Part shown: piece by piece, positions 1 through 42,999 of the stretch
Position numbering within the stretch: the stretch's first letter is position 1
How the letters are laid out: every line of letters begins with the position of its first letter
DNA from: Kagunavirus LM08P2
Sequence record: OZ035738.1
Reading direction: 5' to 3' (one strand)
Length of the DNA stretch: 42,999 bases
Notes under the pieces: generated by a model
Seen by the model: the letters and a program-made list of their open reading frames with translations, nothing else
The model's database searches: none
What the model was told of the DNA's origin: nothing
Made by a program: the position numbers and the translations under genes

Positions 1-29
1 GTAACAACGAACATGGGCGAGGTGGAGGA

Positions 30-1280
30 ATGAGCATTCAGCTATCCGCACCACAGGCGTTGTTCCTGAACTGCGATAACAAATACAAAGCCTACGTCGG
101 CGGCTTCGGCAGTGGCAAGACATTTGTTGGCTGTCTCGACCTGCTCACATTTATGCTCAAGCACCCCGGTACGCGCCTTGGCTACTTCGGCCCGACATAC
201 CCCGCTATTCGTGACATCTTCTACCCGACATTTGAGGAAGCGGCTAACCTGCTCGGCCTTGATGTGCTGGTTAAATCCGGCGACAAAGAAGTCGTGGTTA
301 CTCGCGGTAAGACGGCGATCGGGACAGTTATCTGCCGTTCGATGGATAACCCTGGTTCGATAGTCGGCTTCAAAATCGCCGCGGCGGTCGTGGATGAACT
401 GGACGTATTGAGCCGCGAGAAAGCTGAGCTGGCGTGGAACAAAATTGTCGCCCGTATGCGTCTGGTTATCCCGGGCGTAACCAACCACATCTCCGTCACC
501 ACGACGCCGGAAGGGTTCAAGTTCGTCTATGCCAAGTTCAAAGATAACCCGACGCCGAGTTACTCAATGGTGCAGGCATCAACTCACGAGAACGCGCGAT
601 TCCTGCCGCCTGACTACATTAGCTCGCTGACCGAGACTTACCCGGCGCAACTGATTAACGCGTACCTGAATGGTGAGTTCGTCAACCTGACCTCCGGCAG
701 CGTCTACTACGCCTACGACCGCCGTAAGCACCGCAGCAAAGAGACAATTCAACCTGGCGACACGCTGTACATCGGGCAGGACTTCAACGTTACGAAGAAC
801 GCCAGCGCCGTTTATGTGCAGCGTAAAGACGGCTGGCACGCGGTAGCAGAGCTGAAAGGTCTGTTCGATACGCCGGATACTGTGCGCGTAATTACTGAGA
901 AGTGGAAGTCACATGGGCACCGCATCGTCGTTTACCCTGACGCCAGCGGCAAGAACCGCAAGACCAACTCGGCATCAATCTCAGATATTGCGTTACTCCA
1001 GCAGGCTGGGTTCGATGTTCGCGCTAAATCCGCCAACCCCCCGGTTAAAGACCGTGTTTTAGCGGTGAATACCGCGCTGGAAAAAGGTAAGCTGTGGGTC
1101 AACGACCACTTATGCCCTGAGATAGCCAAGACGCTTGAGCAGCAGGCGTACGACGATAACGGCGAGCCCGCTAAAGACGGCATCATCGACCATATGGCGG
1201 ATGCTCTCGGCTATCCGGTAGTTTACGAGATGCCGGTGGTTAAACCAGTAATCAACATCCCGGTGACTTTTGCACTTTAA
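30..1280 (+). CDS. terL: Terminase large subunit
   Basis: 416-aa ORF with Walker A P-loop VGGFGSGKT near the N-terminus; ATG at 30 overlaps (ATGA) the stop of the small-terminase frame that continues from the window end; followed by portal gene. Confidence 0.8.
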   Translation: MSIQLSAPQALFLNCDNKYKAYVGGFGSGKTFVGCLDLLTFMLKHPGTRLGYFGPTYPAIRDIFYPTFEEAANLLGLDVLVKSGDKEVVVTRGKTAIGTVICRSMDNPGSIVGFKIAAAVVDELDVLSREKAELAWNKIVARMRLVIPGVTNHISVTTTPEGFKFVYAKFKDNPTPSYSMVQASTHENARFLPPDYISSLTETYPAQLINAYLNGEFVNLTSGSVYYAYDRRKHRSKETIQPGDTLYIGQDFNVTKNASAVYVQRKDGWHAVAELKGLFDTPDTVRVITEKWKSHGHRIVVYPDASGKNRKTNSASISDIALLQQAGFDVRAKSANPPVKDRVLAVNTALEKGKLWVNDHLCPEIAKTLEQQAYDDNGEPAKDGIIDHMADALGYPVVYEMPVVKPVINIPVTFAL

Positions 1281-1292
1281 GAGGATTATTCA

Positions 1293-2774
1293 ATGTTAAC
1301 TATGAACGGTCAGAATCAGGGTGTTAAGACAAAACACCGGGAATGGCTGCATCACTTCGATAAATGGCAGAAGGTGCGCCACGCACTGGAAGGCGACCTT
1401 ATCCGTTACCTGCGCAACGTCGGGAAGAACGAGCCGGACCCTAAATATGCAGCACAGCGCCAGGAAGAATACGAGAACGGTGCTATCTGCTACAACTTCA
1501 CAAAACGTACCCTGGCGGGGATGGTGGGGTCGGTGATGCGCAAAGACCCGGAACAGATTATTCCGCCCGAGCTTGAGTACCTGTTACACAATGCCGACGG
1601 TTCAGGTGTCGGGCTGTGGCAGCACGCACAGGATACGCTGATGGAGATTGACTCAGTAGGCCGTGGTGGGTTGCTGGTGGACGCGCCGGAGACAGCCGCA
1701 GCAACGGCAGCCGAACAGAACGCAGGATTATTAAACCCGGTCATCGCATTCTACACCGCAGAGAACATCATAAACTGGCGACTGACTCGCGTCGGTTCTG
1801 TTAACCGCGTGACGATGGTCGTGTTGCGTGAGGTGTGGGAATACTCAGAACCGGGCGCTGAGTTCGAAACAAAGTTCGGTGAGCAATACCGCGTTCTCGA
1901 TTTGATTGACGGGCGCTATCGCCAGCGCATTTACCGCTTCGATGCAGAAGGTGGTGCACAGGGTGAAGTAAAAGTAATATTCCCGGAACTCGGCGGACAG
2001 TTGCGCGGAAAAATCCCGTTCACGTTCATTGGCGCAAGCAACAACGACGCCACCATCGACGACGCGCCTTTGCTGCCGTTAGCTGAGCTTAATATCGGGC
2101 ACTTCCGCAACAGCGCGGACAATGAGGAGTCCAGCTTCGTTGTAGGCCAGCCTACTTTGTTCATCGCCCCTGGTGAGAACATGAGTATGGAGCAGTGGAA
2201 AGAAGCAAACCCTCACGGCGTGCGCATGGGGTCGCGTTCTGGCCATAACATTGGTTACGGCGGCAATGCGTTTCTGGTTCAGGCGGGAGAGAACAACCTC
2301 GCCAAGCAGAACATGCTGGATAAAGAGAATCAGGCAATCCAGATTGGCGCACAGCTTATCACCCCGACGCAGCAAATCACCGCTGAATCGGCACGCCTGC
2401 AACGCGGCGCCGACACGTCAGTTATGGCGACAATCGCACGGAACGTAAGCATGGCGTACACCGATGCGTTGCGCTGGGTGGCCGCGATGCTCGGATTGCG
2501 TGAAGGCACAGAGATTGAGTTCAAACTGAATATGGAGTTCTTCCTGCAACCGATGACCGCTCAGGACCGTGCTCAGTGGATGGCAGATATTAACGCGGGC
2601 CTGTTACCGGCTACTGCTTATTACGCAGCATTGCGTAAGGCCGGTGTAACTGACTGGACTGACGAAGACATTCAGAACGCTATCGAAGACGCGCCGCTGC
2701 CGTTAGGTGCTGTTACTCAGGTAGCGGGAGAGATTCCGCAGTCGTCGCAGCAACAGGACACCACCCAGCAGTAA
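1293..2774 (+). CDS. Portal protein (by position and size)
   Basis: 493-aa ORF directly downstream of terL with GAGGA Shine-Dalgarno; no motif I can verify by eye. Confidence 0.6.
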   Translation: MLTMNGQNQGVKTKHREWLHHFDKWQKVRHALEGDLIRYLRNVGKNEPDPKYAAQRQEEYENGAICYNFTKRTLAGMVGSVMRKDPEQIIPPELEYLLHNADGSGVGLWQHAQDTLMEIDSVGRGGLLVDAPETAAATAAEQNAGLLNPVIAFYTAENIINWRLTRVGSVNRVTMVVLREVWEYSEPGAEFETKFGEQYRVLDLIDGRYRQRIYRFDAEGGAQGEVKVIFPELGGQLRGKIPFTFIGASNNDATIDDAPLLPLAELNIGHFRNSADNEESSFVVGQPTLFIAPGENMSMEQWKEANPHGVRMGSRSGHNIGYGGNAFLVQAGENNLAKQNMLDKENQAIQIGAQLITPTQQITAESARLQRGADTSVMATIARNVSMAYTDALRWVAAMLGLREGTEIEFKLNMEFFLQPMTAQDRAQWMADINAGLLPATAYYAALRKAGVTDWTDEDIQNAIEDAPLPLGAVTQVAGEIPQSSQQQDTTQQ

Positions 2775-2810
2775 GTTAACATATAGCCCCGAAAGGGGCT
2801 TTCCTATAGT

Positions 2811-3887
2811 ATGCTATTAACTTTAGCGTCACAGGGTTTATCTATGAGCTTACTTACATCCCTAATCAGCCACCAGATATGGCTGCAACGCGCCGCATCC
2901 GGTGAAGTGAAAGACCTCGCGCCGTTCATTCAGGAAATGCGGGACGAAATCAAACGGCAGGTGCTGTTATTCGGTGACGACGGTCGCAGCACCGAGCGGC
3001 TGAATAAACTGTTACGCGACCTCGAAGAAGCACTGGCAGGGCTTACAGGCGACTGGCAAACAAAGCTGACAGAAGACCTTAAGGAACTGGCGGCGTATGA
3101 GGCTGAGTGGAACGTAAAAACGCTGACGGCTAACGTTAACGCGGAATTTGTTACACCTACCGCTGAGCAGGTGTGGGCCGCTGCTGAGTTTCAACCATTA
3201 TCGTTAAGCGACAAGCCCGTCGATTTCACTAAGCTGATGGATGGCTGGGGTGAAACGGAAGTCGCGCGCCTGGTAACCGGCGTTAAGATGGGCTTTGTCC
3301 AAGGCCAGACGACACGGCAGATTGTTAAGAATGTTGTTGGCGCTGGTGGGCTGGCGGACATCTCCGAGCGTAACGCAGCTACGGTAATCCGCACCGCGCT
3401 GTCGCACGTGTCCAACGAAGCACGTAACGAGACGTACCGTCAGAACGACGACATCATCGAGAAGTACGAGTGGGTGTCAACGCTGGACAGCCGTACCAGT
3501 ACGATTTGCAGAGCCAGGGACGGAATGACGTGGGAAATTGGTAAAGGGCCAATGCCGCCAGCCCATCCGAATTGTCGGTCGTGCACGGCTCCGGTAATCA
3601 GTTCAGAGTTCGACTTCCTCGATAAAGGCGCAAAACGGGCGGCTAAGGGTGCAGATGGCGGTACTCAGGTAAACGCAGACACCACTTATTACGAGTTTCT
3701 GAAACAACAACCGGCGTGGTTTCAGGACCAGGCGCTCGGCCCGGTGCGAGGTAAGATTTTCCGTAACAGCGGTATATCGCCGGAAGAGTTTCGCGTAATA
3801 TCTGTAGATGGTTTCGGGAATCCGCTCACGCTTAAGCAGATGGCGGAACTCGATAAACGTGTTGCTGATTATCTGAAAGGGGATTAA
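2811..3887 (+). CDS. Head morphogenesis protein, Mu F / SPP1 gp7-like
   Basis: 358 aa; C-terminal region LDSRTSTICRARDG...HPNCRSC resembles the conserved Mu-F family core; position after portal. No clear SD; start could be ATG at 2844. Confidence 0.55.
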   Translation: MLLTLASQGLSMSLLTSLISHQIWLQRAASGEVKDLAPFIQEMRDEIKRQVLLFGDDGRSTERLNKLLRDLEEALAGLTGDWQTKLTEDLKELAAYEAEWNVKTLTANVNAEFVTPTAEQVWAAAEFQPLSLSDKPVDFTKLMDGWGETEVARLVTGVKMGFVQGQTTRQIVKNVVGAGGLADISERNAATVIRTALSHVSNEARNETYRQNDDIIEKYEWVSTLDSRTSTICRARDGMTWEIGKGPMPPAHPNCRSCTAPVISSEFDFLDKGAKRAAKGADGGTQVNADTTYYEFLKQQPAWFQDQALGPVRGKIFRNSGISPEEFRVISVDGFGNPLTLKQMAELDKRVADYLKGD

Positions 3888-4348
3888 TGATGGGCTTTTT
3901 CAAAGTAACTGATGTACCTTCACGTCGTGTAGTCCAGTACGCCCGAGTGTCTGGCTCTGGCGAGAACGTGGTATTTATTGAAGACGAAAGTGTACTGGGT
4001 GCGCCAGTGGACGATATGCCGTTTGCAGATAAAACCGGTATTGCGTTACCCGCTGCCGGCATGCTTTACGAGATTCCGTATCTGGCGGACGCTGGTGACG
4101 TGTACTTCTCTGTGCAACCGCAGGACGTTGAACTGGCAGACGGCAGCGCGACTCTCACTGTCGAAGTTAAGGCGGGCAAAGCACCACACGCGCTGACCTG
4201 GTACAAAGACGGTAAGGAAGTGGTAAACGCCCCGGAAGAGGCTTTGTCTCTTACGGTTAACGCGGCAGGCGAATACTTCGTTAAAGTTACTGATGCCGAT
4301 GGAGTAGAGGCCGTGAGTAAAGCGGCGAAGGTTACTAAGCCTGAATGA
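3887..4348 (+). CDS. Ig-like domain protein (possible head decoration)
   Basis: 153 aa; C-terminal LTWYKDGKEV...GEYFVKVTDADG pattern typical of bacterial Ig-like domains; TAATG overlap with upstream gene. Confidence 0.45.
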   Translation: MMGFFKVTDVPSRRVVQYARVSGSGENVVFIEDESVLGAPVDDMPFADKTGIALPAAGMLYEIPYLADAGDVYFSVQPQDVELADGSATLTVEVKAGKAPHALTWYKDGKEVVNAPEEALSLTVNAAGEYFVKVTDADGVEAVSKAAKVTKPE

Positions 4349-4350
4349 TA

Positions 4351-4378
4351 AAAGGCCCCATTACGGGGCCTTAGTTTT
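4351..4378. terminator. Bidirectional intrinsic terminator between convergent genes
   Basis: AAGGCCCC-ATTAC-GGGGCCTT hairpin flanked by A-run upstream and T-run downstream, between + gene ending 4348 and - gene ending 4377. Confidence 0.6.
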
Positions 4379-4622
4379 ATCGCACTCTCATAAATAGCTT
4401 ACCTTTGCGCTGTAACAAATCCATGCCAACTGCACCTTCACCAGATTTGTTCGGACGGCGCATTAAACTAAAGTTCCATACTCTAGCTTTTGAAGCATCT
4501 TTCGCATTGCACACCCAAAGTCTGCCGCTTTCTCTTAGGTCAAATAAGTCCGATATACTGAAATTATTAACCGGTATGAACCCGCTAATGAACTCACGTT
4601 CGCAACTAGGTAATTCCTGCAT
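4377..4622 (-). CDS. Hypothetical protein, opposite-strand insert in head module
   Basis: 81-aa ORF on minus strand with strong SD (GAGGAGGG) upstream of ATG at 4622 and its own promoter at 4649-4677. Confidence 0.5.
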   Translation of the reverse strand: MQELPSCEREFISGFIPVNNFSISDLFDLRESGRLWVCNAKDASKARVWNFSLMRRPNKSGEGAVGMDLLQRKGKLFMRVR

Positions 4623-4648
4623 ACACCCTCCTCGTTTCGATGTAATGA

Positions 4649-4677
4649 ATAGTACCCTATTATATTGGTGTGTGCAA
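4649..4677 (-). promoter_or_regulatory. Sigma70-like promoter, family 2 (TTGCAC-N17-TACTAT)
   Basis: Read on minus strand: TTGCACACACCAATATAATAGGGTACTAT; near-identical copies at 13790-13818(-), 36393-36421(+), 37829-37857(+). Confidence 0.5.
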
Positions 4678-4690
4678 ACTATTTATTTAC

Positions 4691-4743
4691 GTATTCCAGT
4701 TATTCCACTCAATTGTAAATGTTGGAATAAACTATTCGAATAG
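4691..4743. promoter_or_regulatory. Cluster of TGGAATA/TATTCCA repeats upstream of promoter at 4744
   Basis: TATTCCA at 4692-4698 and 4701-4707 with inverted partner TGGAATA at 4723-4729; similar TGGAATA pair at 5485-5512. Confidence 0.4.
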
Positions 4744-4772
4744 TTGACTTTTCACTAAAAATGTGCTAAGCT
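4744..4772 (+). promoter_or_regulatory. Promoter TTGACT-N17-TAAGCT (TG-extended), copy 1
   Basis: TTGACTTTTCACTAAAAATGTGCTAAGCT; nearly identical sequence at 36084-36112. Confidence 0.5.
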
Positions 4773-4779
4773 CCACCTG

Positions 4780-4978
4780 AGCTTGTGAAGTATGAACAAG
4801 CGACCGCGGCGCGGGCAGGTAACGGAGCGGGACGTAAGTCCTGAGTGTAGTTACGCTGACGCGTTCGGAAGGGCCATACTCTATTGCTTGTGTAAAAAGT
4901 AACTGGTTTACTGAGATTACGCCGTTTCTATGTTTAAATGATAAGGACTAGCGCCCCGCTTTATGGCGGGGCTTTACT
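4780..4978 (+). ncRNA. Candidate structured noncoding RNA / leader element, copy 1
   Basis: About 110 nt downstream of the promoter is conserved with the copy at 36119-36230; contains hairpins with compensatory differences between copies; no ORF conserved between copies; ends at a GC-rich hairpin plus T-run at 4951-4978. Confidence 0.45.
4951..4978 (+). terminator. Intrinsic terminator
   Basis: GCGCCCCGC-TTTATG-GCGGGGC followed by TTTACTT, immediately upstream of the spanin RBS. Confidence 0.55.
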
Positions 4979-4996
4979 TATCGAGAAAGGAGAAAC

Positions 4997-5383
4997 ATGA
5001 ATCTTAAAGCAACTGTCGTAGCAGGAGCATGTTTCATCATCCTGTTATACACGCACGGCTACTATCAATACCGCAGCGGCTGGAACGGAGGCAGGGCTAA
5101 TCTAGTTTCGCAGCAACAGCAGAAAGCACAGGCTGAGTTAGCGAAGAAAACACAACGGCAGCAGCAGGACGAATCAAAGGCCGCCGCCGCTGACAACGAA
5201 GGCAAGACGAAATCAGAGGTGATTACCCGTGAAGTCGTTAAGTACATTAAAACGCCTGGCCGCAGCGTGTGCACTTTCGACGATGCTCGCGTCCTGCTCA
5301 AGTCCCGCGCCGTCGCAAACGCCAATTCCATCCCCGGATACGACGATGATGCAGCCGCCATGCAAACTGGCCGCGCCAAGTAG
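4997..5383 (+). CDS. i-spanin (Rz-like inner membrane spanin)
   Basis: 128 aa; N-terminal hydrophobic TMD (ATVVAGACFIILLY) then Q/A/K/E-rich predicted coiled coil; overlapped by a lipoprotein ORF in another frame; strong SD AAAGGAGAAA. Confidence 0.55.
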   Translation: MNLKATVVAGACFIILLYTHGYYQYRSGWNGGRANLVSQQQQKAQAELAKKTQRQQQDESKAAAADNEGKTKSEVITREVVKYIKTPGRSVCTFDDARVLLKSRAVANANSIPGYDDDAAAMQTGRAK

Positions 5384-5492
5384 CGATGCCGATGAGGATT
5401 TAGCCATTGACGTTCAGAACACAGAATGTGTACGGCAACTGCGTCTGAAAGTGTTCATGTTGCAGGATTACGTGAGGAATATTCTGGAATAG
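5229..5492 (+). CDS. o-spanin (Rz1-like outer membrane lipoprotein)
   Basis: 87 aa from GTG start with SD GAGGTGA; signal peptide ending in lipobox LASC; proline-rich mature region; begins inside the i-spanin gene in the +1 frame and extends past its stop. Confidence 0.55.
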   Translation: MKSLSTLKRLAAACALSTMLASCSSPAPSQTPIPSPDTTMMQPPCKLAAPSSDADEDLAIDVQNTECVRQLRLKVFMLQDYVRNILE

Positions 5493-5526
5493 TTGCCTTG
5501 CATGTTGGAATAATTTATTCTTGACA
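5475..5526. promoter_or_regulatory. TGGAATA repeat cluster and promoter-like region upstream of scaffold/capsid genes
   Basis: GAATATTC palindrome 5477-5484, TGGAATA at 5485-5491 and 5506-5512, TTGACA at 5521-5526; shares TGTTGGAATAA...TATTC...TTGAC with 4720-4749. Confidence 0.35.
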
Positions 5527-5574
5527 TGTAAATCCGGGTGGCCCGGGTTCCAACGTCCAGGGGACATACTGACT

Positions 5575-6276
5575 ATGAATCGTTTTTTACGTTATCCGTT
5601 CCAGGAAGAAGCTGGGGCAGAAGATAAAGCTGGTGGCGGTGACGCGCCGAAAATGTTCACCGCTGAAGAAGTTCAGGCGCTGATTGAGAAAGAAGTTGCC
5701 GGGCTTAAGGCCAATCAGGAAGCATTGCTGGCGGAGAAGAAAGAAGCCGCTCGTAAAGCAAAAGAGGCCGAAGAAGAACGGCAGCGCGCGCACCAGGAGG
5801 CGTTAAAAGCCGCTGGTAAGATGGACGAGTTCGAAAAGACGATTCGTAGCCAGTATGACCCGGTGTTAGCCGAGAAAGATGGTCGCATCTCCAAAATGGC
5901 AGAGCGTATCCTCGGCAGTGAACGTAAAGCGGTGTTAGGCTCTTTCGCGGGCGACTTTATTACCCCGGAAGCAGTAGACATTCTTGCTCCGTTCGTTAAG
6001 ACTGAGTTCGAAGGCGATGACGTGGTTACTAAGTTTGTTGGTGCGGATGGCAACGTAATCACGACTGACCCGGAACAGTTCCGCAAATACCTGCGTGAAC
6101 ACAAAGCATTTTCGCATTTGATTAAAGCAAATGCAGCTTCCGGCGGCGGGGCTTCCGGTAGCAAAGGCGGCGGGGCCGCACCAGCGTTTAAAGACATGAG
6201 TGAAGCGGAGCGTTTAGCTCTGTATAAATCGAACCCTGCCGAATTTGAACGGCAACTTAAAGCCCTGAGGAAATAA
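5575..6276 (+). CDS. Scaffolding protein (putative)
   Basis: ORF track start 5521 is TTG; first ATG at 5575. Ala/Glu/Lys-rich, predicted coiled coil (EKKEAARKAKEAEEERQRAHQEALKAAGK), immediately upstream of major capsid gene. Confidence 0.5.
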   Translation: MNRFLRYPFQEEAGAEDKAGGGDAPKMFTAEEVQALIEKEVAGLKANQEALLAEKKEAARKAKEAEEERQRAHQEALKAAGKMDEFEKTIRSQYDPVLAEKDGRISKMAERILGSERKAVLGSFAGDFITPEAVDILAPFVKTEFEGDDVVTKFVGADGNVITTDPEQFRKYLREHKAFSHLIKANAASGGGASGSKGGGAAPAFKDMSEAERLALYKSNPAEFERQLKALRK

Positions 6277-6278
6277 TA

Positions 6279-7328
6279 ATGGCAATTACCACTATCGGCG
6301 ATATCGTAACTGGCAACATCCCGGTCCTGGCGTCTTATATGACCGAGGACCCGGTAGAAAAAACCGCGTTCTTTCAGTCAGGTATTTTGACCCCGACTCC
6401 GTACGCTGCCGAGATTGCTCGCGGCCCGTCCAACGTCGCTAACATTCCTTTCTGGAAAGCGATTGATACCTCTATCGAGCCTAACTACTCGAACGACGTA
6501 TACCAGGACATCGCCACCCCGCGTAACGTGCAGACCGGTGAGATGATGGCCCGCGTTGCATACCTGAACGAAGGTTTCGGTCAGGCGGACCTGACTGTCG
6601 AACTGACCAGCCAGAACCCGCTGCAATCTGTGGCTTCTCGCCTGGATAACTTCTGGCAGCGCCAGGCACAACGCCGTCTTATTGCTACCGCGCTCGGTCT
6701 GTACAATGACAACGTAGCCGCTACCGACGCATACCACGAGCAGAACGACATGGTAATCGACGTGTCTGCTACTCTGGGCTTCGATGCGGGCGCGTTCATC
6801 GACGCTACCCAGACTATGGGTGATGCGCTGATTGGCAACGGCGGTGAAGTGCTGGGTGCTATCGCGATGCACAGCTTCGTATATGCGCAGGCCCGTAAGC
6901 AGCAGCTTATTGACTTCATCAAAGACGCTGACAACGACACCATGTTTGCCACCTACCAGGGCTACCGCGTGATTGTTGACGACAGCATGACCGTAGTCGG
7001 TACCGGCCCTAGCCGTAAGTTCATCTCCATCATCTTCGGCAACGGCGCTATCGGTTACGGTGAAGGTAATCCGTCCAACCCGCTGGAATACGAACGTGAA
7101 GCGTCTCGCGGTAACGGCGGCGGCGTAGAAACCCTGTGGACCCGTAAGACCTGGTTGCTGCACCCACTGGGCTACAGCTTCACCAGCGCAGTAATCACCG
7201 GCAATGGCACCGAGACTACACCGCGCTCCGCTTCCTGGCAGGACCTGGCGAACGCCTCCAACTGGAACCGTGTTGTTGAACGTAAGCATGTACCGATTGC
7301 CTTCCTGGTAACTGGTGTCGGGGCTTAA
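6279..7328 (+). CDS. Major capsid protein
   Basis: 349-aa ORF after scaffold gene with SD GAGGAAA; followed by a strong intrinsic terminator, typical of a highly expressed capsid gene. Confidence 0.7.
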   Translation: MAITTIGDIVTGNIPVLASYMTEDPVEKTAFFQSGILTPTPYAAEIARGPSNVANIPFWKAIDTSIEPNYSNDVYQDIATPRNVQTGEMMARVAYLNEGFGQADLTVELTSQNPLQSVASRLDNFWQRQAQRRLIATALGLYNDNVAATDAYHEQNDMVIDVSATLGFDAGAFIDATQTMGDALIGNGGEVLGAIAMHSFVYAQARKQQLIDFIKDADNDTMFATYQGYRVIVDDSMTVVGTGPSRKFISIIFGNGAIGYGEGNPSNPLEYEREASRGNGGGVETLWTRKTWLLHPLGYSFTSAVITGNGTETTPRSASWQDLANASNWNRVVERKHVPIAFLVTGVGA

Positions 7329-7342
7329 GGTTAAGCTATAAT

Positions 7343-7372
7343 CGAGAGGGACTTCGGTCCCTCTTTTCATTT
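7343..7372 (+). terminator. Intrinsic terminator after major capsid gene
   Basis: GAGAGGGAC-TTCG-GTCCCTCTTTTCATTT. Confidence 0.7.
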
Positions 7373-7387
7373 ACTAAGAGGTAAATT

Positions 7388-7687
7388 ATGGCTAAGACCG
7401 GAAAAGGCTTGCCCCGCAGCCTTAAGAACGTTGACTTTGGCGACCTGGATATTCCCGTTACGCCTGCTACTACCAGCGTAGTTGGCGGGGTTAAAAAGTC
7501 GGCTACTGTAGCTGCTCCCGCGGCCATTACCGCTGCTGCCGGAGTTCAGGCCGCCGCAGACCCGACTAAGGCAGAGTTTGATGCGCTTGTAGCGGAGTAC
7601 AATAAACTCCGAACCGATGTTACCGCGCTGCGCGCTACCGTAGCGAACCTGTTAACCGCGCTTAAAAACGCAGGAACTGTAAGCTAA
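7388..7687 (+). CDS. Hypothetical Ala-rich structural protein
   Basis: 99-aa ORF with SD; position in head module. Confidence 0.4.
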   Translation: MAKTGKGLPRSLKNVDFGDLDIPVTPATTSVVGGVKKSATVAAPAAITAAAGVQAAADPTKAEFDALVAEYNKLRTDVTALRATVANLLTALKNAGTVS

Positions 7688-7699
7688 AGGAGCTTAAAA

Positions 7700-8053
7700 A
7701 TGGTTGATGTAATTAAACGTCGCATTACTGGTGTCTCCGACGACTCCCCGGCCGATGGTCAGGTAGAAATCGACATGGCAAATATCTCACCGGCATCTTT
7801 TTCTACCGCGCTTGCGGCTACCACCGCTGTTACCGCACCCGCGGCATTGACTCTTACCGTAGTTGTTACCGGCGGGCTGGCTCCTTATTCCTATCAGTGG
7901 TTCAAGGATAACAACGCCATCGCAGGCGCTACCGCGGCTACGTACACCAAAGCCACCACTGTCGCATCTACCGATTCTGGTACGTATAAAGTGGTTGTCC
8001 AGGATGTATATGGTAATATTATCTCCAGTAGCTCCGTAGTAACGGTATCTTAA
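7700..8053 (+). CDS. Ig-like domain protein
   Basis: 117 aa; YSYQWFKDNNAIAGA...GTYKVVVQD pattern similar to the Ig-like C-terminus of the 3887-4348 product. Confidence 0.45.
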   Translation: MVDVIKRRITGVSDDSPADGQVEIDMANISPASFSTALAATTAVTAPAALTLTVVVTGGLAPYSYQWFKDNNAIAGATAATYTKATTVASTDSGTYKVVVQDVYGNIISSSSVVTVS

Positions 8054-8089
8054 TACAACGGCCCTTCGGGGCCGTAATAAGGAAAGGTC

Positions 8090-8269
8090 ATGGCAGATAA
8101 TTATGTAATCCGCGAAAAGTACACCCACGTTGGTGTTGTTGACGGTCAGGTAATGCCTGTTCGCGGTGTTGTAGAACCGGATGAGCTTGTGGCAACGCAA
8201 CCAGATAACGAAGAAGCGCACAACAACGGCGGTGGTACTAAACGTCGTCGCCGTAAGTCAGAGGAATAA
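8090..8269 (+). CDS. Small hypothetical protein (59 aa) with basic C-terminus
   Basis: Hand-translated ORF below the 60-aa track cutoff; SD AAGGAAAGG upstream of ATG 8090; ends GGGTKRRRRKSEE. Confidence 0.35.
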   Translation: MADNYVIREKYTHVGVVDGQVMPVRGVVEPDELVATQPDNEEAHNNGGGTKRRRRKSEE

Positions 8270-8272
8270 TTT

Positions 8273-8785
8273 ATGCCTCTAATCGTGGAAACGGGTGAAA
8301 TCGTCCCTAATGCTGACAGTTACGTTAGTCTGGCTGACGCCCGCGCGTTAGCGGCTAATTATGGCCTGGAGTTGCCCGCGGATGATACCGCCGCAGAGGT
8401 GGCCTTGCGTAATGGTGCAACGTATGTTGGGTTAGCAGAACCCCAGATGTACGGTCGTCGTGTATCTGCCGAACAGTCACTGGCATATCCTCGCACTGGT
8501 GTAACGTTGAATGGTTTCCCAGTAGCTAACAATGTCATCCCGAAGCAGGTGATTCTTGCGCAGGTAATCGCCGCCGTTACCTATGGCGCGGGTACTGAGG
8601 TGCGGGCTAACTCTGACGGACGTTTGGTACAGACCGAGCGCGTAGAGGCCACAGTAACCGTCACCTACTTCAACAACGGCAACAGCGGTGCCACGACCGC
8701 GATTACCGCTGCGGATGACGCCTTACGCCCGTTACTGTGCGGCGGTCTTAACAATGGCTTCTCGTTTAATGTGCGCCGGGGGTAA
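8273..8785 (+). CDS. Hypothetical head/neck protein
   Basis: 170-aa ORF in head-to-tail joining region; function by position only. Confidence 0.4.
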   Translation: MPLIVETGEIVPNADSYVSLADARALAANYGLELPADDTAAEVALRNGATYVGLAEPQMYGRRVSAEQSLAYPRTGVTLNGFPVANNVIPKQVILAQVIAAVTYGAGTEVRANSDGRLVQTERVEATVTVTYFNNGNSGATTAITAADDALRPLLCGGLNNGFSFNVRRG

Positions 8786-8787
8786 AA

Positions 8788-9402
8788 ATGGCGAAGACTA
8801 AAACAGAGATGTTTACTCTTATCGGTGCAAATCTCCCCGATAATACCACTGGACTTATTACCCCCGCAGCGTTGCGCGAGGTAATGACACAGATGGCTGA
8901 CTCGCCTATCTATGCCACTCCGGGGGTTAAAGAGGTTGAAGTTCTCCGTGCCGCGTCGACAGTAGCACAAGCACCATCCGCAGTGGACACAGCATTGCAA
9001 ATAACTTTCGGTGCTGCCCAGGGAAGCGCGTCTAACCCGGTAATGATTAATGCTGCAGGGCTGGTTACATTCAACGCCGCGGGTAACTACGCCGTTCGCA
9101 TCAAGTTACAGGCGGGGCGTACGGGTGCTAGTGGGACATCAATCCTTTTATCACGCATTCTTCTTAACGGCGCTCAGTACGGCTCACCCGCGGCCACGAA
9201 ACTGGTAAGCGCGGATATTACAATCCCGATTGAATCCCGCGTCGTTATTAACCCCACCGCAGGCCAGACGTTTGCCGTTCAGATTATGCGGGATAGCGCC
9301 GGAAGCAACTACGGTGGCGTATACCCGCAAGCGGCTACTGTAACCGCATGGGGTACAGCACCATCCGCATTACTGGTTATCTCGAGACTGGAGGCAGCGT
9401 AA
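8788..9402 (+). CDS. Hypothetical structural protein
   Basis: 204-aa ORF tightly packed with neighbours. Confidence 0.4.
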   Translation: MAKTKTEMFTLIGANLPDNTTGLITPAALREVMTQMADSPIYATPGVKEVEVLRAASTVAQAPSAVDTALQITFGAAQGSASNPVMINAAGLVTFNAAGNYAVRIKLQAGRTGASGTSILLSRILLNGAQYGSPAATKLVSADITIPIESRVVINPTAGQTFAVQIMRDSAGSNYGGVYPQAATVTAWGTAPSALLVISRLEAA

Positions 9403-9761
9403 TGAGCACCGCTTTCAGTAAACGTATGCAAGGCGTTGGTACACGCCTTCTAACCAAATTCGGTAGCACGGTATCTCTGATTCGCGCCGGCTCGAAAGTG
9501 TGGGATGAAGTTCTCGGCGAGTACGTCTGGTCCGACGATGAAGTGTTGCCGTTGAAAGCTGTTCCGGTTCCGGTAAACGCGGGCCTGGTGAACGGTACGA
9601 CGATTCAGGCTGGCGACATGATTGTTAAAGCCGATTACAGCGTCGTTCCTAAGATGGAAGACAAGGTACAATTCGGCGGCGAGCAATGGTCGGTTGTGGC
9701 TATCGAGAAGAAGATGGTTAACGATGATGTCGTGGCATACTTTATTCAGGTGAGAAAATGA
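9402..9761 (+). CDS. Hypothetical neck protein
   Basis: ATG at 9402 overlaps upstream stop (TAATG); ORF track start 9348 is an upstream extension. Confidence 0.4.
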   Translation: MSTAFSKRMQGVGTRLLTKFGSTVSLIRAGSKVWDEVLGEYVWSDDEVLPLKAVPVPVNAGLVNGTTIQAGDMIVKADYSVVPKMEDKVQFGGEQWSVVAIEKKMVNDDVVAYFIQVRK

Positions 9762-10153
9762 GTTTCGCGCTTGATGTCTCTAAGTTCGTGGAAAAAGCGA
9801 AGAAGAACCCCGAGAAGGTGATGCGTCAGGTGTCTATCAAGCTGTTTTCCGCTATTATAAAGGCGACGCCAGTTGATACCGGTCGTGCGAGAAATAATTG
9901 GTTTGCGTCTGGCAGTACTCCGTCACAGGAAACTACCACCTACGGTGCACCGCAAGGAACGGCTACCATACAGCGTGTTACTGCGGTTATAAACACCGCT
10001 ACAGACTGGAGTGAGTTCACGCTGACAAATAACCTGCCGTATATACAGCGGCTGGAGTATGGCTGGTCACAACAGGCGCCAGCTGGGGTTGTCAGGACTA
10101 ATGTGTCTCGCTTCCAGCAACTCATTAACGAAGAAGCCAACAAGGTGAAATGA
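9758..10153 (+). CDS. HK97 gp10-like neck/tail completion protein
   Basis: 131 aa; ATPVDTGRARNNWF motif resembles the DTGxLRNS signature of the HK97 gp10 family. Confidence 0.5.
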   Translation: MSFALDVSKFVEKAKKNPEKVMRQVSIKLFSAIIKATPVDTGRARNNWFASGSTPSQETTTYGAPQGTATIQRVTAVINTATDWSEFTLTNNLPYIQRLEYGWSQQAPAGVVRTNVSRFQQLINEEANKVK

Positions 10154-10566
10154 TGGGCTACTTTGAGGACTTAACCAAAGCGTTCGATGTGCCGCTGGTA
10201 GCCTTCGGAACCGCCAACGGCATCAAGGTTGCGCTTGAAAACATCGACGCGCCGACATCAACCGATACGCCGTATCTGGCGAGTTACATGTTGCTGGCGG
10301 ATACGGAACAGGCTGATTTGTTCTTCACGGAACAACGCGCCGGTGTTTATCAGGTCGACATTAACTACGCATCGGTGAAAGGTAGCGCGCCAATCAATAA
10401 AATGGCAGACTTACTTAACACGGCGTTTAAAGCAGGTAAGTCATTTTCACGTAACGACATCTGCGCCGAGGTTCAATCGGTAAGCCTGGGGCCGCTGATT
10501 GTAGAAAACGGATGGGCCAAAAGACCATTGTCAATTAACTTTATTGCATTCACCAAGAGGCTGTGA
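10150..10566 (+). CDS. Hypothetical tail completion protein
   Basis: 138-aa ORF overlapping neighbours, between neck and major tail genes. Confidence 0.4.
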   Translation: MMGYFEDLTKAFDVPLVAFGTANGIKVALENIDAPTSTDTPYLASYMLLADTEQADLFFTEQRAGVYQVDINYASVKGSAPINKMADLLNTAFKAGKSFSRNDICAEVQSVSLGPLIVENGWAKRPLSINFIAFTKRL

Positions 10567-10568
10567 AT

Positions 10569-11735
10569 ATGGCTACAACTCCTTTTAAGGGCGCGAATAC
10601 CGCGCAATTCTATGTGGCGGAAGTCACCCCGGGCGTAACACCGACTAACCCGGTATGGTCGCCGTTGCGTAACACAGGTGGCGTTCCCGCTATCACCCGC
10701 GACACGCTGACATCCAACGAACTGGACGGCAGCCGTGAAACTACATCCATCCGCACCGGTAACAAACAGGTTAGCGGTGAATACGCGATCGAGCTTAGCT
10801 CTAAAAGCCAGGACGACTGGCTGGCGGGCGCTTTAGGTTCCACGTGGCAATCAGGTGTCTCTCTGTCAGGGCTGTCGATTACCGTCGCGCCTGCAGGTAA
10901 GACATTTACACGCTCCACCGGTAGCTTTATTTCTGACGGCGTTGAAGTAGGCGACCTGATTGCGTTTACCGACTTAACCGGCGACAACGCAAAACCATTT
11001 ATCGTCACTGCGGTAGAGGCACTGGTAGTGACCGGTGCAGGCATCCAGCACACTCTCACCACAGAGACCGCTACTACTGCTGCTAAGACAGGCGACAAAC
11101 TGGAAACCGGTAGCCAGTGTAAGACGTTCTCTATTCTCACCTGGTACAAAGGCCAGTGCGGCGGGACTGACGCATACACGTTAACCAAAGGCGTGGAAGT
11201 TTCTGGTTTTACCGTTGAGCAGGCCGTTAACGCGATGGTAACGGGCAGCTTCCCGTTCATCGGGCGCAGCCAGGAGATTCTCACTACGCCACCGTCTGGT
11301 TCTGACTTCTCCTCTGTTACGTTTGGTGACGAGCCGTTCTCCTCGGTCGACGTTTCCGTGTTCGATGGCTCTACGCCGTTGCGTTGCGACAGCCTGACCA
11401 TCACCAACGATAACAGCGCGTCCGCACAGTTCGAACTCGGCAACTCTAACGTTGCGTTTGTGGAGCGTAGCCGCGCGGCTAACACCTTCTCCATCTCAGG
11501 CAAGCTGTATGACATGGCTATGATTCAGAAGTTTATCAACGAGCAGCAGGTAGAGATTAACTCTATTCTGGCGGGGGTAAACGGAGCTATGTCTTTCAGC
11601 CTGAAACGCGCAGAGCTCACGGCGGTTACACCAGAAATATCCGGCCCGGAATCAATTACCCAAAGTATAGAAGGGCAGTCCACAGGCAACCAATACCAGT
11701 CGTCTATCGTAATTCAACGTATTAGTTACGCATAA
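10569..11735 (+). CDS. Major tail protein (putative)
   Basis: ORF track start 10563 is GTG; ATG at 10569 with SD AAGAGG; about 390 aa; followed by strong terminator; precedes chaperones and tape measure. Confidence 0.5.
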   Translation: MATTPFKGANTAQFYVAEVTPGVTPTNPVWSPLRNTGGVPAITRDTLTSNELDGSRETTSIRTGNKQVSGEYAIELSSKSQDDWLAGALGSTWQSGVSLSGLSITVAPAGKTFTRSTGSFISDGVEVGDLIAFTDLTGDNAKPFIVTAVEALVVTGAGIQHTLTTETATTAAKTGDKLETGSQCKTFSILTWYKGQCGGTDAYTLTKGVEVSGFTVEQAVNAMVTGSFPFIGRSQEILTTPPSGSDFSSVTFGDEPFSSVDVSVFDGSTPLRCDSLTITNDNSASAQFELGNSNVAFVERSRAANTFSISGKLYDMAMIQKFINEQQVEINSILAGVNGAMSFSLKRAELTAVTPEISGPESITQSIEGQSTGNQYQSSIVIQRISYA

Positions 11736-11737
11736 AA

Positions 11738-11768
11738 CTAAGGCCCCTTTCGGGGCCTTTTTCTTACT
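11738..11768. terminator. Bidirectional intrinsic terminator
   Basis: AAGGCCCC-TTTC-GGGGCCTTTTTCTT with A-rich 5' flank; sits between + major tail gene and - cassette. Confidence 0.7.
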
Positions 11769-11994
11769 CATCAATATTGCTTCGGTATTCCCGTAACTTC
11801 TCCAGACTTTCAATTGCTTCCGCTAAGTCGGTTCCGGTGTCCTTGTGTCCGCGCAAGCCCATGCACAATAGCTTCTTCAATGCGTGCTGTAGCGCCGGGT
11901 CGCGTATATCGAAGGCGCGGAGCACATCATAAACGTCTACTGTCATAGTGCTGCCGTGAGTGTTTGTCATTGTGCGGTTGTATTTTGAAGTCAT
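11764..11994 (-). CDS. Hypothetical protein (76 aa)
   Basis: Last gene of minus-strand cassette; ATGA overlap with upstream gene. Confidence 0.45.
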   Translation of the reverse strand: MTSKYNRTMTNTHGSTMTVDVYDVLRAFDIRDPALQHALKKLLCMGLRGHKDTGTDLAEAIESLEKLREYRSNIDE

Positions 11995-12242
11995 AAATGG
12001 CTCTCATCTATAAGAACGATAACTGCCGAAATCGAAACGGCACCTACATATAAAAGACGCATCTCGGTCGGCGCTATAGCGGTAACAGCTTCGTACAGGC
12101 CCGAGAACACGGACAAATCCATAGAGATAAATGTTAAGACCGCCGCCATTCCTAGTACCGCGGTGGATAAAACCAGTAAAACCAGTAAAACCAGTAAAAC
12201 CACAACAGGCATTATGGCGAAAATCCACAAGGCTTTAATCAT
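11991..12242 (-). CDS. Small membrane protein with VLL repeat
   Basis: 83 aa, two hydrophobic segments; N-terminal (VLL)n tract encoded by a 9-bp tandem repeat; ATGA overlap with upstream gene. Confidence 0.5.
   Translation of the reverse strand: MIKALWIFAIMPVVVLLVLLVLLVLSTAVLGMAAVLTFISMDLSVFSGLYEAVTAIAPTEMRLLYVGAVSISAVIVLIDESHL
12173..12199. repeat. 9-bp tandem repeat CCAGTAAAA x3 perfect (plus partial flanking copies)
   Basis: Read directly; in frame within the 11991-12242 gene, encoding repeated Val-Leu-Leu. Confidence 0.85.
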
Positions 12243-13369
12243 CCCAGCATCTCCGGTGAAATAGTTAAACGTGCGACCTCGCCATATTCGGCGCTATAAG
12301 TAATTACATTTGCGCTACGACCCGACATCCAGCCGCCTCTGGAGGCGTAGGCGTCTTTAGCCGCTAAGGTTCGATGTTGCTCGACAACCATGTTACGGCT
12401 TTCTACAATCTTTTGATGGTGCAGGTGGCCTACGTGGGCGTAGCTGTAAACACTCTCGCCGAACGCTTTGCGGAACTTAGCTATCATAATTGGTTCGATA
12501 GCGTCGAAGCGTGCTTTATGTCCGTGGTGAAAGAACAGCGTCGTTTTGCCGTGTTGGACCATCTTGTAAACATCCGGCGACGTATCGACGAACACACGCG
12601 GCTCATTGTCGTACAGCGTACTGAACATCTCAGCTAACCAAATCATTCCGCTCTCGTCGTGGTTCCCTTGCACAATAAGCAAGCGAACATTTTTATGTTT
12701 AACCAGCGCCATATCGATAACACGGCGGACCATACGAATCATGTAGCGGACCAGTTTCTGATAGCGCGTGTCAGCGTCAAGAACATGACCACTCGCCGGT
12801 GTAACCGCATCCAGACTATCAAAGTGTGCGAAGTCCCCCAGCAGGTTAATAACTCCTGTTCCTGCATCTGGTGCTTTCTGAAACGCAGCATCGAACCACC
12901 GAGAGAACAGGTCTTCCGCAATCTTCATGTCCCAGTCGTCGCCGCTCTCGTCGGCCCAGGCAAGCATACCGAGATGGAAATCAGATACCGTGTAAAGATT
13001 GAGTAGCTTGTCGTCGCGTTTGGCTCGAGTCGCTTTAGCCGGCGCAACTGGCGTAATCTCTGACTTCATGCCTTCAATCACGGCTTTCATCAACTCGACC
13101 TGACGTTCAGCGTCGGTGTCTGTCTTAACCCATTGCAACTTAGTATTGCCGAACTCGTCTACCAGAGACGACGTCCCTTTAATCTTGTAGCCGTCTGGGA
13201 CAAGGTGGCTAACGTCGCGCCCGTGGCCCACGCCTTTCTTAGCCAGCTTCGCTTTACGGATACGAATAACGCGGTCTGAGATGCCGTATTTACGGGCTAT
13301 ATCGATATTCTTCATTCCGGCGTTCAATTCTTCCTGTAACTGTTCGTCGGTTATTTTCTTCCGGGCCAT
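12239..13369 (-). CDS. HTH-fused calcineurin-like metallophosphoesterase (SbcD/Mre11- or CpdA-like fold)
   Basis: Motifs in order DFHLG, GDFAHFD, GNHD, HHGH, GHLHH match the metallophosphoesterase signature; N-terminal ITDEQLQEELNAGMKNIDIARKYGISDRVI looks like a helix-turn-helix; likely start ATG 13369 with SD GAGGAAG (track start 13420 lacks an SD). Confidence 0.6.
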   Translation of the reverse strand: MARKKITDEQLQEELNAGMKNIDIARKYGISDRVIRIRKAKLAKKGVGHGRDVSHLVPDGYKIKGTSSLVDEFGNTKLQWVKTDTDAERQVELMKAVIEGMKSEITPVAPAKATRAKRDDKLLNLYTVSDFHLGMLAWADESGDDWDMKIAEDLFSRWFDAAFQKAPDAGTGVINLLGDFAHFDSLDAVTPASGHVLDADTRYQKLVRYMIRMVRRVIDMALVKHKNVRLLIVQGNHDESGMIWLAEMFSTLYDNEPRVFVDTSPDVYKMVQHGKTTLFFHHGHKARFDAIEPIMIAKFRKAFGESVYSYAHVGHLHHQKIVESRNMVVEQHRTLAAKDAYASRGGWMSGRSANVITYSAEYGEVARLTISPEMLG

Positions 13370-13434
13370 GCTTACTTCCTCGTGTTTAGGATTTGTCCTA
13401 TTTAACCACAGTGCATTCATTTAAATAAAGGCGA

Positions 13435-13761
13435 CTATTTACTTTCCACGCCTATCGCCCACCCAGTCATTACCATTTGCAGACGGGTAGCTGTTAGTAG
13501 GCTGTAGAACGCGTCCCCGTTTTTCTCTACTGAACGTATCACCGTGTATGTTACGGCTTGCGGGGGTAGACCCGATTTACCAACCTCTACGGCGGCCTCA
13601 CACTCACGAACTGTAGAGTCCTTGAATGCCTTTACAATAGTAGGGTCAGCTTTCTTAAGCACGCCAGAAGTCATAAGAACAGATTCGCTAAATACCTGTT
13701 CGCACGGAGATCCAAAAGTAGCAAAAGACATAAACCCCAGAGCTAATACTAATTTACGCAT
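13435..13761 (-). CDS. Secreted/periplasmic small protein
   Basis: 108 aa; N-terminal signal-peptide-like MRKLVLALGFMSFATFGS; SD GAGGA; first gene downstream of promoter 13790-13818. Confidence 0.5.
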   Translation of the reverse strand: MRKLVLALGFMSFATFGSPCEQVFSESVLMTSGVLKKADPTIVKAFKDSTVRECEAAVEVGKSGLPPQAVTYTVIRSVEKNGDAFYSLLTATRLQMVMTGWAIGVESK

Positions 13762-13789
13762 AATTATTTCCTCAGTAAGTTACAAGTGA

Positions 13790-13818
13790 ATAGTACCCTA
13801 TTATATTGGGGTGTGCAA
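13790..13818 (-). promoter_or_regulatory. Sigma70-like promoter, family 2
   Basis: On minus strand TTGCACACCCCAATATAATAGGGTACTAT; drives the 13761-to-11764 cassette. Confidence 0.5.
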
Positions 13819-13925
13819 GTAGTGTGCTAGAATAAGTTTGCGCCTAGTGTCGCACACGAAAAGCGGGTGGTTCCCGTCTGGCGCGTCAACCTTAACCTGT
13901 AACCTCTTAACCAAAGGATTAAAGA

Positions 13926-14342
13926 ATGAAACTTTCTGATTTTTATTTTGCGGACCGCCACGCTGCTGGCACTAAAATGCCTATCCTTCTGCCGAGTGGT
14001 AAAGACTCCGGTGAATGGTTGCAGGTCATTGGCCCAGATTGTGATGCTGGTGTTCGTGCAGGCCGCGCCTACACAACGGCAATTCGACGCCTTACGGAAG
14101 AACTTGCACCATTAGATAAAGAGTGCGAGGCGCTGAATAACTGGGCGCGCTATAACGATGAGAAGGGCTGGCGGGTTATGGACCTGAACAAGCAGCTCGC
14201 CGTGGAAATCGTCACCGGTTGGTCATTCGACGAACCGTTCAGCAAAGAGGCGCTGGCTAACCTGTTTGACCAGTACAGTGGGCTGGCAGAGGCCGTAGTT
14301 AAGCACCATACGGATAGCCGTGAGAAACTCTCGGAAAAGTAA
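13926..14342 (+). CDS. Tail assembly chaperone (putative)
   Basis: 138-aa ORF immediately upstream of tape measure gene with SD AAGGA; followed by a -1-frame ORF. Confidence 0.5.
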   Translation: MKLSDFYFADRHAAGTKMPILLPSGKDSGEWLQVIGPDCDAGVRAGRAYTTAIRRLTEELAPLDKECEALNNWARYNDEKGWRVMDLNKQLAVEIVTGWSFDEPFSKEALANLFDQYSGLAEAVVKHHTDSREKLSEK

Positions 14343-14431
14343 AAGCGCTGTATGAATTTGCGCAATGGTGCTTTGTCGACCGCCAGAAACGTAAGCAATT
14401 CGACGACATCGCGGCAGGGCATCAAGCAGCT

Positions 14432-14704
14432 TTGATCGCAATGGGTGTGATTAAAGAACCGCAGATGAAAGAAGCGACGGGGCCAGAATGCCCCGTTTCT
14501 CTTATCGACGTGTTCGAGAAATACCGTGCCATTAAATTCCTACAGCGCGAAACAGATGATACTATCGTTATAATCCCGCGCGATGCGCTCAAATGGCAAG
14601 ATTTGGTAGCGTTTCGTGATGTCGCCGGTTACGGCATAAGTTTGTTCGAAGCCGAGGTTATCATGGGCTTAGACGGAATATTTGAGGGCAGAGAAGATGG
14701 CTGA
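14432..14704 (+). CDS. Tail assembly chaperone second frame (possible frameshift extension)
   Basis: Frame is -1 relative to 13926-14342 and open from 14324; no ATG with SD until 14441; track start 14432 is TTG. Confidence 0.35.
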   Translation: MIAMGVIKEPQMKEATGPECPVSLIDVFEKYRAIKFLQRETDDTIVIIPRDALKWQDLVAFRDVAGYGISLFEAEVIMGLDGIFEGREDG

Positions 14705-17006
14705 TACGGCTTCCCTAATTGCCAGAGTAAAAACAGAAGGCGCTGATGTAGCCGCTAAACAGCTTGACGCTATGGCGGCATCCGCAGACCGTGCGGACAC
14801 ATCCGTAAACAAACTAACGCCGGATGTTAATAAAGTAAACTCCGCTACGTCTAAAGCGGCTTCTGACGGTTTCGCTAAATTCCGTAACGCCGCCGGGCAG
14901 GTAGGCTTCCAGGTGCAGGACATGGTCGTCCAGTTGCAGTCCGGCACGTCTGCATTCGTAGCAATCGGGCAACAAGGCTCTCAGCTTGCGGGTGCTTTCG
15001 GCCCTGGTGGCGCGGTGCTTGGGGCTGTAATTGCTCTCGCATCAGCAATTGGCGGTGTCCTGTATAAATCACTAACGGAGGCCGAAGGTAGCTCAAAAGA
15101 CCTCGAGGCCGCGCAAAAGCAGTTAAAAGACACCTTCCAACAAACGGCATCCGGCTCTCTCGAACTGACAGACGGCCTTATCCAGCTTACCCAAATAAGC
15201 CGAGAAGCGGCGGAGACTCAACTTGCTTTGGCTAAGGCTAACGCAGACCTTATCGCGCAGCAAACAGCTAAAGCCGTTCGTGAGGACGCAGAGTCGTGGG
15301 AGACGTGGAAAGCCTCCACGGCATCAGCTATCAGCCAGTACGATGCATTGGTCTCTAAAGGTGCGGATGTAGGCGACACGTTAGAAAAACTCGGTGGCAC
15401 TTACGAGGGTAACATCGTAGGCGTCAACATGCTGGCGCAGAATATCGCAGAGCTTAGCAGTAAGTTTGGGGTTAACCGTGACCAGGCGCTGGAGATGATA
15501 GCGGCGCAGAGTGCGTTTAACAAAGAGCCAACCGCCGAGAATGCCCGTCGCATCGCCGATGTGTTTACCGACTGGCTCGGTAATACAAAACAGTTGAACC
15601 CGGAACTTATCCGCCTGACCGACAATGCCAACAAGAACGCCACGGCACTGGAGAACGCGGAGAAGTCCGCAAACGCGGCGGCGGAGGCCCAAAAGAATCT
15701 TGGTCGTAACGTCAACTCAACAACGCAGAGATTCCAGGAACAGAACGAAGCTATCGTCAAAAACCAGCAAATCGCTATCTTAAGTGACCGCGAGCGTATC
15801 CGTGCGCAAGCTGAACTGGATAAGCAGGCGTTCGCTAAACGTGAAGCTGTCACCAAAGAACAGATCGCCGCGTATAATGCTGCGCGTGACACGGAAGCAC
15901 AACAAGACATCGCTCGCATCGACGCTACCGAAAAAGCGAAGGCCGACCGCGAGGCCAAATCGAACGAGAAACGGCTGGCGGCACAAGCCAAACGCGAAGA
16001 AACGGCGGCTGAACGACAGAAAAAAGCGGCGGAAGATTTCCTGGCTACTGTCGACCGCACAACCGGAGATGAGATTTCGCGCATTACCGCTGCGGAAGAG
16101 CAGAAACTGGCAAAACTGGAAGAGTTTAACAGAGCTGGGACTATAAGCCAGCAGCAATACGAAAACGCCAGGACGCAGATTATGCTCTCGGCCGAACAGG
16201 CCCGCCAGGAAGAACTCGCCAAGCGAGAGAAAGAACGACAGGAGAAGAACCAGAAAGGCGAAGACTTCATGGCTCAGATTATGGGCCAAAACGCCGCTGA
16301 GCTTGAGCTTCTGGAGATTCAGGAGCAACAAAAACTGGACGTTGCTGACAGGTATCGCGAACAGAATCTGATTAACGAAGAACAGTACCAGGCCGCGGTT
16401 AATGCTATAAATGACCAGTACGCGTTAAAACGTGCTAACGCAACGGGTAACGCTTTTGGCATGATGGCGGATAATATTAAATCGTCGCTTGGCGAAGCGT
16501 CTACTGCGTACAAAGCTTTCGCTATTGCGCAGGCCACTATTGCCACATACACCTCCGCTATAGAGGCTTATAAATCTGCATCGGCTATCCCTATTGTTGG
16601 ATGGGTGCTCGGGCCTGTAGCCGCCGCCGCCGCCGTAGCCGCGGGGCTCGCAAACATTGGCAAAATTCGTTCGGCCCGTGAGCAGGGCGGTAACTTAGCT
16701 GCAGGTCAGTTATCTACTATCGCGGAACGTAACAAGCCAGAAGTTATTATGCCTGCAGGGGCGTCACGCGTCCGTACCGCAGAACAGATGCGCCAGATTA
16801 TGGGCGAGAACGGCAACAAGTCAGGCGGTGACAGCGTTACAATCGTCAACAACACCACCGGACGTGTTGATTCCGCCGTTACAGAGCGTGACGACGAAGG
16901 GCGGTTACGTGTTATCATCAGCGAAACAGTATCGGCGGCGTTACAAGACAGCAACAGTGCAATCTCTAAGTCACGCCGTGCTACACGAAACCAGCCGGGG
17001 TATTAA
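14697..17006 (+). CDS. Tail tape measure protein
   Basis: About 770 aa, long Ala/Gln/Glu-rich predicted coiled coils, hydrophobic Gly/Ala segment near C-terminus; ATG 14697 with SD; follows chaperone pair. Confidence 0.75.
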   Translation: MADTASLIARVKTEGADVAAKQLDAMAASADRADTSVNKLTPDVNKVNSATSKAASDGFAKFRNAAGQVGFQVQDMVVQLQSGTSAFVAIGQQGSQLAGAFGPGGAVLGAVIALASAIGGVLYKSLTEAEGSSKDLEAAQKQLKDTFQQTASGSLELTDGLIQLTQISREAAETQLALAKANADLIAQQTAKAVREDAESWETWKASTASAISQYDALVSKGADVGDTLEKLGGTYEGNIVGVNMLAQNIAELSSKFGVNRDQALEMIAAQSAFNKEPTAENARRIADVFTDWLGNTKQLNPELIRLTDNANKNATALENAEKSANAAAEAQKNLGRNVNSTTQRFQEQNEAIVKNQQIAILSDRERIRAQAELDKQAFAKREAVTKEQIAAYNAARDTEAQQDIARIDATEKAKADREAKSNEKRLAAQAKREETAAERQKKAAEDFLATVDRTTGDEISRITAAEEQKLAKLEEFNRAGTISQQQYENARTQIMLSAEQARQEELAKREKERQEKNQKGEDFMAQIMGQNAAELELLEIQEQQKLDVADRYREQNLINEEQYQAAVNAINDQYALKRANATGNAFGMMADNIKSSLGEASTAYKAFAIAQATIATYTSAIEAYKSASAIPIVGWVLGPVAAAAAVAAGLANIGKIRSAREQGGNLAAGQLSTIAERNKPEVIMPAGASRVRTAEQMRQIMGENGNKSGGDSVTIVNNTTGRVDSAVTERDDEGRLRVIISETVSAALQDSNSAISKSRRATRNQPGY

Positions 17007-17009
17007 CCA

Positions 17010-18401
17010 ATGAGTGATTTGAGATTCCCTATGTCCCTTCGACCTATAGTGTCGAAGGGGTACTCCCAGACCAGGGGGAGTAATATCTGGCGCACCGAGG
17101 TTCAGGGTGGCTTACCCCGCCAGGGGCGAGACACGTACTTCGAACCGGTGCCGATTAGCGTGACGCTCGTCGTATCGTCTCTCGGTCGTCAGGCGTTTTA
17201 TAGCTTCCTGAACAACATCGACGGCGGGGCGTCCTCGTTTATCATGCCCCATGATACGGGTATGGGCATCGAGGACCACCAGGTGCTCATCACCTCTACG
17301 ATTAGTGACAGCACCGACGACGGTAAGAACTGGGTAATCTCGTTCACAGCAACAGCAGAACGCACAGCAATTCAGGAAGACACTTGCCTTACTAAGAATC
17401 TGCCAGATTTGTATGGTTGTTTTGGGGATTGTCTGGGTAGTTTCCTGAAAATATACGCGAACTATCAGACGACGTTCCCGCGCATCTGGAGCAATGAAGG
17501 ACCTGCAGGTTACCCACCGATTAACCTTCTGGCGTCGACTCTTGATAGCCGCATTGTTTACGATGGTCCGCAGGTTTATTACATCAACCGAAACGGCAAT
17601 CTTGTGCAGTCCGCCACCAATGAATGGCCTCTTACGTTTATCGATGGGGTTGCTGTTGGGCGTGTGCCGCCGGAGTTGATGGGGGTGAATAGGGTTCTCT
17701 ATTCGAGCGATATCATATCTTCTCCTTGGGTAAAAGTACGGACCGACGTAACGCTTGCTCCGGGTTATCTGACGTCTGACAATACCTTCAAATTAACACC
17801 AACCATCGTAAATGGGGCACATTACATACAACAAAGTATAGAGGGAGAGTTTGGTGAAGATGAATTTTACACGTTCAGTTGTTTTGCCAAATCTGACGGT
17901 TACAAATACGCAAGACTACGTGCGGCTGATGGCGCCGGTTTCATATCTGACGTCGTAGTTAATTTGGAAACTGGAGACATCTATTCCGGGCAACAGAATA
18001 GCCTAGTAACATATATCGGTGGTGGGTGGTTCAGATTTACGGAACTGATTGTCGTGCGTGGAAACGGGGCAAATAAGCTAGATATCACCATTGGGGTTAA
18101 TGATAATTCAACCCAACTAACGTATCCCGGCGACGGTTCAAGTGGGATACTCGTATCATCACCTCAAATAGAAAAATCAGAATTTGCCACTTCGCCAATA
18201 GTAACCGATGCGTCACCGGTAACCCGACACTCGGCATCGGCAAAAGTAACCATGAACGGCGCGACAAGCATCGACATTACCTATTCCGACGGCACTGTGG
18301 TAAACGTTCCATCTGTAGATGATTACGCGACTATCCCCCAAGCGGATTCTGCGTGGGGTAGTAAATATATCACCCGTATTGATTTTAATGTGGACGGTTA
18401 A
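17010..18401 (+). CDS. Minor tail protein
   Basis: 463-aa ORF immediately after tape measure gene. Confidence 0.45.
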   Translation: MSDLRFPMSLRPIVSKGYSQTRGSNIWRTEVQGGLPRQGRDTYFEPVPISVTLVVSSLGRQAFYSFLNNIDGGASSFIMPHDTGMGIEDHQVLITSTISDSTDDGKNWVISFTATAERTAIQEDTCLTKNLPDLYGCFGDCLGSFLKIYANYQTTFPRIWSNEGPAGYPPINLLASTLDSRIVYDGPQVYYINRNGNLVQSATNEWPLTFIDGVAVGRVPPELMGVNRVLYSSDIISSPWVKVRTDVTLAPGYLTSDNTFKLTPTIVNGAHYIQQSIEGEFGEDEFYTFSCFAKSDGYKYARLRAADGAGFISDVVVNLETGDIYSGQQNSLVTYIGGGWFRFTELIVVRGNGANKLDITIGVNDNSTQLTYPGDGSSGILVSSPQIEKSEFATSPIVTDASPVTRHSASAKVTMNGATSIDITYSDGTVVNVPSVDDYATIPQADSAWGSKYITRIDFNVDG

Positions 18402-18404
18402 CTT

Positions 18405-18920
18405 ATGAGCCAGGAATCAGTAGAAGCAGCCTATCGCCGTAAACTGGCCTCCAACCCGGACGGCGAAATTGACTACACGACGCTGGAGATAGTGCATCCG
18501 CTTCTTTCGAAGCGGTATTTACTTGTGCGCGGAACTTCTGACCTGACGGCAACGTTAGAGACCGGAGAAGTAGTTACGTTTGAGGCCACACCAATGGAGG
18601 CTAAAGGGGCCGCCAACAATAATGATATGGACCAGCGGGCATCATTCGCACTACCCGACATCGGCAACCAGTTAGACGATGAGATGGATAGGATACCCCC
18701 CGATAATACCGTGTTGCCTAAGTTTATATTCCGCCGTTTTGTTAGTACCGATTTGTCTTATCCGGCGGATGGGCCAGTTGTATACGAGTTGCAGTCGATA
18801 AACCAGGAAAAGGGGGTATTCACAGCTGACGTCGGCGTCCCTATGTTGAACCAAAGAGCCACCGGTGAACTAATGACCCCTTCGGTAATCCCATTGTTGC
18901 GTGGTGTTTTGTCTACATGA
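18405..18920 (+). CDS. Minor tail protein
   Basis: 171-aa ORF in tail tip region. Confidence 0.4.
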   Translation: MSQESVEAAYRRKLASNPDGEIDYTTLEIVHPLLSKRYLLVRGTSDLTATLETGEVVTFEATPMEAKGAANNNDMDQRASFALPDIGNQLDDEMDRIPPDNTVLPKFIFRRFVSTDLSYPADGPVVYELQSINQEKGVFTADVGVPMLNQRATGELMTPSVIPLLRGVLST

Positions 18921-19282
18921 ATATTAATTCTTATACTGGGTTGCCGTACGATTTTCGCCGTCGTAATTGCTGGCACCACGTGCGTAACGTTCGTACCGAC
19001 GCTGGTCTTTTTACGCCAGAGTTTAACGTCGCTTCACCAACACAGATTAACGACGCCTTCGAAGAAGGCCATAAAGACACTAAAGGCCTCGTACGCGTAG
19101 AAACTCCGCAAAACTTCGATGCCGTGTTGATGGCGACACGGCACAGAAACCGTGTAATCTGGCACGCTGGAGTATACTATGACGGTATGGTAAGCCATTG
19201 CGAGCTGGCGAGTCGCCAGGTACGGTTAGACCGACTGGAAGACTTGCGCGAAACTTATGCGGAGATAGAATTTTGGCGCTGA
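18917..19282 (+). CDS. Tail assembly protein (possible peptidase-like)
   Basis: 121 aa; Cys/His residues (NCWHHV, HAGVYYDG) loosely reminiscent of tail-associated NlpC/P60-type proteins; weak. Confidence 0.3.
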   Translation: MNINSYTGLPYDFRRRNCWHHVRNVRTDAGLFTPEFNVASPTQINDAFEEGHKDTKGLVRVETPQNFDAVLMATRHRNRVIWHAGVYYDGMVSHCELASRQVRLDRLEDLRETYAEIEFWR

Positions 19283-19344
19283 TATTACATTACACCCGTA
19301 ACGAAGACGGTACTTTTGACCGCAAACGGTATAACGTACCTCCG

Positions 19345-21825
19345 ATGGAATACGTCGTTGCTAACATCCCAGACGGGGTGCCTGTGCGTATTTACCGCGG
19401 CGAGATTGGTGATGATACAGACGTAACGGAAAACTTCGAAGCGCTGAAAGAAGATGACGTTTTCCATATCATAGAGGGTGCTGGCGGCGGTGGTGGTTTT
19501 CTTGGTAAACTCCTGGACCCTTTGGGTGTGCTTAAATTTGTTACCAAGTTGATTTCTCCGTCGCAGAAAACGCCTAAAACGAGTTTAGCGAACCAGCAGG
19601 CGGAGTCTCCCAACAACAGCCTGACGGACCGAAACAATAAACCGCGTCCGTATGAACGGTCGTATGATATTTGCGGCAGGGTCCAGACTATCCCTAATGA
19701 CCTCATGACTACGTATAAGGTCTTCAATGACGCAGGTGTGGTAGTTGAATACGGTTACTATGACGCCGGTCGCGGGTATCTTGATATTAAGGCGGAGGAC
19801 ATCACAGACGGCGATACTAAAGTGCAGGAGATTACAGGAACTTCTGTAGCGGTATACGCCCCATTCACATCCCCTAACAATACAAATACGCCTCAGCTTC
19901 TGGTGGGGGACCCTATCAATCAGAATCTGTACATAACTATCGCCTCAAACGAGGTAGACGGCGCTGTTCTGAAAGCGCAGAACGGCATCAGGGTTAATCC
20001 CAGTGATACCGGTGAGATTTCATTGCAGGGGGCAACGGGTGTCGTCCGCGATAACACTGGCGACTCTGCTTTCTCTGAGATTTTATCAGTTGGGGACATA
20101 GCTGTTTTTAACCTTATTCTGGTAAAAGACGTAGCTAACGTCAGTGGTAGCTATACCGTTACATACGTAGATGACTTTGAGGTAAGAGTAGCCGCCGGAG
20201 GGATGTTGTCAGAATGGCAAAAATTGCCATCGGGATTCACTCCTTTAACGCAAGGTACCGAAGCATGGATTTCACCGTCGAACACTTACGATAAGTCGTT
20301 AACGGACTGGACTACTTTAAACCGCCTGGAAGTTGAACGCGTAGTAGCCAACATCGCGGCCGCGAACGGTATGTATAAAGACAACGGCAGTAAATTGCGT
20401 ACATCTGTAACTGTGGAGCTTCAGTATCAACTCCTTGATGAAACTGGCGTGCCGTACGGTGATGTTTACTCAAAACAGTCCGTTATATCAGGTCGTTCTG
20501 CAGATTACACAGGTGTTACTATTTACGCCGACTTGCCCATGCGGTCGAAAGTTAGGGTACGGGCCCGCCGCGTCACTGACCTGGACCTCAGTTTTGAGGG
20601 AACCGTGGTAGATGAGGTTTCCTACATCAATCTTTATGGGCAGGTACGCGACACTACGCCGCATTACGGCAACCGTACTACCGTGCACTCCGCACGTAAG
20701 CAGACGCCGCGGGCCGCGGAGATTAAGCAGCCGCAACTACGTATGGTTGCCACAGAGATGGTGTACAAATACCTCGGCAACGGCGTATTCGACACGGTTA
20801 TGACACCGAATACTCAGGCGATTCAGTCCTTAATCCGTCTTGCCCGCGACCCGGTAGTAGGTAATCTCAACCTAACCACATCCAATATGGACAAGTTGTT
20901 AGCGACTCAGAACGAGATAGAAAACTATTTCGGTAACGCAGAGGCTGGTCAATTCTGCTACACTTTTGACGATTATAAAATGACTATGCAGGACATAATC
21001 AGCACAATAGCCGACGCTATTTTCTGCACACCATATCGTAAAGGGCAGGACATATTACTGGATTTCGAGCGCCCGCGGATTGGCCCGGAGATGGTGTTCA
21101 CCCACCGCAGTAAGACAACGGCTTCGGAAAAGTGGACGCGCACATTCAACGACGCTCAGGTATACGATAGTCTTAAGTTCTCCTATATTGACCCCGACAC
21201 CAACGTAAAAGAGACTATTAGCATCCCGGCAGAAGGAGGTGTTAATACTGAAACGTATGACTCCAAAGGTATACGTAATTATCGTCAGGCGTACTGGGCG
21301 GCGTACCGTCGGTACCAGAAGAACCTGTTGAAGAAAGTCACGGTGTCCTTTACGGCGACAGAAGAAGGAGTTTTTGTGCTGCCGGGTCGCGCAATAAGCG
21401 TCGTTAAAGGTTCACGCGTAGCGCCTCAAGACGGCTATGTTGTTGCCGTTAATGGTCTTACTCTGACTTTATCACAGCCTGTCACATTTACTCCGGGTGA
21501 CGACCACTCTTTAATCCTTAAGAAGCGCGACGGTGGTGTCCAGAGCGTCGCTGTAGTTCCTGGAAGCCACGACCGTGAAGTGGTTATGCTCTCTGCGCCT
21601 CAGGAGGCGATATACACAGGGAATAGCGCACTAAAAACTGAGTTTTCATTCGGCAACGAAGCAAGGCATAATGCTCAGATGATTCTTGTTTCTACAGTTG
21701 ACCCCGGAGATGACAGAACAGTTAAGATTACCGGGATTAACTATGAAGCAGATTTCTATAAATACGACGGCGTCGCGCCTTTCGGCAGCGGTTTCTCCGG
21801 CGGATTCAGCAACGGTTTTAGTTAA
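19345..21825 (+). CDS. Tail tip / central fibre protein (host specificity, gpJ-like by position and size)
   Basis: Long ORF open from 19198; first ATG with any SD at 19345; true start uncertain. Confidence 0.45.
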   Translation: MEYVVANIPDGVPVRIYRGEIGDDTDVTENFEALKEDDVFHIIEGAGGGGGFLGKLLDPLGVLKFVTKLISPSQKTPKTSLANQQAESPNNSLTDRNNKPRPYERSYDICGRVQTIPNDLMTTYKVFNDAGVVVEYGYYDAGRGYLDIKAEDITDGDTKVQEITGTSVAVYAPFTSPNNTNTPQLLVGDPINQNLYITIASNEVDGAVLKAQNGIRVNPSDTGEISLQGATGVVRDNTGDSAFSEILSVGDIAVFNLILVKDVANVSGSYTVTYVDDFEVRVAAGGMLSEWQKLPSGFTPLTQGTEAWISPSNTYDKSLTDWTTLNRLEVERVVANIAAANGMYKDNGSKLRTSVTVELQYQLLDETGVPYGDVYSKQSVISGRSADYTGVTIYADLPMRSKVRVRARRVTDLDLSFEGTVVDEVSYINLYGQVRDTTPHYGNRTTVHSARKQTPRAAEIKQPQLRMVATEMVYKYLGNGVFDTVMTPNTQAIQSLIRLARDPVVGNLNLTTSNMDKLLATQNEIENYFGNAEAGQFCYTFDDYKMTMQDIISTIADAIFCTPYRKGQDILLDFERPRIGPEMVFTHRSKTTASEKWTRTFNDAQVYDSLKFSYIDPDTNVKETISIPAEGGVNTETYDSKGIRNYRQAYWAAYRRYQKNLLKKVTVSFTATEEGVFVLPGRAISVVKGSRVAPQDGYVVAVNGLTLTLSQPVTFTPGDDHSLILKKRDGGVQSVAVVPGSHDREVVMLSAPQEAIYTGNSALKTEFSFGNEARHNAQMILVSTVDPGDDRTVKITGINYEADFYKYDGVAPFGSGFSGGFSNGFS

Positions 21826-21837
21826 AGAGGACTCTAT

Positions 21838-23802
21838 ATGTCAAGCGGATGCGGTGACGTTTTAAGCCTGGCGGATTTACAAACCGCCAAGAAACACCAG
21901 ATTTTTGAGGCTGAAGTAATTACCGGCAAATCCGGCGGAGTTGCTGGCGGCACTAATATCGACTACGCAACTAACCCGGTTACGCTGCAAACGCAGAAGA
22001 CAATGCCTGCTATTCTGCGCGACATCGGCTTTCAGCCAGCATCATTCGACTTCACTTCTGGGGGGACACTCACCACAGACGACCGAAACAAGGCTGTGTT
22101 GTGGCCTTTGGCCGATGGTGGTGATGGGGATTGGTATTACTGGGAGGGCGCGCTGCCGAAGGTTATCCCAGCGGCATCAACTCCGGCGTCTACTGGTGGT
22201 GTTGCCGAAGGTGCCTGGAGGCCTGTGGGGGATATTACGTTACGCAGAGAACTAGCTAGTACTAACGGAGCCCAGGCTATTGGTACCTTATCGGGCGGTA
22301 GCGTACAAGATGAATTAACTAAGCTACCCTTAACGTATATCGCCCAGCAAAAATCACCTATTACCATCACAGTAGGGCCTTCTGGTGATTTTTCAACTAT
22401 CAATGACGCGATAACTAGCGTGGCGAAGTATCAGTATGTCCTCGCTTCGGGTAATACTGGTATCCGTATCACCCTGTTAAGCGGTTTTTTGATGGAAGAA
22501 CAGGTCATTGTCGACTTTTTAAATCTTTCGTTTATAGAAATATACTCAACGTCGGTTGTGCATATATCTCGCGCGGCGCTTACAACCGCGGTTGAGGGGT
22601 ACTACCCTGCCTTTTGCGCAAAAAATTCAGCGGTCCTACCAAAGATAAACGCCTCTTTTGATATGGGTTGGACCTCCGGGGCTCAAGACCAATCTGTGGC
22701 ATTTCTGGCCTACGGAGCTGGGTCCGCAATATCTATTGCAAGCGGTAAAGGATGTATTAGGAGTTACGGGTTCGGCATTCTAGCGTCTAATGGCGCTATG
22801 TTCAGCGCCGACGGTACTGTGTGGGACGATTGCGCCGGTGATGGGGTTTCTGTGTACGCAGGAGGCTCAGGCTCCGCTAAAAACGCAACGGCAAACCGTT
22901 GCTACAATGGGTTCGTTGCGAATGGTGGCGTACTTGATGCCACAAGCTCTGTTGCGAAAGGAACCAGAAGTGCTGGCTTTGCGGCCAGAAAATCTGGGGT
23001 GCTGAACGCTGAATTTGCGGATGCGCAAAACGGGGTAACGTACGGCTTCTATTCCGCGATAAGTTCGATGCTAAACGCTACCCGTGGTAACTGTAGCGGT
23101 TGCCGGTTTGGCATATCTGCGCAGAGAAGCTCAAAAGTCGCAGCGGAAGAGGTTACAGCTGATAATTGCCTGGAAACGAATATATCAGCCCGCAGGTACT
23201 CAGAGATTGAGGCACAAAGCTGTCATGCCGTAAACACCACTACGACTCCGCTCTACTGTATTCGCGCCAACTATTCAGGGTCGGTTATTGTTGAGTCCGG
23301 AACTATAGGCGGGGCTTGCACACATAATATTTGCCGGGCGACCACCAACGCAGAGATACAAGCTACCGATACTAAGATGTCAGGGGCGATAGGTACATCG
23401 ATTGCGGTCTTCGTTGACGAGTCGTCAAACTTTAACGGACGCAGGATGAACCTGAACCATTCAACCTCGGAGGGAACCGCAGTTCATGTTCTCCGGGGGA
23501 GCACTGCGGACATTAGCGATAGTACTATAGTTGCGGGTAATAACTATGGGGTGGTGTCCCAGTATTGCGCTAACGTAGCTGCGGATAACGCGAAAGTGAA
23601 CGGCTCTTCGGATTATAGTGTATACGCTACCGACGGCGGGAAAATATCAGTAACTAACAGTAATGTCAGGCGCGACAACTCGACAGACCAAAATACGGAC
23701 ATTGTAATATCTCGTGGTGGTATTATTTCGGCATTTGGTGCATTAGGCGGCGTAAACACAACAGTTAACGCTGTATCTGAAAAAGGCATAATCTTCAAAT
23801 AA
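21838..23802 (+). CDS. Tailspike / receptor-binding protein
   Basis: 654 aa, last structural gene with strong SD; Gly/Ser/Asn/Thr-rich repetitive body suggestive of beta-helix fold; followed by strong terminator. Confidence 0.55.
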   Translation: MSSGCGDVLSLADLQTAKKHQIFEAEVITGKSGGVAGGTNIDYATNPVTLQTQKTMPAILRDIGFQPASFDFTSGGTLTTDDRNKAVLWPLADGGDGDWYYWEGALPKVIPAASTPASTGGVAEGAWRPVGDITLRRELASTNGAQAIGTLSGGSVQDELTKLPLTYIAQQKSPITITVGPSGDFSTINDAITSVAKYQYVLASGNTGIRITLLSGFLMEEQVIVDFLNLSFIEIYSTSVVHISRAALTTAVEGYYPAFCAKNSAVLPKINASFDMGWTSGAQDQSVAFLAYGAGSAISIASGKGCIRSYGFGILASNGAMFSADGTVWDDCAGDGVSVYAGGSGSAKNATANRCYNGFVANGGVLDATSSVAKGTRSAGFAARKSGVLNAEFADAQNGVTYGFYSAISSMLNATRGNCSGCRFGISAQRSSKVAAEEVTADNCLETNISARRYSEIEAQSCHAVNTTTTPLYCIRANYSGSVIVESGTIGGACTHNICRATTNAEIQATDTKMSGAIGTSIAVFVDESSNFNGRRMNLNHSTSEGTAVHVLRGSTADISDSTIVAGNNYGVVSQYCANVAADNAKVNGSSDYSVYATDGGKISVTNSNVRRDNSTDQNTDIVISRGGIISAFGALGGVNTTVNAVSEKGIIFK

Positions 23803-23805
23803 AAC

Positions 23806-23832
23806 TAAGGCCCCATTTGGGGCCTTTTCTCT
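23806..23832. terminator. Bidirectional intrinsic terminator
   Basis: AAGGCCCC-ATTT-GGGGCCTTTTCTCT with A-run upstream; between convergent modules. Confidence 0.7.
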
Positions 23833-23968
23833 ACTCTTCTGATAACTTCTCAAGTACAAACGCCAGTTGTGCGTTAGCGGCATCTCTTTGCTGCCGTAGG
23901 CGTAGAACCTCCTCCTCAAGTTCCTTGATACGTTTTTGCAATGCCGGAATCGGGGCTATGATGTTCAT
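23831..23968 (-). CDS. Small coiled-coil protein (45 aa)
   Basis: Hand-translated MNIIAPIPALQKRIKELEEEVLRLRQQRDAANAQLAFVLEKLSEE; strong SD AAGGAG; ATGA overlap with helicase stop. Confidence 0.4.
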   Translation of the reverse strand: MNIIAPIPALQKRIKELEEEVLRLRQQRDAANAQLAFVLEKLSEE

Positions 23969-25389
23969 TTCTTACTCCTTCTCTTCATATAATTAAGTAG
24001 TTCATCCTGTACAGACCTTTTCTCGTCTGTACGCGCGGCGACAACTTCATCAAGAGTATCTCTGGCTATTATTTGATAAATGAATACAGACCGTTTGTAT
24101 CCAGATTGCATCTGCCTTACCGGGCCTATACGCTCGATAACCTGCAAATAATGTTCCAGGTTCCACCCCTGACTCATAAAGGCCATGTGGTGCCCGCCGT
24201 GTTGTAACGACAGTCCGTGGCCCGCGGAGGCTGGGTGTATCAAGAGCATTGGTATTTCACCCCGGTTCCACGCTTCCATCTGCTTATTACCCTTAGCACC
24301 TTTTGCAAACTCCTGTGCCTGCGGGAATCGCTTAAGGATGCGCTCCAGTTCGTGCCTAAACTGATAGGCCACCAGTAACGGCGCGCCCTGTAACTCCTCA
24401 ACAATTGACTCTAGCGCATCCAGTTTCGTGTCGTGCACTTTCTCCCAGTCTTTGGTTGCTTCACCATCGGGCCCCGACACATATACGGCACCGGATGCAA
24501 TCTGCAAACACTTCGAAGTCTTCGCAGCAGCGTTAGCCGCTTCAACTTCCCCGCTCTCCAGTTCCGCGAATAACTTCTCCTCCATATCGATGTACGCCTG
24601 ACGTGCTTTCTTCGGCAGGTCGATTTCAACCGGTACAATAATCGGCGCTTCACAACCGAACCACTCGGCAGCGTCAATCGTGAGACTGATGTCTTTCATC
24701 TTCTGGTGAATCTCAGTATCTGCGCCAGGGCGCGCATGATATTCGCGCGCCATAGCCGATTTGCCTTTCTGTACCGAGTTAAACCAGCGGTCGGTGAATG
24801 CTGTGTACGAGGAACCCAAGCGCTCGCCCGCGTCGATAAACCAGTTCTGCCCCCACAAATCCTTTAGGCCGTTCGGCGACGGCGTACCAGTCAGGTTGAT
24901 AAAACGCTTAACCTTACCGAAAGCAACCTTGCTAAGAGCCTTTGCGCGCTTGCTTCCACCTGAACGGCTGCGGAACGATTTAAGCTTCGTGCTCTCATCG
25001 GCGACAATAACGGTAAAAGGCCAGTCGTCTTTGCCGTAGTAGTCAATCAGCCACTCGATAACTTCGTAGTTGGTGCACACCACGTTAGCATCCGACTCCA
25101 GCGCCGCGATGCGGCGCTTTTCTGAACCGGTCGCATCGACGACACTCAGGCATGGGAATCGCCATTTCTCTTGTTCTGCGGGCCATGTGCCGGACGCGAC
25201 ACGTAATGGGGCTAGGATTAACACGCGGTCGTCGTCGTTAAGCTGACCATTACGGAACAGTCTGTTTAATGCCCACAGTACGCTGCCAGTCTTCCCGGCA
25301 CCCATGCTCGCCCATATGTTACAGCGATGGTGCCGCAACATGAACGAGGTCATGAGCTTCTGGTACTCGCGCCTTTGAAACTTAGACAT
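23965..25389 (-). CDS. SNF2/DEAD-box family helicase
   Basis: Walker A GAGKTGS and DEST (motif II) in VIVADESTKLKS; track start 25422 is GTG; ATG at 25389 has SD GAGG. Confidence 0.7.
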   Translation of the reverse strand: MSKFQRREYQKLMTSFMLRHHRCNIWASMGAGKTGSVLWALNRLFRNGQLNDDDRVLILAPLRVASGTWPAEQEKWRFPCLSVVDATGSEKRRIAALESDANVVCTNYEVIEWLIDYYGKDDWPFTVIVADESTKLKSFRSRSGGSKRAKALSKVAFGKVKRFINLTGTPSPNGLKDLWGQNWFIDAGERLGSSYTAFTDRWFNSVQKGKSAMAREYHARPGADTEIHQKMKDISLTIDAAEWFGCEAPIIVPVEIDLPKKARQAYIDMEEKLFAELESGEVEAANAAAKTSKCLQIASGAVYVSGPDGEATKDWEKVHDTKLDALESIVEELQGAPLLVAYQFRHELERILKRFPQAQEFAKGAKGNKQMEAWNRGEIPMLLIHPASAGHGLSLQHGGHHMAFMSQGWNLEHYLQVIERIGPVRQMQSGYKRSVFIYQIIARDTLDEVVAARTDEKRSVQDELLNYMKRRSKK

Positions 25390-26065
25390 GATTGGCCTCA
25401 TGAACTGCTTTTGCGAAACCACGCGGGGTAAGGCTGCGTATTGTTTTTGTCCTCACCGATTTACCGCCTAATTTATTGTGTTGGTCGGAGTACCCATCAA
25501 CCACGGCGACACATGATTTAACGGGCATCACAAAACCGTTACCCGCCCAAATACATGTCTTCTTAGGGTACGCGTCCCGCGGTTTTATGTATTCGGGGAA
25601 CATTGGGTGCGTGTCGTCTTCGGGTAAATAGCCGCCGTATTCGTACGGATTGAACGAATAGTCAGGCTTGCGCCATAAAGACGAAAGAACGCTAACCGGG
25701 TTCTCAATCATATAAGGTACGTTGTACTTTTTAGCCAGACGCGCAGCCACTTTGCATGTAATCACGGCCTCTACCTGAAAAGTTGGATTCTTCTTCCGCT
25801 TCGTTTCGAAATGCGCTGCGCCGCTAACAGCTAAATCTGTGCACGGAGGGAACGCAAAAATAATATCCGGCGCAACCTCGAAGTCGAATTTATTGTCAAT
25901 CCACGCGTTTATATAGTGGATGTTCTCGTGTTCAACTTTTGCGCCCAATCGCGCGTAGTCGCCGTGGTCGGCACCGTCGTAGTTGAAACAATAGCAAGTA
26001 TGGCCCGCTTCCGCCCACGGTTGGGCCATGAGGCCCGAACCGTCGAACAATGACCAGATAATCAT
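25382..26065 (-). CDS. DNA (cytosine-5)-methyltransferase, compact
   Basis: 227 aa with C5-MTase motifs in canonical order: FDGSG (motif I), PPC (motif IV catalytic Cys), ENP (motif VI). Confidence 0.6.
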   Translation of the reverse strand: MIIWSLFDGSGLMAQPWAEAGHTCYCFNYDGADHGDYARLGAKVEHENIHYINAWIDNKFDFEVAPDIIFAFPPCTDLAVSGAAHFETKRKKNPTFQVEAVITCKVAARLAKKYNVPYMIENPVSVLSSLWRKPDYSFNPYEYGGYLPEDDTHPMFPEYIKPRDAYPKKTCIWAGNGFVMPVKSCVAVVDGYSDQHNKLGGKSVRTKTIRSLTPRGFAKAVHEANHV

Positions 26066-26253
26066 TTCGCCACCAGAACTAACTCTTTACGCCCGAACGC
26101 CGTAACGTTACCGGTTACGTCTTCGATAACCAGTTTACCGTTCGACTCTACGTACACCGTATCAACGGCAACAGGGCGACGGGTCTTAACATTGAAAATC
26201 ATGTCGCCCGGTACGATGTCACGTGCTGGTTTGCGGTCGTATTCGTGTTTCAT
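26062..26253 (-). CDS. Hypothetical protein (63 aa)
   Basis: ORF with ATGA coupling to MTase gene. Confidence 0.4.
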   Translation of the reverse strand: MKHEYDRKPARDIVPGDMIFNVKTRRPVAVDTVYVESNGKLVIEDVTGNVTAFGRKELVLVAK

Positions 26254-26292
26254 TTCTCAATTCCTTATAGTTAAGGCCCCGAAGGGCCTGTA

Positions 26293-26547
26293 TTAGTTAG
26301 ATAATTCGGCTTGAACTTGCTTAATAAGTTCTCCAGCCGTTGTGAAGTCTACGGACAGCCGTTTAGCTACGTCTTCCGCAAGCACTTTGCGGCCAACCGA
26401 CCCGAAACCCAGGATACGGTTTACTTCCGAAACCTTCATATACCATGAGTAATTAACTGATGCCCCTGTGTACTTACAGATTCGAACAGATGAATCGATT
26501 GAACCCATAATCATGGTGTTTACTGACAGTTGAAGTTCGATAGCCAT
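26293..26547 (-). CDS. Hypothetical protein (84 aa)
   Basis: ORF with SD AAGGA downstream of promoter 26582-26610. Confidence 0.4.
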   Translation of the reverse strand: MAIELQLSVNTMIMGSIDSSVRICKYTGASVNYSWYMKVSEVNRILGFGSVGRKVLAEDVAKRLSVDFTTAGELIKQVQAELSN

Positions 26548-26548
26548 T

Positions 26549-26863
26549 TTATAATTCCTTATATTGTTGGGGTATGTGCTTACTATAATAGTCTGCTATT
26601 AGGGTGTCAATCTGTTTTATCGAACCAACGACAAAAACATTCGCGCCACGTTTACGCATCCGCTCGTGCTCGCGTAACTGGTGTGGGTCTGGCTTCGTGC
26701 TTTCATCTTTCTTAACCTCAACGAACCAGATGATGCCGCCGGGGAGGATTACCAACAGGTCGGGCGCTCCGTTTCGGCCCTCATACACTATCTTACGAAC
26801 GAGGCCCCCCAGGGCCTCGAATCGGTCTTTCGCGTATTTCTGTACGCGGCCCTCTTTAGTCAT
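26549..26863 (-). CDS. VRR-NUC domain nuclease
   Basis: PD-(D/E)XK-like core GAPDLLVILPGGIIWFVEVKK; start uncertain (ATG 26863 or TTG 26878). Confidence 0.55.
   Translation of the reverse strand: MTKEGRVQKYAKDRFEALGGLVRKIVYEGRNGAPDLLVILPGGIIWFVEVKKDESTKPDPHQLREHERMRKRGANVFVVGSIKQIDTLIADYYSKHIPQQYKEL
26582..26610 (-). promoter_or_regulatory. Sigma70-like promoter, family 1 (TTGACA-N17-TATAGT)
   Basis: On minus strand TTGACACCCTAATAGCAGACTATTATAGT; lies inside the 3' end of the VRR-NUC gene. Confidence 0.5.
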
Positions 26864-27094
26864 GGGCGTAGAACCCAAGTAAGGAAAGCCCCTCCTAGAA
26901 CGGCAACACCGACAAACTTAAAGAACAGGCCATAACAGAACATCGTGGCTATTCCCGCCCCGAGTAACAGTGCAAGCATGGTTACTATTGTCCAAAATAC
27001 AAACATTGTCATAATACGCACCCCTCACGTTTCGTGTGCTCAATCCCGCAGCGCGGACAGATTCGACAGTCTTCTTCATAGAACCAGTAGATTT

Positions 27095-27226
27095 TCATTC
27101 CAGCACCCACAGATAAATTGCGATGAACATACCTAATACGGCTACAATCATGCCGTATTGGCCCTCGTGACAGTAGACACCGGCGGCAAATCCCGCCAGT
27201 ACTGCGATAATCAGTTTACTTAGCAT
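27095..27226 (-). CDS. Small membrane protein (43 aa)
   Basis: Hand-translated MLSKLIIAVLAGFAAGVYCHEGQYGMIVAVLGMFIAIYLWVLE; SD GAGGTG; overlaps DNA polymerase stop. Confidence 0.35.
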   Translation of the reverse strand: MLSKLIIAVLAGFAAGVYCHEGQYGMIVAVLGMFIAIYLWVLE

Positions 27227-29489
27227 AACGGTACACCTCTTCCCCAGCCCATGTTAACGGGAACCCTTCGGCCCACTCAGGTAATGAGCATAGCAGGTCA
27301 CCCATCTCTTTAACCGTGTACTCTGGCGTGTCTGGCGTTTCGGCAACACATTCGTCATGTACGTGGAGTACAATTGGGTAGCCCGCCGCCTCGACCGTCA
27401 GGAGTCCGTTAACCAGTAAATCACGGCACAACGCCTGGATGATGTTTTCACACAATTTTCCGCCGTGGGTGTACAAAGTTGTCCACTGGCGGGTGGTCTG
27501 ATTTTCACCCTGATACTTAATGCGGACGTTAGTAGTAACGCGCCCATCCTCGTCAGTCTCTTTAGTGACGCTTAAGCCTATGCCAGGGTAGGACATGATG
27601 CGCCCAGACGGCAGTTCCACGCACAACCACCAACCCGGAACCGGATTACCGTGGTTGTCTTTTTCTTTGGTACGCCAGATGCGGATGGCTCTGTCGCCGT
27701 TAAGGCGTACTCGGGCCCCCGCCCAAAACTCTCGTCCCGGATTTCTGATGGCGGCTATCACCGAATCCTTAAGGTCATTCCAGAATTTCACTGTTTCCGG
27801 ATGGGCTTCCCGCCACATGCGCTTAATGGCGTCACAGGTGCGCCAGACTTCTTTAGGCAGCACATAAGAGGCCCGTTCATCTTTTTTACCAGGCTTTGGC
27901 GGGCGTTTAGCCTCCTGAATTCTGGCCCATTCGTAGCCACGGGCGGTAGCCGCCCAAATGTGGTCGGGGAACGTGCCCCGCATTGTCTCTGTCATTTTAA
28001 AGAGGTCCAGCCCGTAAGTTTTAGCCATAGTCATAAAAGCCCCTACGCCCCCCTCGTAGCCGAGGCCGAGTTCGCAACATTTCCCGACCTGACGTAGGTC
28101 CTTACGGGTGGCTTTTAGTTCTACGGGGTCCATGCCAAACATCTTGCCCGCGGTGGCGCAATAAATATCAATCCCTGCGCGGAAGGTCTCAAGCGCGGAT
28201 GTCTCCCCCGCGGTCCAGGCCAACCCGCGCCCTTCTACGTTTGAGTAGTCGGCAACGAGCAACTTATTACCCTTTTCAGGGATGATGCAACTGCGAACAG
28301 TCGAGGCTGTCAGCTTGGATACGTCGAAACGACGGTGCGCCCGACCCTTTAGCAGCAGATTGATGCCGAACGATAGGGGGTTGAGACGACGGTTCCAGTC
28401 TTCGTCGGACTCCCACGGCTGGCGTACAAGTTTCTTCTCCTCGTTAGTCGGGTCATCATGATAGTACCCGCGCGACAGGTTCTGCGGCTGGAACCCTTTA
28501 CCCGCAAATCGTAAAGTGCGCTTTGCCCCACCGTACTGGATGCAACCGCGCCGGCGGCCGTCTTTGGACCGTCCTAGCAGGAGCGGTTTGTATTTTGTCG
28601 ACGCCGTGGAGGCCGCGCCGAGGCGCATCTCAATGATTGTGCGCGCATCGTCAGGTAAGTCGTCGTCCTCTAGCAAACCTTCGAGCGTTGCTTTCTGTGC
28701 ATTATAGATATTGTAGGCCGGTGCCAGCTCCCGAAGGATTGGCAGGAAGTCTTTACCCGTTAGCTTGCCGCCAAATTTAGCCCTGGCCTCGTTTTTTAGC
28801 TCTTGCTTGTGGCGTTCAACTGCTGCTACCGCCGCCTCAGCAAGAGCCGCATCAACAAAGAAGCCTCGGTCGTTGATTAACTGGTCAAGTTCAAGTACAC
28901 GGTCCTCGAAATCGGAGTTACCCCAACGTGGCAGCTTATGGAAGACTTCACGCATCGCTGTGATGTCGCTCACGGCATACTTGATGAACAGGGCCCACTC
29001 GTCAGGGTGAGTTTCTGCGGTGTAGCGGCGGATTTTGTAGTTCTTCGGCGTCGGTTTAGAGAAACGCTTAATCAGCGCCTTGCCGCGTTTATCTTTTGCA
29101 TTGTCGGCGGATACGCCCAGCACTTCGCACAATGCGTCAAGTGACCCCGGCAGCGCGTGACGAAACGCCCAAATCATCGTATCAATGGTGTTGCTTACGG
29201 GAATATCAAAACCCCAGCAGTTCTTCATGATGAGCCTATCGAAAAGTCCACCGTTATGCCACACCATCTTAATGCGACTGTTTGGCTTCACCAGACGGCG
29301 TAACGCGCGGTGTAAATCTCCCGGCATGTCGCTGCCGTCAGTGCAGTCCCATACCTGAACAGGCTCGTCATCAAAAGCATAGGTGCAGATGAGCACTTCG
29401 GTAGTCGGGTGTTCGGCGTAAGCATAGGAGCCGACTTTCTTTAAATCGGCTTCAGAGAATGTTTCAAAGTCTAAGAACAGGTAACTCAT
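27216..29489 (-). CDS. Family A DNA polymerase with 3'-5' exonuclease domain
   Basis: 757 aa; N-terminal DFETFS (Exo I motif); C-terminal HVHDECV resembling Pol A motif C. Confidence 0.85.
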   Translation of the reverse strand: MSYLFLDFETFSEADLKKVGSYAYAEHPTTEVLICTYAFDDEPVQVWDCTDGSDMPGDLHRALRRLVKPNSRIKMVWHNGGLFDRLIMKNCWGFDIPVSNTIDTMIWAFRHALPGSLDALCEVLGVSADNAKDKRGKALIKRFSKPTPKNYKIRRYTAETHPDEWALFIKYAVSDITAMREVFHKLPRWGNSDFEDRVLELDQLINDRGFFVDAALAEAAVAAVERHKQELKNEARAKFGGKLTGKDFLPILRELAPAYNIYNAQKATLEGLLEDDDLPDDARTIIEMRLGAASTASTKYKPLLLGRSKDGRRRGCIQYGGAKRTLRFAGKGFQPQNLSRGYYHDDPTNEEKKLVRQPWESDEDWNRRLNPLSFGINLLLKGRAHRRFDVSKLTASTVRSCIIPEKGNKLLVADYSNVEGRGLAWTAGETSALETFRAGIDIYCATAGKMFGMDPVELKATRKDLRQVGKCCELGLGYEGGVGAFMTMAKTYGLDLFKMTETMRGTFPDHIWAATARGYEWARIQEAKRPPKPGKKDERASYVLPKEVWRTCDAIKRMWREAHPETVKFWNDLKDSVIAAIRNPGREFWAGARVRLNGDRAIRIWRTKEKDNHGNPVPGWWLCVELPSGRIMSYPGIGLSVTKETDEDGRVTTNVRIKYQGENQTTRQWTTLYTHGGKLCENIIQALCRDLLVNGLLTVEAAGYPIVLHVHDECVAETPDTPEYTVKEMGDLLCSLPEWAEGFPLTWAGEEVYRYAK

Positions 29490-29504
29490 TATTTTCGACC
29501 CTTA

Positions 29505-29532
29505 GTAAAAAGGCCCAATGAAGGGCCTTAGT
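29505..29532 (-). terminator. Intrinsic terminator (minus strand)
   Basis: On minus strand AAGGCCC-TTCATT-GGGCCTTTTTACT, downstream of SSB-like gene. Confidence 0.55.
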
Positions 29533-29548
29533 TAAATTGATTCAGATA

Positions 29549-30178
29549 TTAGCGGCGGCGACGTTCGCGGCGCGGTGCTTCATCTTCTTCGTCGTCTTCC
29601 AGGTCGTCGGTGCTCGCTACTACACTGGAGCCGCCGAAGCGTTTACCTTCACCCATATACTTGATGCCGAGGATAGTGGCGCACAGGTTTTTCCAATCTT
29701 TGTGCCACCATAACTCTACAGATACGTTTGCGACACATCCGCTGTATACCTGCTCGCCTTCTATTTCCTTTCCGTCGATGTTGAAATCAGGCTCGGTTTG
29801 TTTTTCACCTTTAGCTGATGTCATAATTACCGGTTGGCGGTTGTTAGTAGCACGGAAATACAAACCTTCTTCAAAATCCTCAATCGGATTGTCACGCATT
29901 GCCAGGTCGCGTACGCAGCATTTATCCGCATGGTGGTCTACGCCGTAGTTGGCCTTCATCCATTTTTCAGCAGCAGCTGACCCGATTGCCTCTGTTACAA
30001 CTTCCAGCGCTGTATCGTAAAGCGCATCAATTTGAGGATGGTCAGGCTGCATAAGAACCGTAACCTGATATTTGCCCTTAATCAGTTTACCGGTTTTCTT
30101 GTCCTCAGAATCAGCAGCACGTTCAAATACGTTAACCCAGGCGGTGTTTACTTTACGCAGATTCAGTTTAATACCCAT
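29549..30178 (-). CDS. Single-stranded DNA-binding protein (phage SSB-like, acidic C-tail)
   Basis: 209 aa ending in acidic tail DDLEDDEEDE then basic RRERRRR; position between exonuclease and polymerase. Confidence 0.5.
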   Translation of the reverse strand: MGIKLNLRKVNTAWVNVFERAADSEDKKTGKLIKGKYQVTVLMQPDHPQIDALYDTALEVVTEAIGSAAAEKWMKANYGVDHHADKCCVRDLAMRDNPIEDFEEGLYFRATNNRQPVIMTSAKGEKQTEPDFNIDGKEIEGEQVYSGCVANVSVELWWHKDWKNLCATILGIKYMGEGKRFGGSSVVASTDDLEDDEEDEAPRRERRRR

Positions 30179-30245
30179 CTTGATTTCTCGCTTTTCAGTT
30201 TATATTTCAAAGTTTACTCCGGGAGCTGCCCGGCCAGTGATTAGA

Positions 30246-30274
30246 ACTATAATAGCTAACTATTCAGGTGTCAA
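30246..30274 (-). promoter_or_regulatory. Sigma70-like promoter, family 1
   Basis: On minus strand TTGACACCTGAATAGTTAGCTATTATAGT upstream of SSB-like gene. Confidence 0.5.
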
Positions 30275-30522
30275 ACCTTCCAGCCAGTTATTTTCTCAAC
30301 TATCTCGATATATTTGCTAGGCCATTTCATGCTGTTTATGAATCGAATCGCCCGTGTCTTCCACGATTTATCACTCAGGATGGCTTCGATGTCGCGTGTT
30401 CGCATTAGGCATATCGTAAGGCACGCTAAGATAAATGTCGGCATCATTAGCGGCAACATAAGAACCCAGAAAATAGTACACGCTACAAATCCGCCAAGCA
30501 CCCTGAACATTTTACGAATCAT
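30271..30522 (-). CDS. Small membrane protein (83 aa)
   Basis: ATG at 30522 with SD GAGGAGG; two hydrophobic helices; track start 30552 is an upstream extension. Confidence 0.45.
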   Translation of the reverse strand: MIRKMFRVLGGFVACTIFWVLMLPLMMPTFILACLTICLMRTRDIEAILSDKSWKTRAIRFINSMKWPSKYIEIVEKITGWKV

Positions 30523-31823
30523 TCTAAATCCTCCTCTGTCACCTGATTCCACTCAGGCCGTTTATCATCTGCCGTTGCGACACAAGGCGCTCCCGGCTTG
30601 CGTGTGATTAGTTTTTCGAGAATAGGCCACGCATCAGTATTTTTGAACGCTGCTTCTGCCTCTTTCGGAGACACAAGAGACGCCTTAAACAGCATTTTCC
30701 GGTCTATTTCATAAAATTCTGCGGCGTCTATTACCTCCTTCACATCCTTCCACGCACGATTACCCGGGCGGCCTTCTACCAGTTTGTACCCCGGCACTTT
30801 CTTACCGGAATGCAAAGCGGCGGCCATCGCTTTCTCAACCTTGTCGATGTGCTGGCGCAACAACGGCAACTTCTCATACTCAACTACGAGTTGCTCCGGC
30901 GTCAGTTCCAGCGCAAAGTCGTCTTCCAGTTCTTCCGCCCGCACCGCGTTAACTGTCTTTGTACGCGCGGCGCACTGTTCGGAGAACCGACACCACTGAC
31001 AACCATCGACCGACGGCCTGAAGTCCGACGCTTTCAGATTCTTCTTGCCACGGAAATAGGCATCAAGAGCTAACAGTGCACGTTTCTGAGCAAACTTAGC
31101 GAACAGTTCCAGGCCTTCAACCGAGATGTCCCACTCTGACGCGCCACCAGCGTACGGCTGGAAGATTACCAGACGAATAACGGTGATGTTATAGCGTCTC
31201 TTGAGCCTGCGATAAACACCGAGAGCGTAAAGCATAAGCTGCTTGTTTTCTTTCGCTTCGACACGATGCCGCCCAGTTTTCAGGTCTCCGATAATTAGCA
31301 TGTGCTCGTCGGTGTTAGCCAGTTCCTGAACGGCAACAAGGTCAGCGGTTCCGAATGTCTCTAAACCATCCTCCTTACCTTCTTCACTCTCAGCAGGTAC
31401 TTTGTATCCCGGATGCAATACTTCAGTAAGATTGACACGCATCTCGGGCTTGGCGTAAGTCGCTACATCAATAATCGCTTTGCAGTAGTCGGTGTACTTG
31501 CGCACCTGCTCAATCATATCCGCCGTAATCAGTACCGCGCCTTTCACCTGGCTGATTAGTGCCTTAATCGGGCCCTTACCCTCATCCAGAACATAGGCCC
31601 CGACTTCACGCTCTAACGGCAACGCAGTTCCGCGGATATAGGCGTTGAGATGTACCTCAGCTATGGTGTGCATAGCCGTACCTGATACCGCGGCTTTACC
31701 CGACGTGTTAGGGATATCTTTCTCACAGACCAGCGATGCACTGCACGTCAGCCACTTTTTAGCCCCCGACGGCGACAGTAAGGCGTGTACATCGTTATTG
31801 CCGCCACGTTCCTTTAAAATCAT
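30519..31823 (-). CDS. PD-(D/E)XK exonuclease, Cas4/RecB-like with C-terminal Cys cluster
   Basis: N-terminal LSPSGAKKWLTC and C-terminal CQWCRFSEQC (Fe-S-type cysteines); likely start ATG 31823 with SD GGGAGA (track start 31838 is GTG). Confidence 0.65.
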   Translation of the reverse strand: MILKERGGNNDVHALLSPSGAKKWLTCSASLVCEKDIPNTSGKAAVSGTAMHTIAEVHLNAYIRGTALPLEREVGAYVLDEGKGPIKALISQVKGAVLITADMIEQVRKYTDYCKAIIDVATYAKPEMRVNLTEVLHPGYKVPAESEEGKEDGLETFGTADLVAVQELANTDEHMLIIGDLKTGRHRVEAKENKQLMLYALGVYRRLKRRYNITVIRLVIFQPYAGGASEWDISVEGLELFAKFAQKRALLALDAYFRGKKNLKASDFRPSVDGCQWCRFSEQCAARTKTVNAVRAEELEDDFALELTPEQLVVEYEKLPLLRQHIDKVEKAMAAALHSGKKVPGYKLVEGRPGNRAWKDVKEVIDAAEFYEIDRKMLFKASLVSPKEAEAAFKNTDAWPILEKLITRKPGAPCVATADDKRPEWNQVTEEDLE

Positions 31824-32092
31824 GCTCTGTTCTCCCACTGGTCAATTAAATGCCGTGTCTTATGGTCGCAGTGCATGGCCCATCCATACATCGACTCAAA
31901 GACATAAAAGTCTGGCTTGGCGAAAGTTGTGCGCTTAATCTGCGACACGTGGCGGCCTATATCTTTAGGCCGTGGCACTTTGCCTAAGTACGCCATCTCT
32001 TCCATCAGGTGCGCACCGGACGGCGCACGTAACAGCCATAACACCTCTGTGTTGTCCCGCCTGTCTACGGCTCGGTAGAGTTGGTAAATCAT
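31820..32092 (-). CDS. Hypothetical protein
   Basis: Likely start ATG 32092 with SD GAGGG and ATGA coupling (track start 32119 is GTG). Confidence 0.4.
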   Translation of the reverse strand: MIYQLYRAVDRRDNTEVLWLLRAPSGAHLMEEMAYLGKVPRPKDIGRHVSQIKRTTFAKPDFYVFESMYGWAMHCDHKTRHLIDQWENRA

Positions 32093-32292
32093 TTCTTTAC
32101 CCTCACAGAATCCATCCACGCGAAAACGTCATCCATAGAAAAATCACCGTCGAAAACTTTTTGTGTTTTATCCGACTTTTGTACATACGTAGGGCGTTTA
32201 TTATCTACCGCGTGGAAGCATACGAAGTTATCCGTTTCTTCTATAACCCGCCCTGAAATCATAAGACCACTTTTCTTAGCTAAAATAGCCAT
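32089..32292 (-). CDS. Hypothetical protein (67 aa)
   Basis: ORF with SD GAGGG. Confidence 0.4.
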   Translation of the reverse strand: MAILAKKSGLMISGRVIEETDNFVCFHAVDNKRPTYVQKSDKTQKVFDGDFSMDDVFAWMDSVRVKK

Positions 32293-32347
32293 ATTTCCGA
32301 CCCTCAGTTTGGTGCCCTCACGTATGAGGGCACCATAAGTTAAGTAG

Positions 32348-32836
32348 TTATTCTTCTTCGAAATACTTGTTCTTGATTGCCGTCAGGCGTTCCAGGTATT
32401 CGGCCAGGTCTTCGTCTTTAATCGCGGCAATCTTCATCTTCTTACCGGTGAACTCTTCCAGCAGTTCATCGGAATCATCGCACGCGGCATCGCTCGGACC
32501 TTCATTAATCGCATCGTCGATAGCCTGAATCTGATCACGAAGAGACTGGTAATCGACTTCTTCTTTCTCTTCTTGCGGCTCTGGCGTTGGCTCCTCTACT
32601 TTAGGTTTACGCGGCTTGCGTTTCGGCTTCTCTTCTTCTGCCGGTTTAGTGTCGACGAGGTCTTCACCTTCTACCGTGATTTCTTTTGTCGCTTCTTTCG
32701 CAACAACATCACGAACACTATCTGCGATGTTTGCATCTGCCTTAAGTTCATACACAGGTTTTTTCGCGCTATTCGCAGCAATCAGTTCATGCGCAACTAC
32801 GAAACGTTCCAGTAATTTTAAGAATTGGTCTAACAT
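32348..32836 (-). CDS. Highly acidic protein with central basic/Pro-rich linker
   Basis: 162 aa; D/E-rich termini with KPKRKPRKPK segment; first gene downstream of promoter 32868-32897; SD GAGGAG. Confidence 0.45.
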   Translation of the reverse strand: MLDQFLKLLERFVVAHELIAANSAKKPVYELKADANIADSVRDVVAKEATKEITVEGEDLVDTKPAEEEKPKRKPRKPKVEEPTPEPQEEKEEVDYQSLRDQIQAIDDAINEGPSDAACDDSDELLEEFTGKKMKIAAIKDEDLAEYLERLTAIKNKYFEEE

Positions 32837-32867
32837 TTGTTTCTCTCCTCTCGTTTGGTATGGGCTA

Positions 32868-32897
32868 ACTATAATAGCGAACTATTCATGTTGTCAA
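32868..32897 (-). promoter_or_regulatory. Sigma70-like promoter, family 1
   Basis: On minus strand TTGACAACATGAATAGTTCGCTATTATAGT (18-bp spacer). Confidence 0.5.
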
Positions 32898-32961
32898 TGG
32901 GCTTTCCTAAAATAATTAATATGGTACTATTCACATATAAACTGACTAAGGAGTAATTGAC

Positions 32962-33177
32962 ATGCAACCATCTGAACTAGGCATCCGTGTAGAACAACGC
33001 CGTAAAGAACTCGGCATCTCCCAGCGCCGTCTGGCTGTCCTGGCCGGTGTTTCCCAGGGCGCAATTAACCAGCTTGCGCTCGGGGTAACTCAGGACGTCC
33101 GCCCGGCAACGCTGTTTAAACTGGCGGAAGTGCTGGAAGTAGACGCCAAGTGGCTGGCGTTCGGTGAAGGGGCTTAA
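32962..33177 (+). CDS. XRE-family HTH transcriptional regulator (Cro/CI-like)
   Basis: 71 aa; ELGISQRRLAVLAGVSQGAINQL is a canonical XRE helix-turn-helix; strong SD AAGGAG; opposite strand to surrounding operon. Confidence 0.7.
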   Translation: MQPSELGIRVEQRRKELGISQRRLAVLAGVSQGAINQLALGVTQDVRPATLFKLAEVLEVDAKWLAFGEGA

Positions 33178-33194
33178 CGCCCCTTTCTTTTTCC

Positions 33195-35462
33195 CTATTC
33201 CAAATCTTCCTCAGTAACCACCAGCATTTCATTCGGCTCGTATATCGTCTTCGGAATCTTGTTATCCGTTATCCTGGTGTTAAGTCTGTAACGGCCAGGG
33301 ATTATCTGATTGTTTTCGTCGGTACCAGGCACAAGATACCCGGCCTCAACCATTTTCTTAATCTTCCCACGCTCTATGGCTTCTTTGGAGTTGAACGCCT
33401 TTGCGTTGGGGTCGGACTGAGCGAGCTTATTCGCTGCGGCCACCGTGATACCTTCATTGCCGTTGTAGGTTCCTTCTGCCAGTTCAAACGCTGCCAGTAT
33501 CGTGGCTTCCGAACTGTTGACGGCGTTCTCTACGGTTTTACGTACGTTTTCTTTACCTTCCTTTGTCAGCCCTTCTTCCCGCTCTTTCTCCTCGTCAGTT
33601 TTGAACGGCTCGAAGCCCCACGGCATCAGTACAAGCGCCTTGTGCGGTTCAGGCAGGTCGAGGTTTACGATTGTGCCGTATTCCTCTGTGCTACCCAGGA
33701 ACTCAACCGCGCGATACTCTTTCGGCGGCGGGGCTTCACGGAACTGTACTGACTCCAACACCATACCAACCGTCTTCTGTTGAGGCCCGTGCTTAAATTT
33801 AGAGTGGTATACGTTTATCTGGCGGTCGGTAGCGCGTTCGATTGTCAGCTCCACGTCGACGCCCGCATACAGCGCCCCACTGCCACGGGCCTTCTTTCCA
33901 CCCTTCGGCGTATGGTGGACAACGCCTACCGCAGCTTTAGTCGCATCACGTACTTCTTTCAGGATGGCAATGACTTTACCCATGCCGATTGCCGTCGATG
34001 AACTGTTCTCGTCGAACTTATCAATCGTCAGGGCCAGCGTCTGGTTAAGGGTGTCGAATGCGACCATGCCAATTGGCTCGTCACCCGCAGTTTCACGCAT
34101 TAACTTAATCAGGTTTTTCAGTTTTCCGACTTCGCCCATGTCGATAACATGTACATAATCTTTACCTTCCTCGCCATATTTAGCCGCGAGTGCATCTATA
34201 CGTGTGCGTGTAGCTGCGCCTCCCTCACCGTCGATATAGAAATGGTGGCAACGCTGGGTATCCGCCCCGGCAAACCGGTATCCGGCGGCGCTCAGGTACA
34301 TCATCCCCAGCGTATAGAACGATTTGTACGTGCCGGATTCCCCAACAATATCCCAGATACAATCTGACGGCATGTACCCCTCAACGACGAAATCAGCCTT
34401 TACCGGTTCCAGTAACTCGTCCTCCTCTGAGCCATCATCGTCTTCCAGGTCGTCGAGGCTGCATGAGACAGATTCACGCGCGCCCCAGCCGATAGCCTCG
34501 GCCACTTCACTGAACGGCAACCCGGTCGCATCACACGCGTATTTCCACACCTCTTTCGGTGACATGCCTTCGGTTGCCGTAATGTCGGTGTCGTGAATCA
34601 TGGTTACGTTCGGCGCTTCGTATCCCTCGCGCGGGAAACATAACAGGAAGTCGTCCGGGCGTGGTGTCGGGTCGCTGTAGTTTTCTGCGTGTTCTGGCGT
34701 AGCTGGCATCTTAAGGCCACGCGGCGTCATGATGCCGCCGTACTCGAATGCCAGTGCTTCAAACGCATCCGTAAACGCGGTGCGTAGTTCTTCCGGTATC
34801 TGGTAATCCGATGCACTGCTAACGTCAACGGCTGGTACACCTTCCAGTAACTCTTCCGGGTCAATCAGGTCGTTACGGCGCGACCAGATAACGGTAGAGC
34901 CAACCGGCGGCAGGTACATCGGTTGCGACAGAGTGAACCCGCTGCGGTCAGCGCCCATACCTTTGAAGAAGTGCTCCAGCAATCCGAGACGAACGCGGAT
35001 GATGTCACCACCTTCAACCGGACGCCCCAGCGGCATGACGACGCGAAAGCGCGGGGACTCATCGGCATGTGATGCTGTGGTGTAGAGGCACATCGCCTGG
35101 CGGCTGCGTTTAACCAGTTGCACCGCTTCCTGATACTCTTCCGTCGTTGCGCTGTCGAAGTCCAGATACGCCAGTGACGATTTGCTTACAGACGCGTCAC
35201 AGCGATAGAAGAAGCCTTTACGCGCTTGCTTAAAGTCACCGGTTTCCGGGTCTTTTACGGTGCTGTGCGTCGAGTCGCACGCGGCAGTGATATAGCCCGG
35301 TGCGGTCTTCGGATTAATTCCGTCTCGAACGGCATCGAGCGGCTGGAGTAGCTCTTTCAGGTCGCCCAGTGTCGCCGTGTGTGTTGTTCTGACGTTTATA
35401 TCCTTTTTCTCCGCCCGCGCGTTGCGACGTGACCACGAGTAGGATAAAATTACATCGGACAT
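33195..35462 (-). CDS. Primase-polymerase (AEP-like) fused to RecA-fold helicase
   Basis: 755 aa; N-terminal LAYLDFD and SHAD motifs resemble AEP prim-pol catalytic motifs; central GESGTYKS (Walker A) and VHHTPK. Confidence 0.7.
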   Translation of the reverse strand: MSDVILSYSWSRRNARAEKKDINVRTTHTATLGDLKELLQPLDAVRDGINPKTAPGYITAACDSTHSTVKDPETGDFKQARKGFFYRCDASVSKSSLAYLDFDSATTEEYQEAVQLVKRSRQAMCLYTTASHADESPRFRVVMPLGRPVEGGDIIRVRLGLLEHFFKGMGADRSGFTLSQPMYLPPVGSTVIWSRRNDLIDPEELLEGVPAVDVSSASDYQIPEELRTAFTDAFEALAFEYGGIMTPRGLKMPATPEHAENYSDPTPRPDDFLLCFPREGYEAPNVTMIHDTDITATEGMSPKEVWKYACDATGLPFSEVAEAIGWGARESVSCSLDDLEDDDGSEEDELLEPVKADFVVEGYMPSDCIWDIVGESGTYKSFYTLGMMYLSAAGYRFAGADTQRCHHFYIDGEGGAATRTRIDALAAKYGEEGKDYVHVIDMGEVGKLKNLIKLMRETAGDEPIGMVAFDTLNQTLALTIDKFDENSSSTAIGMGKVIAILKEVRDATKAAVGVVHHTPKGGKKARGSGALYAGVDVELTIERATDRQINVYHSKFKHGPQQKTVGMVLESVQFREAPPPKEYRAVEFLGSTEEYGTIVNLDLPEPHKALVLMPWGFEPFKTDEEKEREEGLTKEGKENVRKTVENAVNSSEATILAAFELAEGTYNGNEGITVAAANKLAQSDPNAKAFNSKEAIERGKIKKMVEAGYLVPGTDENNQIIPGRYRLNTRITDNKIPKTIYEPNEMLVVTEEDLE

Positions 35463-35520
35463 GTTGTATTTCCTTCAGCAAGTAATTTGGCCTCGGCGTT
35501 CACCGCGTCGGGGCTTTCTT

Positions 35521-35811
35521 TTATCTATTAGCCAGACATTCCATCAAATGCGCGTACTTACGATAATAATCTACGACAATCTCATCACCGAAATACTGAT
35601 AAACGTACGCTAAGTGGTCAGAGACATCGATGGAAGCCGACATTGTGCTGAGTCTTCGGAGACTAATCAACTGTAATTCTTCTGTAACGCAAAACGGTGA
35701 ATAAGAGTCCAGCTTACAAGAAACGTTAAAGCACAACGCATATTCGCCTTGCACTAAATAAACCATATAAGCACTGTCATTTTCTTTATCGTGGAAAATT
35801 ACACCTTTCAT
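35521..35811 (-). CDS. Hypothetical protein (96 aa)
   Basis: ORF with ATGA coupling to upstream HTH gene. Confidence 0.4.
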   Translation of the reverse strand: MKGVIFHDKENDSAYMVYLVQGEYALCFNVSCKLDSYSPFCVTEELQLISLRRLSTMSASIDVSDHLAYVYQYFGDEIVVDYYRKYAHLMECLANR

Positions 35812-35976
35812 TTCACGTTCTCCTTAATCCACGCCTCAACTTTATTACGGTCAAATGTACCAGGTAAACGGCGACCCATTACTTTAACGCTGCAATCAGG
35901 AAACTTTCCACTCTTAATCCAGTTATTGATTGTCTGGCGGGTGACTCCGATTAATTCTGCAACTTCATTGATAGTC
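35808..35976 (-). CDS. Small HTH DNA-binding protein (AlpA/excisionase-like fold)
   Basis: ATG at 35976 with SD AGGAGAG; MTINEVAELIGVTRQTINNWIKSGKFP is a typical phage HTH; first gene of leftward early operon; track start 36068 is an upstream extension. Confidence 0.55.
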
Positions 35977-36005
35977 ATTTCGCGCTCTCCTGTGTAAGAT
36001 GTATC

Positions 36006-36034
36006 GAAGTATAAGGCGGTAACTTTGTAAAAGC
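36006..36034 (-). promoter_or_regulatory. Leftward early promoter TTGCTT-N17-TATACT
   Basis: Minus-strand reading TTGCTTTTACAAAGTTACCGCCTTATACT; about 30 nt upstream of HTH gene. Confidence 0.45.
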
Positions 36035-36056
36035 AACCAAAACTGAACACAAAGTT
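36017..36056. promoter_or_regulatory. Operator-like perfect inverted repeat GTAACTTTGT-N20-ACAAAGTTAC
   Basis: 10-bp perfect inverted repeat arms at 36017-36026 and 36047-36056 bracketing the -35 of the leftward promoter, between divergent promoters. Confidence 0.5.
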
Positions 36057-36083
36057 ACTAAGATACAAAAGATGCTACTGGTA

Positions 36084-36112
36084 TTGACTTTTACTTAAAA
36101 ATATGCTAAGCT
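36084..36112 (+). promoter_or_regulatory. Promoter TTGACT-N17-TAAGCT (TG-extended), copy 2
   Basis: TTGACTTTTACTTAAAAATATGCTAAGCT, nearly identical to 4744-4772. Confidence 0.5.
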
Positions 36113-36118
36113 TCACTG

Positions 36119-36353
36119 AGCTTGTGAGATATCGCAAGCGACCGCGGAGCGGCAGGGAACGCAACGCGTGCCATTAGGCACTTGAGTGTAGTTCCGCTGG
36201 CGCTTTCGGAAGGGCCAAAGTCTATTGTTAATCCCGCCTAAATACCCAAGTCACTGATAATTAAAAGTTTCTATAGTTGCCGTAAGCAAGGTGGAGAGTA
36301 CTTCACTCCGCTGGGGTGGGCTAACGCCCACCCACTGCGTTGCGTACTCTTTT
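36119..36353 (+). ncRNA. Candidate structured noncoding RNA / leader element, copy 2
   Basis: Conserved with 4780-4886 over about 110 nt; no ORF; GC-rich hairpin GGGTGGGC-TAAC-GCCCACCC at 36313-36333 enclosed by GAGAGTAC/GTACTCT and followed by TTTT. Confidence 0.45.
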
Positions 36354-36392
36354 AAGAAACGAAAGAATCACAACGGCAACGTAACTTTTCTC

Positions 36393-36421
36393 TTGCACAC
36401 ACCAACATAATAGGATACTAT
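36393..36421 (+). promoter_or_regulatory. Sigma70-like promoter, family 2
   Basis: TTGCACACACCAACATAATAGGATACTAT upstream of 36456 gene. Confidence 0.5.
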
Positions 36422-36455
36422 TCACTTATAGAAACGAGACAGAGGAGTGAGGGTT

Positions 36456-36644
36456 ATGTTTAAACGTGGTCAGTTGGTTAAAGCTGTAAATAGCAATTAT
36501 TTCATTGTTGAAAGCGAGTCTGCAGTTTTTCCGGGGGCTTATAGGGTAAGTTTTCTCGGGGAAAGATTAGGAGCAATAACCTGGTTCCGTGGAGATGAGC
36601 TAACACTCATCGGCAACAATTTTAAATTCAAAGGGGCGAAGTGA
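36456..36644 (+). CDS. Hypothetical early protein
   Basis: ATG with SD GAGGAG (track start 36447 is GTG). Confidence 0.4.
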   Translation: MFKRGQLVKAVNSNYFIVESESAVFPGAYRVSFLGERLGAITWFRGDELTLIGNNFKFKGAK

Positions 36645-36898
36645 TGGAAGAATTAATTTGTATTGAATCCAGCCAGGATGTGCAGGATTGGTTTGTTAAA
36701 GGTAACAGATATTCGTCCGGAGTATATTCCGACGGCCGTCGATATGTTTTAGACGAAGACGGTGATGAATGGGATTTAAATGACGATGTAAGAGAAACTT
36801 TAACCGTTAGCAGGGTCAATGCTGTTTCTGCCTCATTCACAACGGCATCGAATCATGATGCTCGTGCCGACGACTCTGAGGGAGGTTGCCGTGAATAA
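36644..36898 (+). CDS. Acidic hypothetical protein
   Basis: 84 aa, Asp/Glu-rich; TGATG overlap coupling. Confidence 0.4.
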   Translation: MEELICIESSQDVQDWFVKGNRYSSGVYSDGRRYVLDEDGDEWDLNDDVRETLTVSRVNAVSASFTTASNHDARADDSEGGCRE

Positions 36899-36946
36899 TT
36901 ACCCGTTTATTTTAATAGTCAGCGCCGTTTATGTGGTGCATGCGTT

Positions 36947-37180
36947 ATGGGGGCTGGTATGAGAAAACACATAATAAAGGTAGACCATCTGGACGGAGTT
37001 AAATTGCCGACGAATAAAGTAGAAACGTGGTGTGGGGCCACTCCATCGTACGGTGAATGGCTGTTCCAGGATGCTCAACACGCCTTAATTGCTGTAGAAA
37101 ACGGATTCAGGCAAGAGCCTTGCGCACAGTGTTTATCCGCTATCGCCCAGATCGCAACTCAGGCGTTAAGTGAGGACTAA
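36947..37180 (+). CDS. Hypothetical protein
   Basis: 77-aa ORF; alternative start ATG 36959. Confidence 0.35.
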   Translation: MGAGMRKHIIKVDHLDGVKLPTNKVETWCGATPSYGEWLFQDAQHALIAVENGFRQEPCAQCLSAIAQIATQALSED

Positions 37181-37183
37181 GTT

Positions 37184-37327
37184 ATGAGAGAAGCATTCGA
37201 ACGGTGGGCCGTCGTCGAGGGTCTGCCGGTTAACAAGGGTTCGAAGAAAGAGTACCTGAACGTTAAGACGCGTCTCGCGTGGCGGGCGTGGAAAGCTGGT
37301 GTGTTGTTTATCGCGAATCGGAGGTGA
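37184..37327 (+). CDS. Small hypothetical protein (47 aa)
   Basis: Hand-translated MREAFERWAVVEGLPVNKGSKKEYLNVKTRLAWRAWKAGVLFIANRR; SD GAGGAC. Confidence 0.35.
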   Translation: MREAFERWAVVEGLPVNKGSKKEYLNVKTRLAWRAWKAGVLFIANRR

Positions 37328-37330
37328 TTT

Positions 37331-37516
37331 ATGGGTGAGTGGATTAAGTGTAGTGAGCGGATGCCTGAGCCTTATGAATACGTTCTTGTAACTGATTGTT
37401 TTGTTGGCTGTGAGGTTATGCGTGTTAATTCAGATGGCTACTGGGGGCCTGCAAAGAGTTTATATCACGGTGATATAACGCACTGGATGCCGTTACCTGA
37501 GCCGCCGGAGGTGTGA
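37331..37516 (+). CDS. DUF551-like protein
   Basis: 61 aa; EWIKCSERMPE...VLV...ITHWMPLPEPP matches the DUF551 pattern common in enterobacterial phages. Confidence 0.6.
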   Translation: MGEWIKCSERMPEPYEYVLVTDCFVGCEVMRVNSDGYWGPAKSLYHGDITHWMPLPEPPEV

Positions 37517-37650
37517 TGTTCAATAGTTTGGGATTTTACTGAGTGACTTACGCTGCTACACAGCAGCGTACAACTTTAGATTAGTGTCGTCAAAAAGCGA
37601 CACTTCCACCAAACGAAACAATAGGAGCGACTATTGCAGGAGACGCAACA

Positions 37651-37821
37651 ATGAAACTGAATGACATCGTAACCTGGACTGGTAGAAACGGAGAAAAGCG
37701 ATTCGGGCTTATTGTTGCGTCAGACGGCAACAAGTACCGTGTTATGCGATGGCGTCAGTGGGCACGACGCCCGAGGTACTACTGGATTCGTGGCGAACGA
37801 TTATCTTTAAAACACCAATAA
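37651..37821 (+). CDS. Small hypothetical protein (56 aa)
   Basis: Hand-translated ORF with SD GCAGGAG. Confidence 0.35.
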   Translation: MKLNDIVTWTGRNGEKRFGLIVASDGNKYRVMRWRQWARRPRYYWIRGERLSLKHQ

Positions 37822-37828
37822 AATTTAC

Positions 37829-37857
37829 TTGCACACACAGATATAATAGACTACTAT
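37829..37857 (+). promoter_or_regulatory. Sigma70-like promoter, family 2
   Basis: TTGCACACACAGATATAATAGACTACTAT upstream of 37887 gene. Confidence 0.5.
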
Positions 37858-37886
37858 TCAGTTATCGAAACGAGAGGAGAGAGAAG

Positions 37887-38024
37887 ATGGGCTGGTACGG
37901 TAGCTGGGCATTAGGTGAACTGGTAGACGCTTACGAAATAATGGGTAGCACTTCGGTATGCGACGGTGACACTAAATCGCTGCTAGTCGGGGTCGATGAG
38001 AAAAGGGGTGAAGACGATGAATAA
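37887..38024 (+). CDS. Small hypothetical protein (45 aa)
   Basis: ATG with strong SD AGAGGAGAGAGAAG; the track ORF 37749-38024 is the same frame with an unlikely upstream extension. Confidence 0.4.
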   Translation: MGWYGSWALGELVDAYEIMGSTSVCDGDTKSLLVGVDEKRGEDDE

Positions 38025-38172
38025 TTTCGTGGTGCAAGCAATGTACGCTGAGGAAATGGCAAAAAGTATGTTAGAGCAAACATTACATTTCGCTAAGCTG
38101 CAAGGGTTCGACGTACAGACAGTAGGCGACGAAATAGTATTGACCGAGAAGTCGGAGAACGGTGATGAGTAA
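38017..38172 (+). CDS. Small hypothetical protein (51 aa)
   Basis: Hand-translated ORF overlapping neighbours. Confidence 0.3.
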   Translation: MNNFVVQAMYAEEMAKSMLEQTLHFAKLQGFDVQTVGDEIVLTEKSENGDE

Positions 38173-38638
38173 CAACGACGCAGTAATCGAGTTCCTGCTT
38201 AACCAACTACGGCAGCAGTTAACTAACAACCCATACAAGCAACAGTGCGAAGACCTGGCCCATGAGGTGCAGTCACTTAAGAATCAGTTACGTGATATGT
38301 CGGAGCTGGTGGACGAGCTACTCGGGACAATAACGCTAATGAACGGGGATGTAGAGGCGTACAAAGTTCTACGCAAAGGTGGGTACGTTAATGGGGGTCA
38401 GCGATACGTAGTAGGAGAACACGGACCTGAGCAATCTGGTTGCCGTAAGGAAGACGTTCAGGAATGCGTGCACGAGTGGGCGCTTGATGAAAAAGGTGAC
38501 TACTTCGTTTGCACTAAATGCGGTAAGCAAGAGGCGGAATTGAACGATTGCCAACACACTAATACCGTTGGTTTGCGTAAGGGTTTTGCGCCGGGGTTTA
38601 CTATAAAGTGCCTGGATTGCGGGGCTAAACTGAGATGA
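38165..38638 (+). CDS. Zinc-ribbon protein with N-terminal coiled coil
   Basis: Cys pairs CTKCG and CLDCG plus CVHEW/CQH in C-terminal half; ATG 38165 (track start 38162 is GTG). Confidence 0.45.
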   Translation: MSNNDAVIEFLLNQLRQQLTNNPYKQQCEDLAHEVQSLKNQLRDMSELVDELLGTITLMNGDVEAYKVLRKGGYVNGGQRYVVGEHGPEQSGCRKEDVQECVHEWALDEKGDYFVCTKCGKQEAELNDCQHTNTVGLRKGFAPGFTIKCLDCGAKLR

Positions 38639-38838
38639 CCAGCATCCTCTTTATCTGGGTATTGTCCGCAGGCCAGATGCACCTGGCGGCCTCAGAAACG
38701 TTTTACTCGATGGAGGCGTGCCAGTCAGCGGCACGCGCCGCAGAGAACGCGCACTTCCTGTTTCAGGGCGACAAGCCAAACGATTCGGAGGTACGTGCTA
38801 TCTGCTCACCTAAGCGACTTGGTAAACAGGAGAAATAA
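38635..38838 (+). CDS. Small protein with signal-peptide-like N-terminus
   Basis: 67 aa; MTSILFIWVLSAGQMHLAAS hydrophobic N-terminus. Confidence 0.4.
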   Translation: MTSILFIWVLSAGQMHLAASETFYSMEACQSAARAAENAHFLFQGDKPNDSEVRAICSPKRLGKQEK

Positions 38839-39131
38839 TGTCTCTGGCAACTGACATCCTGAAACGAAGCGGCCTTGCGCCGCTGTCGCCGAGAGCGAAC
38901 ACCCGGATGCACAAGCGCCGAGGTAACGCGCTGTACCCCGAGATTCAGGCCAGACGCAAAGCTGTCCGCGCCTGCGGATTCCAGAACGGGAAGGCCGTGA
39001 ATCTCGGTGAGTTTAAAACACAGGAACGCGCAGCTATCGCTAATCGGCTATTTAATTACTGGAAATCGCTGGGGTACGATGATATTCCGACGAAACCGCA
39101 GAGACGGCAATACATCTGGAGACACAAATAA
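38838..39131 (+). CDS. Hypothetical basic protein
   Basis: 97-aa ORF with SD CAGGAGA. Confidence 0.4.
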   Translation: MSLATDILKRSGLAPLSPRANTRMHKRRGNALYPEIQARRKAVRACGFQNGKAVNLGEFKTQERAAIANRLFNYWKSLGYDDIPTKPQRRQYIWRHK

Positions 39132-39206
39132 ACCGTTATTAGGATAATTCCTACCCGTGGTATCCTCCAGTTACTGCATACTTAATACGCACCTGGAGGA
39201 TTCATC

Positions 39207-39515
39207 TTGGATAAATTTACTGAAACAGTGACGGGCTGGCTTCTCGCTGCCGCACTCGCCGGAGGGGTCATCGGACTACGACAACATAAGTCCGTTATTT
39301 CTGGCCCTATCGACGGCTTCTGCTTCATCGCTACTGGTTTCGCCTGCGCCGTATTTGGCGCCCCTCTTGCAGCTCAATGGTTCGGTATCACGGGCGACCG
39401 TGAAATCGCTGGCCTGGGCTTTATCATCGCTATTCTCTGGATGCCTATCTATTCCCGCCTCTCCGGTATCGTCGCCGGGGAATACATCTCACGTCGAGGA
39501 GGCCCGGATGAATGA
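39207..39515 (+). CDS. Holin (three predicted TMDs)
   Basis: 102 aa with three hydrophobic segments; TTG start 6 nt after SD GGAGGA; immediately upstream of endolysin. Confidence 0.5.
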   Translation: MDKFTETVTGWLLAAALAGGVIGLRQHKSVISGPIDGFCFIATGFACAVFGAPLAAQWFGITGDREIAGLGFIIAILWMPIYSRLSGIVAGEYISRRGGPDE

Positions 39516-39780
39516 GCTATTCTGGTTCGCCGTAATGTTGGCAATCGGGGGCGCATCGCTGTTTAATGTGTATCACCCCTGCGTGGACGACGGATTATTT
39601 GGTCGGGTGCTCTATATCCTGACTGCTATCGTCTGCGCTGCCGGATGCATCCACCTGTTACATGGCAGCATGTCGCCAACGCTGCCTGAGACATTAATCA
39701 CATTAGTCGCGCTGCGCCAGATTCGTCAGGCGTGGCTGTCATACGGAGGGCATAAGCGTGTCTCGAAACATTTCAGATAA
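39508..39780 (+). CDS. Second small membrane protein of lysis cassette (holin/antiholin-like)
   Basis: ATG 39508 with SD GGAGG; two hydrophobic helices; between holin and endolysin. Confidence 0.4.
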   Translation: MNELFWFAVMLAIGGASLFNVYHPCVDDGLFGRVLYILTAIVCAAGCIHLLHGSMSPTLPETLITLVALRQIRQAWLSYGGHKRVSKHFR

Positions 39781-40243
39781 TGGATTGCATTTCACCGCTG
39801 CGTTCGAGGGATTCCGCGGAACTGCGTACCGCGCTACACCGAATGAGAAGTACCTGACTATTGGGTACGGAAGCTATGGCCCGCATGTTAAGGCTGGACA
39901 GACCATCACACCAGGACAGGGCTTGCTGTTACTGAATCGCGATATGGCTAAGGCTGTAGCTGCGGTTGATGCAGCGGCACACCATTCATTAACACAGGCG
40001 CAGTTCGATGCAGTGTGTGACCTGGTGTATAACGCGGGCGCCGGCGTGATTGCGGCTACTACAGGCACGGGTAAGGCCCTGCGTTCCGGTGATATTCCGA
40101 CGCTGCGGGCTAAGCTGACGCTGTTCATCAACCAGAACGGCAAACCGTTACTCGGCCTGCGTCGCCGTACCGCAGGCCGCCTGGCGCTGTTCGATGGTAA
40201 GCCGTGGCAAGAGGCTGAGGCTATCGGGAGGGCTGTTAAATGA
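39758..40243 (+). CDS. Endolysin, GH24 lysozyme (T4/lambda R-like)
   Basis: 161 aa; N-terminal LHFTAAFEGFRGTAYRATPNEKYLTIGYG matches the phage lysozyme catalytic region; probable GTG start. Confidence 0.75.
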   Translation: MSRNISDNGLHFTAAFEGFRGTAYRATPNEKYLTIGYGSYGPHVKAGQTITPGQGLLLLNRDMAKAVAAVDAAAHHSLTQAQFDAVCDLVYNAGAGVIAATTGTGKALRSGDIPTLRAKLTLFINQNGKPLLGLRRRTAGRLALFDGKPWQEAEAIGRAVK

Positions 40244-40371
40244 TGGACGAATATGAAGGCGTTTAGTAAACTTATCCCTACGCTGTTTGTGCTTGCATAC
40301 TAAGCCCCGGTAAACCCGAAGCAGCAGCCCAAGCGGTGGAGACTGCGTAGGGTTCAGGGGCTTATGACCGA

Positions 40372-40401
40372 AACCCGGACCGCGAATCCGGGTTTTATTT
40401 T
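40372..40401 (+). terminator. Intrinsic terminator after lysis cassette
   Basis: CCCGGA-CCGCGAA-TCCGGG followed by TTTTATTTT. Confidence 0.6.
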
Positions 40402-40476
40402 ACCAATTGACACCTAAGACTAATCCGACGATACTTAAATCACCTCCTGTTCCATCCCTCTGCTCTCCAGTTTTAT

Positions 40477-40506
40477 CCCGGCCCTGGCCCAGCCGGGATT
40501 TTTTTA
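40477..40506 (+). terminator. Second intrinsic terminator
   Basis: CCCGGC-CCTGGCCCA-GCCGGG followed by ATTTTTTTAT. Confidence 0.6.
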
Positions 40507-40527
40507 TCTGTTTTCCACAATGACTAG

Positions 40528-40556
40528 TTGACTATTACCATCGACCCTATTATATT
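40528..40556 (+). promoter_or_regulatory. Sigma70-like promoter TTGACT-N17-TATATT
   Basis: TTGACTATTACCATCGACCCTATTATATT, 30 nt upstream of the 40590 gene. Confidence 0.45.
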
Positions 40557-40589
40557 TACTCCATCGACAACGAGAACGGAGTATAGAAG

Positions 40590-40739
40590 ATGAAAATCAC
40601 AGATATCGAAGCATTCAAAGACGCACAACTGATGGCACGTATCGCCGTTAGTAACCTTAGTAGCAGTATCCCCGCTGACGCGTTCTGGTTCGCAGCGATG
40701 CAGACCCTGAAAGCAGCTTATGCAGGAGAGAAGAAATGA
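40590..40739 (+). CDS. Small hypothetical protein (49 aa)
   Basis: Hand-translated; SD GGAGTATAGAAG upstream. Confidence 0.35.
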   Translation: MKITDIEAFKDAQLMARIAVSNLSSSIPADAFWFAAMQTLKAAYAGEKK

Positions 40740-40894
40740 GCGAACAAGGTCAGGTAAGCCAACCGTTACGAGTAGGCCGTAAAGTCAGTCACACCCCGTT
40801 CCCTACACGCGAGGAACTGATAAAACGTAACAGTTTCCCTGGGCCGGACAAGAACAAGTATCTCAATCGCATGTGGGGAGAGCGTAAAGAATGA
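40736..40894 (+). CDS. Small hypothetical protein (52 aa)
   Basis: Hand-translated; ATGA coupling. Confidence 0.35.
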   Translation: MSEQGQVSQPLRVGRKVSHTPFPTREELIKRNSFPGPDKNKYLNRMWGERKE

Positions 40895-41064
40895 CTAACA
40901 ACGAATACGAGAAACTTAGCGTAGAAGCGGCGACCGGTGAATCTGAAATAGCGTGGATTGACGCCAACATCGAGCACTACCTACGGCAAGTAGACATCCT
41001 TATGGAACGCCGCCGCGAACTGATTAACCGCTTCAACCTGAACAAAGGTGACGCCAATGCCTAA
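40891..41064 (+). CDS. Small hypothetical protein (57 aa)
   Basis: Hand-translated; ATGA coupling. Confidence 0.35.
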   Translation: MTNNEYEKLSVEAATGESEIAWIDANIEHYLRQVDILMERRRELINRFNLNKGDANA

Positions 41065-41296
41065 AATCACAATCGCATCACCCGAGCGTCGTATTCTGGT
41101 GCTTGAGTCAGGGAAACAGACGTTAGGCGGGCAACTGTCAATTAATGGTGAGTTTCAACTGGAGGCGTTTAAGTTGTTGCTTGATAAGTTGAAAGCGGAC
41201 GAAAAGCCTTGCGAGCACGATTACTACCTACATGTGGTTGGTGGATTACATCGGGCCACGTGCATCAAATGCGGTAAAGCGTATGGAGTCGCCTAA
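41057..41296 (+). CDS. Hypothetical protein with Cys/His cluster
   Basis: ATG 41057 (track start 41048 is GTG); C-terminal CEHDYYLHVVGGLHRATCIKCG suggests metal binding. Confidence 0.4.
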   Translation: MPKITIASPERRILVLESGKQTLGGQLSINGEFQLEAFKLLLDKLKADEKPCEHDYYLHVVGGLHRATCIKCGKAYGVA

Positions 41297-41465
41297 GCCG
41301 GTAGTTATTGAGGGCGTCCTGTGGAAACCTTACTCGGTTAACCACATCGACGCCGACGGGAAGAAGTTCAGCTTCTACATTTTTGCAATTAGCCGGGAGC
41401 ACGCCGCTTGTGTGGTTGACGATATACGAGAAACGGCGTGGCTCGGTGATGAGATAGTGGGGTGA
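41283..41465 (+). CDS. Hypothetical protein
   Basis: ATG 41283 within track ORF 41232-41465. Confidence 0.35.
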   Translation: MESPKPVVIEGVLWKPYSVNHIDADGKKFSFYIFAISREHAACVVDDIRETAWLGDEIVG

Positions 41466-41469
41466 GAGT

Positions 41470-41553
41470 ATGAGTCTAGAGGTGGTTATCAGTCTGGTTG
41501 GTCTTAGTTACTTCATTGGGCTGTTAGTCGGGTTTCTGTGGGGTAGATACTAA
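41470..41553 (+). CDS. Hydrophobic micro-protein (27 aa)
   Basis: Hand-translated MSLEVVISLVGLSYFIGLLVGFLWGRY; SD GGTGAGAG; overlaps next gene start. Confidence 0.3.
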   Translation: MSLEVVISLVGLSYFIGLLVGFLWGRY

Positions 41554-41834
41554 TGGCGCGTACCGTTGCCGCAAGATTCACAGATATTGAGTCTGCGATA
41601 GAAGAAGCTGTTTATAGCAAATTCTGTAACCCCTCTGCGACACATAACTACGGGGTTATCATTAAATACGGCAAGTTTGAAATCAGGAGAGTGCGTGCCG
41701 GCCGTCCGCACGAGTTTTTATGGACAACAGAAAGCCTCATCCCGCGGTGCCACATTTACACAAGCGGTGCACATACGATTTTTGTGGACATCACTAAGAA
41801 AGACATTACTGTCACTAAAGGAGAGACAAATTGA
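41553..41834 (+). CDS. Hypothetical protein
   Basis: 93-aa ORF. Confidence 0.4.
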   Translation: MARTVAARFTDIESAIEEAVYSKFCNPSATHNYGVIIKYGKFEIRRVRAGRPHEFLWTTESLIPRCHIYTSGAHTIFVDITKKDITVTKGETN

Positions 41835-42067
41835 TTACCAGCATCCCTAAACTGATTGAAGAGTACGGAAGTATGTCGGAGACTTGCCGACAAACCGGTA
41901 TCTGCGAGATGACGATTGCCAAGTACAGCAAAGACGTGAACTGCGAGCGCCACGTAATTTATAACAATCGTCTGATGACGCATGTTAAGACAAGCCCGGT
42001 ATTATTCACGCGCCGTGGTATCACTAAAACAGAGCAACGCGTTGCTAGAGAGGAGAGTGGGGGATGA
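41831..42067 (+). CDS. Putative DNA-binding protein
   Basis: TTG start after SD AAAGGAGAG; SETCRQTGICEMTIAKYSKD resembles an HTH. Confidence 0.4.
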   Translation: MITSIPKLIEEYGSMSETCRQTGICEMTIAKYSKDVNCERHVIYNNRLMTHVKTSPVLFTRRGITKTEQRVAREESGG

Positions 42068-42264
42068 GCGAAAAACTATTGTTACTTATGCTGCATACGC
42101 TTCTTGACGACAACGGGCAGGTGGTATTCCAGTTTATCGGGCGCGATGACCTCCTAATCGACGTCTCTGATGGAACATTTGCTATTGGCGACGAGTTTGT
42201 AGAAAGAGGGGATGCGTTCCAGTATCTAAGCGATAATTACGACGTACTGGTAGATATTTGCTGA
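42064..42264 (+). CDS. Highly acidic small protein
   Basis: 66 aa with many Asp/Glu and no basic cluster. Confidence 0.4.
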   Translation: MSEKLLLLMLHTLLDDNGQVVFQFIGRDDLLIDVSDGTFAIGDEFVERGDAFQYLSDNYDVLVDIC

Positions 42265-42369
42265 TGAGACTACTAATCATCCCTAACGCCTGGACCATTC
42301 CCGTAGCTAACGACCATTACGGCGGTGATGGTAAAAGAGCACCACGACACGGCCTATACAACTGATACA

Positions 42370-42393
42370 AGCCCTCTACGGAGGGCTTTTCTG
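42370..42393 (+). terminator. Intrinsic terminator
   Basis: AGCCCTC-TACG-GAGGGCT followed by TTTTCTG. Confidence 0.6.
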
Positions 42394-42486
42394 TACATCC
42401 CTCCCAATCCCCCTATATAATCCCTTTAGACGCGTAGGGCGCGTCTGGTGCGCTCTGATGGTCAGACGCATATGCAAGGGGATTCT

Positions 42487-42999
42487 ATGAAGCTGAAACT
42501 CAAGCGGCCATCGCCAGAGGTGGTGCAAGCTGCACATGAAGAAGCTGTTAGCGCAAACCGTCGCCGTAAACGACCGCGCGGTAAACAGAGCCTTTATCAA
42601 TCATCCCGTAATTCCGCTGCGTTGTGGGACCCGGACTATTGCGACGAGTTAATCGAGTTCTTCGACCGCACGTCGTGGGAGCTTGTGCCAACGTCTAAGG
42701 GTGATGAACGTCCTCTTATTCAGGATAAGCCCCCGTCACTGGCTCGCTTCGCCTTACACATCGGCGTTACTATCCCGATTATTAAGCTGTGGCTGCGCGA
42801 GATTCCCGCATTTGCAGAAGCCTGGGAGACCGCCCAGGCACTGGAAGAGGCATACTTCACTGAGACGGGAGCGGCTGGCATCTCCGCTACGTTTGCTGCC
42901 GCGAAACTTGGACTTGGCAAAGAGAAACCGGTTGAGTCCACCGAAGAAACGGCACCGACCGAGATTATTTTCAGTGTCGCAGAGCCTGTAGGTAAAATC
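42487..42999 (+). CDS. Terminase small subunit (putative), 3' end beyond window
   Basis: ATG 42487 with SD AAGGGGA; open to the last base with no stop; contains HTH-like SLARFALHIGVTIPIIKLWLREIP; if the window is circularly joined the frame stops at positions 31-33, overlapping terL ATG. Confidence 0.5.
   Translation, partial: MKLKLKRPSPEVVQAAHEEAVSANRRRKRPRGKQSLYQSSRNSAALWDPDYCDELIEFFDRTSWELVPTSKGDERPLIQDKPPSLARFALHIGVTIPIIKLWLREIPAFAEAWETAQALEEAYFTETGAAGISATFAAAKLGLGKEKPVESTEETAPTEIIFSVAEPVGKI

Follow-up and report, generated by a model that had tools for sequence, protein, structure and literature searches.

A single opposite-strand gene in an exchangeable slot of the head module of Kagunavirus LM08P2, and the regulatory sequences around it

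The moron concept of Hendrix and Juhala arose from the lambdoid phages HK97, HK022 and lambda, with genes such as lom and bor as examples, and classical morons are carried by temperate phages, whose prophages express them. Anti-CRISPR acr-aca operons represent accessory and counter-defence hot spots with a strong HTH-controlled promoter. In this study, a small opposite-strand gene in the head module of Kagunavirus LM08P2, encoding a protein of 81 aa, was compared with these and other described systems. The window, namely the whole stretch of 42,999 nucleotides analyzed (sequence record OZ035738.1), corresponds to the genome (43 kb), complete or nearly so, of a virulent Guernseyvirinae siphophage.

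The 81-aa gene resembles a moron in that it is inserted between genes adjacent in relatives (nine empty loci), in that it has, by sequence only, its own promoter (P2) and terminator, and in that its base composition is unlike that of the flanks. It differs in that the phage carrying it is virulent, so that the expression from a prophage does not apply, and in that P2 is a phage-wide repeated unit with a candidate operator and not a private promoter; the cargo would thus be brought under the temporal programme of the phage itself. Lysogeny genes are not annotated in Kagunavirus (PMC7203180), nor in the Bas74 annotation, and since the genus has neither an annotated integrase nor an annotated lysogeny module, the term moron applies here in its broader sense only.

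The likeness to acr-aca operons lies in small, quickly exchanged ORFans behind a conserved inverted-repeat promoter and in an HTH protein encoded by the phage, whereas the cassette of the slot is devoid of an HTH gene and the 81-aa protein exhibits no Acr/Aca homology. With the early operons of Kagunavirus (NTEC3 gp38-gp28), the locus shares the same promoter/5'UTR unit, and a 78% homologue is the second gene there; the window gene, in contrast, stands alone and inverted in the late head cluster, and the NTEC3-type versions bear a C-terminal tail of 4-16 aa. For the leader RNA beside the gene, though not for the gene itself, HK022 put (RNA features from PMC9378689) and lambda pR'-6S/tR' were used for comparison. 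The put RNAs let RNA polymerase pass downstream terminators in a manner dependent on the beta' zinc-binding domain. Like put and pR'-6S/tR', the leader is promoter-proximal with two stem-loops, occurs twice in the genome as paralogues that are each preceded by a promoter, has a -10-like sequence at the transcript start, and is followed by a terminator directly ahead of a long operon containing more terminators. This likeness is one of architecture, with no sequence similarity apparent: the leader core spans about 95-125 nt as against about 70 nt for put, and many relatives hold a single leader copy. The 81-aa gene follows a familiar pattern, that of a phage ORFan occupying a moron-type slot, and the regulatory logic around it, including the leader RNA, appeared more intriguing than the gene itself.

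Position and coding status of the minus-strand gene

Window positions 3800-5500 showed similarity to 304 phage records, nearly all of them from Escherichia or Salmonella Guernseyvirinae, and the closest were GZMU_E2010, RP180 and hz69 (93-96% identity). The genome layout was read by analogy with the fully annotated relative Bas74, which served as the guide for the first three entries below.

0-24 kb, plus strand: head, tail and tailspike genes
24-36 kb, minus strand: replication genes
36-43 kb, plus strand: small uncharacterised genes plus lysis genes
3887..4348, plus strand: Ig-like head gene (several Ig-family matches, all below the Pfam cut-offs)
4352-4372, both strands: predicted bidirectional intrinsic terminator hairpin, AAGGCCCC-N5-GGGGCCTT
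4377..4622, minus strand: protein-coding gene of 81 aa (ORF list, pN/pS, distant homologues)
4626..4633, minus strand: Shine-Dalgarno sequence GAGGAGGG, read directly from the sequence
4649..4677, minus strand: putative P2 promoter TTGCAC-N17-TACTAT, recognised from its repeat family
4693..4996, plus strand: conserved right-hand neighbour outside the cassette, with promoter P1, leader RNA, terminator and spanin SD

Two minus-strand islands break the plus-strand structural block, namely the single gene at 4377..4622 and a four-gene island at 11764-13761. The gene preceding the Ig-like head gene is Mu-F-like, and an embedded i-spanin/o-spanin pair, so named in the annotation of relatives, lies downstream of the locus. 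The initial annotation had wedged the gene between the Ig-like head gene and the spanins. This position was borne out, but the direct contact with the spanins was not; a conserved regulatory region of 375 nt (4623-4996), in which a rightward promoter precedes a structured RNA and a terminator, separates them. On the other side, the hairpin lies 3 nt past the stop of the Ig-like head gene and 4 nt past that of the 81-aa gene, and its terminator-like score on both strands agreed with the earlier claim that the two genes share a bidirectional terminator.

The hairpin type AAGGCCCC-N4/5-GGGGCCTT recurs where the structural block switches strand, with copies at 4352-4372 (head gene/cargo junction), 11740-11759 (tail gene/minus island junction) and 23807-23826 (tailspike/replication module boundary, as judged from the gene order of Bas74). 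The island among the tail genes (11764-13818, minus strand), headed by an exact P2 copy at 13787-13818 that would drive it, encodes proteins of 108, 393, 83 and 76 aa. The N-terminus of the 108-aa protein is hydrophobic and signal-peptide-like (judged from the sequence by eye), the 393-aa protein is of the metallophosphatase family and its N-terminus resembled an HTH on visual inspection, and the 83-aa protein is a membrane protein. The corresponding island of Bas74 has different content, including a gene annotated as superinfection immunity.

The 81-aa gene runs from an ATG at 4622-4620 to a TAA stop at 4379-4377, and the SD core GGAGG (4631-4627) stands at a spacing of 4 nt from the ATG, as fits the strong SD proposed previously. 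When compared with the NTEC3 homologue (74% DNA identity), the minus frame displayed a pN of 0.127 and a pS of 0.80. Furthermore, the Salmonella-phage homologues, at only 34-38% identity, retain the motifs LRE-G-L and MR[RK]PNKSG-G, the residues kept being E8, F15, L29-R30-E31, L35 and M54-R55-x-P57-N58-K59-S60-G61-x-G63. An AlphaFold2 (AF2) model computed with the Salmonella-phage members in the alignment was confident (pLDDT 85, pTM 0.72) and represented a small alpha/beta domain; a first run with close homologues only (pLDDT 62) was discarded. Based on the pN/pS contrast, the residues kept in distant relatives and this model, 4377..4622 on the minus strand was shown, at the level of comparative analysis, to be a genuine protein-coding gene under strong purifying selection, in line with the minus-strand gene claimed at the outset.

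That the real gene is not this ORF, the region being either non-coding or occupied by a functional plus-strand ORF at 4405..4743 (112 aa), might be proposed because the RP180 annotation calls the plus-strand ORF and because chance ORFs as long as the 81-aa gene are frequent in the LM08P2 genome. This proposal is extremely improbable, however: synonymous sites in the minus frame are saturated while non-synonymous sites are conserved, and the minus-frame protein is conserved among distant homologues, whereas the overlapping plus frame contains a stop in NTEC3 and shows a weaker pN/pS contrast. The plus-strand ORF also has no SD and would cross the P2 promoter, and the NTEC3 homologue is co-oriented and start/stop-coupled inside its operon. 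The RP180 gp06 entry (L001 2015-2368), a plus-strand ORF laid over the real minus-strand gene, is likely a public mis-annotation.

The 81-aa protein (MQELPSCEREF...KGKLFMRVR) has a mass of 9.3 kDa, a pI of 9.9 and a GRAVY of -0.37, and no TM segment, signal peptide, lipobox or hydrophobic stretch was found in its sequence. Searches of Pfam, PHROGs and NCBIfam gave no match for the protein or its distant relatives, as anticipated by the earlier reading that it lacks a recognisable domain. PADLOC, which covers defence-system and not anti-defence proteins, returned a single non-significant match (PDC-M02B, E 0.005), a PDB sequence-profile search gave nothing below E 0.6, and Foldseek against PDB and BFVD found no characterised match to the model. 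The homology and structure searches suggested in the initial annotation thus returned only a narrow phage family and no fold match, the predicted fold having no counterpart found in the PDB.

Distribution of the family and exchange of the slot

A single-sequence search recovered 19 clusters of the 81-aa family at 90% identity, an exhaustive HMM search recovered 3 among 1.84 billion representatives at 50% identity, and a profile search of 5.8 billion proteins recovered 26, all of one narrow phage family. Every member comes from phage-like contigs of about 40-45 kb. By tblastn, the gene was detected in only 14 GenBank phage records, against the 304 matching the surrounding head-module region, and one copy is present in the window.

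The contexts of the gene in these 14 records are of three types. In GZMU_E2010 and RP180 it occupies the identical head slot, while in NTEC3, SCS92, 590B, phiSD1 and EP phages the 78% homologue is the second gene of a P2-driven small-gene operon that adjoins replication genes, and is translationally coupled there. A 37% homologue in TS6-like Salmonella phages likewise stands alone on the opposite strand, at another slot of the head module that lies between the spanins and the scaffold; its promoter is near-consensus (TTGACA-17-TAATAT), it has an SD, and its stop is overlapped by a terminator. The family is thus recurrently autonomous or placed behind P2, which supports both mobility and membership of the early/middle class.

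Within the early operon, the 96-97-aa versions (P0014, P0016, NTEC3 gp37) carry an extra C-terminal tail of about 16 aa, located at L004 2740-2794 in NTEC3 gp37, and residues 79-97 of P0014 match the C-terminus of the unrelated phrog_30617 (E 5e-8). These sequence matches suggest that gene swapping in the early operon uses conserved 3' junctions. In the window, an unrelated 85-aa gene (36641-36898, plus strand) holds the position of the family member in the NTEC3 early operon; it opens with the MEEL residues of that member, in keeping with a model in which genes recombine at their starts.

To compare the slot, 39 IMG/VR Kagunavirus loci were fetched via the Ig-like head protein, and the interval from the Ig-like head gene to the spanin was compared in the 36 that were usable. 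These loci hold at least 11 unrelated minus-strand genes, or none. The insertion cassette was delimited by alignment to the empty-slot loci L030 and L008, and the limits were also drawn from alignment with Bas74, hz69, L032 and L025. The cassette and the alternative occupants, all on the minus strand and from the 36-locus comparison, are as follows.

4374..4692, minus strand: insertion cassette (cargo, SD and P2)
Cargo, minus strand: 67-aa acidic protein (Bas74_0006)
Cargo, minus strand: 173-aa protein, the commonest (8 loci), with clamp/processivity-factor-like PHROG matches
Cargo, minus strand: 242-aa N6/N4 DNA methyltransferase
Cargo, minus strand: ORFans of 94/128, 83, 57 and 55 aa
Cargo, minus strand: two kinds of small membrane protein
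Cargo, minus strand: 114-aa lipoprotein (Golestan type)

In nine of the 36 loci the slot is empty, with both cargo and P2 missing, and the terminator is then followed almost directly by the P1 region. Where only the cargo is replaced, the exchanged segment spans about 4374-4645: the similarity of most relatives ends at the hairpin (about 4373-4378) and returns within the 5'UTR (4628-4646). The 81-aa cargo has 42.3% GC (GC3 40%), while the genome has 51.1% and the flanking genes 53-54%, and the whole cassette (4374-4692) has 40.8% GC. By this comparison of loci, the slot was shown to be exchangeable and the 81-aa gene to be swappable cargo in a recombination hot spot. The slot is sharply bounded by the hairpin at 4352-4372 on one side and the P2 5'UTR on the other, and its natural foreign cargo ranges from 0 to about 750 bp; on both grounds it would lend itself to insertions when small Kagunavirus genomes are engineered.

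The 173-aa cargo was found in loci L014, L018, L028, L029, L036, L037, L041 and L043. It has no Pfam match, and its PHROG matches are named 'DNA polymerase processivity factor' and 'RusA-like'; judging from these matches, it may be a half-clamp-like protein.

P2 units, their palindrome and the candidate role of the product

In the P2 promoter of the 81-aa gene, the -35 box TTGCAC (4677-4672) is separated by a 17-nt spacer from the -10 box TACTAT (4654-4649). P2 was defined from a repeat family and not from a generic sigma-70 scan; such a consensus scan of 3800-5600 gave 0 sites. The 20-mer TGAATAGTACCCTATTATAT occurs six times in the genome at up to 3 mismatches, against 0.01 expected, and four copies comprise the whole 32-nt TTGCAC-N17-TACTAT unit together with a conserved 5'UTR and SD behind it; all four point toward an ORF downstream and share the 5'UTR ATCGAAACGAG-GGAG.

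4646-4677, minus strand: P2 copy heading the 81-aa gene, an exact or near-exact copy of the other three
13787-13818, minus strand: 32-nt unit heading the tail-module minus-strand island
36393-36424 and 37829-37860, plus strand: 32-nt units heading two rightward small-gene operons
4648, 13789, 26587, 30251, 32873, 36409 and 37845: genome-wide occurrences of AATAG-N4-CTATT

The membership of the unit at 4646-4677 in this repeat family supports the prediction that the gene has its own family 2 promoter. P2 is conserved in relatives even ahead of unrelated cargo genes. As an alternative -10 box, TATAAT (4664-4659) was rejected; no conserved -35 box lies 16-18 nt ahead of it, whereas all four copies have TTGCAC-N17-TACTAT without variation.

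The 14-bp palindrome AATAG-N4-CTATT, which at the 81-aa gene (4661-4648) overlaps the spacer and the -10 box of P2, occurs seven times in the window, every time inside a promoter. Four sites belong to P2 units, and the other three (26587, 30251 and 32873) lie in minus-strand promoters of the replication module, which are near-consensus (TTGACA-17/18-TATAGT). Seven copies of the P2 motif, given as tgAATAGTa-ccTATTat-T, had earlier been found by PHIRE in Kagunavirus fBC-Eco01 and ascribed to a phage RNA polymerase (PMC9825357); the Bas74 annotation includes no phage RNA polymerase. From its symmetry and placement, AATAG-N4-CTATT looks like the operator of a dimeric regulator with a regulon of seven promoters. 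A candidate for this regulator of the palindrome-bearing promoters is an XRE-type HTH protein of 71 aa (Pfam HTH_3, E 2e-12), the gene of which (32962-33177, plus strand) is an opposite-strand singleton in the minus-strand replication module, converges on the helicase-primase gene, and has two operator-type palindromes beside it, just upstream. A further HTH protein of the genome, of the HTH_17 type, is encoded at 35808-35990. Through the common palindrome, seven promoters are linked to one putative repressor, so that temporal control in this little-studied phage subfamily can be modelled in a testable form.

The orientation and promoter class of the gene had been said to match early genes, and this assignment was strengthened in that the other P2 copies head two small-gene operons and the opposite-strand island of the tail module, and in that the homologues of about 78% identity form the second gene of a P2-type-driven operon in NTEC3, 590B, SCS92 and phiSD1. 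From this promoter class and gene neighbourhood we infer early timing. The one published Kagunavirus time-course, that of K1B4, was too coarse to give usable per-gene timing for the slot. Soon after infection, host sigma-70 RNA polymerase probably fires P2 along with the other operator-bearing promoters, and a dimeric phage HTH protein probably shuts these promoters off later. The shared hairpin would prevent leftward transcription from continuing in antisense through the head genes, and late rightward transcripts would end there too.

We regard it as rather probable, short of certain, that the locus is an inverted accessory cassette of the moron type in a hot spot of the late head cluster, and that its product is probably a dispensable factor for takeover or counter-defence. 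The predicted product has a mass of 9 kDa, is basic and soluble, and combines an alpha/beta fold with an invariant R-x-P-N-K-S-G-x-G loop; it most likely binds a macromolecule of the host or of a competing phage, and would be neither a structural nor a core regulatory protein. It is probably a small, basic, cytoplasmic binding protein that would act in host takeover or counter-defence. A tentative, more specific reading is that the slot serves as a dedicated, operator-controlled 'expression socket' with which Guernseyvirinae swap counter-defence or takeover genes, and that the 81-aa protein would be a new inhibitor of a host factor of immunity or housekeeping.

An early-expressed factor for superinfection exclusion or inter-phage competition, directed against a second infecting phage, appeared less likely still. 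The sporadic distribution of the gene would suit such a role, other occupants of the slot include a lipoprotein (Golestan type) and small TM proteins, and the sister P2-driven island of Bas74 carries a gene annotated as superinfection immunity protein. The classical Sie/Imm/Cor-type factors, however, are envelope proteins, whereas the 81-aa protein is basic and soluble and is devoid of a signal peptide, lipobox and hydrophobic segment. It is only exclusion at the envelope that is disfavoured by these properties, and a cytoplasmic exclusion factor would be compatible with them. Improbable to a greater degree is a phage-internal regulator that binds nucleic acid, for instance an N-, Q- or Cro-like protein acting at the neighbouring promoter or leader RNA. 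The dozen alternative cargo genes provide a compact list of candidates for counter-defence or exclusion screens. Kagunavirus has been reported as highly RM-sensitive (PMC11990801).

The neighbouring promoter P1 and its structured leader RNA

Outside the cassette, a rightward promoter and two hairpins were recognised as follows.

4744-4749 and 4764-4772, plus strand: putative promoter P1 (TTGACT, 17 nt, TGc-TAAGCT), from sequence
4781-4801 and 4804-4868, plus strand: leader RNA hairpins, from a covariance model

A perfect palindrome AACTATTCGAATAGTT at 4730-4745 presents the operator half-sites in reversed order, and this inverted form, CTATT-CG-AATAG at 4732, abuts the -35 box of the promoter at 4744. 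The -10-like repeat TGAGCT (4778-4783) falls at about +1 of the P1 transcript. P1 is followed by a transcribed region of about 200 nt and a strong terminator at 4953-4972, which ends 25 nt ahead of the spanin ATG. A paralogue of the leader element at 36084-36345 (plus strand) opens the second rightward block, ahead of the P2 copy at 36393, so that each of the two rightward transcription blocks of the genome begins with a leader element.

The leader at the head locus is conserved in 182 records of Kagunavirus and Salmonella Jerseyvirus, which leave it without annotation or list it as a hypothetical protein of 36 aa. The two-hairpin covariance model found 69 instances among the loci examined. 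In 31 distinct leader sequences, 96.4% of cells were paired, compared with 28-41% with slid partners, although the alignment was fitted to the model and favours the structure. In this same fitted alignment, compensatory change was observed in nine leader pairs, and all six of the six apical-helix pairs covary. The thermodynamic z-scores of the leader RNA were modest (-2.1 and -1.6), and the structure therefore rests on covariation. Rfam gave no match for the leader RNA at gathering or E-value thresholds.

Further terminators lie within the late operon at 7344, 11740 and 14476, and the spanin and later late genes leave no space for another promoter. By analogy with put or pR'-6S, these two observations suggest that the promoter-proximal leader may control read-through of the late-gene terminators. 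In a Pfam search of ten rightward ORFs, no Q-type antiterminator was detected. The leader region could possibly act instead as a stand-alone sRNA of about 200 nt.

A coding function of the 36-codon ORF in the leader (Bas74_0007) was rejected; its N-terminal frame shifts among variants and the paralogue contains a stop. Bas74_0007 (36 aa, L002 2452-2562), lying inside the structured leader RNA, is thus likely a public mis-annotation.

Follow-up and report, generated by a model that had tools for sequence, protein, structure and literature searches.

The operators of phage 434 are 14 bp long, with a 5+4+5 layout, and are arranged as OR1-3 and OL1-3. The sites that we describe here in a Kagunavirus genome resemble them in having 5-bp half-sites around a variable 4-bp centre, in overlapping the -35/-10 elements and in that one of them lies at the promoter of the regulator gene, and the candidate regulator, like 434 Cro, is a 71-aa protein of the HTH_3 fold. 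The half-site, however, is AATAG rather than the ACAAT/G of 434, single operators are dispersed over at least 8 promoters instead of forming two tandem triplets and, unlike 434 or lambda, the Kagunavirus lacks a CI partner as well as an integrase and a lysogeny module; binding by the candidate is predicted. P22 C2/Cro and lambda Cro provide a further parallel, in that a small repressor made early lowers early promoters during lytic growth, as proposed here, but P22 operators are 18 bp long, the fold of lambda Cro is different and both systems form part of a bistable lysis/lysogeny switch that is absent from Kagunavirus. With LexA and its SOS boxes, and with the C proteins of restriction-modification systems, the present case would share a single dyad at each promoter, lying over the -35 and -10 or in between, and a response graded by the quality of the operators, the one at the regulator's promoter being weaker, although LexA does not belong to HTH_3 and the action of C proteins, through paired C-boxes, is confined to their own operon.

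The Kagunavirus hosts of the motif are strictly virulent (PMC7203180, PMC9825357). In a 2023 paper on fBC-Eco01 the motif was listed under "phage RNA polymerase promoters" with the consensus tgAATAGTa-ccTATTat-T and 7 sites, among which PP5 is the counterpart of the one-mismatch site that we find ahead of the repressor-like gene (PMC9825357). The motif and copy number of these PHIRE 'phage promoters' in fBC-Eco01 and Golestan are the same as here, but the reports invoke a phage RNA polymerase, for which these genomes have no annotated gene, and make no mention of sigma-70 hexamers, two architectures, dyad symmetry or a link to the Cro-like gene. In the literature that we searched we found no transcript data for Guernseyvirinae.

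The DNA that we have analyzed (sequence record OZ035738.1, 42,999 nucleotides, referred to as the window) is the genome of a Kagunavirus (Guernseyvirinae), a virulent siphovirus of E. coli. A preliminary description had proposed seven promoters in two families, each with its own conserved spacer sequence. All seven are present at the positions given below, far above chance as judged from shuffles and Markov resamples, and they coincide with the 7 exact copies of a single gapped palindrome, AATAG-N4-CTATT, in both families (expected, 0.036 with a composition model and 0.01 in shuffles). Among the gapped palindromes of the window this is the most over-represented, with 7/7 copies in promoters, and it likewise ranks first in two other complete Kagunavirus genomes (7 copies each) and in Jerseyvirus SETP3 (5). 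Conserved half-sites about a variable 4-bp centre, repeated seven times, constitute an operator layout of the 434 type. When all 20-mers of the window were compared on both strands at 16/20 identity or better only two multi-copy families emerged, the dyad motif (8 members including one at 32915) and GGCCCC terminator hairpins. The orientation of the shared 20-mer relative to transcription is opposite in the two promoter families, and the interval from the -35 to the dyad measures 4-5 bp in family 1 and 10 bp in family 2. At 8/8 sites a start codon with a GGAG-type ribosome-binding site is found 25-60 nt downstream on the same strand. Conservation past the hexamers does argue for an extra recognition factor, as had been suggested, while the further claim of two spacer sequences, and hence two regulons, is not supported, the conserved core of the spacer being one and the same 14-bp dyad in both families. 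The palindrome common to the two (7/7) and an eighth copy at 32918-32931 had gone unnoticed.

Both families look like host sigma-70 promoters. Family 1, TTGACA-N17/18-TATAGT with the dyad within the spacer, matches 11/12 positions of the sigma-70 consensus, and its 3 sites are the top 3 of the scan and the only ones in the window with 11/12 or better (mean 0.58, maximum 3 in first-order Markov resamples). The dyad extends from approximately -25 to -12 relative to the inferred start, occupying the spacer and reaching the -10. All three sites are on the minus strand and their gene contexts are as previously noted. F1a (26582-26610; -35 TTGACA 26610-26605, dyad 26600-26587, -10 TATAGT 26587-26582) lies within the 3' end of ORF 26549-26878, ahead of an 84-aa gene (26547-26293). 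F1b (30246-30274; -35 30274-30269, dyad 30264-30251, -10 30251-30246) has its -35 over the stop codon of ORF 30271-30552 and precedes the gene of a gp2.5-like ssDNA-binding protein (30178-29549). F1c (32868-32897; -35 32897-32892, dyad 32886-32873, -10 32873-32868), with an 18-bp spacer, is intergenic, divergent from an HTH gene to which we return below and ahead of an acidic 162-aa gene (32836-32348). In relatives the latter carries the annotation '13.88 kDa late protein', which was taken over from phage MB78; were the gene truly late, family 1 would not be consistent with a simple shut-off early in infection.

Family 2, TTGCAC-N17-TACTAT, matches the consensus at 8/12 positions, with its -35 agreeing with TTGACA at 3/6, and its sites fall below the threshold of the consensus scan. 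Here the dyad lies over the -10, which it contains, at approximately -19 to -6 relative to the inferred start; dyads thus overlap core promoter elements in both families. Family 2 copies are near-identical across 32-48 bp: the 32-mer TTGCACACnCCAAnATAATAGGnTACTATTCA occurs with 0 mismatches at 4646-4677(-), 13787-13818(-) and 36393-36424(+) and with 3 mismatches at 37829-37860(+), while 100 shuffles gave 0 matches. Placement is as had been described, ahead of two minus-strand cassettes (4622-4377 and 13761-11764) and of small plus-strand genes (from 36447 and 37887). In F2a the -35 TTGCAC is at 4677-4672, the dyad AATAG-GGTA-CTATT at 4661-4648 and the -10 TACTAT at 4654-4649, and the target is an 81-aa ORF in a unit closed by a bidirectional terminator (4352-4372). 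F2b (-35 13818-13813, dyad 13802-13789, -10 13795-13790) serves a cassette encoding a phrog_14165 protein, a metallophosphoesterase-like protein and two small ORFs, ending in a bidirectional terminator at 11740-11759. On the plus strand, F2c (-35 36393-36398, dyad 36409-36422, -10 36416-36421) precedes small early genes and F2d (-35 37829-37834, dyad 37845-37858, -10 37852-37857) the genes that run on through the lysis genes. The family 2 spacer also has an extra conserved ACACCAA, and the flanks are asymmetric, with TGAATAG on one side and ATAATAG on the other, features for which the operator model proposed below does not account.

Compared over 26-47 related loci, orthologous sites show almost no change in the half-sites, variation being found in the 4 central bp and in the linker that leads to the -35. 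The window, two complete genomes and 33 loci together make up 36 Kagunavirus sequences with 149 distinct perfect-dyad sites, among which there are at least 12 different centres. The distance of the dyad from the -35 is 4/5 or 10 bp in Kagunavirus and 4, 7, 10 or 11 bp in Jerseyvirus and, since the register relative to -35/-10 differs by promoter class, the dyad itself is not a fixed polymerase-recognition element. Dyads change jointly across clades, and syntenic relatives at a greater distance have another dyad at these promoters. Half-sites of the form A-W-T-A-S are found at orthologous promoters in phiEap-2, L051 and Cornellvirus, and the syntenic L059/L063 clade has TTAGC-N2-GCTAA instead genome-wide, including at the promoter of the gp2.5-like gene. 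That two genera infecting Salmonella differ, with AATAG in Jerseyvirus as opposed to ATTAG/ATTAC in Cornellvirus, argues against a host factor, and the pattern of sequences points to one that is phage-encoded.

The candidate that we put forward is the product of the HTH gene, a 71-aa HTH_3/XRE protein (32962-33177, plus strand; a single-gene unit with a terminator at 33166-33186). It scores against Pfam HTH_3 with E 2.3e-12, and its best PDB match by sequence is 434 Cro (E 5.4e-7, 38-41% identity over residues 6-68 of 71). An AF2 model (pLDDT 84) has five helices and gives 434 Cro, 2cro, as the best Foldseek match (TM 0.73-0.79), with P22 C2 retrieved in both sequence and structure searches of the PDB and C.AhdI and C.BclI among the structural neighbours. 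Every Guernseyvirinae genome that we examined has an XRE homologue, and neither a second XRE/CI gene nor an integrase was found in the window or in annotated relatives. The pairing of regulator and dyad is supported indirectly, by phyletic co-occurrence and by the change of dyad across clades. Recognition helices are VSQGAINQL in Kagunavirus and VSQSLITHL in Jerseyvirus with an identical core dyad, and Cornellvirus half-sites are heterogeneous, so that co-change of protein and operator is suggestive, not clean.

The eighth dyad, AATAT-GGTA-CTATT (32918-32931, plus strand; 1 mismatch), lies in the promoter of this gene, which is of the extended -10 type with TACTAT at 32925-32930 and TG at 32922-32923, the TG being created by the mismatch base itself. 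A degenerate dyad is found at the regulator's own promoter in every clade examined. Neither the adjacent 434-Cro-like gene, as it relates to the motif, nor its degenerate site figured in the preliminary description. The two dyads of the divergent region belong to separate promoters and are 45 bp apart, which places each approximately 58-64 bp upstream of the inferred start of the other promoter. Operators in the window are single, with no tandem sites of the OR1-3 type. A possible weak ninth operator, ACTAG-TTGA-CTATT with 1 mismatch (40523-40536, plus strand), lies over the -35 of a promoter at 40528-40556 (TTGACT-N17-TATATT); its SETP3 counterpart, AATAG-TTGA-CTAGT, has the mismatch in the opposite half.

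We consider it probable that the dyads are operators of the phage's own 434-Cro-like 71-aa protein, which would repress early promoters read by host sigma-70, and the best reading is of a single regulon under a Cro-like repressor, with promoters of two architectures, rather than of two regulons; the same dyad at two offsets from the -35 fits one dimeric factor acting on both. What we observe is the dyad, with its positions, its conservation and its joint change across clades, together with the family and fold of the protein; binding of the dyad by this protein, repression through that binding and the transcription start sites are what we infer from it. At the start of infection host polymerase would fire the dyad promoters, and so the small early genes, the replication genes and the opposite-strand accessory cassettes, together with the extended -10 promoter of the regulator gene. 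A dimer on a family 1 or family 2 dyad would then exclude RNA polymerase or block the open complex, such that the dyad promoters would be turned down as regulator builds up, with the regulator's own weaker, one-mismatch operator filled last to give autoregulation. Dyad-free promoters, for example TTGACT-N17-TAAGCT at 4744-4772 ahead of structural genes, would escape control. Part of early transcription would likewise lie outside this control, as the primase/helicase operon apparently starts at a dyad-free promoter (approximately 36010-36040, minus strand). Two kinetic classes are possible, from differences both in intrinsic strength (11/12 vs 8/12) and in sensitivity to the factor.

The published assignment of the 20-mers to phage-specified machinery, either an RNA polymerase or a sigma factor, draws on PHIRE, which recovers the motif as the main repeated 20-mer in fBC-Eco01 (7 copies, PMC9825357) and seven promoters in Golestan also (PMC7203180). 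We find it highly improbable, with sigma-70 hexamers at 17-18 bp spacing in each site and a motif that is a dyad whose register and orientation to transcription differ by family, rather than being fixed and asymmetric. Moreover, the annotations of AV104, a close relative, and of fFiEco02 include neither an RNA polymerase nor a sigma factor, the five AV104 proteins above 600 aa being tape measure, tail fibre, tailspike, DNA polymerase I and primase/helicase, and a Pfam scan of 30 early and middle proteins revealed no sigma or RNA polymerase domain. It might also be that no factor is involved, the palindrome being a by-product of -10-like sequence in strong AT-rich promoters that were recently duplicated. 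TATAAT is itself nearly symmetric and the flank ATAGT/TATAAT adds to this, the right half-site overlaps the -10 hexamer in every class and family 2 copies are almost the same over 32-48 bp. Yet the left half-site AATAG, which has no sigma-70 role, is conserved as much as the right, half-sites are kept across genera while the centre drifts, the dyad moves 6 bp relative to the -35 with its internal spacing intact, another dyad replaces it genome-wide in L059/L063, and 7 copies stand against 0.01-0.04 expected by chance, all of which leave such an origin quite improbable.

There is a small probability that the dyad is the operator of another protein. The only HTH protein found besides the XRE protein is HTH_17/MerR-excisionase-like (35808-35978, minus strand; Pfam HTH_17, E 1e-9), a DNA-binding protein whose gene opens the leftward early operon, but its homologues are undetected in the complete Cornellvirus and phiEap-2 genomes, which keep dyad-bearing promoters; a host regulator is difficult to reconcile with Salmonella phages that differ in dyad and with orthologous promoters that change dyad between syntenic clades. 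Similarly unlikely, in our estimation, is that the 434-Cro-like protein binds the dyad but activates or fine-tunes some promoters rather than repressing them, for example by aiding family 2 or by coupling the divergent F1c and HTH-gene promoters, with two temporal classes. While the poor TTGCAC element (3/6), the location of each divergent-region dyad some 58-64 bp upstream of the other inferred start and the 'late protein' name of the gene after F1c are in keeping with activation, the family 2 dyad covers the -10 (approximately -19 to -6), where known activators do not work, MerR-type spacer activators need spacers of 19-20 bp and those here are 17-18 bp, and family 1, already near consensus, should not need activating.

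Few phages are isolated as often for therapy and food biocontrol as Kagunaviruses and Jerseyviruses. The sites have most likely been mislabelled in the literature, and a reading as host-type promoters with Cro-type operators, based on sequence, would correct these annotations. What is gained is a regulatory map that comprises 8 or 9 candidate operators with a single candidate regulator and also the promoters that are dyad-free, and with it compact promoter/operator parts for engineering these phages. The sites are most likely bound by the small 434-Cro-like phage protein, which would make this a switch of a textbook kind and a further example, useful rather than surprising, of a virulent phage that keeps a Cro-like regulator without a lysogeny switch. 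More speculatively, and with the odds against it, the early/middle programme of Guernseyvirinae as a whole may consist of one Cro-like protein and dispersed single operators that co-change across genera, with a portable family 2 module and perhaps architecture-specific action. If so, the protein might block family 2 at the -10 yet only tune or delay family 1, giving rise to temporal classes, and the family 2 promoter would be a module by which any new opposite-strand accessory cassette that carries it joins the same clock.

Two families of repeated promoters had been proposed in the preliminary description, and all seven of their sites (7 of 7 checked) proved to be correctly placed: three of family 1 on the minus strand (F1a, 26582-26610; F1b, 30246-30274; F1c, 32868-32897) and four of family 2, on either the minus (F2a, 4646-4677; F2b, 13787-13818) or the plus strand (F2c, 36393-36424; F2d, 37829-37860). 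The family 1 sites are the sole sigma-70 matches of at least 11/12 in the window (0.58 on average in Markov resamples), and the family 2 repeat is real, its 32-mer matching four times in the window and not at all in shuffles. An all-against-all 20-mer scan of the window returns only two repeated families, GGCCCC terminator hairpins and a dyad motif. The dyad, a 14-bp palindrome AATAG-N4-CTATT, has seven exact matches in the window (0.01 expected from shuffles, 0.036 from base composition), all of them coinciding with the seven sites of both families, and it ranks first among all gapped 5-mer palindromes in an unbiased count.

The layout is TTGACA-(4-5 nt)-AATAG-N4-CTAT/TATAGT in family 1 and TTGCAC-(10 nt)-AATAG-nn/TA-CTAT/T in family 2 (slashes bound the -10), so that the dyad is placed in the spacer in the former and over the -10 in the latter; matches to the sigma-70 consensus are 11/12 and 8/12, respectively. 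The family 2 20-mer TATAATAG-N4-CTATTCA is matched by the family 1 sites when these are read on the plus strand, and the common motif therefore points in opposite directions relative to transcription in the two families. A protein site with dyad symmetry would be expected to behave in this way; an element recognised by a polymerase would not. Two opposite-strand readings, in which family 2 takes the TATAAT in its spacer as -10 or the motif marks promoters of the plus strand at family 1 sites, were rejected since neither has a -35 at a workable distance. Two features find no explanation in the model that we propose, namely ACACCAA in the family 2 spacer, conserved beyond the dyad (ACC-AA in Jerseyvirus), and the consistently asymmetric dyad flanks, TGAATAG/ATAATAG.

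An eighth dyad with one mismatch, AATAT-GGTA-CTATT (32918-32931), lies divergent from F1c and ∼30 nt upstream of an ORF at 32962-33177(+). Its promoter has TACTAT as -10 and, placed as in an extended -10, a TG before it whose T is the mismatched base of the dyad. The ORF encodes a 71-aa HTH_3/XRE protein (Pfam E 2.3e-12) that belongs to PHROG transcriptional repressor/regulator families and whose top PDB sequence match is phage 434 Cro, also of 71 aa (E 5.4e-7, residues 6-68 aligned). A Foldseek search with an AlphaFold2 model (pLDDT 84, five helices) ranks 434 Cro (2cro) first, ahead of 434 repressor, HipB, SinR, C proteins and P22 C2. Operators of phage 434 span 14 bp, of which the outer bases are conserved and the central 4 bp are free of protein contacts, and this 5+4+5 layout matches the dyad found here. 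In 434 Cro, Q28 touches the outermost adenine of the operator; the equivalent glutamine, which opens the recognition helix, is invariant in four aligned clade representatives, and we infer A as the outermost half-site base in most clades.

Searched for in related phages, as the preliminary description had suggested, the dyad recurs in Kagunavirus genomes and in Jerseyvirus SETP3, with seven perfect copies in each of two other complete Kagunavirus genomes and five in SETP3, where it is longer (TAATAG-N4-CTATTA). Homologues of the HTH protein occur in 562 phage records. We fetched 64 viral contigs, each encoding a relative of the HTH protein, and assembled a Kagunavirus set of 36 sequences (the window, the two complete genomes and 33 fetched loci). 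The 149 distinct perfect-dyad sites in this set fall into the two architectures: 82/149 have 4-5 bp between -35 and dyad, with TTGAC[AGT] as -35 and TATAGT or TATATT as -10, and 59/149 have 10 bp, with TTGCAC or TTGCGC and TACTAT; no promoter is detectable at seven sites, and a single one has an offset of 6. Jerseyvirus offsets are 4, 7, 10 and 11. In orthologous alignments chosen without selection for a palindrome the half-site columns show little or no variation, and what varies is the centre and the stretch linking the dyad to the -35. Half-sites in promoter spacers or -10 regions are AATAG/AATAC in phiEap-2, mostly AATAC in one fetched contig (L051) and ATTAG/ATTAC/AATAC in Cornellvirus (VSiA, St162).

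The repeat itself has been reported before, but was credited to a polymerase not known from these phages. For fBC-Eco01 (PMC9825357) seven PHIRE 'phage RNAP promoters' are listed under the consensus tgAATAGTa-ccTATTat-T, one of them upstream of the 'repressor' Gp52, and for Golestan (PMC7203180) seven PHIRE promoters as well. Sigma-70 hexamers, dyad symmetry, the two architectures and the link to a Cro-like gene are absent from both papers. Neither an RNA polymerase nor an integrase is annotated in the AV104 gene map, and the five proteins of more than 600 aa are the tape measure, tail fibre, tailspike, DNA polymerase I and primase/helicase. A 1990s paper on the Jersey-like phage MB78 reportedly described a strong promoter without a -35 consensus that 'interacts with a phage specific factor'. 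A search of the literature found no usable start-site or transcriptome data for Guernseyvirinae or Jerseyvirus.

A host protein as the reader of the dyad is argued against because Jerseyvirus and Cornellvirus share a Salmonella host yet differ in dyad. Two syntenic Guernseyvirinae-like phages, L059 and L063 (60-65% identity to the window in DNA polymerase, 56-58% in the gp2.5-like protein), have TTAGC-N2-GCTAA instead, both upstream of their HTH gene and in the promoter of the gp2.5-like gene, TTGACT-ctact-TTAGCgaGCTAA-TATAGT, the window orthologue of which is TTGACA-cctg-AATAGttagCTATT-ATAGT. The cis element has thus been swapped in concert at orthologous promoters, pointing to a factor that diverges along with the phage. 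Among phage proteins the XRE gene is found in every clade compared; the only other HTH protein found, HTH_17 (35808-35978), has no homologue detectable in Cornellvirus or phiEap-2, and the 162-aa protein downstream of F1c was rejected as an alternative regulator, as it has no Pfam domain and, being acidic with a variable linker and a KPKRKPRK patch, does not resemble a sequence-specific DNA binder. The match between protein and operator changes across clades is not clean, since Kagunavirus and Jerseyvirus recognition helices differ with an identical core dyad and Cornellvirus half-sites are mixed. In the unrelated Klebsiella phage klb_E, whose HTH protein is 44% identical to that of the window, four tandem copies of another palindrome (TGCCATCAGATGGCA-like, 33293-33382 of its contig) lie ∼700 bp from the HTH gene, which fits a pairing of this HTH family with diverse operators.

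In the replication region, identity is 96.5% with Kagunavirus LM08P1 and 95% with Escherichia phage AV104, and megablast matches this region to 451 phage records, mostly Guernseyvirinae of Salmonella (Jerseyvirus) and Escherichia (Kagunavirus). In a gene map based on the AV104 annotation, plus-strand structural genes (30 to 23802) are interrupted by two minus-strand cassettes and followed by a minus-strand replication cluster (23965 to ∼36000) and by plus-strand small early, lysis and nin-like genes (36447 onward). Near-identical bidirectional terminator hairpins, AAGGCCCC-N4-GGGGCCTT, sit at borders between plus- and minus-strand transcription units (4352-4372, 11740-11759, 23807-23826; also 29506-29533); with a family 2 promoter added, they turn each opposite-strand accessory cassette into a unit complete in itself. 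Promoters without the dyad are TTGACT-N17-TAAGCT at 4744-4772(+), in front of the structural operon, another of this type at 36084-36112(+), and TTGCTT-N17-TATACT at ∼36010-36040(-), for the HTH_17/primase operon; a fourth, TTGACT-N17-TATATT at 40528-40556, has a one-mismatch dyad overlapping its -35, and in SETP3 the mismatch is in the other half. Short 5' leaders that have (A)AACGAG(A)GGAG in common (4620-4645, 32838-32860, 36425-36446 and 37861-37886) precede start codons, coming after most dyad-bearing promoters and after the promoter at 40528 (cgacaacgagaacggag), which suggests a common strong ribosome-binding module copied together with the promoters.

Several further elements were noted. 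A plus-strand non-coding unit occurs twice (4744-4972 and 36084-36340), beginning with a dyad-less promoter and continuing with a conserved RNA of ∼120 nt (4775-4896 and 36114-36237); the first copy, ahead of the structural gene operon, has a terminator-like hairpin at 4953-4972. Across 10 variants RNAalifold predicts 26 pairs, with compensatory changes in 6, and a covariance model finds a match at the equivalent place in SETP3 (E 6e-8) and a borderline one in phiEap-2 (E 0.95); Rfam has no match at gathering thresholds in the whole window, and no more than chance-level hits at 4700-5000. The RNA is a candidate cis-acting leader, possibly a late-gene antitermination or attenuation element. Immediately before its -35, the late-operon promoter has a dyad GGAATA-AAC-TATTCG (4724-4738, within 4693-4738, +), which looks like a late-gene activator binding site. 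It is kept in SETP3 (GGAATACTTTATTC) and phiEap-2 (GGAATAAATTATTCC), where the late-operon -35 is poor (GTAGAC, GTGGAC), and phiEap-2 has four perfect copies of GAATAAnTTATTC at 11.5-12.7 kb. GGAATAA as a genome-wide motif was rejected (6 seen, 5 expected), conservation being confined to this local dyad. Between F1b and the gp2.5-like ssDNA-binding protein gene a 5' UTR hairpin, CACTGGCCGGGCAGCTCCCGGAGTAAACT (30211-30239, -), is near-identical in Kagunavirus, Jerseyvirus, phiEap-2 and Cornellvirus, with compensatory changes in L059/L063, and could act as a translational operator by which that protein regulates its own synthesis. The gene driven by F1c (32348-32836, -) encodes a very acidic 162-aa protein, phrog_3127, with a conserved N-terminal helix, a hypervariable, indel-bearing linker, a KPKRKPRK patch and an invariant C-terminal domain; in relatives it is named '13.88 kDa late protein', a name inherited from phage MB78.

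In the model that we propose all eight promoters would be used by host sigma-70 polymerase, and a Cro-like dimer bound to the dyads would occlude the -10 in family 2 and at its own promoter, and the spacer and -10 edge in family 1. As the protein builds up, early and middle transcription would be turned down, with the regulator's own weaker operator providing autoregulation. The gene after F1c, if truly late, would speak against early shut-off of family 1. That sequence conserved beyond the hexamers implies an extra factor is thus retained from the preliminary description; its division into two regulons is not, as the same dyad in both families probably makes them one. We infer a single regulon with two architectures, in which binding, direction of regulation, start sites and timing would follow this scheme, the architectures differing in intrinsic strength (11/12 and 8/12 consensus) and probably in sensitivity to the protein. 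The system is a predicted member of the 434 Cro-type repressor/operator kind, although, unlike in 434, the operators would be single and scattered around the genome of a virulent phage.

Follow-up and report, generated by a model that had tools for sequence, protein, structure and literature searches.

The Guernseyvirinae (Kagunavirus, Jerseyvirus and Cornellvirus) are among the most often isolated phages of Escherichia and Salmonella and are widely put forward for use in therapy and biocontrol. A literature search found no study of their transcription programme. The window considered here is a stretch of 42,999 nt (OZ035738.1), the near-complete genome of a Kagunavirus, an E. coli phage, in which the heptamer TGGAATA (TATTCCA on the other strand) is repeated at two places in the head and lysis region. 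This raises the question of whether the repeats are regulatory sites and, if so, what acts on them. The initial annotation saw binding sites for one regulator, possibly a phage-encoded late activator. The reading favoured here, with a probability of roughly 0.58, is that they serve as operator half-sites for a single oligomeric regulator that binds DNA sequence-specifically and is most probably encoded by the phage, as judged from the sequence and its conservation.

Distribution of the repeats

The five heptamers lie where the initial annotation had placed them, at 4692-4698 and 4701-4707 (minus strand) and at 4723-4729, 5485-5491 and 5506-5512 (plus strand). A genome-wide scan gives nine copies in the window against 4.21 ± 2.08 expected, with at least nine in 3 of 100 shuffles. 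The excess is confined to the two clusters, the other four copies (7084, 19346, 33196 and 42125) being at chance level. It is this clustering that is the non-random feature of the heptamers. Among 300 first-order Markov genomes, none had three heptamers within 40 bp and one had two separate clusters, while the five GAATA/TATTC pentamers observed in the AT-rich segments 4686-4743 and 5476-5521 were reached by none of 5000 local-composition shuffles of each. The window contains just two pairs of the form GAATA-N(0-6)-TATTC, at 4725 and 5508, each with a spacer of N3. The 11-mer TGTTGGAATAA also has exactly two occurrences in the window, a repetition in 43 kb that is not significant by itself. 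The region upstream of the tail genes (13762-13925) does not contain the motif; GGAATA/TATTCC is a two-locus motif rather than a genome-wide late-promoter motif.

Site 1 and promoter P4744

The first cluster, site 1, precedes a rightward promoter, P4744, and comprises the following features.

4692-4707, plus strand: left half-site pair TATTCC-AGT-TATTCC(A), a direct repeat with a 9-bp period
4714-4720, plus strand: conserved block TGTAAAT between the two pairs
4723-4737, plus strand: right half-site pair (T)GGAATA-AAC-TATTC, an inverted repeat centred at about -48 of P4744
4731-4744, no strand assigned: perfect palindrome ACTATTCGAATAGT adjoining the -35, in the Kagunavirus type only
4744-4772, plus strand: P4744, with -35 TTGACT (4744-4749), a 17-bp spacer and extended -10 TGcTAAGCT; predicted start at about 4779

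Relative to the predicted start, the left pair lies at about -87 to -72 and site 1 as a whole at -87 to -42. Both clusters had been described as directly preceding a TTGAC -35, and at site 1 this description stands, TTGACT at 4744-4749 being a credible -35. The hexamers of P4744 have sigma-70 spacing (16-18 bp), are conserved in relatives (TAGACT-17-TGtTACGCT in the jersey type) and recur identically at 36084, and the annotation of phage fBC-Eco01 has P4744 as a predicted host promoter. A simple promoter scan of 3800-6500 at a threshold of 9/12 matches returned no promoters; P4744 and the scaffold promoter P5493 each score 8/12, so both calls rest on conservation.

Homology to many relatives sets in exactly at 4692, the first repeat of site 1; these include relatives that have no leftward gene, so the array travels with the rightward promoter. 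A leftward promoter box is found at 4646-4677, with site 1 between it and P4744, and in jersey-type phages the array persists although the leftward promoter is missing. The right pair varies to GGAATA-CTT-TATTC in the jersey type and to GGAATA-AAAC-TATTC in the relative L011, and the GAATAG arm of the palindrome becomes AAAAAG and TAATGG, respectively. Minor-allele counts across the TGTAAAT block are 2, 0, 0, 0, 0, 0 and 1 of 43. A second copy of this block lies at 5527-5533, directly 3' of the scaffold promoter -10; genome-wide, TGTAAAT shows no enrichment (7 against 5.9 expected).

Other readings of this segment were rejected. A plus-strand ORF at 4390/4405-4743 (ORF6 in RP180) would make site 1 coding, but a minus-strand ORF at 4377-4622 with a strong Shine-Dalgarno sequence, GAGGAGGG, counts against it, as does the homology that in many relatives starts only at 4692, straight after a terminator. 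A TATTCG -10 at site 1, a leftward TACAAT -10 at 4712-4717, and sigma-54 or RpoE/ECF-like promoters built on the motif all had no consistent partner elements or conservation.

Site 2 and the scaffold promoter

The second cluster, site 2, is interleaved with the promoter of the scaffold and major capsid genes.

5485-5492, plus strand: half-site TGGAATAG adjoining the scaffold promoter -35, at -43 to -36
5493-5521, plus strand: P5493, promoter of the scaffold and major capsid genes, with -35 TTGCCT, a 17-bp spacer and -10 TATTCT; predicted start at about 5528
5506-5520, plus strand: pair (T)GGAATA-ATT-TATTC within P5493, overall at -21 to -8
5522-5527, plus strand: TTGACA, proposed earlier as a -35; not a promoter element
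5534-5546, plus strand: invariant hairpin CCGGG-NGG-CCCGG, at about +7 to +19 of the scaffold mRNA

The half-site TGGAATAG overlaps the last codons of the embedded o-spanin gene (5349-5492), including its stop TAG (5490-5492), and Cornellvirus-like relatives still have this half-site although no spanin gene precedes it there. The evidence for P5493 is a phylogenetic footprint of 54 unique upstream sequences, in which sigma-70 hexamers and their spacing are kept across lineages, also where the upstream gene is divergent. Its variants, all with a 17-bp spacer, include TTGCAT/TATATT (L061), TTGCAT/TATTCT (L053) and TTGCCC/TATATT (Otaku). Within the pair, GGAATA occupies the spacer (-21 to -16) and TATTC (5516-5520) forms the first five bases of the -10. 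In L053 the direct repeat TATTC-TTT-TATTC takes the place of GGAATA-N3-TATTC in the same register, and because this form matches the direct repeat of site 1, the two arrangements are variants of one element.

The second TTGAC does not hold as a -35. TTGACA at 5522-5527 is TTGTTA in all jersey-type sequences, and it has no -10: the hexamer 17 bp past it is CGGGTT, within a hairpin. Nor do the two clusters have the common architecture of TGTTGGAATAA, TATTC and TTGAC that had been described, since the motif is centred near -48 at P4744 and lies at -21 to -8 at P5493. The lower stem of the scaffold-mRNA hairpin covaries (AATCCGGG/CCCGGATT, ACACCGGG/CCCGGTGT, AGCCGGG/CCCGGCT and GACGGG/CCCGTC).

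Conservation of the half-sites

The half-sites are selectively conserved in Kagunavirus, Jerseyvirus and, at site 2 only, Cornellvirus. They were defined from repetition within the genome, independently of the column conservation test, for which 43 unique orthologous sequences of region 1 from three diverged lineages were used. All 23 half-site columns deviated in at most three sequences, compared with 8 of the 28 other columns up to the -35 (Fisher 4e-8, a value that overstates independence since the sequences are related). TATTCC-N3-TATTCC and GGAATA-N3-TATTC are near-invariant in the 43 distinct relatives, and the intervening bases vary. At site 2, Kagunavirus, Jerseyvirus and Cornellvirus-like genomes all preserve GGAATAG-TTGCCT-N8-GGAATAATTTATTC, with a variable 8-bp stretch; coding cannot explain this, because the sequence is kept where the upstream gene is divergent. 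Conservation at site 2 is also partly confounded, in that one heptamer shares bases with the stop codon of o-spanin and TATTC coincides with the -10.

Individual genomes follow the same lines. Cornellvirus Shemara retains the repeats only at the scaffold promoter, and in Jerseyvirus Ent3 close GAATA/TATTC pairs are found only at the two orthologous regions. Klebsiella phage VLCpiS11a, a distant relative, has no GGAATA/TATTCC repeats; it has a different heptamer, ACTCGCAA/TTGCGAGT (14 against 4.9 expected), clustered upstream of the spanin gene and in the early control region. This lineage-specific word favours a phage-encoded factor. Overall, the repeats show the sequence properties of transcription-factor operators: a repeated or symmetric word, clustered at promoters, at fixed positions relative to conserved -35 and -10 hexamers and with free linkers.

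A structured RNA and its paralogous cassette

P4744 is followed by a structured RNA, and a second copy of the same unit in the early region provides a comparison within the genome.

4779-4975, plus strand: structured non-coding RNA or leader of ~195 nt; its helices covary and 7 variants share a fold
36084-36235, plus strand: paralogous promoter-RNA cassette of the early region, without the repeats; an internal control

The immediate product of P4744 is not spanin mRNA but a terminated structured RNA: a terminator-like hairpin at 4953-4972, 25 nt 5' of the i-spanin ATG (4997), ends the ~195-nt RNA. A 36-aa ORF at 4792-4902 (Bas70_0007) was rejected, its ATG being missing in the paralogue, in L011 and in the jersey type. 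Rfam returned no family for the whole window at the gathering threshold, or for 4740-5000 at E up to 10. E. coli genomes showed no similarity to the RNA cassette. A pattern scan for the RNA in bacterial genomes gave 119 matches, of which 117 are chance: they are without the closing-helix extension and come mostly from GC-rich genomes.

Homology between the paralogous promoter (36084-36112) and P4744 starts exactly at the -35. The array is present in all head-region copies of the cassette and in no early-region copies, a rule that holds even when the 5' RNA sequence of both copies is identical up to ACCGCGG. Together with clustering and selective conservation, this absence from the paralogous promoter upholds the view that the repeats are functional DNA-level elements common to two promoter regions. 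Because they are common to both, one regulator is the economical reading.

Nature of the proposed regulator

In the operator explanation, the half-sites would have the core GAATA/TATTC and the full form GGAATA/TATTCC, be paired at a spacing of 8-9 bp as direct or inverted repeats, and sit on two rightward sigma-70-type promoters of the head and lysis region. At P4744, two pairs would lie 5' of the core promoter (-87 to -42), with an extra GAATAG reaching the -35 in Kagunavirus, while at P5493 one half-site would adjoin the -35 and one pair would occupy the spacer and -10. Through binding, the activity of both promoters would depend on how much regulator is present. There is a slight lean to control by occupancy because half-sites touch or cover core promoter elements; within the operator explanation, such a gate or repressor is offered tentatively, and activation is a more doubtful proposition. 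Replication of the genomes might lift such a gate.

Phi29 (p4 sites) and lambda (OR with CI and Cro) are familiar examples of phages with operator arrays in divergent early/late promoter regions. The sites described here are similar in that several short symmetric or repeated sites are present, some overlapping a core promoter and some upstream, a mixture that would let one protein act differently at different promoters. The array position differs between P4744 and P5493, and one simple mode of action therefore does not fit both. Unlike the fixed dyads of CI and Cro, direct and inverted half-sites occur here at the same 8-9 bp spacing. Small regulators that accept both orientations include omega of pSM19035 with its heptads, P2 Cox with its boxes, and the ribbon-helix-helix proteins MetJ and Arc. 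The likeness to these is one of site grammar alone, namely words of 5-7 bp in either orientation, at most about one helical turn apart and overlapping promoters; the window yielded no protein of the ribbon-helix-helix or Cox-like kind (Phage_Cox against HTH_17 gave E=0.018, below the cut-off).

Pfam and PHROGs scans of ~30 small ORFs identified only an XRE protein (32962-33177), an HTH_17 protein (35808-35990) and a NinH-like protein (41831-42067). The XRE protein has 40-50% identity across genomes with invariant sites, which speaks against it as the regulator. HTH_17 homologues were found only in kagunavirus-type contigs, the gene being absent from Shemara, VLCpiS11a and Otaku; that Shemara keeps the site-2 repeats argues against this candidate. 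By presence and absence over five genomes, the NinH-like protein, DUF2737 and a 57-aa ORF are weak leads. Sites of the Fis/NinH type are marked by G-N13-C over 15 bp, the middle being AT-rich (PMC7166090). The repeats have such a middle, but 4724-4738 reads G-N13-G and 5507-5521 reads G-N13-T. None of the consensus sequences of the host factors considered (IHF, Fis, ArgR, RcsAB, CpxR, NarL, DnaA, TyrR and OxyR) fitted on inspection.

Searches of the literature on transcription in Kagunavirus, Jerseyvirus and Guernseyvirinae and on TGGAATA found only in-silico PHIRE predictions, and no binding, expression or start-site data for any Guernseyvirinae member. The PHIRE 'phage promoter' box of Kagunavirus fBC-Eco01, tgAATAGTa-ccTATTat-T (PMC9825357), has the word GAATAG(T) in common with the repeats. 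The box is 32 bp long, a dyad AATAG-N4-CTATT around a perfect TATAAT, and has seven copies in the window, one of them 15 bp left of site 1; ten of the window's 12 GAATAGT heptamers, including those at 4738 and 5487, are in promoter regions. The TGGAATA sites are nevertheless distinct from the PHIRE box CTTGCACACACCAATATAATAGGGTACTATTCA: only GAATAG is common, and dyad spacing and position differ. The box has been seen in Kagunavirus and Jerseyvirus alone and follows the presence of the HTH_17 gene; GGAATA pairs extend to Cornellvirus.

Alternative explanations

A phage-encoded late activator recruiting host RNA polymerase to both promoters, as suggested by the initial annotation, is possible, though on balance we think it unlikely and it fits poorly with a site on a -10. 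Such a system would resemble those of TP901-1 Alt, Mu Mor/C and phi29 p4, which bind upstream repeat arrays. The P4744 array at -87 to -42 is in the usual territory of an activator, GGAATAG at -42 to -36 of P5493 is in a class-II-like position, and the genes downstream are structural or lysis genes. Both core promoters are also sub-consensus, the P4744 -10 TAAGCT being rescued only by its TG extension and P5493 matching 4/6 in each hexamer. Class I and II activator sites do not overlap the -10, however, and here the GGAATA-N3-TATTC pair of P5493 covers -21 to -8, where a bound protein would collide with sigma region 2. In addition, the paralogous core at 36084, identical in its hexamers but without the array, is presumably active unaided, the tail-gene promoter region is without the motif, and the scans of ~30 small ORFs revealed no Mor/C, Ogr/Delta, Alt or sigma-like protein.

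Considerably less probable is that no dedicated regulator exists, the repeats reflecting AT-rich composition, the -10, o-spanin coding and duplicated-fragment ancestry, or that a host nucleoid protein binds them. It is true that TATTC at 5516-5520 is the -10, that 5485-5492 is coding, that the TGTT part of TGTTGGAATAA is not kept in relatives outside Kagunavirus, and that heptamers are at chance level beyond the clusters. Against this, local-composition shuffles never reached the observed density, and site 1 is probably untranscribed, since the upstream terminator precedes it and the predicted start of P4744 follows it. Site 1 is also conserved in blocks with variable linkers, and GGAATA(G/A) is kept at site 2 in the absence of an upstream spanin gene. 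As for a host factor, simple matches to the consensus sequences of sigma-54, RpoE/ECF, IHF, ArgR, Fis (G-N13-C) and RcsAB failed on inspection, and distant relatives on related enterobacteria do not have the word, one having another word upstream of its spanin gene.

Least likely, and very improbable, is a loading site for a Q/AlpA-type processive antiterminator, in which the GGAATA of P5493 would be the docking point for a factor that stays with RNA polymerase past the terminators at 7344-7365 and 11740-11759. Q and AlpA binding elements lie between -35 and -10 (PMC9371919), as does the conserved 6-bp element of P5493, and intrinsic terminators interrupt the rightward structural operon at 4352, 4953, 7344 and 11740. 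Yet the first transcribed bases of P5493 (~+1 to +10) have no -10-like pause element (A2, T6), the initial segment TGACATGTAAATCC differs in jerseyviruses (TGTTACAGAAAC), the P4744 element is upstream of the -35, and the small-ORF scans found no Q- or AlpA-like protein, HTH_17 matching Phage_AlpA only at E=0.022 and being a 60-aa protein with no N-terminal ring segment that is absent from Shemara.

Implications for the Guernseyvirinae

Conserved regulator sites are an unremarkable type of element, here in phages that have received little study. For the operator explanation, the analysis yields testable coordinates for two structural-region promoters and a defined operator word, together with a built-in negative control, the paralogous promoter without that word, and a short list of regulator candidates. 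The scaffold/capsid promoter and its operator could serve as engineering parts for Guernseyvirinae phages.

The RNA after P4744 suggests a further, quite speculative role. The put sites of HK022 are two stem-loops directly 3' of a promoter, present in two genomic copies upstream of terminators and acting in cis on RNA polymerase. The leader at 4779-4975 is alike in architecture, with a 5' hairpin followed by a long covarying hairpin, two copies and a downstream terminator. At long odds, the GGAATA array may be the input of a new Guernseyvirinae late switch, in which a phage protein gates the promoter of a two-hairpin RNA. The first ~110 transcribed nt would constitute this conserved, covarying RNA, present twice per genome. 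Working in cis in the manner of HK022 put, or as a riboswitch-like leader, this RNA would determine if polymerase reads through the terminator at 4953 and later ones into the lysis, head and tail genes. If the linked RNA does control termination, it would be a more important result than the operator.

Clustering of the repeats at two loci

All five TGGAATA/TATTCCA heptamers reported in the initial annotation lie where it placed them, in two groups: site 1 (4692-4737), upstream of promoter P4744 (4744-4772), and site 2 (5485-5520), at promoter P5493 (5493-5521) of the scaffold and major capsid genes. In a genome-wide motif scan the total was only mildly raised, with nine heptamers in the whole window against 4.2 expected (nine was reached in 3 of 100 shuffles), and outside the two clusters the heptamer occurs at chance level. 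Clustering at the two loci, by contrast, exceeded chance: three heptamers within 40 bp arose in none of 300 Markov-simulated genomes and two clusters in one of 300, while the density of the core pentamer GAATA/TATTC was reached by 0 of 5000 local-composition shuffles of either segment. Pentamer pairs no more than 10 bp apart occur nowhere else in the genome, and GAATA-N(0-6)-TATTC is found just twice, at 4725 and 5508, with a 3-bp gap in both. The non-random signal is the clustering of heptamers, not their total count; the reported observation holds, and the element is real.

The window (42,999 bp) is an almost complete genome of Kagunavirus (Guernseyvirinae), a virulent E. coli siphophage. 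In similarity searches, 4300-6300 showed 95-99% identity to many Escherichia phages and Raoultella phage RP180, and ~80-90% identity to some 300 Salmonella jerseyviruses.

Gene order near the repeats, taken from annotated relatives
3887-4348, Hoc-like protein gene, following the head morphogenesis protein gene
4352-4372, bidirectional terminator
4377-4622, minus strand, small orphan gene (81 aa) with a strong Shine-Dalgarno sequence
Between the orphan gene and i-spanin, 374-bp non-coding stretch
4997-5383, i-spanin
5349-5492, o-spanin, embedded in i-spanin
5575-6276, scaffold
6279-7328, major capsid protein

The orphan gene is missing in most relatives and its product had no match in Pfam or PHROG; the plus-strand ORF that RP180 annotates over this region is probably spurious. 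The slot from the Hoc-like gene to the P4744 cassette is a hot spot of mosaicism, in which at least three distinct left junctions occur (4627, 4646, 4692). The terminators at 4352-4372 and 11740-11759 have nearly identical stems (AAGGCCCC...GGGGCCTT), each at the junction of a rightward structural block with a leftward gene or gene cluster. Elsewhere, the annotation of Jerseyvirus Ent3 (25318-31475) places inteins in the helicase and DNA polymerase genes, one of them with a LAGLIDADG homing endonuclease; the window orthologues align only in part, consistent with intein-free alleles.

The array upstream of P4744

P4744 is a predicted extended -10 promoter (TTGACT at 4744-4749, 17-bp spacer, TG-c-TAAGCT); jersey-type relatives have TAGACT-17-TG-t-TACGCT in its place. 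Footprinting compared 43 distinct orthologues taken from IMG/VR contigs, spanning three diverged lineages (Kagunavirus type; L011 type, 81% identity; jersey type, ~76%). The conserved blocks were TATTCC-N3-TATTCC, TGTAAAT and GGAATA-N3(4)-TATTC. All 23 half-site columns deviated in at most three of the 43 sequences, against 8 of 28 other columns between array and -35 (Fisher 4e-8, Mann-Whitney 9e-8, P values that are generous given the relatedness of the sequences). The perfect palindrome ACTATTCGAATAGT adjoining the -35 is Kagunavirus-specific, its GAATAG arm reading AAAAAG or TAATGG elsewhere.

A paralogue of P4744 in the early region, at 36084, has both hexamers identical, and homology starts exactly at the -35. 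Among copies of the promoter-RNA cassette, the array is present in all from the head region and in none from the early region, a difference that persists where the two copies share an identical RNA 5' sequence as far as ACCGCGG. In relatives without the leftward orphan gene, the first TATTCC is the exact point where homology begins, in some cases directly after a terminator T-run, which argues that the array belongs to the rightward promoter. The copy difference and this boundary support a function for the array.

The promoter-RNA cassette

The predicted transcript of P4744 is more than a plain spanin mRNA: its first ~195 nt are non-coding and run to a strong terminator-like hairpin (4953-4972) that lies 25 nt ahead of the spanin ATG. 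A 36-aa ORF annotated in this leader in some relatives was rejected, its ATG being lost in the paralogue and two other lineages. Seven divergent variants of the RNA share a folded architecture, with a 5' hairpin, a long closing helix (CCG.GGNGCG/CGCN'UUCGG, in which one position shows three pair types) and an apical hairpin whose sequence differs wholly between variants with pairing retained. In simpler terms, the RNA consists of a 5' hairpin plus a long covarying hairpin whose loops are of the CGUAAG type. There was no Rfam match; candidate roles are those of a put-like antitermination RNA, a riboswitch-like leader and an sRNA.

The two cassette copies (4744-4975 and 36084-36235) are 79.6% identical over 147 bp, and the head-region copy ends with a terminator directly ahead of the spanin gene. 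The cassette was found only in Guernseyvirinae-like contigs, with diverged versions in Shemara (a Cornellvirus) and Serratia phage Otaku. In 65 Salmonella phages (e.g. S106, 96.9%) window 4692-5000 is 96-99% identical, whereas neighbouring spanin/scaffold DNA (5300-5700) reaches only ~82%, which indicates that Kagunavirus and Jerseyvirus have recently exchanged the cassette horizontally.

The predicted scaffold promoter

Site 2 was examined in an alignment of 54 distinct scaffold-upstream sequences, among which scaffold identity fell as low as 56%. The TTGACA at 5522-5527, previously read as the second -35, is replaced by TTGTTA in all jersey-type sequences and lacks a -10 partner. The conserved elements are TTGCCT (5493-5498), a 17-bp spacer and TATTCT (5516-5521), with variants TTGCAT-17-TATATT, TTGCAT-17-TATTCT and TTGCCC-17-TATATT. 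Because this hexamer pair is retained even where the upstream gene is divergent, the promoter must sit in that short gap, with TTGCCT-17-TATTCT as the predicted conserved scaffold promoter.

At P5493, TGGAATAG adjoins the -35; the spacer contains GGAATA at -21 to -16, and the TATTC paired with it serves as the -10. Eight base pairs separate the -35 from GGAATA and vary freely among lineages, but GGAATAATT does not, an unusual pattern for a spacer. The lineage L053 has TATTC-N3-TATTC in the exact register of GGAATA-N3-TATTC, the same direct-repeat form as site 1, so the direct and inverted arrangements look like two variants of a single element. As a confounder, 5485-5492 also codes the o-spanin C-terminus and stop codon; GGAATAG is kept in Cornellvirus-like genomes without an upstream spanin gene.

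About 6 nt past the predicted scaffold mRNA start, a hairpin (CCGGG-NGG-CCCGG, 5534-5546) is invariant in all relatives down to 56% scaffold identity, with compensatory changes in the lower stem. It may be an mRNA stabiliser or translational operator; scaffold autoregulation in P22 offers a comparison.

A probable shared regulator and its possible mode of action

The word is arranged as pairs 8-9 bp apart and is missing from the duplicated copy of one promoter. Since two promoters conserve the same word, one sequence-specific factor, which would bind at both, is the economical reading. The initial annotation was partly right: a shared regulator is likely, but the promoter anatomy, target and 'activator' label given there are wrong or unproven.

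A phage-encoded factor seems more likely than a host one, because Klebsiella phage VLCpiS11a and Otaku lack the word at both regions and VLCpiS11a, a distant relative, has a different clustered heptamer, ACTCGCAA/TTGCGAGT (14 against 4.9 expected): six copies precede the spanin gene and seven are in the early control region. These clusters lie at 5036-5280 and 35684-35899, and one instance is a perfect 20-bp palindrome, ACTCGCAAAATTTTGCGAGT.

As to direction, we lean slightly towards a gate or repressor (probability about 0.3): the pair that covers the P5493 spacer and -10, like the half-sites adjoining both -35 hexamers, looks as if it would act by occlusion, and the paralogous core promoter is array-free. 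An activator is only slightly less probable; the P4744 upstream array has the look of an activator array, yet the array-free paralogue suggests that P4744 needs none, and the occlusive placement also speaks against it. A Q/AlpA-type loading site is a minor, improbable option, given that the element between -35 and -10 of P5493 and the downstream terminators are accompanied by neither a sigma-dependent pause element there nor any Q/AlpA-like protein found.

Pfam and PHROGs scans of about 30 small ORFs in the window gave only three recognisable DNA-binding proteins.

Recognisable DNA-binding proteins
32962-33177, XRE/HTH_3 protein
35808-35990, HTH_17 excisionase-like protein
41831-42067, NinH-like protein

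Five complete genomes were compared (window, Ent3, Shemara, VLCpiS11a, Otaku). XRE occurs in all five (40-50% identity). HTH_17 is confined to the genomes with the class B box (window, Ent3) and is absent from Shemara, where the site 2 repeats are kept. All three repeat-carrying genomes encode the NinH-like protein, a DUF2737 protein and a 57-aa ORF, and the other two lack them; with only five genomes compared and the gene block co-inherited, these are only a lead. Lambda NinH, a Fis-like dimer, prefers G-N13-C (PMC7166090), a signature the repeat sites fail.

Relation to published promoter predictions

Kagunavirus genome papers list seven PHIRE 'phage promoters', whose consensus is tgAATAGTa-ccTATTat-T (PMC9825357; PMC7203180). 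These correspond to a 32-bp box, class B, with seven copies in the window; it is distinct from the GGAATA/TATTCC repeats, sharing only the word GAATAG.

Class B boxes
4646-4677, minus strand
13787-13818, minus strand
30240-30266, plus strand
32870-32889, plus strand
32917-32933, plus strand
36393-36424, plus strand
37829-37860, plus strand

The box (CTTGCACACACCAATATAATAGGGTACTATTCA) has a perfect TATAAT and the dyad AATAG-N4-CTATT, with the -35 missing at 17 bp. It was published as a 'phage RNA polymerase promoter'; a phage RNA polymerase is not among the annotated genes. Two boxes precede the XRE gene. Near-consensus leftward promoters (TTGACA-17/18-TATAGT; 30246-30274 and 32868-32897, minus strand) overlap two boxes, placing these in the spacer and -10 of opposite-strand replication-gene promoters, an operator-like arrangement. 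For the tail genes, the single rightward promoter candidate (13779-13807, plus strand, GTTACA-17-TATATT) overlaps the class B box of a leftward promoter in the same gap, which has no GGAATA pair.

Our literature search found no description of the array, scaffold promoter or structured RNA, nor any transcription start data on Guernseyvirinae. Operator sites at phage promoters are a familiar kind of element, to which the repeats probably belong, here in a phage group whose regulation is unstudied in the literature found; the promoter-RNA cassette is a more unusual object than the repeats.

Follow-up and report, generated by a model that had tools for sequence, protein, structure and literature searches.

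A structured RNA element of approximately 105-110 nt was identified immediately downstream of a predicted promoter on the genome of Kagunavirus LM08P2 (OZ035738.1), where it occurs in two diverged copies, the first of which (copy 1) heads the operon of the spanin, scaffold and major capsid genes. The secondary structure of this element is real, and virtually all Guernseyvirinae records have copy 1 at the head of the same operon. The element is best classified as a new family of phage leader RNA and, by analogy only, may represent a structurally new variant of the promoter-proximal antiterminator RNAs. Phages of the Guernseyvirinae (types Jersey, SETP3 and K1) count among the most frequently isolated phages of Salmonella and E. 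coli and are used in therapy and biocontrol. A covariation-supported RNA heading their capsid operon would provide a concrete handle on how they programme host RNA polymerase.

Genome organization and the repeated promoter

The whole stretch of DNA analysed (42,999 nt, hereafter the window) is the complete or near-complete genome of a virulent siphovirus of the genus Kagunavirus, subfamily Guernseyvirinae. BLAST of the element region returned 180 phage records with 93-100% identity, belonging to Kagunavirus with some from Jerseyvirus, whose hosts are E. coli, Salmonella, Raoultella and Shigella. Gene order was read from the ORFs of the window, with gene names taken from annotated relatives (Table 1). 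Beyond the terminator that ends the operon headed by copy 1 lie the tail genes, followed by replication genes on the minus strand.

Table 1. Coordinates of genes, promoters, RNA structures and terminators in the window
Feature	Position	Strand	Remarks
Terminase, portal, head morphogenesis and decoration genes	up to 4348
Bidirectional terminator	4352-4372		closes upstream unit
Small gene	4377-4622	-
Copy 1 promoter	4744-4772	+	-35 TTGACT 4744-4749; 17-nt spacer; TG 4764-4765; -10 TAAGCT 4767-4772
-10-like hexamer TGAGCT	4778-4783	+	5 nt past -10; overlaps expected start site and P1 5' strand
P1, GCUUGU-(9 nt)-ACAAGC	4781-4801	+	minimum-energy fold
P2-P3 hairpin	4804-4868	+	65 nt; 2 nt after P1; folding and comparative support
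P2 pairing	4804-4823 with 4850-4868	+
Asymmetric internal loop between P2 and P3	4824-4827 (GGAG) opposite 4844-4849 (AGUGUA)	+
P3	4828-4833 with 4838-4843	+	closed by loop GUAA
Single-stranded tail AAGGGCCAUACUCUAUUG	4869-4886	+	end of inter-copy homology
A/U-rich linker	4887-4950	+	64 nt; unpaired in consensus fold
Box GAUUACGCCGU in linker	4915-4925	+
Leader hairpin GCCCCGCU-UUAU-GGCGGGGC	4953-4972	+	8 bp; -17.9 kcal/mol
Leader hairpin with tail UUUACUUAU	4953-4981	+	terminator-like; 16 nt before spanin start codon
Operon headed by copy 1 (spanin, scaffold, major capsid, connector and tail-tube genes)	4997-11735	+	ORFs; names from relatives
Operon-internal terminator	7344-7365	+	after capsid gene
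Terminator at operon end	11740-11759	+
Copy 2 promoter	36084-36112	+	TTGACT, 17 nt, TGc, TAAGCT; same layout as copy 1
Copy 2 RNA	36118-36229	+	covariance-model match of 106 bits; minimum-energy fold of same architecture, z = -4.3
Copy 2 P1	36120-36127 with 36132-36139	+
Copy 2 P2	36142-36209	+
Copy 2 P3, GUGCC-AUUA-GGCAC	36168-36181	+
Copy 2 tail	36210-36227	+
Composite hairpin, then UUUU	36296-36349, to 36353	+	54 nt; -29.8 kcal/mol, z = -5.3
Separate early promoter TTGCAC-N17-TACTAT	36393-36421	+	between copy 2 and first early gene (ATG 36456)
Small early genes, holins and endolysin, running into terminase genes	from 36447	+	long block

The promoter together with approximately 110 nt of the sequence following it was found exactly twice in the window (4744-4888 and 36084-36229), as had been claimed in a preliminary description of this DNA, with no third copy identified. 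Global alignment of the two showed 121 of 150 columns to be identical (80.7%), with an alignment score of 84 compared to -18 ± 5.9 for shuffled sequence. The homology begins at the -35 hexamer and stops just past ..UCUAUUG. The flanks had been described as unrelated, and over 100 nt on either side they do share only the 49% identity of the random level, with the exception of a short block, GTTTCTAT, that recurs downstream of both copies. When the window was searched with a covariance model derived from relatives, two matches were obtained, one of 136 bits (E 1.7e-36) and one of 106 bits (E 5.5e-28), with no further match above 10 bits. The leader of the tail operon (13838-13930), which bears a vague likeness to the element (UAGUGU), was considered as a third copy and rejected, its fold being insignificant (z = -0.09).

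On the basis of its sequence, the promoter is predicted to be of the extended -10 sigma-70 class (TTGACT-N17-TGn-TAAGCT), in agreement with the earlier reading, with hexamers, 17-nt spacer and TG in place at both copies. This arrangement was not found elsewhere in the window. Its layout is common to all variants of the element, being TGnTAAGCT or, in the SETP3 type, TGnTACGCT, and the nucleotide diversity of the copy 1 promoter is 0.054 compared to 0.29 in the intergenic DNA immediately upstream. Transcription would be expected to start at approximately 4779-4780. The second, -10-like hexamer that overlaps this site lacks an A at position 2, while the SETP3 type has an exact repeat of its -10 hexamer TACGCT 3 nt downstream; a sigma-dependent pause is one speculation as to the role of this hexamer.

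Secondary structure of the element

The element consists of a 5'-terminal hairpin (P1), a long irregular hairpin (P2-P3) and a conserved single-stranded tail. The basal helix of P2 (CCG-C-GGCGC / GCGUU-CGG) contains two adjacent G-U pairs (4808/4865 and 4809/4864). At the place of P1, the SETP3 type carries ACGCU-UUC-AGCGU. The tail follows the pattern GGAAGGGCC..UAUUG across variants, of which GGaAGG and UAuUg are invariant or almost so in all types. Two hairpins had been named in the preliminary description and both are real, GGAC-GTAA-GTCC (GTGCC-ATTA-GGCAC in copy 2) corresponding to P3 and GCTTG...CAAGC to P1, but the main helix P2, which encloses P3, had been missed.

Further structure was sought and rejected. 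A fourth helix (P4) in the tail was weakly supported, with 86.5% of positions paired compared to 83.3% in shuffled sequence, and is broken in the SETP3 type. Antiterminator pairing of the tail with the leader hairpin would amount to a mere 4 bp and was found unconvincing. The K-turn, sarcin-ricin/loop E, 11-nt tetraloop receptor, ops, boxA and boxC motifs were rejected by eye.

Comparative evidence for an RNA of the plus strand

Four scans of viral contigs, one metagenome scan and several GenBank records provided 72 instances of the element, comprising 41 distinct sequences of at least eight sequence types. In the model-guided alignment, 96.0% of pair cells were standard pairs compared to 84.2% in the shuffled control, these figures coming from an alignment fitted to the model, a bias that favours structure. 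Changes on both sides were identified for 11 of 28 pairs. The covariation score was 0.304, compared to 0.102 ± 0.007 for shuffled sequence and no more than 0.042 when partners were slid by 1-3 columns. Covariation was seen in each of the four P3 pairs of the model and in six of the eight pairs of mid-P2. When folded singly, all variants of types A-F gave a minimum-energy structure of the same architecture; the SETP3-type inputs of this single-sequence folding were cut inside P1.

Of 38 sequences, 35 have G-U pairs at two neighbouring positions; read from the opposite strand these would turn into A-C mismatches, so that the molecule under selection is the plus strand transcript. The proposal of compensatory hairpin changes was in this way upheld. 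No type shows a change at the base of P1 (GCU/AGC), at the junction AGCG-ACCG, in parts of the internal loop or in the GG-AGG and UA-U of the tail, while the P3 loop is hypervariable (GUAA, AUUA, GUCA, GUUA, CUCG, CACA). It had been asked whether relatives would show drift beyond the promoter; the transcribed part was found to be conserved.

Distribution and exchange of the element

Copy 1 was found as the leader of the spanin-capsid operon in approximately 450 records (180 of type A and approximately 270 of the SETP3 type); for comparison, records with a capsid protein of at least 80% identity number 461. The SETP3 type (SETP3, SETP7, SS3e, wksl3 and others) is much more divergent than type A, differing in P1, in its shorter P2, in P3 and in its promoter hexamers (TAGACT and TACGCT), while keeping the architecture and the signature nucleotides. 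Copy 2 was found in only approximately 42 records, always ahead of early genes and always diverged from copy 1 of its own genome. The same element core occupies the copy 1 site in variant L040 and the copy 2 site in variant L050, and this exchange of cores between loci suggests that the two sites are functionally interchangeable. Promoter and RNA travel as one cassette.

The search of phage and host genomes and of Rfam that had been suggested as a check yielded further phage variants. No Rfam 15 family matched anywhere in the window at gathering score, and with E up to 10 the region 4650-5050 gave chance-level matches of at most 17.5 bits, none of which lay over the element. No BLAST match was found among 5,426 E. 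coli genomes, a search that short seed matches would escape, and a host origin of the element was rejected on these grounds. Ten of 120 stretches returned from the metagenome scan were true by the model, all of known types, and no new genomic context was found among the 120. The close relative Bas76 has no copy 2, and the leader it carries there instead is unrelated. No covariance-model match was obtained from Pseudomonas phage PMBT14 or from Pantoea phage AH01, which belongs to the Guernseyvirinae as an outlier and has no recognisable element ahead of its spanin gene. AH01 does carry UAGCGUUAA, which resembles the loop strand of the SETP3 type and is at most a candidate homologue of it. A description of the element was not found in the literature on Guernseyvirinae, Kagunavirus, Jerseyvirus and antiterminator RNAs, and in public records it is unannotated or has a small hypothetical ORF placed over it.

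The leader between the element and the spanin gene

The linker that follows the copy 1 element contains a box (Table 1), a related form of which (GCCGUA) is also found in leaders that lack the element. The leader hairpin beyond it has the form of an intrinsic terminator (GC hairpin with U-tract) in type A, and the spanin ribosome binding site (RBS) lies 10 nt past its tail. Its stem is compensated in relatives (CCCTGC/GCAGGG, CCCGGC/GCCGGG, CCCGAC/GTCGGG). In the SETP3 type the hairpin is kept and the U-tract is absent (tail UUAGCGUAU), indicating that it is not a universal terminator needing override. The stem CCCCGC/GCGGGG is also that of a type I-E CRISPR repeat; mimicry of such a repeat was rejected, as the stem varies freely with compensation in relatives.

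Across 37 distinct loci of type A, the diversity of promoter, element, linker and hairpin was in all cases 0.035-0.054 (linker 0.040), compared to 0.062 at second and 0.172 at third codon positions of the spanin gene. The element is thus more conserved than the second codon positions of its neighbouring gene, and since the diversity of the linker equals that of the element, the whole leader of approximately 240 nt appears to be constrained rather than the folded part alone. No other promoter-like site was identified on the plus strand at 4773-7995 and the terminator at 4352-4372 closes the preceding unit, so that mRNA for the spanin, scaffold and capsid would have to begin with the element and cross the leader hairpin.

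Comparison with known systems

The put RNA of phage HK022 binds the beta' zinc-binding domain of its own polymerase and suppresses pausing and termination for kilobases (PMC9378689). It acts in cis on intrinsic and Rho-dependent terminators alike and needs no protein of the phage. Like the element, put is a promoter-proximal nascent RNA of two stem-loops that starts within 2-3 nt of the start site, occurs as two diverged copies per genome (approximately 70-80% identical) with compensatory changes, and lies upstream of terminators in long operons with no dedicated antiterminator gene known (PMC9378689). The two-stem-loop architecture after a promoter and the two diverged copies are a likeness of architecture only. 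In the whole genome of HK022, searched with filters off, the covariance model gave no match at putL (approximately 28,230-28,330, minus strand, as placed from primers in PMC9378689), the sole marginal match being partial and downstream of gene Q (15 bits, E 0.055). The 5' strands of element and put have a GC-rich run in common (GCGGCG..GGG..CAGG), which was rejected as a sign of homology, being situated at different structural positions. The element further differs from put in its size (approximately 90 nt of structure with a conserved tail, compared to approximately 73 nt), in its much longer second hairpin and in having a promoter of its own at both copies, whereas putR lies 270 nt from PR; the phages that carry it are virulent Guernseyvirinae, while HK022 is a lambdoid temperate phage.

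The PR'-qut-6S RNA-tR' region of lambda shares with copy 1 a constitutive-looking sigma-70 promoter, a short untranslated transcript up to a hairpin, the lysis and head genes that follow, and a -10-like hexamer just past the -10. In contrast to the element, Q systems require no conserved RNA fold, and the type A hexamer TGAGCT is without the critical A at position 2. Lambda nut sites (boxA and boxB, with N and Nus factors) likewise occur in two operon leaders and place a conserved single-stranded stretch next to a hairpin, but the apical loop is conserved in boxB and variable in the element, and no boxA (GCUCUUUA-like, at most one mismatch) was found at 4773-4996 or 36112-36446. No Q-like product was identified among the 85 annotated genes of Bas76 and no N-like protein is annotated there, while ten small or basic ORFs that were scanned matched only PHROGs with no known function or HTH regulators. 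Arginine-rich early proteins were considered as N-like candidates and set aside, with nothing linking them to the element. The likeness to HK022 put and lambda PR'-tR' proposed in the preliminary description accordingly holds for the layout of copy 1, but did not extend to put homology or to a detectable Q-like or N-like gene.

EAR of Bacillus and conAn of Gram-positive conjugative plasmids are also structured leader RNAs that head long operons with internal terminators. They are unrelated to the element in sequence and belong to Gram-positive hosts, the element matching no Rfam family, and conAn is reported to require a partner protein (PMC8191782). The RNase III sites of T7 resemble the element in having an irregular hairpin of approximately 23 bp with an asymmetric internal loop and in occurring as similar copies within one phage genome, yet they are intergenic rather than at the 5' end and have neither a conserved tail nor an attached promoter.

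Possible function of the element

The reading tentatively placed first, as possible rather than probable, is that the element serves in cis as a put-like leader RNA that counters termination or pausing. Host sigma-70 polymerase would transcribe it from the extended -10 promoter, with folding beginning at the extreme 5' end, and the folded nascent RNA would act on the polymerase that made it, as in HK022 put. The elongation complex may be bound via the internal loop, the basal helix with its tandem G-U pairs and the GGAAGG of the tail, and would become resistant to pausing and termination, so that neither the leader hairpin nor the terminator at 7344-7365 would stop polymerases from transcribing the 7-kb head and connector operon in full. 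A further, diverged copy of the cassette sits ahead of the early operon of this phage.

What places this put-like reading first is that the element lies at the extreme 5' end, is transferred along with its promoter, does not depend on downstream sequence, precedes terminator-like signals in long operons and is present as two diverged copies. The element begins 1-2 nt past the expected start site, as does putL (PMC9378689), and its two copies with compensatory changes mirror putL and putR. Consistent with this are the covariation-supported fold, of which the strand is fixed by the G-U pairs, the position of copy 1 at the head of the spanin-capsid operon in essentially all Guernseyvirinae records, the leader hairpin that transcripts of the spanin, scaffold and capsid genes must cross, and the fact that no known antiterminator protein is annotated or was detected. 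An intrinsic terminator is present 3' of the capsid gene in type A and the SETP3 type alike, although such terminators are common among siphoviruses without an antitermination system. That the homology ends at ..UAUUG and that cores are exchanged between loci suggest a function independent of downstream sequence, which fits a processive signal and argues against an expression platform of the riboswitch type. On the other hand, the element has no homology in sequence or structure to put or to any Rfam family, the leader hairpin of the SETP3 type is without a U-tract, and the promoter at 36393-36421 can express the early genes without read-through at copy 2, which is itself absent from most relatives, with an unrelated leader in Bas76. 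AH01, of the same subfamily, has no recognisable element before its spanin gene, and the equal conservation of the unstructured linker is not explained by a pure put-like module. A bolder proposal is considered doubtful, namely that the element stands beside HK022 put as another class of antiterminator RNA that needs no protein, unrelated to put in structure and borne as a portable promoter-RNA cassette by an entire subfamily of virulent siphoviruses that use unmodified host polymerase. If antitermination by the element were independent of any factor, put-type control would not be confined to lambdoid phages, and the promoter with its 110 nt would be a compact, portable part for terminator-proof expression in enterobacteria; were the element instead bound by a protein or processed, it would mark the regulatory node of the late operon.

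Binding by a protein is the basis of a nut- or attenuator-like alternative, regarded as unlikely, in which an early protein of the phage or a protein of the host on the internal loop and tail would decide passage of the hairpin or use of the spanin RBS, thereby timing the head operon. Conserved unpaired nucleotides in the internal loop and tail with a variable tip are typical of a protein-binding site. Such a factor would explain the constitutive-looking promoter despite the peak of capsid transcripts in the middle period, which was reported for a Kagunavirus from RNA-seq that resolves genes only (PMC12645636). The order at copy 2 of promoter, element, hairpin with UUUU, second promoter and early genes would also agree with an early protein acting as the trigger of a delayed-early switch, and small basic early ORFs exist (e.g. 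37651-37821, with 6 Arg in 14 residues), but any candidate protein is wholly speculative, no antiterminator-like family (N, Q or other) was detected and neither leader has a boxA. A role in mRNA processing or stability is likewise thought improbable; here P1 would shield the transcript from 5'-end-dependent decay and P2-P3 would be an RNase III-type site that matures or stabilises the operon mRNA. In both sequence types P1 lies 1-2 nt past the expected start site, the hairpin tip varies freely, and a second conserved hairpin is found just before the RBS, as expected of a protective 5' structure after cleavage. The T7 R0.3-R1.3 sites, irregular helices with an asymmetric internal loop, are RNase III substrates, and the combined helix of approximately 23 bp with its 4 x 6 internal loop resembles such substrates. 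Processing has no need, however, for the invariant tail, the junction AGCG-ACCG or the tandem G-U pairs, and leaves the constant pairing of the RNA with its own promoter unexplained.

Less likely again is a trans-acting small RNA of approximately 200-235 nt that would end at the downstream hairpin, like lambda 6S/PR'-tR' or StxS, and pair with or titrate a host target, with read-through into the operon as a by-product. A regulatory small RNA arising by early termination at a phage late promoter has a reported precedent (PMC7547250), and the leader has a structured 5' domain, an A/U-rich unpaired linker and a GC hairpin, the whole unit including the linker being strongly constrained; the genes past copy 2 also have their own promoter. 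Against this, the SETP3-type hairpin has no U-tract, the RNA of copy 1 must be a leader given that its operon has no other promoter, and the linker differs between the copies and between sequence types, so there is no common seed. No BLAST similarity exists in E. coli genomes either, with the limit on short seeds given above. That the conserved feature is instead one of the DNA (a recombination cassette, an operator or protein-binding DNA) with incidental hairpins is very improbable. Cores are swapped between loci and phages, and promoter-associated recombination hot spots are known in T4-type phages, but pairing is kept by compensation in 11 pairs and, with the strand bias of the G-U pairs, this indicates selection on a single-stranded transcript of the plus strand.

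The overlapping ORF

Copy 1 is overlapped by an ORF of 36 codons (4792-4902), rather than the 38 previously counted, with its ATG in the loop of P1, approximately 13 nt from the expected start site and without a Shine-Dalgarno sequence. Most type A copies keep this frame open, and several public records list it as a hypothetical protein (e.g. Bas76_0007), but single-base indels cut it to 9 or 17 residues in variants L002, L013, L032 and L042, and the ATG is absent from L033 (type A), L060, all type B sequences of copy 2 and all SETP3-type sequences. That it encodes a 36-residue protein is extremely improbable, and the small-protein reading was rejected, the reading frame not being conserved. 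The earlier suggestion that the element acts as RNA and not as protein was supported by these frameshifted, shortened and ATG-less variants, and the ORF placed over it in many GenBank records is probably a spurious annotation.

Sequence context of copy 2

Each copy had been described as ending in a GC hairpin with a T-run, followed by lysis and late genes. This is the case for copy 1, with its spanin and head genes, but not for copy 2, which lies ahead of early genes and is followed by a C-rich stretch and then by a composite hairpin with UUUU (Table 1). The composite hairpin was found to be conserved in relatives of types B and C, with a different hairpin in types D and F. The early promoter TTGCAC-N17-TACTAT belongs to a different family from the promoters of the two copies and recurs with its 5' UTR on the minus strand of the window at approximately 4678-4625 and 13820-13780.

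Leader cassettes and promoter families

Comparison of leaders in which the element is absent showed that a different promoter motif, TTGACACATNTTTGTATAATG, is common to the early leader of Bas76 and the spanin leader of Pantoea phage AH01, where it is followed 3' by other GC-rich hairpins and by a terminator-like hairpin. The sharing of this arrangement by the early locus of one phage and the spanin locus of the other suggests that, throughout the subfamily, promoter-plus-leader cassettes are exchanged between the two sites. In the public annotation of Bas76, small hypothetical ORFs (5282-5392, 36274-36375 and 36525-36641) were found to overlie the element and the non-coding early leader; the ORF annotated over the element is probably spurious, as its reading frame is not conserved.

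A further promoter-plus-5'-UTR family, TTGCACAC(A/C)CCAAYATAATAGGRTACTATTCA..GAAACGAG, unrelated to the promoter of the element, occurs three times in the window and is probably the standard early promoter of the phage. If an RNA-binding factor is encoded, two very basic small early ORFs are its only obvious candidate genes.

Features associated with leaders, promoters and early genes
Feature	Sequence	Position	Strand	Remarks
TTGACACATNTTTGTATAATG-type leader	Bas76 (L086)	36290-36560		early leader
TTGACACATNTTTGTATAATG-type leader	Pantoea AH01 (L207)	2000-2330		spanin leader
Promoter-plus-5'-UTR family	window	36393-36450	+	heads early genes
Promoter-plus-5'-UTR family	window	4625-4680	-	heads small gene 4377-4622 (-)
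Promoter-plus-5'-UTR family	window	13780-13820	-	heads - strand block from 13761
Bidirectional terminator, AAGGCCCC-loop-GGGGCCTT	window	4352-4372		T-runs on both strands
Bidirectional terminator, AAGGCCCC-loop-GGGGCCTT	window	11740-11759		T-runs on both strands
Very basic small early ORF	window	37651-37821		56 aa, net charge +10, motif RVMRWRQWARRPR
Very basic small early ORF	window	38838-39131		97 aa, net charge +15

Terminators, repeats and sequence motifs

The two bidirectional terminators of the window are near-identical and each ends convergent transcription units, with the same terminator motif being present upstream of the element of SETP3. The covariance model gave a single marginal match in HK022 (L085, 36886-36958; 15 bits, E 0.055), which lies in the PR' region, immediately 3' of gene Q, spans only the 5'-terminal hairpin (P1) and the conserved single-stranded 3' tail, and is probably due to chance.

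In the leaders that follow copy 2 of types D and F (compared sequences L014, L016, L021, L025, L049 and L068), a CTCA microsatellite varying from (CTCA)3 to (CTCA)6 separates the element from the hairpin GGUGCC-UUCG-GGCACC. In the window, the hairpin downstream of copy 2 is flanked by a perfect 8-bp long-range inverted repeat, GUUGCCGU / ACGGCAAC (36276-36283 / 36372-36379). A related box, GAUU..(U/C)GCCGUA, was found in all leaders examined, including that of copy 1 (window 4915-4925) and the element-less leaders of Bas76 and Pantoea AH01. The repeat or box could form a helix in the RNA or, at the DNA level, serve as an operator adjoining the early promoter.

Directly 3' of the true -10 lies a second -10-like hexamer, the order being TAAGCT then TGAGCT in copy 1 (window 4778-4783) and TACGCT then TACGCT in SETP3 (L070 3045-3050). 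Both hexamers covary between sequence types, changing in step. This doubling might represent a sigma-dependent pause signal, or might be a mere by-product of the sequence of P1.

Follow-up and report, generated by a model that had tools for sequence, protein, structure and literature searches.

The largest described family of overlapped two-component spanins, 'Jersey', comprises 27 members, including K1G, K1H and K1ind1-3 (Kongari et al. 2018, PMC6139136) as well as Jersey, SETP3, SE2, HK578, SSL-2009a and SO-1 (Kongari et al. 2018, BMC Bioinformatics 19:326). The overlap in phage Jersey amounts to 155 bp and the o-spanin cysteines at positions 45 and 67 are conserved, and a "separated" version with an 8-bp overlap has been described for FSL SP-031 (PMC6139136). 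Genetic separation of the spanins from holin and endolysin was reported in the announcement of phage Schulenberg (PMC6763661) and likewise in the papers on Golestan (PMC7203180) and fBC-Eco01 (PMC9825357). Both the spanin pair and its split layout are already known for this group of E. coli/Salmonella phages.

Better-known systems provide further points of reference. Lambda Rz/Rz1 and P2 LysB/LysC also combine a type II inner-membrane protein with a small, Pro-rich lipoprotein of the outer membrane whose gene is in the +1 frame, with periplasmic cysteines and presumed membrane fusion after wall degradation in common with the pair described below. The lambda genes are embedded whereas the P2 genes are overlapped. 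In T4, the spanins PseT.3/PseT.2 are encoded away from the holin (t) and endolysin (e) genes and thus provide a precedent for dispersed lysis functions, although they have a separated (non-overlapping) architecture and another genomic context (PMC6139136).

Here we compare these systems with a locus of Kagunavirus LM08P2, using the whole 42,999-nt stretch of DNA that was analysed (hereafter the window). We estimate a probability of about 0.9 that positions 4997-5492 encode an overlapped i-spanin/o-spanin pair of the 'Jersey' family, predicted to be the sole outer-membrane disruption system of the phage. The pair matches that family in homology, the 155-bp overlap, Cys45/Cys67, the build of the i-spanin and its position, and nothing substantial differs. 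The P2 pair shares the overlapped arrangement, but contrary to both lambda and P2, the LM08P2 spanin genes do not form the end of a holin-endolysin cassette, and no similarity to the lambda proteins is detectable at the Pfam level.

Results and discussion

Overlapping genes and predicted products

The features of the locus and of the holin-endolysin region are collected in Table 1. The o-spanin reading frame is offset by +1 relative to the i-spanin ORF, shares 155 bp with it and continues for 109 nt beyond the i-spanin stop. This agrees with the preliminary description, which had proposed an overlapped pair with a GTG-initiated lipoprotein gene in the +1 frame extending past the i-spanin stop: ORFs were found at exactly these positions. 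A transmembrane segment in the first protein and a lipoprotein signal in the second were likewise borne out by rule-based pattern and hydropathy checks.

Table 1. Positions of genes and sequence elements in the LM08P2 window
Feature	Position	Strand	Description
MuF-like head morphogenesis gene	2811-3887
Hoc-like decoration gene	3887-4348
Bidirectional terminator after Hoc	4352-4372		terminator scan
81-aa gene, no family	4377-4622	-	variable slot, different cargo in other phages
Copy of repeated motif TGAATAGTACCCTATTATATT	4646-4677		serves minus-strand gene 4377-4622
Putative sigma-70-type promoter, extended -10	4744..4772	+	TTGACT-N14-TGC-TAAGCT; duplicate at 36084-36112
Structured RNA element, ~117 nt	4773..4889	+	paralogue at 36113-36230
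G+C-rich hairpin terminator	4953..4972	+	GCCCCGC-TTTAT-GGCGGGGC, then TTTACTTATC (weak T run)
Shine-Dalgarno of i-spanin	4987..4992	+	AAGGAG, by direct reading of the sequence
Predicted i-spanin gene	4997..5383	+	ATG, 128 aa, N-terminal transmembrane anchor ~residues 3-19, Cys92 in periplasmic domain
Shine-Dalgarno of o-spanin	5216..5222	+	GAGGTGA, within i-spanin coding sequence
Predicted o-spanin gene	5229..5492	+	GTG, 87-aa precursor, +1 frame, lipobox LASC (Cys23)
Scaffold gene	5575-6276		ATG at 5575
Major capsid gene	6279-7328
Holin or antiholin (first of two)	39207..39515	+	phrog_2359, E 2.9e-29
Second holin	39508..39780	+	phrog_2508, E 5e-32, residues 52-141 of ORF 39355-39780
Soluble (non-SAR) lysozyme-type endolysin	39758..40243	+	PF00959, E 1.2e-25
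Terminator after endolysin	40483-40497		~240 nt non-coding DNA in between

The sole hydrophobic segment of the i-spanin is N-terminal (LKATVVAGACFIILL) and reaches a Kyte-Doolittle value of 2.3 over 15 residues, with the maximum at residues 3-17. Lys4 precedes the segment, given as residues 3-19, and the protein has the features of a type II inner-membrane protein. Beyond the anchor, the sequence is polar, with many Gln, Ala and Lys residues, and it contains Cys92. The i-spanin matches phrog_2536 ("Rz-like spanin") over residues 1-127 with E 2.3e-55. A low-confidence, single-sequence AF2 model (mean pLDDT 60.8, pTM 0.26) places helices at residues 3-64, 69-84 and 94-107. A Pfam search with both spanins returned no match above threshold, the only hits being sub-threshold (DUF2514, E 0.011).

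The o-spanin starts with MKSLSTLKRLAAACALSTMLASC followed by SS, i.e. a basic n-region, a hydrophobic core and the lipobox LASC ending in Cys23. The residues at +2 and +3 are Ser-Ser, without an inner-membrane retention signal; as +2 is Ser and not Asp, the lipoprotein is predicted to be sorted to the outer membrane. The +2 residue in the o-spanins of relatives is S, Q, N, R, A or G and never D. Of the 65 aa of the mature protein, 8 are Pro. Cys45 and Cys67 (precursor numbering), together with Cys92 of the i-spanin, are the periplasmic cysteines of the pair. PHROGs matches were obtained for phrog_1267 (E 8e-18, residues 8-86) and phrog_5672 (E 3.6e-30, residues 41-87). When the whole window was scanned in six frames for lipoprotein signals in ORFs of at least 40 aa, only the o-spanin ORF was recovered besides one antisense artefact, namely two nested starts of one ORF inside the gene at 10563-11735.

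Each of the 52 related o-spanin sequences retains a start codon (GTG, except for ATG in 7 Jerseyvirus loci), a Shine-Dalgarno sequence and a working lipobox. The lipobox itself varies between LASC, LSAC, LTSC, MSAC, LSGC, LNGC and ITGC. Among Kagunavirus sequences it occurs in two registers, ..STMLASC (Cys23) and ..LLTLSAC (Cys22), at unchanged total length, which indicates selection on the lipobox.

Homologues of the i-spanin were detected by tblastn in 625 phage records, chiefly from Salmonella (363) and Escherichia (209) phages. Identity of the protein is 100% with its counterpart in phage AV104, 91-95% with those of most Kagunavirus relatives and 62-77% with most Jerseyvirus i-spanins, including those of Jersey, SE2, L13, FSL SP-101 and vB_SenS-Ent1. 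For the i-spanins of SSL-2009a and SO-1, the tblastn alignments covered 29-41% of the query.

Start codon of the o-spanin gene

All 36 Kagunavirus-type sequences have GTG as the codon at 5229, preceded at a distance of 7-8 nt by GAGGT. The GAGG at this distance from the GTG or ATG start of the o-spanin gene is kept in Kagunavirus and Jerseyvirus loci alike. Still, a different second gene is found in several records. If the true product were the 48-aa form initiated at an ATG (5346-5492), there would be no outer-membrane lipoprotein and the pair would not be a canonical spanin. We regard this as very improbable. The short form is what the records of Schulenberg, fBC-Eco01 and S532 carry, with o-spanin genes of 144-147 nt, and it corresponds to phrog_5672, a 47-residue family that covers residues 41-87 of the o-spanin only. 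It is also in line with the nucleotide diversity per codon position, which follows the i-spanin frame over 5229-5345 and turns to the o-spanin frame pattern only at ~5346. This diversity pattern is evidence against the upstream GTG and does not independently prove selection on the part of the +1 frame that encodes the signal peptide.

Without an export signal, however, the short product, which starts with MMQPPC, could not enter the periplasm. No stop codon interrupts the +1 frame from 5229 onwards in any overlapped-type relative, and all of these relatives retain the start, the GAGG, the basic n-region, the hydrophobic core and the lipobox cysteine. In signal peptides and Pro/Ser/Thr linkers, constraint acts on the composition instead of the sequence, which explains the periodicity result. 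We thus read the codon-position pattern as weak sequence constraint on the signal peptide and the Pro/Ser/Thr linker, and from the alignments the GTG start is judged right overall. The numbering used by Kongari et al. (Cys45, Cys67, 155-bp overlap; PMC6139136) also fits the long form: as the long-form values of LM08P2 are identical to theirs, their curated o-spanin must be the long form.

The Schulenberg pair (QEG06797/QEG06798) is from the same genus and the same locus as that of LM08P2, but its recorded o-spanin is the 48-aa ATG form as opposed to the 87-aa GTG form given here. Such discrepancies are common, as Kongari et al. (2018) listed 64 o-spanins with wrong annotated starts and a further 196 that had been left unannotated, with wrong start codons being the commonest spanin annotation error (PMC6139136). 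In the S532 record, the i- and o-labels of the pair are swapped, and phrog_5672 was built from 47-aa o-spanin fragments. Many database records thus truncate the o-spanin past its lipoprotein signal or exchange the two names, and annotation pipelines and phrog_5672 spread the error. The GTG start in the preliminary description is an improvement over many GenBank records, whose 48-aa form is devoid of a signal peptide.

Genomic setting and conservation of the split layout

When the final 400 nt of the window are joined to its initial 400 nt, the resulting 800 nt align without interruption to 22 related contigs. The window thus represents an entire Kagunavirus (Guernseyvirinae) genome that was linearised a short distance upstream of terL. 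Many Kagunavirus genomes of 42-45 kb, such as GZMU_E2010, hz69, AV104, RP180, Golestan and Schulenberg, share 94-98% identity with the region, and many related Kagunavirus genomes label the two genes as i-/o-spanin or Rz-like spanin. On the circular or concatemeric map, with everything on the plus strand, two holins and the endolysin are followed by a terminator, seven small genes of unknown function and then terL, portal, MuF, Hoc, a gap, spanins, scaffold and capsid.

The preliminary description had placed the pair in the head module, far from holin and endolysin, directly behind a duplicated element and its terminator, and had called this separation unusual. Most of this picture stands. The pair lies between the MuF-like/Hoc-like genes and the scaffold/major capsid genes, PHROGs and Pfam matched two holins and an endolysin at 39207-40243, and both the duplicated element and the terminator (4953-4972) directly upstream of the spanins are real. 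The loci are apart as well, but the distance was overstated: from the endolysin stop to the i-spanin start it is 7.75 kb on the same strand of the circular map (7.2-9.1 kb in 22 related contigs) and not 34 kb, a separation due to where the genome was linearised. The term "unusual" has to be dropped, as the layout is the rule across the clade, published, and kept in 50/50 related loci.

These 50 loci comprise 47 IMG/VR contigs plus Schulenberg, S532 and PhiSTP2. The spanin pair is directly upstream of a scaffold homologue (66-99.6% identity) in each of them, and downstream of MuF-like and Hoc-like genes in every locus whose flank extends far enough. PhiSTP2-type phages have the "separated" version of the pair with an 8-bp overlap. 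Outside the subfamily, the circular record of Dhillonvirus SSL-2009a shows the spanins at 4625-5066, directly after a head morphogenesis gene, and holins plus endolysin at 41862-42872, leaving a gap of 6.65 kb to the spanins. Judged from these comparisons, the split arrangement is old and stable and no oddity of Kagunavirus LM08P2.

The surroundings of the endolysin were inspected for a second spanin. No u-spanin, embedded pair or any other ORF with a TMD or lipobox adjoins the endolysin in the window, and the spanins are not immediately downstream of the endolysin as in a contiguous lambda-type cassette (SRRzRz1). The endolysin has no N-terminal hydrophobic segment. With the lipoprotein scan and the endolysin surroundings combined, the pair at 4997-5492 is the only spanin candidate in the genome.

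Promoter, structured RNA and terminator upstream of the spanins

The spanin genes are preceded by a putative promoter, a structured RNA element and a terminator (Table 1). The promoter pattern has two matches in the window versus 0.00 expected, and it is annotated as "host promoter" in fBC-Eco01. The authors of the fBC-Eco01 study list the TGAATAGTACCCTATTATATT motif, found further upstream, as a predicted phage promoter consensus (PMC9825357). The RNA element is built from a 5' hairpin and a long three-part hairpin, followed by the invariant GAAGGGCC. The terminator hairpin ends 24 nt before the i-spanin ATG, so any transcript reaching the spanins must traverse it. It is conserved with compensating changes in Jerseyvirus (GCCCGGC..GCCGGGC) and annotated as a terminator in fBC-Eco01. 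Pairing of GAAGGGCC with the 5' arm of the terminator was considered as an antiterminator and rejected; only 4 bp are possible, and these are not conserved in Jerseyvirus.

With a covariance model derived from ten Kagunavirus copies, the RNA element was found upstream of the spanins in all Kagunavirus/Jerseyvirus loci searched (E 1e-32 to 1e-7); only some Kagunavirus genomes have the second copy. In LM08P2, the paralogous region (36084-36230) heads a rightward gene block with the holins and endolysin. In the alignment, which was fitted to the covariance model so that the pairing figures are biased towards structure, 95.4% of cells are paired (30-50% in slid controls) and 13/31 pairs are changed on both sides (0-3 in slid controls), values that 0/500 shuffles reach. 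The raw sequences show three apical hairpins (GGGAC/GUCC, GUGCC/GGCAC and GGGCGC/GCGCCC) and a C-G/U-A/A-U series at one pair. Rfam searches of the whole window and of 4700-5000 produced no relevant match, whether at the gathering threshold or at E<5, and a tRNA/tmRNA gene search of the window was negative. An ORF of 36 aa (4792-4902) lies inside the element. As the paralogue has no start codon for it, this ORF is probably not a gene. Databases mostly label the region as a hypothetical protein of 36-39 aa.

Lambda PR'-6S RNA-tR', StxS and HK022 put resemble the present arrangement in having a promoter, a short structured transcript of ~200 nt and a terminator directly before late (lysis and head) genes; the likeness is one of analogy only, as the RNA element has no sequence or Rfam relation to lambda 6S, StxS or HK022 put. 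StxS, the Stx-phage counterpart of the short 6S transcript, is a small RNA (PMC7547250). By this analogy, the spanin and scaffold/capsid genes might be gated by a conserved RNA device between promoter and terminator, which we consider doubtful. The RNA, or a phage factor binding it, would then control read-through of the terminator as in lambda PR'/tR' or HK022 put. Late expression of spanin and head genes would, if this were true, be set by antitermination, and the paralogue could tie the two separate lysis loci to one regulatory logic. Alternatively, the element may be a free-standing phage small RNA present in two copies.

Proposed role in lysis

In the proposed mechanism, the N-terminal helix of the i-spanin would hold the protein in the inner membrane, and a domain that is largely helical in the low-confidence model would extend into the periplasm. 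After translation from the internal GTG and export, the o-spanin would receive its lipid at Cys23 and proceed to the outer membrane. By analogy with lambda and T4, the C-terminal parts of both proteins may bind each other across the periplasm, with disulfides via Cys92 of the i-spanin and Cys45/Cys67 of the o-spanin probably stabilising the complex. The complexes would accumulate late and stay inert while caged by the peptidoglycan mesh, again as in lambda and T4. Lysis would be triggered by the holins (39207-39780), followed by degradation of the wall by the soluble endolysin (39758-40243), and the spanins would act last. Fusion of the inner and outer membranes by the spanins, as inferred for the lambda and T4 systems, would complete the process.

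A pair that sits in the head module and outside the lysis cassette could also serve another purpose, for example superinfection exclusion by a Cor/Llp-like lipoprotein or envelope-associated assembly. No experimental test of this spanin family, by complementation or lipid labelling, was found in the papers searched, which leaves room for such a role. The proteins also diverge faster than the flanking scaffold and capsid: between Kagunavirus and Jerseyvirus, identity is 62-66% for the i-spanin and 60-72% for the o-spanin versus 89-90% for the scaffold and 89-93% for the capsid protein, as would suit an interaction with the host. Faster divergence is, however, equally expected of envelope-contacting proteins under mainly structural constraint, and the T4 spanins are genuine yet unlinked from holin and endolysin. 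Moreover, a non-lysis function would leave the phage without spanins despite a canonical holin, a soluble endolysin and a Gram-negative host, and the pair shows all defining sequence features of two-component spanins, including the spanin-specific overlapped +1 architecture. A role outside lysis therefore appears highly unlikely, and we retain the assignment as spanins, which draws on sequence features and on homology to curated predictions.

Conclusions

The spanin pair of LM08P2 is of little weight in itself, as the feature had already been published for this well-sampled group of phages and is confirmed here. The structured RNA is the only part of the spanin neighbourhood that may be new and repay further work. 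The position in the head cluster illustrates a principle: the wall, and not their own timing, restrains spanins, so late expression is all they require and their genes can drift away from the holin. Because the holin would set the timing and the wall would restrain the spanins, linkage to the holin gene would not be required, and late expression as the only need would account for a stable site in the late head-gene cluster across Kagunavirus, Jerseyvirus, other Guernseyvirinae and Dhillonvirus.

Divergence and constraint at the spanin locus

The spanin locus lies at a recombination boundary in the head module, as revealed by six related contigs (L007, L010, L018, L028, L033 and L034) in which the genes 5' of the spanins are still >90% identical to those of the window, whereas the scaffold 3' of them is just 66-68% identical and, in the same region, similarity between the capsid gene and that of the window is not detectable. 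The capsid protein of L007 is a different one, of 322 aa. Comparison of Kagunavirus with Jerseyvirus (loci L041-L051), in which window 4997-5492 was set against its flanks, shows that the spanins themselves, with identities of 62-66% for the i-spanin and 60-72% for the o-spanin, are far more diverged than their neighbours, the scaffold at 89-90% and the major capsid protein at 89-93%. Within the 155-bp overlap of the two genes (5229-5383), the more strongly constrained frame switches at ~5346. Variable sites 5' of this point fall on i-spanin third positions. Those 3' of it fall on o-spanin third positions, and the last ~12 residues of the i-spanin thus appear weakly constrained.

A mosaic spanin locus was found in the related phage locus L040 (10001-10589), where an o-spanin of PhiSTP2 type, its lipobox being ITGC, comes after an i-spanin of Kagunavirus type. 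A degenerate vestige of the overlapped signal peptide (KSLSTSGRLAAMSALS...) persists in the +1 frame and is closed by a stop. In appearance the locus is intermediate between the two architectures, overlapped and separated, that Kongari et al. discuss. Misannotation of the o-spanin is widespread, several records giving a 47-48-aa ATG form that is devoid of the signal peptide; PHROG family 5672 is made up of such 47-48-aa fragments, and in the record of phage S532 the labels "i-spanin" and "o-spanin" are exchanged.

Leader RNA, cargo slot and candidate regulatory elements

The features identified around the spanins and the lysis genes are compiled in the table. Copy A of the structured RNA was present 5' of the spanins in every Kagunavirus and Jerseyvirus locus searched, while copy B, found in some genomes only, heads the rightward gene block with holin and endolysin. 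Covariation is strong, with 95.4% of cells paired and both sides changed in 13 of 31 pairs, figures that lean towards structure as the alignment was fitted to the covariance model. Rfam holds no family for this RNA. The 36-aa ORF located entirely within it lacks a start codon in the paralogous copy and was therefore probably called as a gene in error.

The gap between the Hoc-like gene and the spanin leader (4349-4743; compare 1944-2506 in L001 and 950-1540 in L052, two related phage loci) is a cargo slot, occupied by a minus-strand gene that differs from phage to phage: the window has an 81-aa ORF of no family, Schulenburg a sliding-clamp-like gene, and fBC-Eco01 two small genes.

Features of the window and problem loci of o-spanin annotation
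Feature	Position	Strand	Remarks
Bidirectional terminator	4352-4372		one border of cargo slot
Repeated promoter-like motif TGAATAGTACCCTATTATATT	4646-4677		other border of cargo slot; further copy at 13787-13818
Palindrome GGAATAAnnTATTC	4724-4737		just 5' of -35 of RNA promoter
Palindrome GGAATAAnnTATTC	5507-5520		just 5' of a TTGACA, between o-spanin stop and scaffold start
Palindrome GGAATAAnnTATTC	8263-8276		at start of gene 8273-8785
Extended -10 promoter, duplicated	4744-4772; 36084-36112		each directly 5' of one RNA copy
Structured RNA, copy A	4773-4889	+	~117 nt; conserved; covariation
Structured RNA, copy B	36113-36230	+	paralogue of copy A
36-aa ORF	4792-4902	+	given as "hypothetical protein" by many related records in GenBank
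Sigma-70-like promoters, two, good	40407-40435; 40528-40556		either side of intrinsic terminator
Intrinsic terminator, clean	40483-40497, then ATTTTTTTAT		3' of endolysin
o-Spanin annotation problems	L001 3219-3365; L052 2219-2365; L003 3001-3496

The palindrome GGAATAAnnTATTC occurs six times, both strands counted, against an expectation of 0.18, and could serve as operator to a regulator of the late genes. The intrinsic terminator and its flanking sigma-70-like promoters indicate that the holin and endolysin genes probably form a transcription unit of their own, to which the downstream packaging and head genes do not belong.

Follow-up and report, generated by a model that had tools for sequence, protein, structure and literature searches.

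Phage morons are independently transcribed accessory genes found within late operons, including lom and bor of phage lambda, the morons of HK97, and cor of phage T1. Stand-alone phage metallophosphoesterases (MPEs) have been described in cluster-A mycobacteriophages, where Bxb1 gp47 and A10ZJ24 gp48 are encoded with DNA-replication genes, and in experiments these proteins have been connected with DNA replication, with a weak exonuclease activity, and with counter-defence or the degradation of host DNA. In bacteria, the MPE domain of Clostridium thermocellum Pnkp removes 2′,3′-phosphate, and the MPE of P. putida is encoded within an Lhr-ligase repair cluster. The locus presented here, an opposite-strand island in the tail module of Kagunavirus LM08P2 (OZ035738.1; the 42,999-nt stretch analysed is hereafter “the window”), can be set beside each of these systems.

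The first-pass annotation had described four minus-strand genes enclosed by a bidirectional terminator and a promoter of their own, and all four open reading frames (ORFs) were recovered as described (Table 1). Each is also kept intact in other phages (98 records for sp108, 2039 for the HTH-metallophosphoesterase, hereafter MPE, 7 for tm83, and 773 for p76). For MPE, a longer ORF starting from 13420 is also present; the ATG at 13369 is preceded by a GAGGA motif 7 nt upstream, and homologs are 376 aa long. The same annotation regarded the genes as translationally coupled, which is consistent with the ATGA overlaps at the MPE/tm83 and tm83/p76 junctions but not with the organization of the first two genes, as sp108 and MPE are 65 nt apart and MPE has its own Shine-Dalgarno site.

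Table 1. Features of the opposite-strand island and related elements in the window.
Feature	Position	Strand	Remarks
Four-gene island	between tail-tube gene and tail-chaperone genes	-	E. coli phage (Kagunavirus)
Rho-independent terminator hairpin	11740..11759	both	bidirectional; stops transcription of the tail-tube gene (plus strand) and of the island (minus strand)
p76	11764-11994	-	76 aa, soluble; intact ORF; widespread small early-type phage protein
tm83	11991-12242	-	83 aa, polytopic membrane protein; intact ORF; rare accessory gene
Tandem repeat, (VLL)n	12168..12202	-	9-nt unit x3.9 in first membrane segment of tm83; TRF score 70, 100% matches
MPE	12239-13369	-	376 aa, HTH-metallophosphoesterase; intact ORF; the island's constant core (Kagunavirus, Jerseyvirus)
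MPE catalytic domain	12242..13015	-	residues 119-376; complete dinuclear metal site
MPE HTH domain	13238..13348	-	residues 8-44, LuxR/GerE/sigma-70 region 4-like; AF2 helices 8-16, 21-28, 32-44
sp108	13435-13761	-	108 aa, exported, helical; intact ORF
Island promoter	13790..13818	-	TTGCAC-N17-TACTAT; 29-nt early-type promoter present in four copies
Sibling promoter, head module	4649..4677	-	predicted to drive another opposite-strand small ORF, 4377-4622 (81 aa)
Sibling promoter	36393..36421	+	ahead of a small plus-strand early-gene array starting at 36447
Sibling promoter	37829..37857	+	ahead of a second small plus-strand early-gene array

The predicted island promoter (TTGCACACCCCAATATAATAGGGTACTAT) matches the sigma-70 consensus at 8 of 12 positions and was missed by a generic promoter scan. 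That it is of the early-gene type, as initially proposed, is supported by the recurrence of the element: TTGCAY-N17-TAYTAT is found four times in the window, against 0.01 matches expected, with near-identity across all 29 nt, and two of the four copies stand ahead of small early-gene arrays. From Kagunavirus to Jerseyvirus, the two hexamers have been kept while the spacer has diverged. A perfect TATAAT within this spacer (13801-13806) was rejected as the actual -10 element, since it is not conserved in Jerseyvirus. At the opposite end of the island, the terminator is a hairpin (AAGGCCCC-TTTC-GGGGCCTT) with a GC-rich 8-bp stem, detected on both strands, and this hairpin is kept as AAGGCCCC-N4-GGGGCCTT in 41 of 43 related loci. 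Because the motif occurs again at 23807 and, with two mismatches, at 29510, it is the generic terminator type of this phage; other operons in the window end with the same motif, and the idea that the hairpin marks a mobile MPE unit was hence rejected. Separately, an adjacent element in the window scored 27.7 bits against a partial Rfam int-alpA RNA model (RF02996), for which the gathering threshold is 35.8, and full-model scores in relatives were 36.6 (L010, passing this threshold), 33.5 (L043), and 32.6 (L009).

The junction between the tube and chaperone genes is an insertion (recombination) hotspot: it is empty in some relatives, encodes a single small protein of the exported or Imm type in others, and elsewhere carries as many as five small genes. 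Across the 46 loci retrieved with MPE, the upstream slot is occupied by an Imm gene in 30 cases, by sp108 in 11, and by neither in 5. The downstream part, in the 43 loci extending as far as the tube gene, consists of a phosphatase and a dNMP kinase without p76 (16 loci), p76 alone (13), p76 with an HNH gene (5), p76 with an antirepressor (4), nothing (3), or tm83 with p76 (2). As retrieval with MPE makes its constant presence in these loci circular, we retested it with the tube gene as anchor: MPE was present in every locus whose tube protein was 89% identical or more (32 of 32) and in none of those at 64-76% identity (0 of 19). These 19 loci held Imm only, an sp108-like protein only, small gaps, or an empty site of ~95 bp (L135/L136), and the sp108-like protein is an sp108 homolog (hhalign 98.7%). 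In two close relatives (L041/L071), MPE is located in the head module, at the site of the head-module promoter copy of the window, and there too it has a terminator of this type and a promoter-like site (TTGCGT-N17-TAGTAT) of its own. Finally, the Serratia phage Smarc3 is syntenic and has no MPE homolog, which suggests that MPE is dispensable at the family level.

These comparisons separate two ideas that the first-pass annotation had combined in its description of an accessory, moron-like insertion, for which it had suggested looking for variable presence in relatives. The independent opposite-strand unit with an early promoter type stands, and the site is indeed empty or differently filled in relatives. 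The notion of one coherent four-gene operon does not, as MPE relocates (L041/L071), sp108 occurs at the junction without MPE, tm83 is rare, and p76 is replaced in 16 of 43 loci. Judged from sequence comparison, the parts of the island assort independently, and it is a patchwork of swappable parts rather than one purpose-built operon.

The largest of these parts, MPE, is a divergent member of the metallophosphoesterase (calcineurin-like) superfamily. Its AF2 model (pLDDT 93.6) comprises a 3-helix N-terminal domain and an MPE domain with the predicted beta-sandwich fold of the superfamily, in agreement with the HTH-fused metallophosphoesterase first proposed. The five superfamily motifs, tested as D-x-H, G-D, G-N-H-[DE], H, and G-H-x-H, are present (SDFH, GDFAH, GNHD, HHGH, and GHLHH), and all metal-site residues (D130, H132, D179, N236, H237, H282, and H317), along with G178 and G314, are invariant across 73 diverse homologs. 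Pfam Metallophos_2 and Metallophos matches scored below their gathering scores (22 bits vs 27, and 18.7 vs 21.5), matches of the HTH domain to GerE were weak (Pfam E 0.012; family profile against PDB 1fse E 0.04), and PDB sequence searches with either the single sequence or a profile gave nothing significant (family profile against Mre11/SbcD, E 0.2-0.8). By structure search, the closest folds are the Mre11/SbcD and PolD-DP1 nucleases, i.e. a nuclease-type MPE core. The model lacks a C-terminal capping (DNA-specificity) domain of the Mre11 type, and a Rad50/SbcC partner was found neither in Bas75, a close relative with an annotated genome, nor in the replication module of the window when its large ORFs were checked. 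The signature of PPP Ser/Thr phosphatases of the lambda phosphatase type (GDxHG, GDxVDRG, GNHE) is not matched by MPE, and membership in the Bxb1 gp47/A10ZJ24 gp48 family was rejected (hhalign probability 6.5%, motifs III-V only). The PolA of this phage has a weak 3′-5′ exonuclease-domain signal, and a proofreading role for MPE is thus not needed on its face, though MPE may still have one.

Full-length MPE homologs were detected in about 2,000 phage genomes from many families, and this family (phrog_704) includes 4,669 clusters at 50% identity. Given this distribution, and its association with genes of DNA and nucleotide metabolism, MPE belongs to a widespread family and is not the lineage-specific moron initially suggested. 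The position of homologs varies in other phages, with copies in the head module, in the lysis region, and in the region of DNA metabolism, and their neighbours include dNMP kinase, HAD phosphatase, MazG-like pyrophosphohydrolase, thymidylate synthase, dCMP deaminase, nucleoside deoxyribosyltransferase-like protein, RNR, and dUTPase, as well as ligase, endonuclease VII, and methylases. Specifically, a HAD_PNKP-type phosphatase (PF25109, E 1.6e-19) stands beside MPE homologs in K1G-type Kagunaviruses, Webervirus, and Ralstonia phage Reminis, and ATP-dependent DNA ligases are found beside or near them in Reminis and Campylobacter phage Los1. The P-loop protein accompanying the HAD phosphatase is of the dNMP-kinase family (phrog_139, E 1e-44) and not a polynucleotide kinase, which points to nucleotide salvage. 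A T4-type healing module (HAD_PNKP phosphatase and P-loop kinase) is present in K1G-type relatives and absent from the window, where no gene for a ligase, a kinase, or a HAD phosphatase was identified. One MPE homolog carries the PDB label of the P. putida MPE. A search of the literature found no functional study of the phrog_704 family, no experiment on the four island proteins or close homologs, no usable virion proteomics, transcriptome, or essentiality data for the region, and nothing usable on T1 host-DNA-degradation genes or escape mutants mapping to the MPE family.

The promoter-proximal gene, sp108, encodes a predicted signal-peptide protein, as the initial reading had it, with an MRK n-region, a hydrophobic core, and a conserved cleavage-type site; it has two invariant cysteines, and its mature part is predicted to form a small helical bundle. 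In this slot, sp108 alternates with an Imm_superinfect gene (PF14373, E 2.3e-15), to which it has no Pfam match even at E ≤ 10, so the equivalence is positional only. DUF3718, the annotation of one sp108 homolog, matched neither sp108 nor two Jerseyvirus homologs at E ≤ 10, and an ORF at the junction of the Serratia phage was rejected as a homolog (hhalign probability 0.6%) and is an analogue only. Judging from its export signals and its position-for-position alternation with Imm-type genes, sp108 would most likely have its place of action at the cell envelope, where it may, for instance, block the entry of a second phage. Superinfection exclusion, first suggested for the cassette as a whole, thus gains positional support for sp108.

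Among the two remaining genes, tm83 is the membrane protein with a (VLL)n repeat already described, with long hydrophobic segments at residues 1-47 and 59-81. It is inserted between the two ATGA junctions and is found in only 7 phage records; Bas75 has no tm83, and there the MPE and p76 genes overlap directly. An otherwise identical homolog (L017) is 6 residues, i.e. 2 repeat units, shorter, indicating that the repeat copy number is polymorphic. No family match was obtained for tm83 in searches including Pfam, NCBIfam, and PADLOC, and neither NCBIfam nor PADLOC returned a match for any island protein. The p76 family spans many phage families, and its members in Drexlerviridae are free-standing genes in small early-gene arrays, away from MPE, hence p76 was rejected as a fixed MPE partner. 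It had no Pfam family match, and two further assignments were rejected, namely a DUF3310/SaV-like protein (0 of 24 aligned members matching at E ≤ 10) and the C-terminal domain of a 184-aa P-loop protein of K1G-type phages (no BLASTP alignment). It is in K1G-type phages that the phosphatase and dNMP kinase pair replaces p76.

Taken together, we propose, with a probability of about one half, that this region is an early-transcribed, backwards gene island at a recombination hotspot, in which MPE is likely an early DNA-directed nuclease or phosphodiesterase and sp108 acts at the envelope. The modular contents, the shared 29-nt promoter, and the standard bidirectional terminator form the observed part of this explanation. 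Host RNA polymerase would transcribe the island early, a timing that we infer from promoter sharing, in the direction opposite to that of the late structural operon, yielding four products. Of these, sp108 would be a small helical protein that is exported and contains a disulfide, tm83 a small and rarely occurring membrane protein, and p76 a widespread small early protein. MPE would be a Mn2+/Mg2+-dependent enzyme of early phage DNA metabolism, as suggested by its intact two-metal site, its Mre11/SbcD and PolD-DP1 fold, its LuxR/sigma-region-4-type DNA-binding domain, and its metabolic neighbours elsewhere. It may break down or process DNA, either the host chromosome or DNA ends, with products that would feed the dNMP salvage or repair enzymes accompanying it in other phages, and it would aid growth yet be dispensable. 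Several observations weigh against a nuclease, including the insignificant sequence similarity to any solved MPE, the missing Mre11 capping domain and Rad50/SbcC partner, and a likeness to the experimentally studied mycobacteriophage MPEs that is only at the superfamily level. DNA as the substrate is also challenged by pairs of HAD and calcineurin-like proteins that can act on free nucleotides, as in PUA-Cal-HAD.

The cassette could alternatively be a single accessory, moron-like operon for superinfection exclusion, host modification, or counter-defence, with MPE degrading an immune signalling nucleotide. Its own promoter and terminator, its opposite orientation, the empty sites in relatives, the alternation between sp108 and an Imm-type gene, the dispensability of MPE at the family level (Smarc3), and the presence of Rv0805-type cyclic-nucleotide phosphodiesterases among the top Foldseek matches would all fit, and a phage MPE with a counter-defence phenotype is known (PMC12287305). 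We consider it unlikely, however, given that the four genes assort independently, that the MPE family is ancient, widespread, and set among DNA and nucleotide metabolism genes rather than anti-defence islands, that its N-terminal DNA-binding-type domain is conserved family-wide, and that no PADLOC or defence-related match was found. A role in tail assembly or in the virion would explain why, in every close relative, the cassette lies at one fixed place, between the tube and chaperone genes. This reading is close to refuted: the island lies on the opposite strand behind an early-type promoter and encodes an enzyme, an exported protein, and a membrane protein, with no virion-linked feature; the same tail genes occur in relatives with empty or differently filled sites, Smarc3 builds the same tail module without MPE, and MPE is located outside of the tail module in other phages. 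None of the four proteins would thus be expected to take part in tail assembly.

Two other readings concern the substrate of MPE. It could be an end-healing enzyme, i.e. a 3′-phosphatase or 2′,3′-cyclic phosphodiesterase similar to the MPE of bacterial Pnkp, which would clean damaged DNA or RNA ends for rejoining and thereby repair damage inflicted by host nucleases. The HAD_PNKP-type phosphatases and DNA ligases next to homologs, the activity of the C. thermocellum Pnkp domain, and the genomic context of the P. putida MPE argue for this role, which we nonetheless regard as still less likely than the accessory operon: the window phage lacks a ligase, kinase, and HAD phosphatase, and the accompanying P-loop protein elsewhere is of the dNMP-kinase type. 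Alternatively, MPE could hydrolyse free nucleotides (e.g. dNDPs, dNTPs, or NTPs) and remodel nucleotide pools, with the HTH domain serving regulation or localisation. This would be consistent with neighbours such as dNMP kinase, MazG-like protein, dCMP deaminase, RNR, and dUTPase, and with the PUA-Cal-HAD defence system, in which dADP and dATP are hydrolysed by a calcineurin-like enzyme that is paired with a HAD phosphatase. We place it lower again, since the best structural neighbours are nucleic-acid nucleases, the conserved DNA-binding-type domain would be left unexplained, and Pfam, PDB, and NCBIfam searches detected no sequence similarity to nucleotide pyrophosphatases.

Kagunaviruses and Jerseyviruses are therapy and biocontrol phages in wide use, now included in the BASEL model collection. 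For engineers, an early, modular, and partly dispensable island shows swappable cargo sites, i.e. the tube/chaperone junction and the head-module site, each with a predicted ready-made promoter and terminator. In small siphophages, this very widespread HTH-phosphoesterase may also account for the breakdown of host DNA or for the supply of nucleotides, and the exported sp108 may mediate phage-phage exclusion. A bolder and tentative version of our proposal, which we rather doubt, is that phrog_704 represents a new class of single-subunit, DNA-tethered nuclease, and sp108 a new periplasmic exclusion factor interchangeable with Imm. If so, the phrog_704 enzyme would perform early host-chromosome breakdown and dNMP salvage, thereby also blunting host defences, across T1-like, Jersey-like, Dhillon-like, and many marine phages, and in Guernseyvirinae it would hop between early-promoter “landing pads” within the late operon.

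Compared with known systems, the island resembles phage morons in having its own promoter and terminator between two structural genes, variable content with empty sites among relatives, and exported or membrane products in its variable slots. Unlike morons, it belongs to a virulent phage and hence has no prophage expression, being driven instead by the phage’s own early promoter type, and the largest gene encodes an enzyme of the DNA-metabolism type that is widely conserved, not a lineage-specific add-on. The Imm proteins annotated in Jerseyviruses share the promoter-proximal slot with sp108, and both are small and predicted to be envelope-targeted; sp108 has no sequence similarity to Imm, however, and is predicted to be a soluble, helical, periplasmic-type protein with a cleaved signal, whereas Imm is predicted to be a membrane protein. 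MPE itself is 10-17% identical in sequence to Mre11/SbcD and to the PolD DP1 proofreading exonuclease, and differs from them by the lack of a capping domain and of a Rad50/SbcC or polymerase partner, as well as by an additional N-terminal module made of the HTH domain and a beta-hairpin. Bxb1 gp47 and A10ZJ24 gp48 are similarly stand-alone phage MPEs with Mre11 and DP1 as top structural neighbours, but they are 255 aa long, have no HTH domain, and come from phages of another host phylum. Finally, the P. putida MPE nuclease and the bacterial Pnkp MPE domain are found beside ligases, kinases, and phosphatases, as are the MPE homologs of some phages.

The island, the opposite-strand cassette between the tail-tube and tail-chaperone genes (11764-13818), is modular, and the tube/chaperone junction that holds it is a hotspot. 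Megablast of the 2.4-kb region matched 417 phage records, led by Kagunavirus LM08P1 (93.8% over 100%) and followed by the BASEL phages Bas70-76, K1G/K1H and many Salmonella Jerseyviruses, which identifies the window as the genome, some 43 kb long, of a Kagunavirus (Guernseyvirinae). Based on the annotated relative Bas75, the plus strand reads terminase, head, tail tube, island, tail chaperones, tape measure and tailspike; the replication module on the minus strand and arrays of small early genes on the plus strand come next. All four minus-strand ORFs described in the first-pass annotation are present, each with a plausible Shine-Dalgarno site. For the helix-turn-helix (HTH) metallophosphoesterase (MPE, hereafter the enzyme), a start at 13369 was favoured over an ATG at 13420 because it is preceded at 7 nt by GAGGA and the great majority of homologs are 376 aa long. 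The term "translationally coupled operon" fits the last three genes only, which are joined by ATGA overlaps (MPE/tm83 and tm83/p76), whereas sp108 and the enzyme gene lie 65 nt apart.

Coordinates of the island genes and regulatory features in the window
Feature	Position	Strand	Remarks
sp108	13435-13761	-	108-aa exported protein
Enzyme	12239-13369	-	376-aa HTH-MPE
tm83	11991-12242	-	83-aa membrane protein
p76	11764-11994	-	76-aa protein
Terminator hairpin	11740-11759	both	detected on both strands, kept in relatives
Island promoter	13790-13818	-	TTGCAC-N17-TACTAT
29-nt promoter copies	36393 and 37829		upstream of small plus-strand early-gene arrays
Fourth 29-nt promoter copy	4649-4677	-	upstream of opposite-strand small ORF, head module
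Second opposite-strand unit	4377-4677	-	81-aa ORF (4377-4622) behind exact 29-nt early promoter copy
Near-consensus promoters	32868-32897, 30246-30274, 26582-26610	-	TTGACA-N17/18-TATAGT, 11/12 matches; inside replication module

The proposed bidirectional terminator was recovered as a hairpin whose pattern, AAGGCCCC-N4-GGGGCCTT, is kept in 41 of 43 related loci. The motif also closes two other window junctions, at 23807 and, with 2 mismatches, at 29510, and this hairpin type is thus the phage's general terminator. In relatives, the 4-nt loop of the hairpin (11748-11751) is seen in either orientation, GAAA or TTTC, and in variants, as though recombination had flipped the palindrome. The island promoter is a weak sigma-70 match (8/12) not picked up by a generic promoter scan; when intergenic regions from Kagunavirus and Jerseyvirus are aligned, both hexamers are kept and the spacer diverges. 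The window contains four TTGCAY-N17-TAYTAT sites against 0.01 expected, near-identical across the full 29 nt, and two siblings of the island element precede early-gene arrays, which confirms the early-gene promoter type originally assigned to it. The replication module uses a different, stronger promoter type, which forms a second class, separate from the early 29-nt element. A plus-strand block (13840-13884) shortly before the first tail-chaperone gene (13926) is invariant from Kagunavirus to Jerseyvirus. It scored 27.7 bits against Rfam int-alpA (RF02996), under the gathering score of 35.8, and the full model was found on the chaperone-gene strand in three related loci (L010, 36.6 bits, above threshold; L043, 33.5; L009, 32.6). 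The MFE z-score of the block was not significant; it could control the downstream tail genes as a structured 5' leader or an sRNA.

Variable presence was assessed in 46 Guernseyvirinae-type loci retrieved with the enzyme, 43 of which reach the tube gene. In 11 loci sp108 fills the promoter-proximal slot, in 30 an Imm_superinfect protein (PF14373, Imm) does so, and 5 have neither. Downstream of the enzyme, the 43 loci carry p76 alone (13), p76 with an HNH gene (5), p76 with an antirepressor (4), tm83 with p76 (2), a HAD phosphatase and dNMP kinase without p76 (16), or nothing (3). Because this retrieval made the constant presence of the enzyme circular, a second set was anchored on the tail-tube protein: the enzyme was found in 32/32 loci with a tube protein at least 89% identical, and at the junction in 0/19 loci with one 64-76% identical. 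These 19 junctions hold Imm only, an sp108 homolog only (hhalign 98.7%; sometimes with other small minus-strand genes), an antirepressor or a short gap, or are empty, as in two loci (L135/L136) with about 95 bp and no genes. The cassette is therefore variable among related phages, with junctions empty or differently filled. Among cultured Salmonella phages, the enzyme is effectively universal (373 records vs 359 with the tube protein). No enzyme homolog is present in the complete Smarc3 genome (Serratia phage vB_SmaS-Smarc3, MT980832.1), whose head, tail and replication modules are syntenic with the window. In the 490-bp gap between the major tail and chaperone genes of Smarc3 lies an unannotated 108-aa ORF (16602-16928, minus strand) with a signal peptide and two cysteines, which is an analogue of sp108 in size, features and position, with no detectable homology.

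One junction without a phosphoesterase (L130, 6179-7424, minus strand) carries five small ORFs of 62, 65, 122, 74 and 104 aa, the 122-aa one an sp108 homolog and the 62-aa one with an N-terminal membrane helix. The adjacent tail-chaperone genes (13926-14704, plus strand; loci L009-L070) exist as two alleles of about 50% protein identity: sp108 accompanies window-type chaperones (99-100% identical) and Imm the other allele. That the allele tracks the slot while the phosphoesterase stays 93-98% identical beside both indicates that a mosaic breakpoint separates the enzyme gene from the upstream slot.

The enzyme gene also occurs elsewhere. In two loci (L041, L071) with head proteins 77-92% identical to the window's, it is 83-85% identical and lies in the head module, where it runs antisense to the structural genes and is flanked by the head-decoration and spanin genes, with a TTGCGT-N17-TAGTAT site of its own and a terminator of the same type. 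This is the site of the window's other early-promoter unit, whose 81-aa ORF had no match in a PHROG search.

Among the smaller products, sp108 has the typical signal sequence previously noted and two invariant cysteines, and its family is found only in Guernseyvirinae-type phages (98 records; 22 clusters). It matched no Pfam, NCBIfam or PADLOC family, and its mature domain is predicted as a small helical bundle (pLDDT 79) for which no specific structural relative was found. Since it alternates with an Imm-type gene, and no other kind of product persists at the junction across the wider family as much as small exported proteins, an envelope-level exclusion role is plausible, the sole functional lead being positional; Imm itself is treated only as a prediction in the Jerseyvirus literature. 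tm83, known from 7 phage records only, has two long hydrophobic stretches, and the repeat reported in its gene is a 9-nt tandem repeat differing by two units from an otherwise identical relative. p76 matched no Pfam family but has homologs in 773 phage records across many families, which in Drexlerviridae are free-standing small genes inside early small-gene arrays. Its identification as DUF3310 was ruled out by family search, and a BLASTP comparison without any alignment ruled out that it corresponds to the C-terminal part of the P-loop protein found in K1G-type phages.

The enzyme (phrog_704, "DNA repair exonuclease") showed no significant sequence similarity to any solved protein. A confident AF2 model (pLDDT 93.6) upholds the HTH-MPE fusion, with a three-helix HTH (8-44), a conserved beta-hairpin and helix, and an MPE domain (119-376). 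All the metal-binding motifs are unchanged across 73 homologs, which share 33-49% identity with the enzyme. The family spans 2039 phage records and 4,669 clusters at 50% identity, and full-length HTH+MPE is kept in Drexlerviridae, Dhillonvirus, Webervirus, Casjensviridae, Autographiviridae, N4-like, Vibrio and Campylobacter phages. Membership tests for Mre11/SbcD, PPP phosphatases, gp47 and Pnkp came out against each; the model has no capping domain, and no Rad50/SbcC partner was found.

Genomic position varies among homologs, and gene company is consistent. A HAD phosphatase and dNMP kinase follow in K1G-type Kagunavirus and Webervirus; in Ralstonia phage Reminis, endonuclease VII lies upstream and a HAD phosphatase, MazG-like pyrophosphohydrolase and DNA ligase come after; a ligase precedes the homolog in Campylobacter phage Los1; and in a Vibrio phage a deoxyribosyltransferase-like protein and pyrophosphohydrolase follow. 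Nearby genes elsewhere encode dCMP deaminase, thymidylate synthase, dUTPase, RNR and Dam-type methylases. Our preferred reading is that the enzyme is an early DNA-directed nuclease or phosphodiesterase of phage DNA/nucleotide metabolism, with a probability of about 50% that DNA is the substrate. Alternatively, it could act in end-healing, hydrolyse free nucleotides or degrade signal nucleotides, the last being the suggestion of the first-pass annotation. In the recently described PUA-Cal-HAD system, Cal+HAD pairs can act on dNTPs.

Accessory genes that lie inside a structural operon on the opposite strand are well known, and hundreds of GenBank records already give the island genes generic annotations; the most promising aspect is what the very widespread HTH-MPE family does biochemically. 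Overall, the original observation is confirmed, and its interpretation as a moron-like cassette for superinfection exclusion, host modification or counter-defence is supported in part. Functional precedents come from two stand-alone phage MPEs that have been studied experimentally, although the enzyme is no member of their family (hhalign 6.5%). One is the product of the early gene gp48 of A10ZJ24, which breaks down DNA, disrupts the genome of the host and has a counter-defence phenotype (PMC12287305). Like a moron, the island has its own promoter and terminator and is variably present; unlike one, it resides in a virulent phage, is driven by the phage's early promoter type, and has a main gene that codes for an ancient enzyme of wide distribution and has come to lie in the late region.
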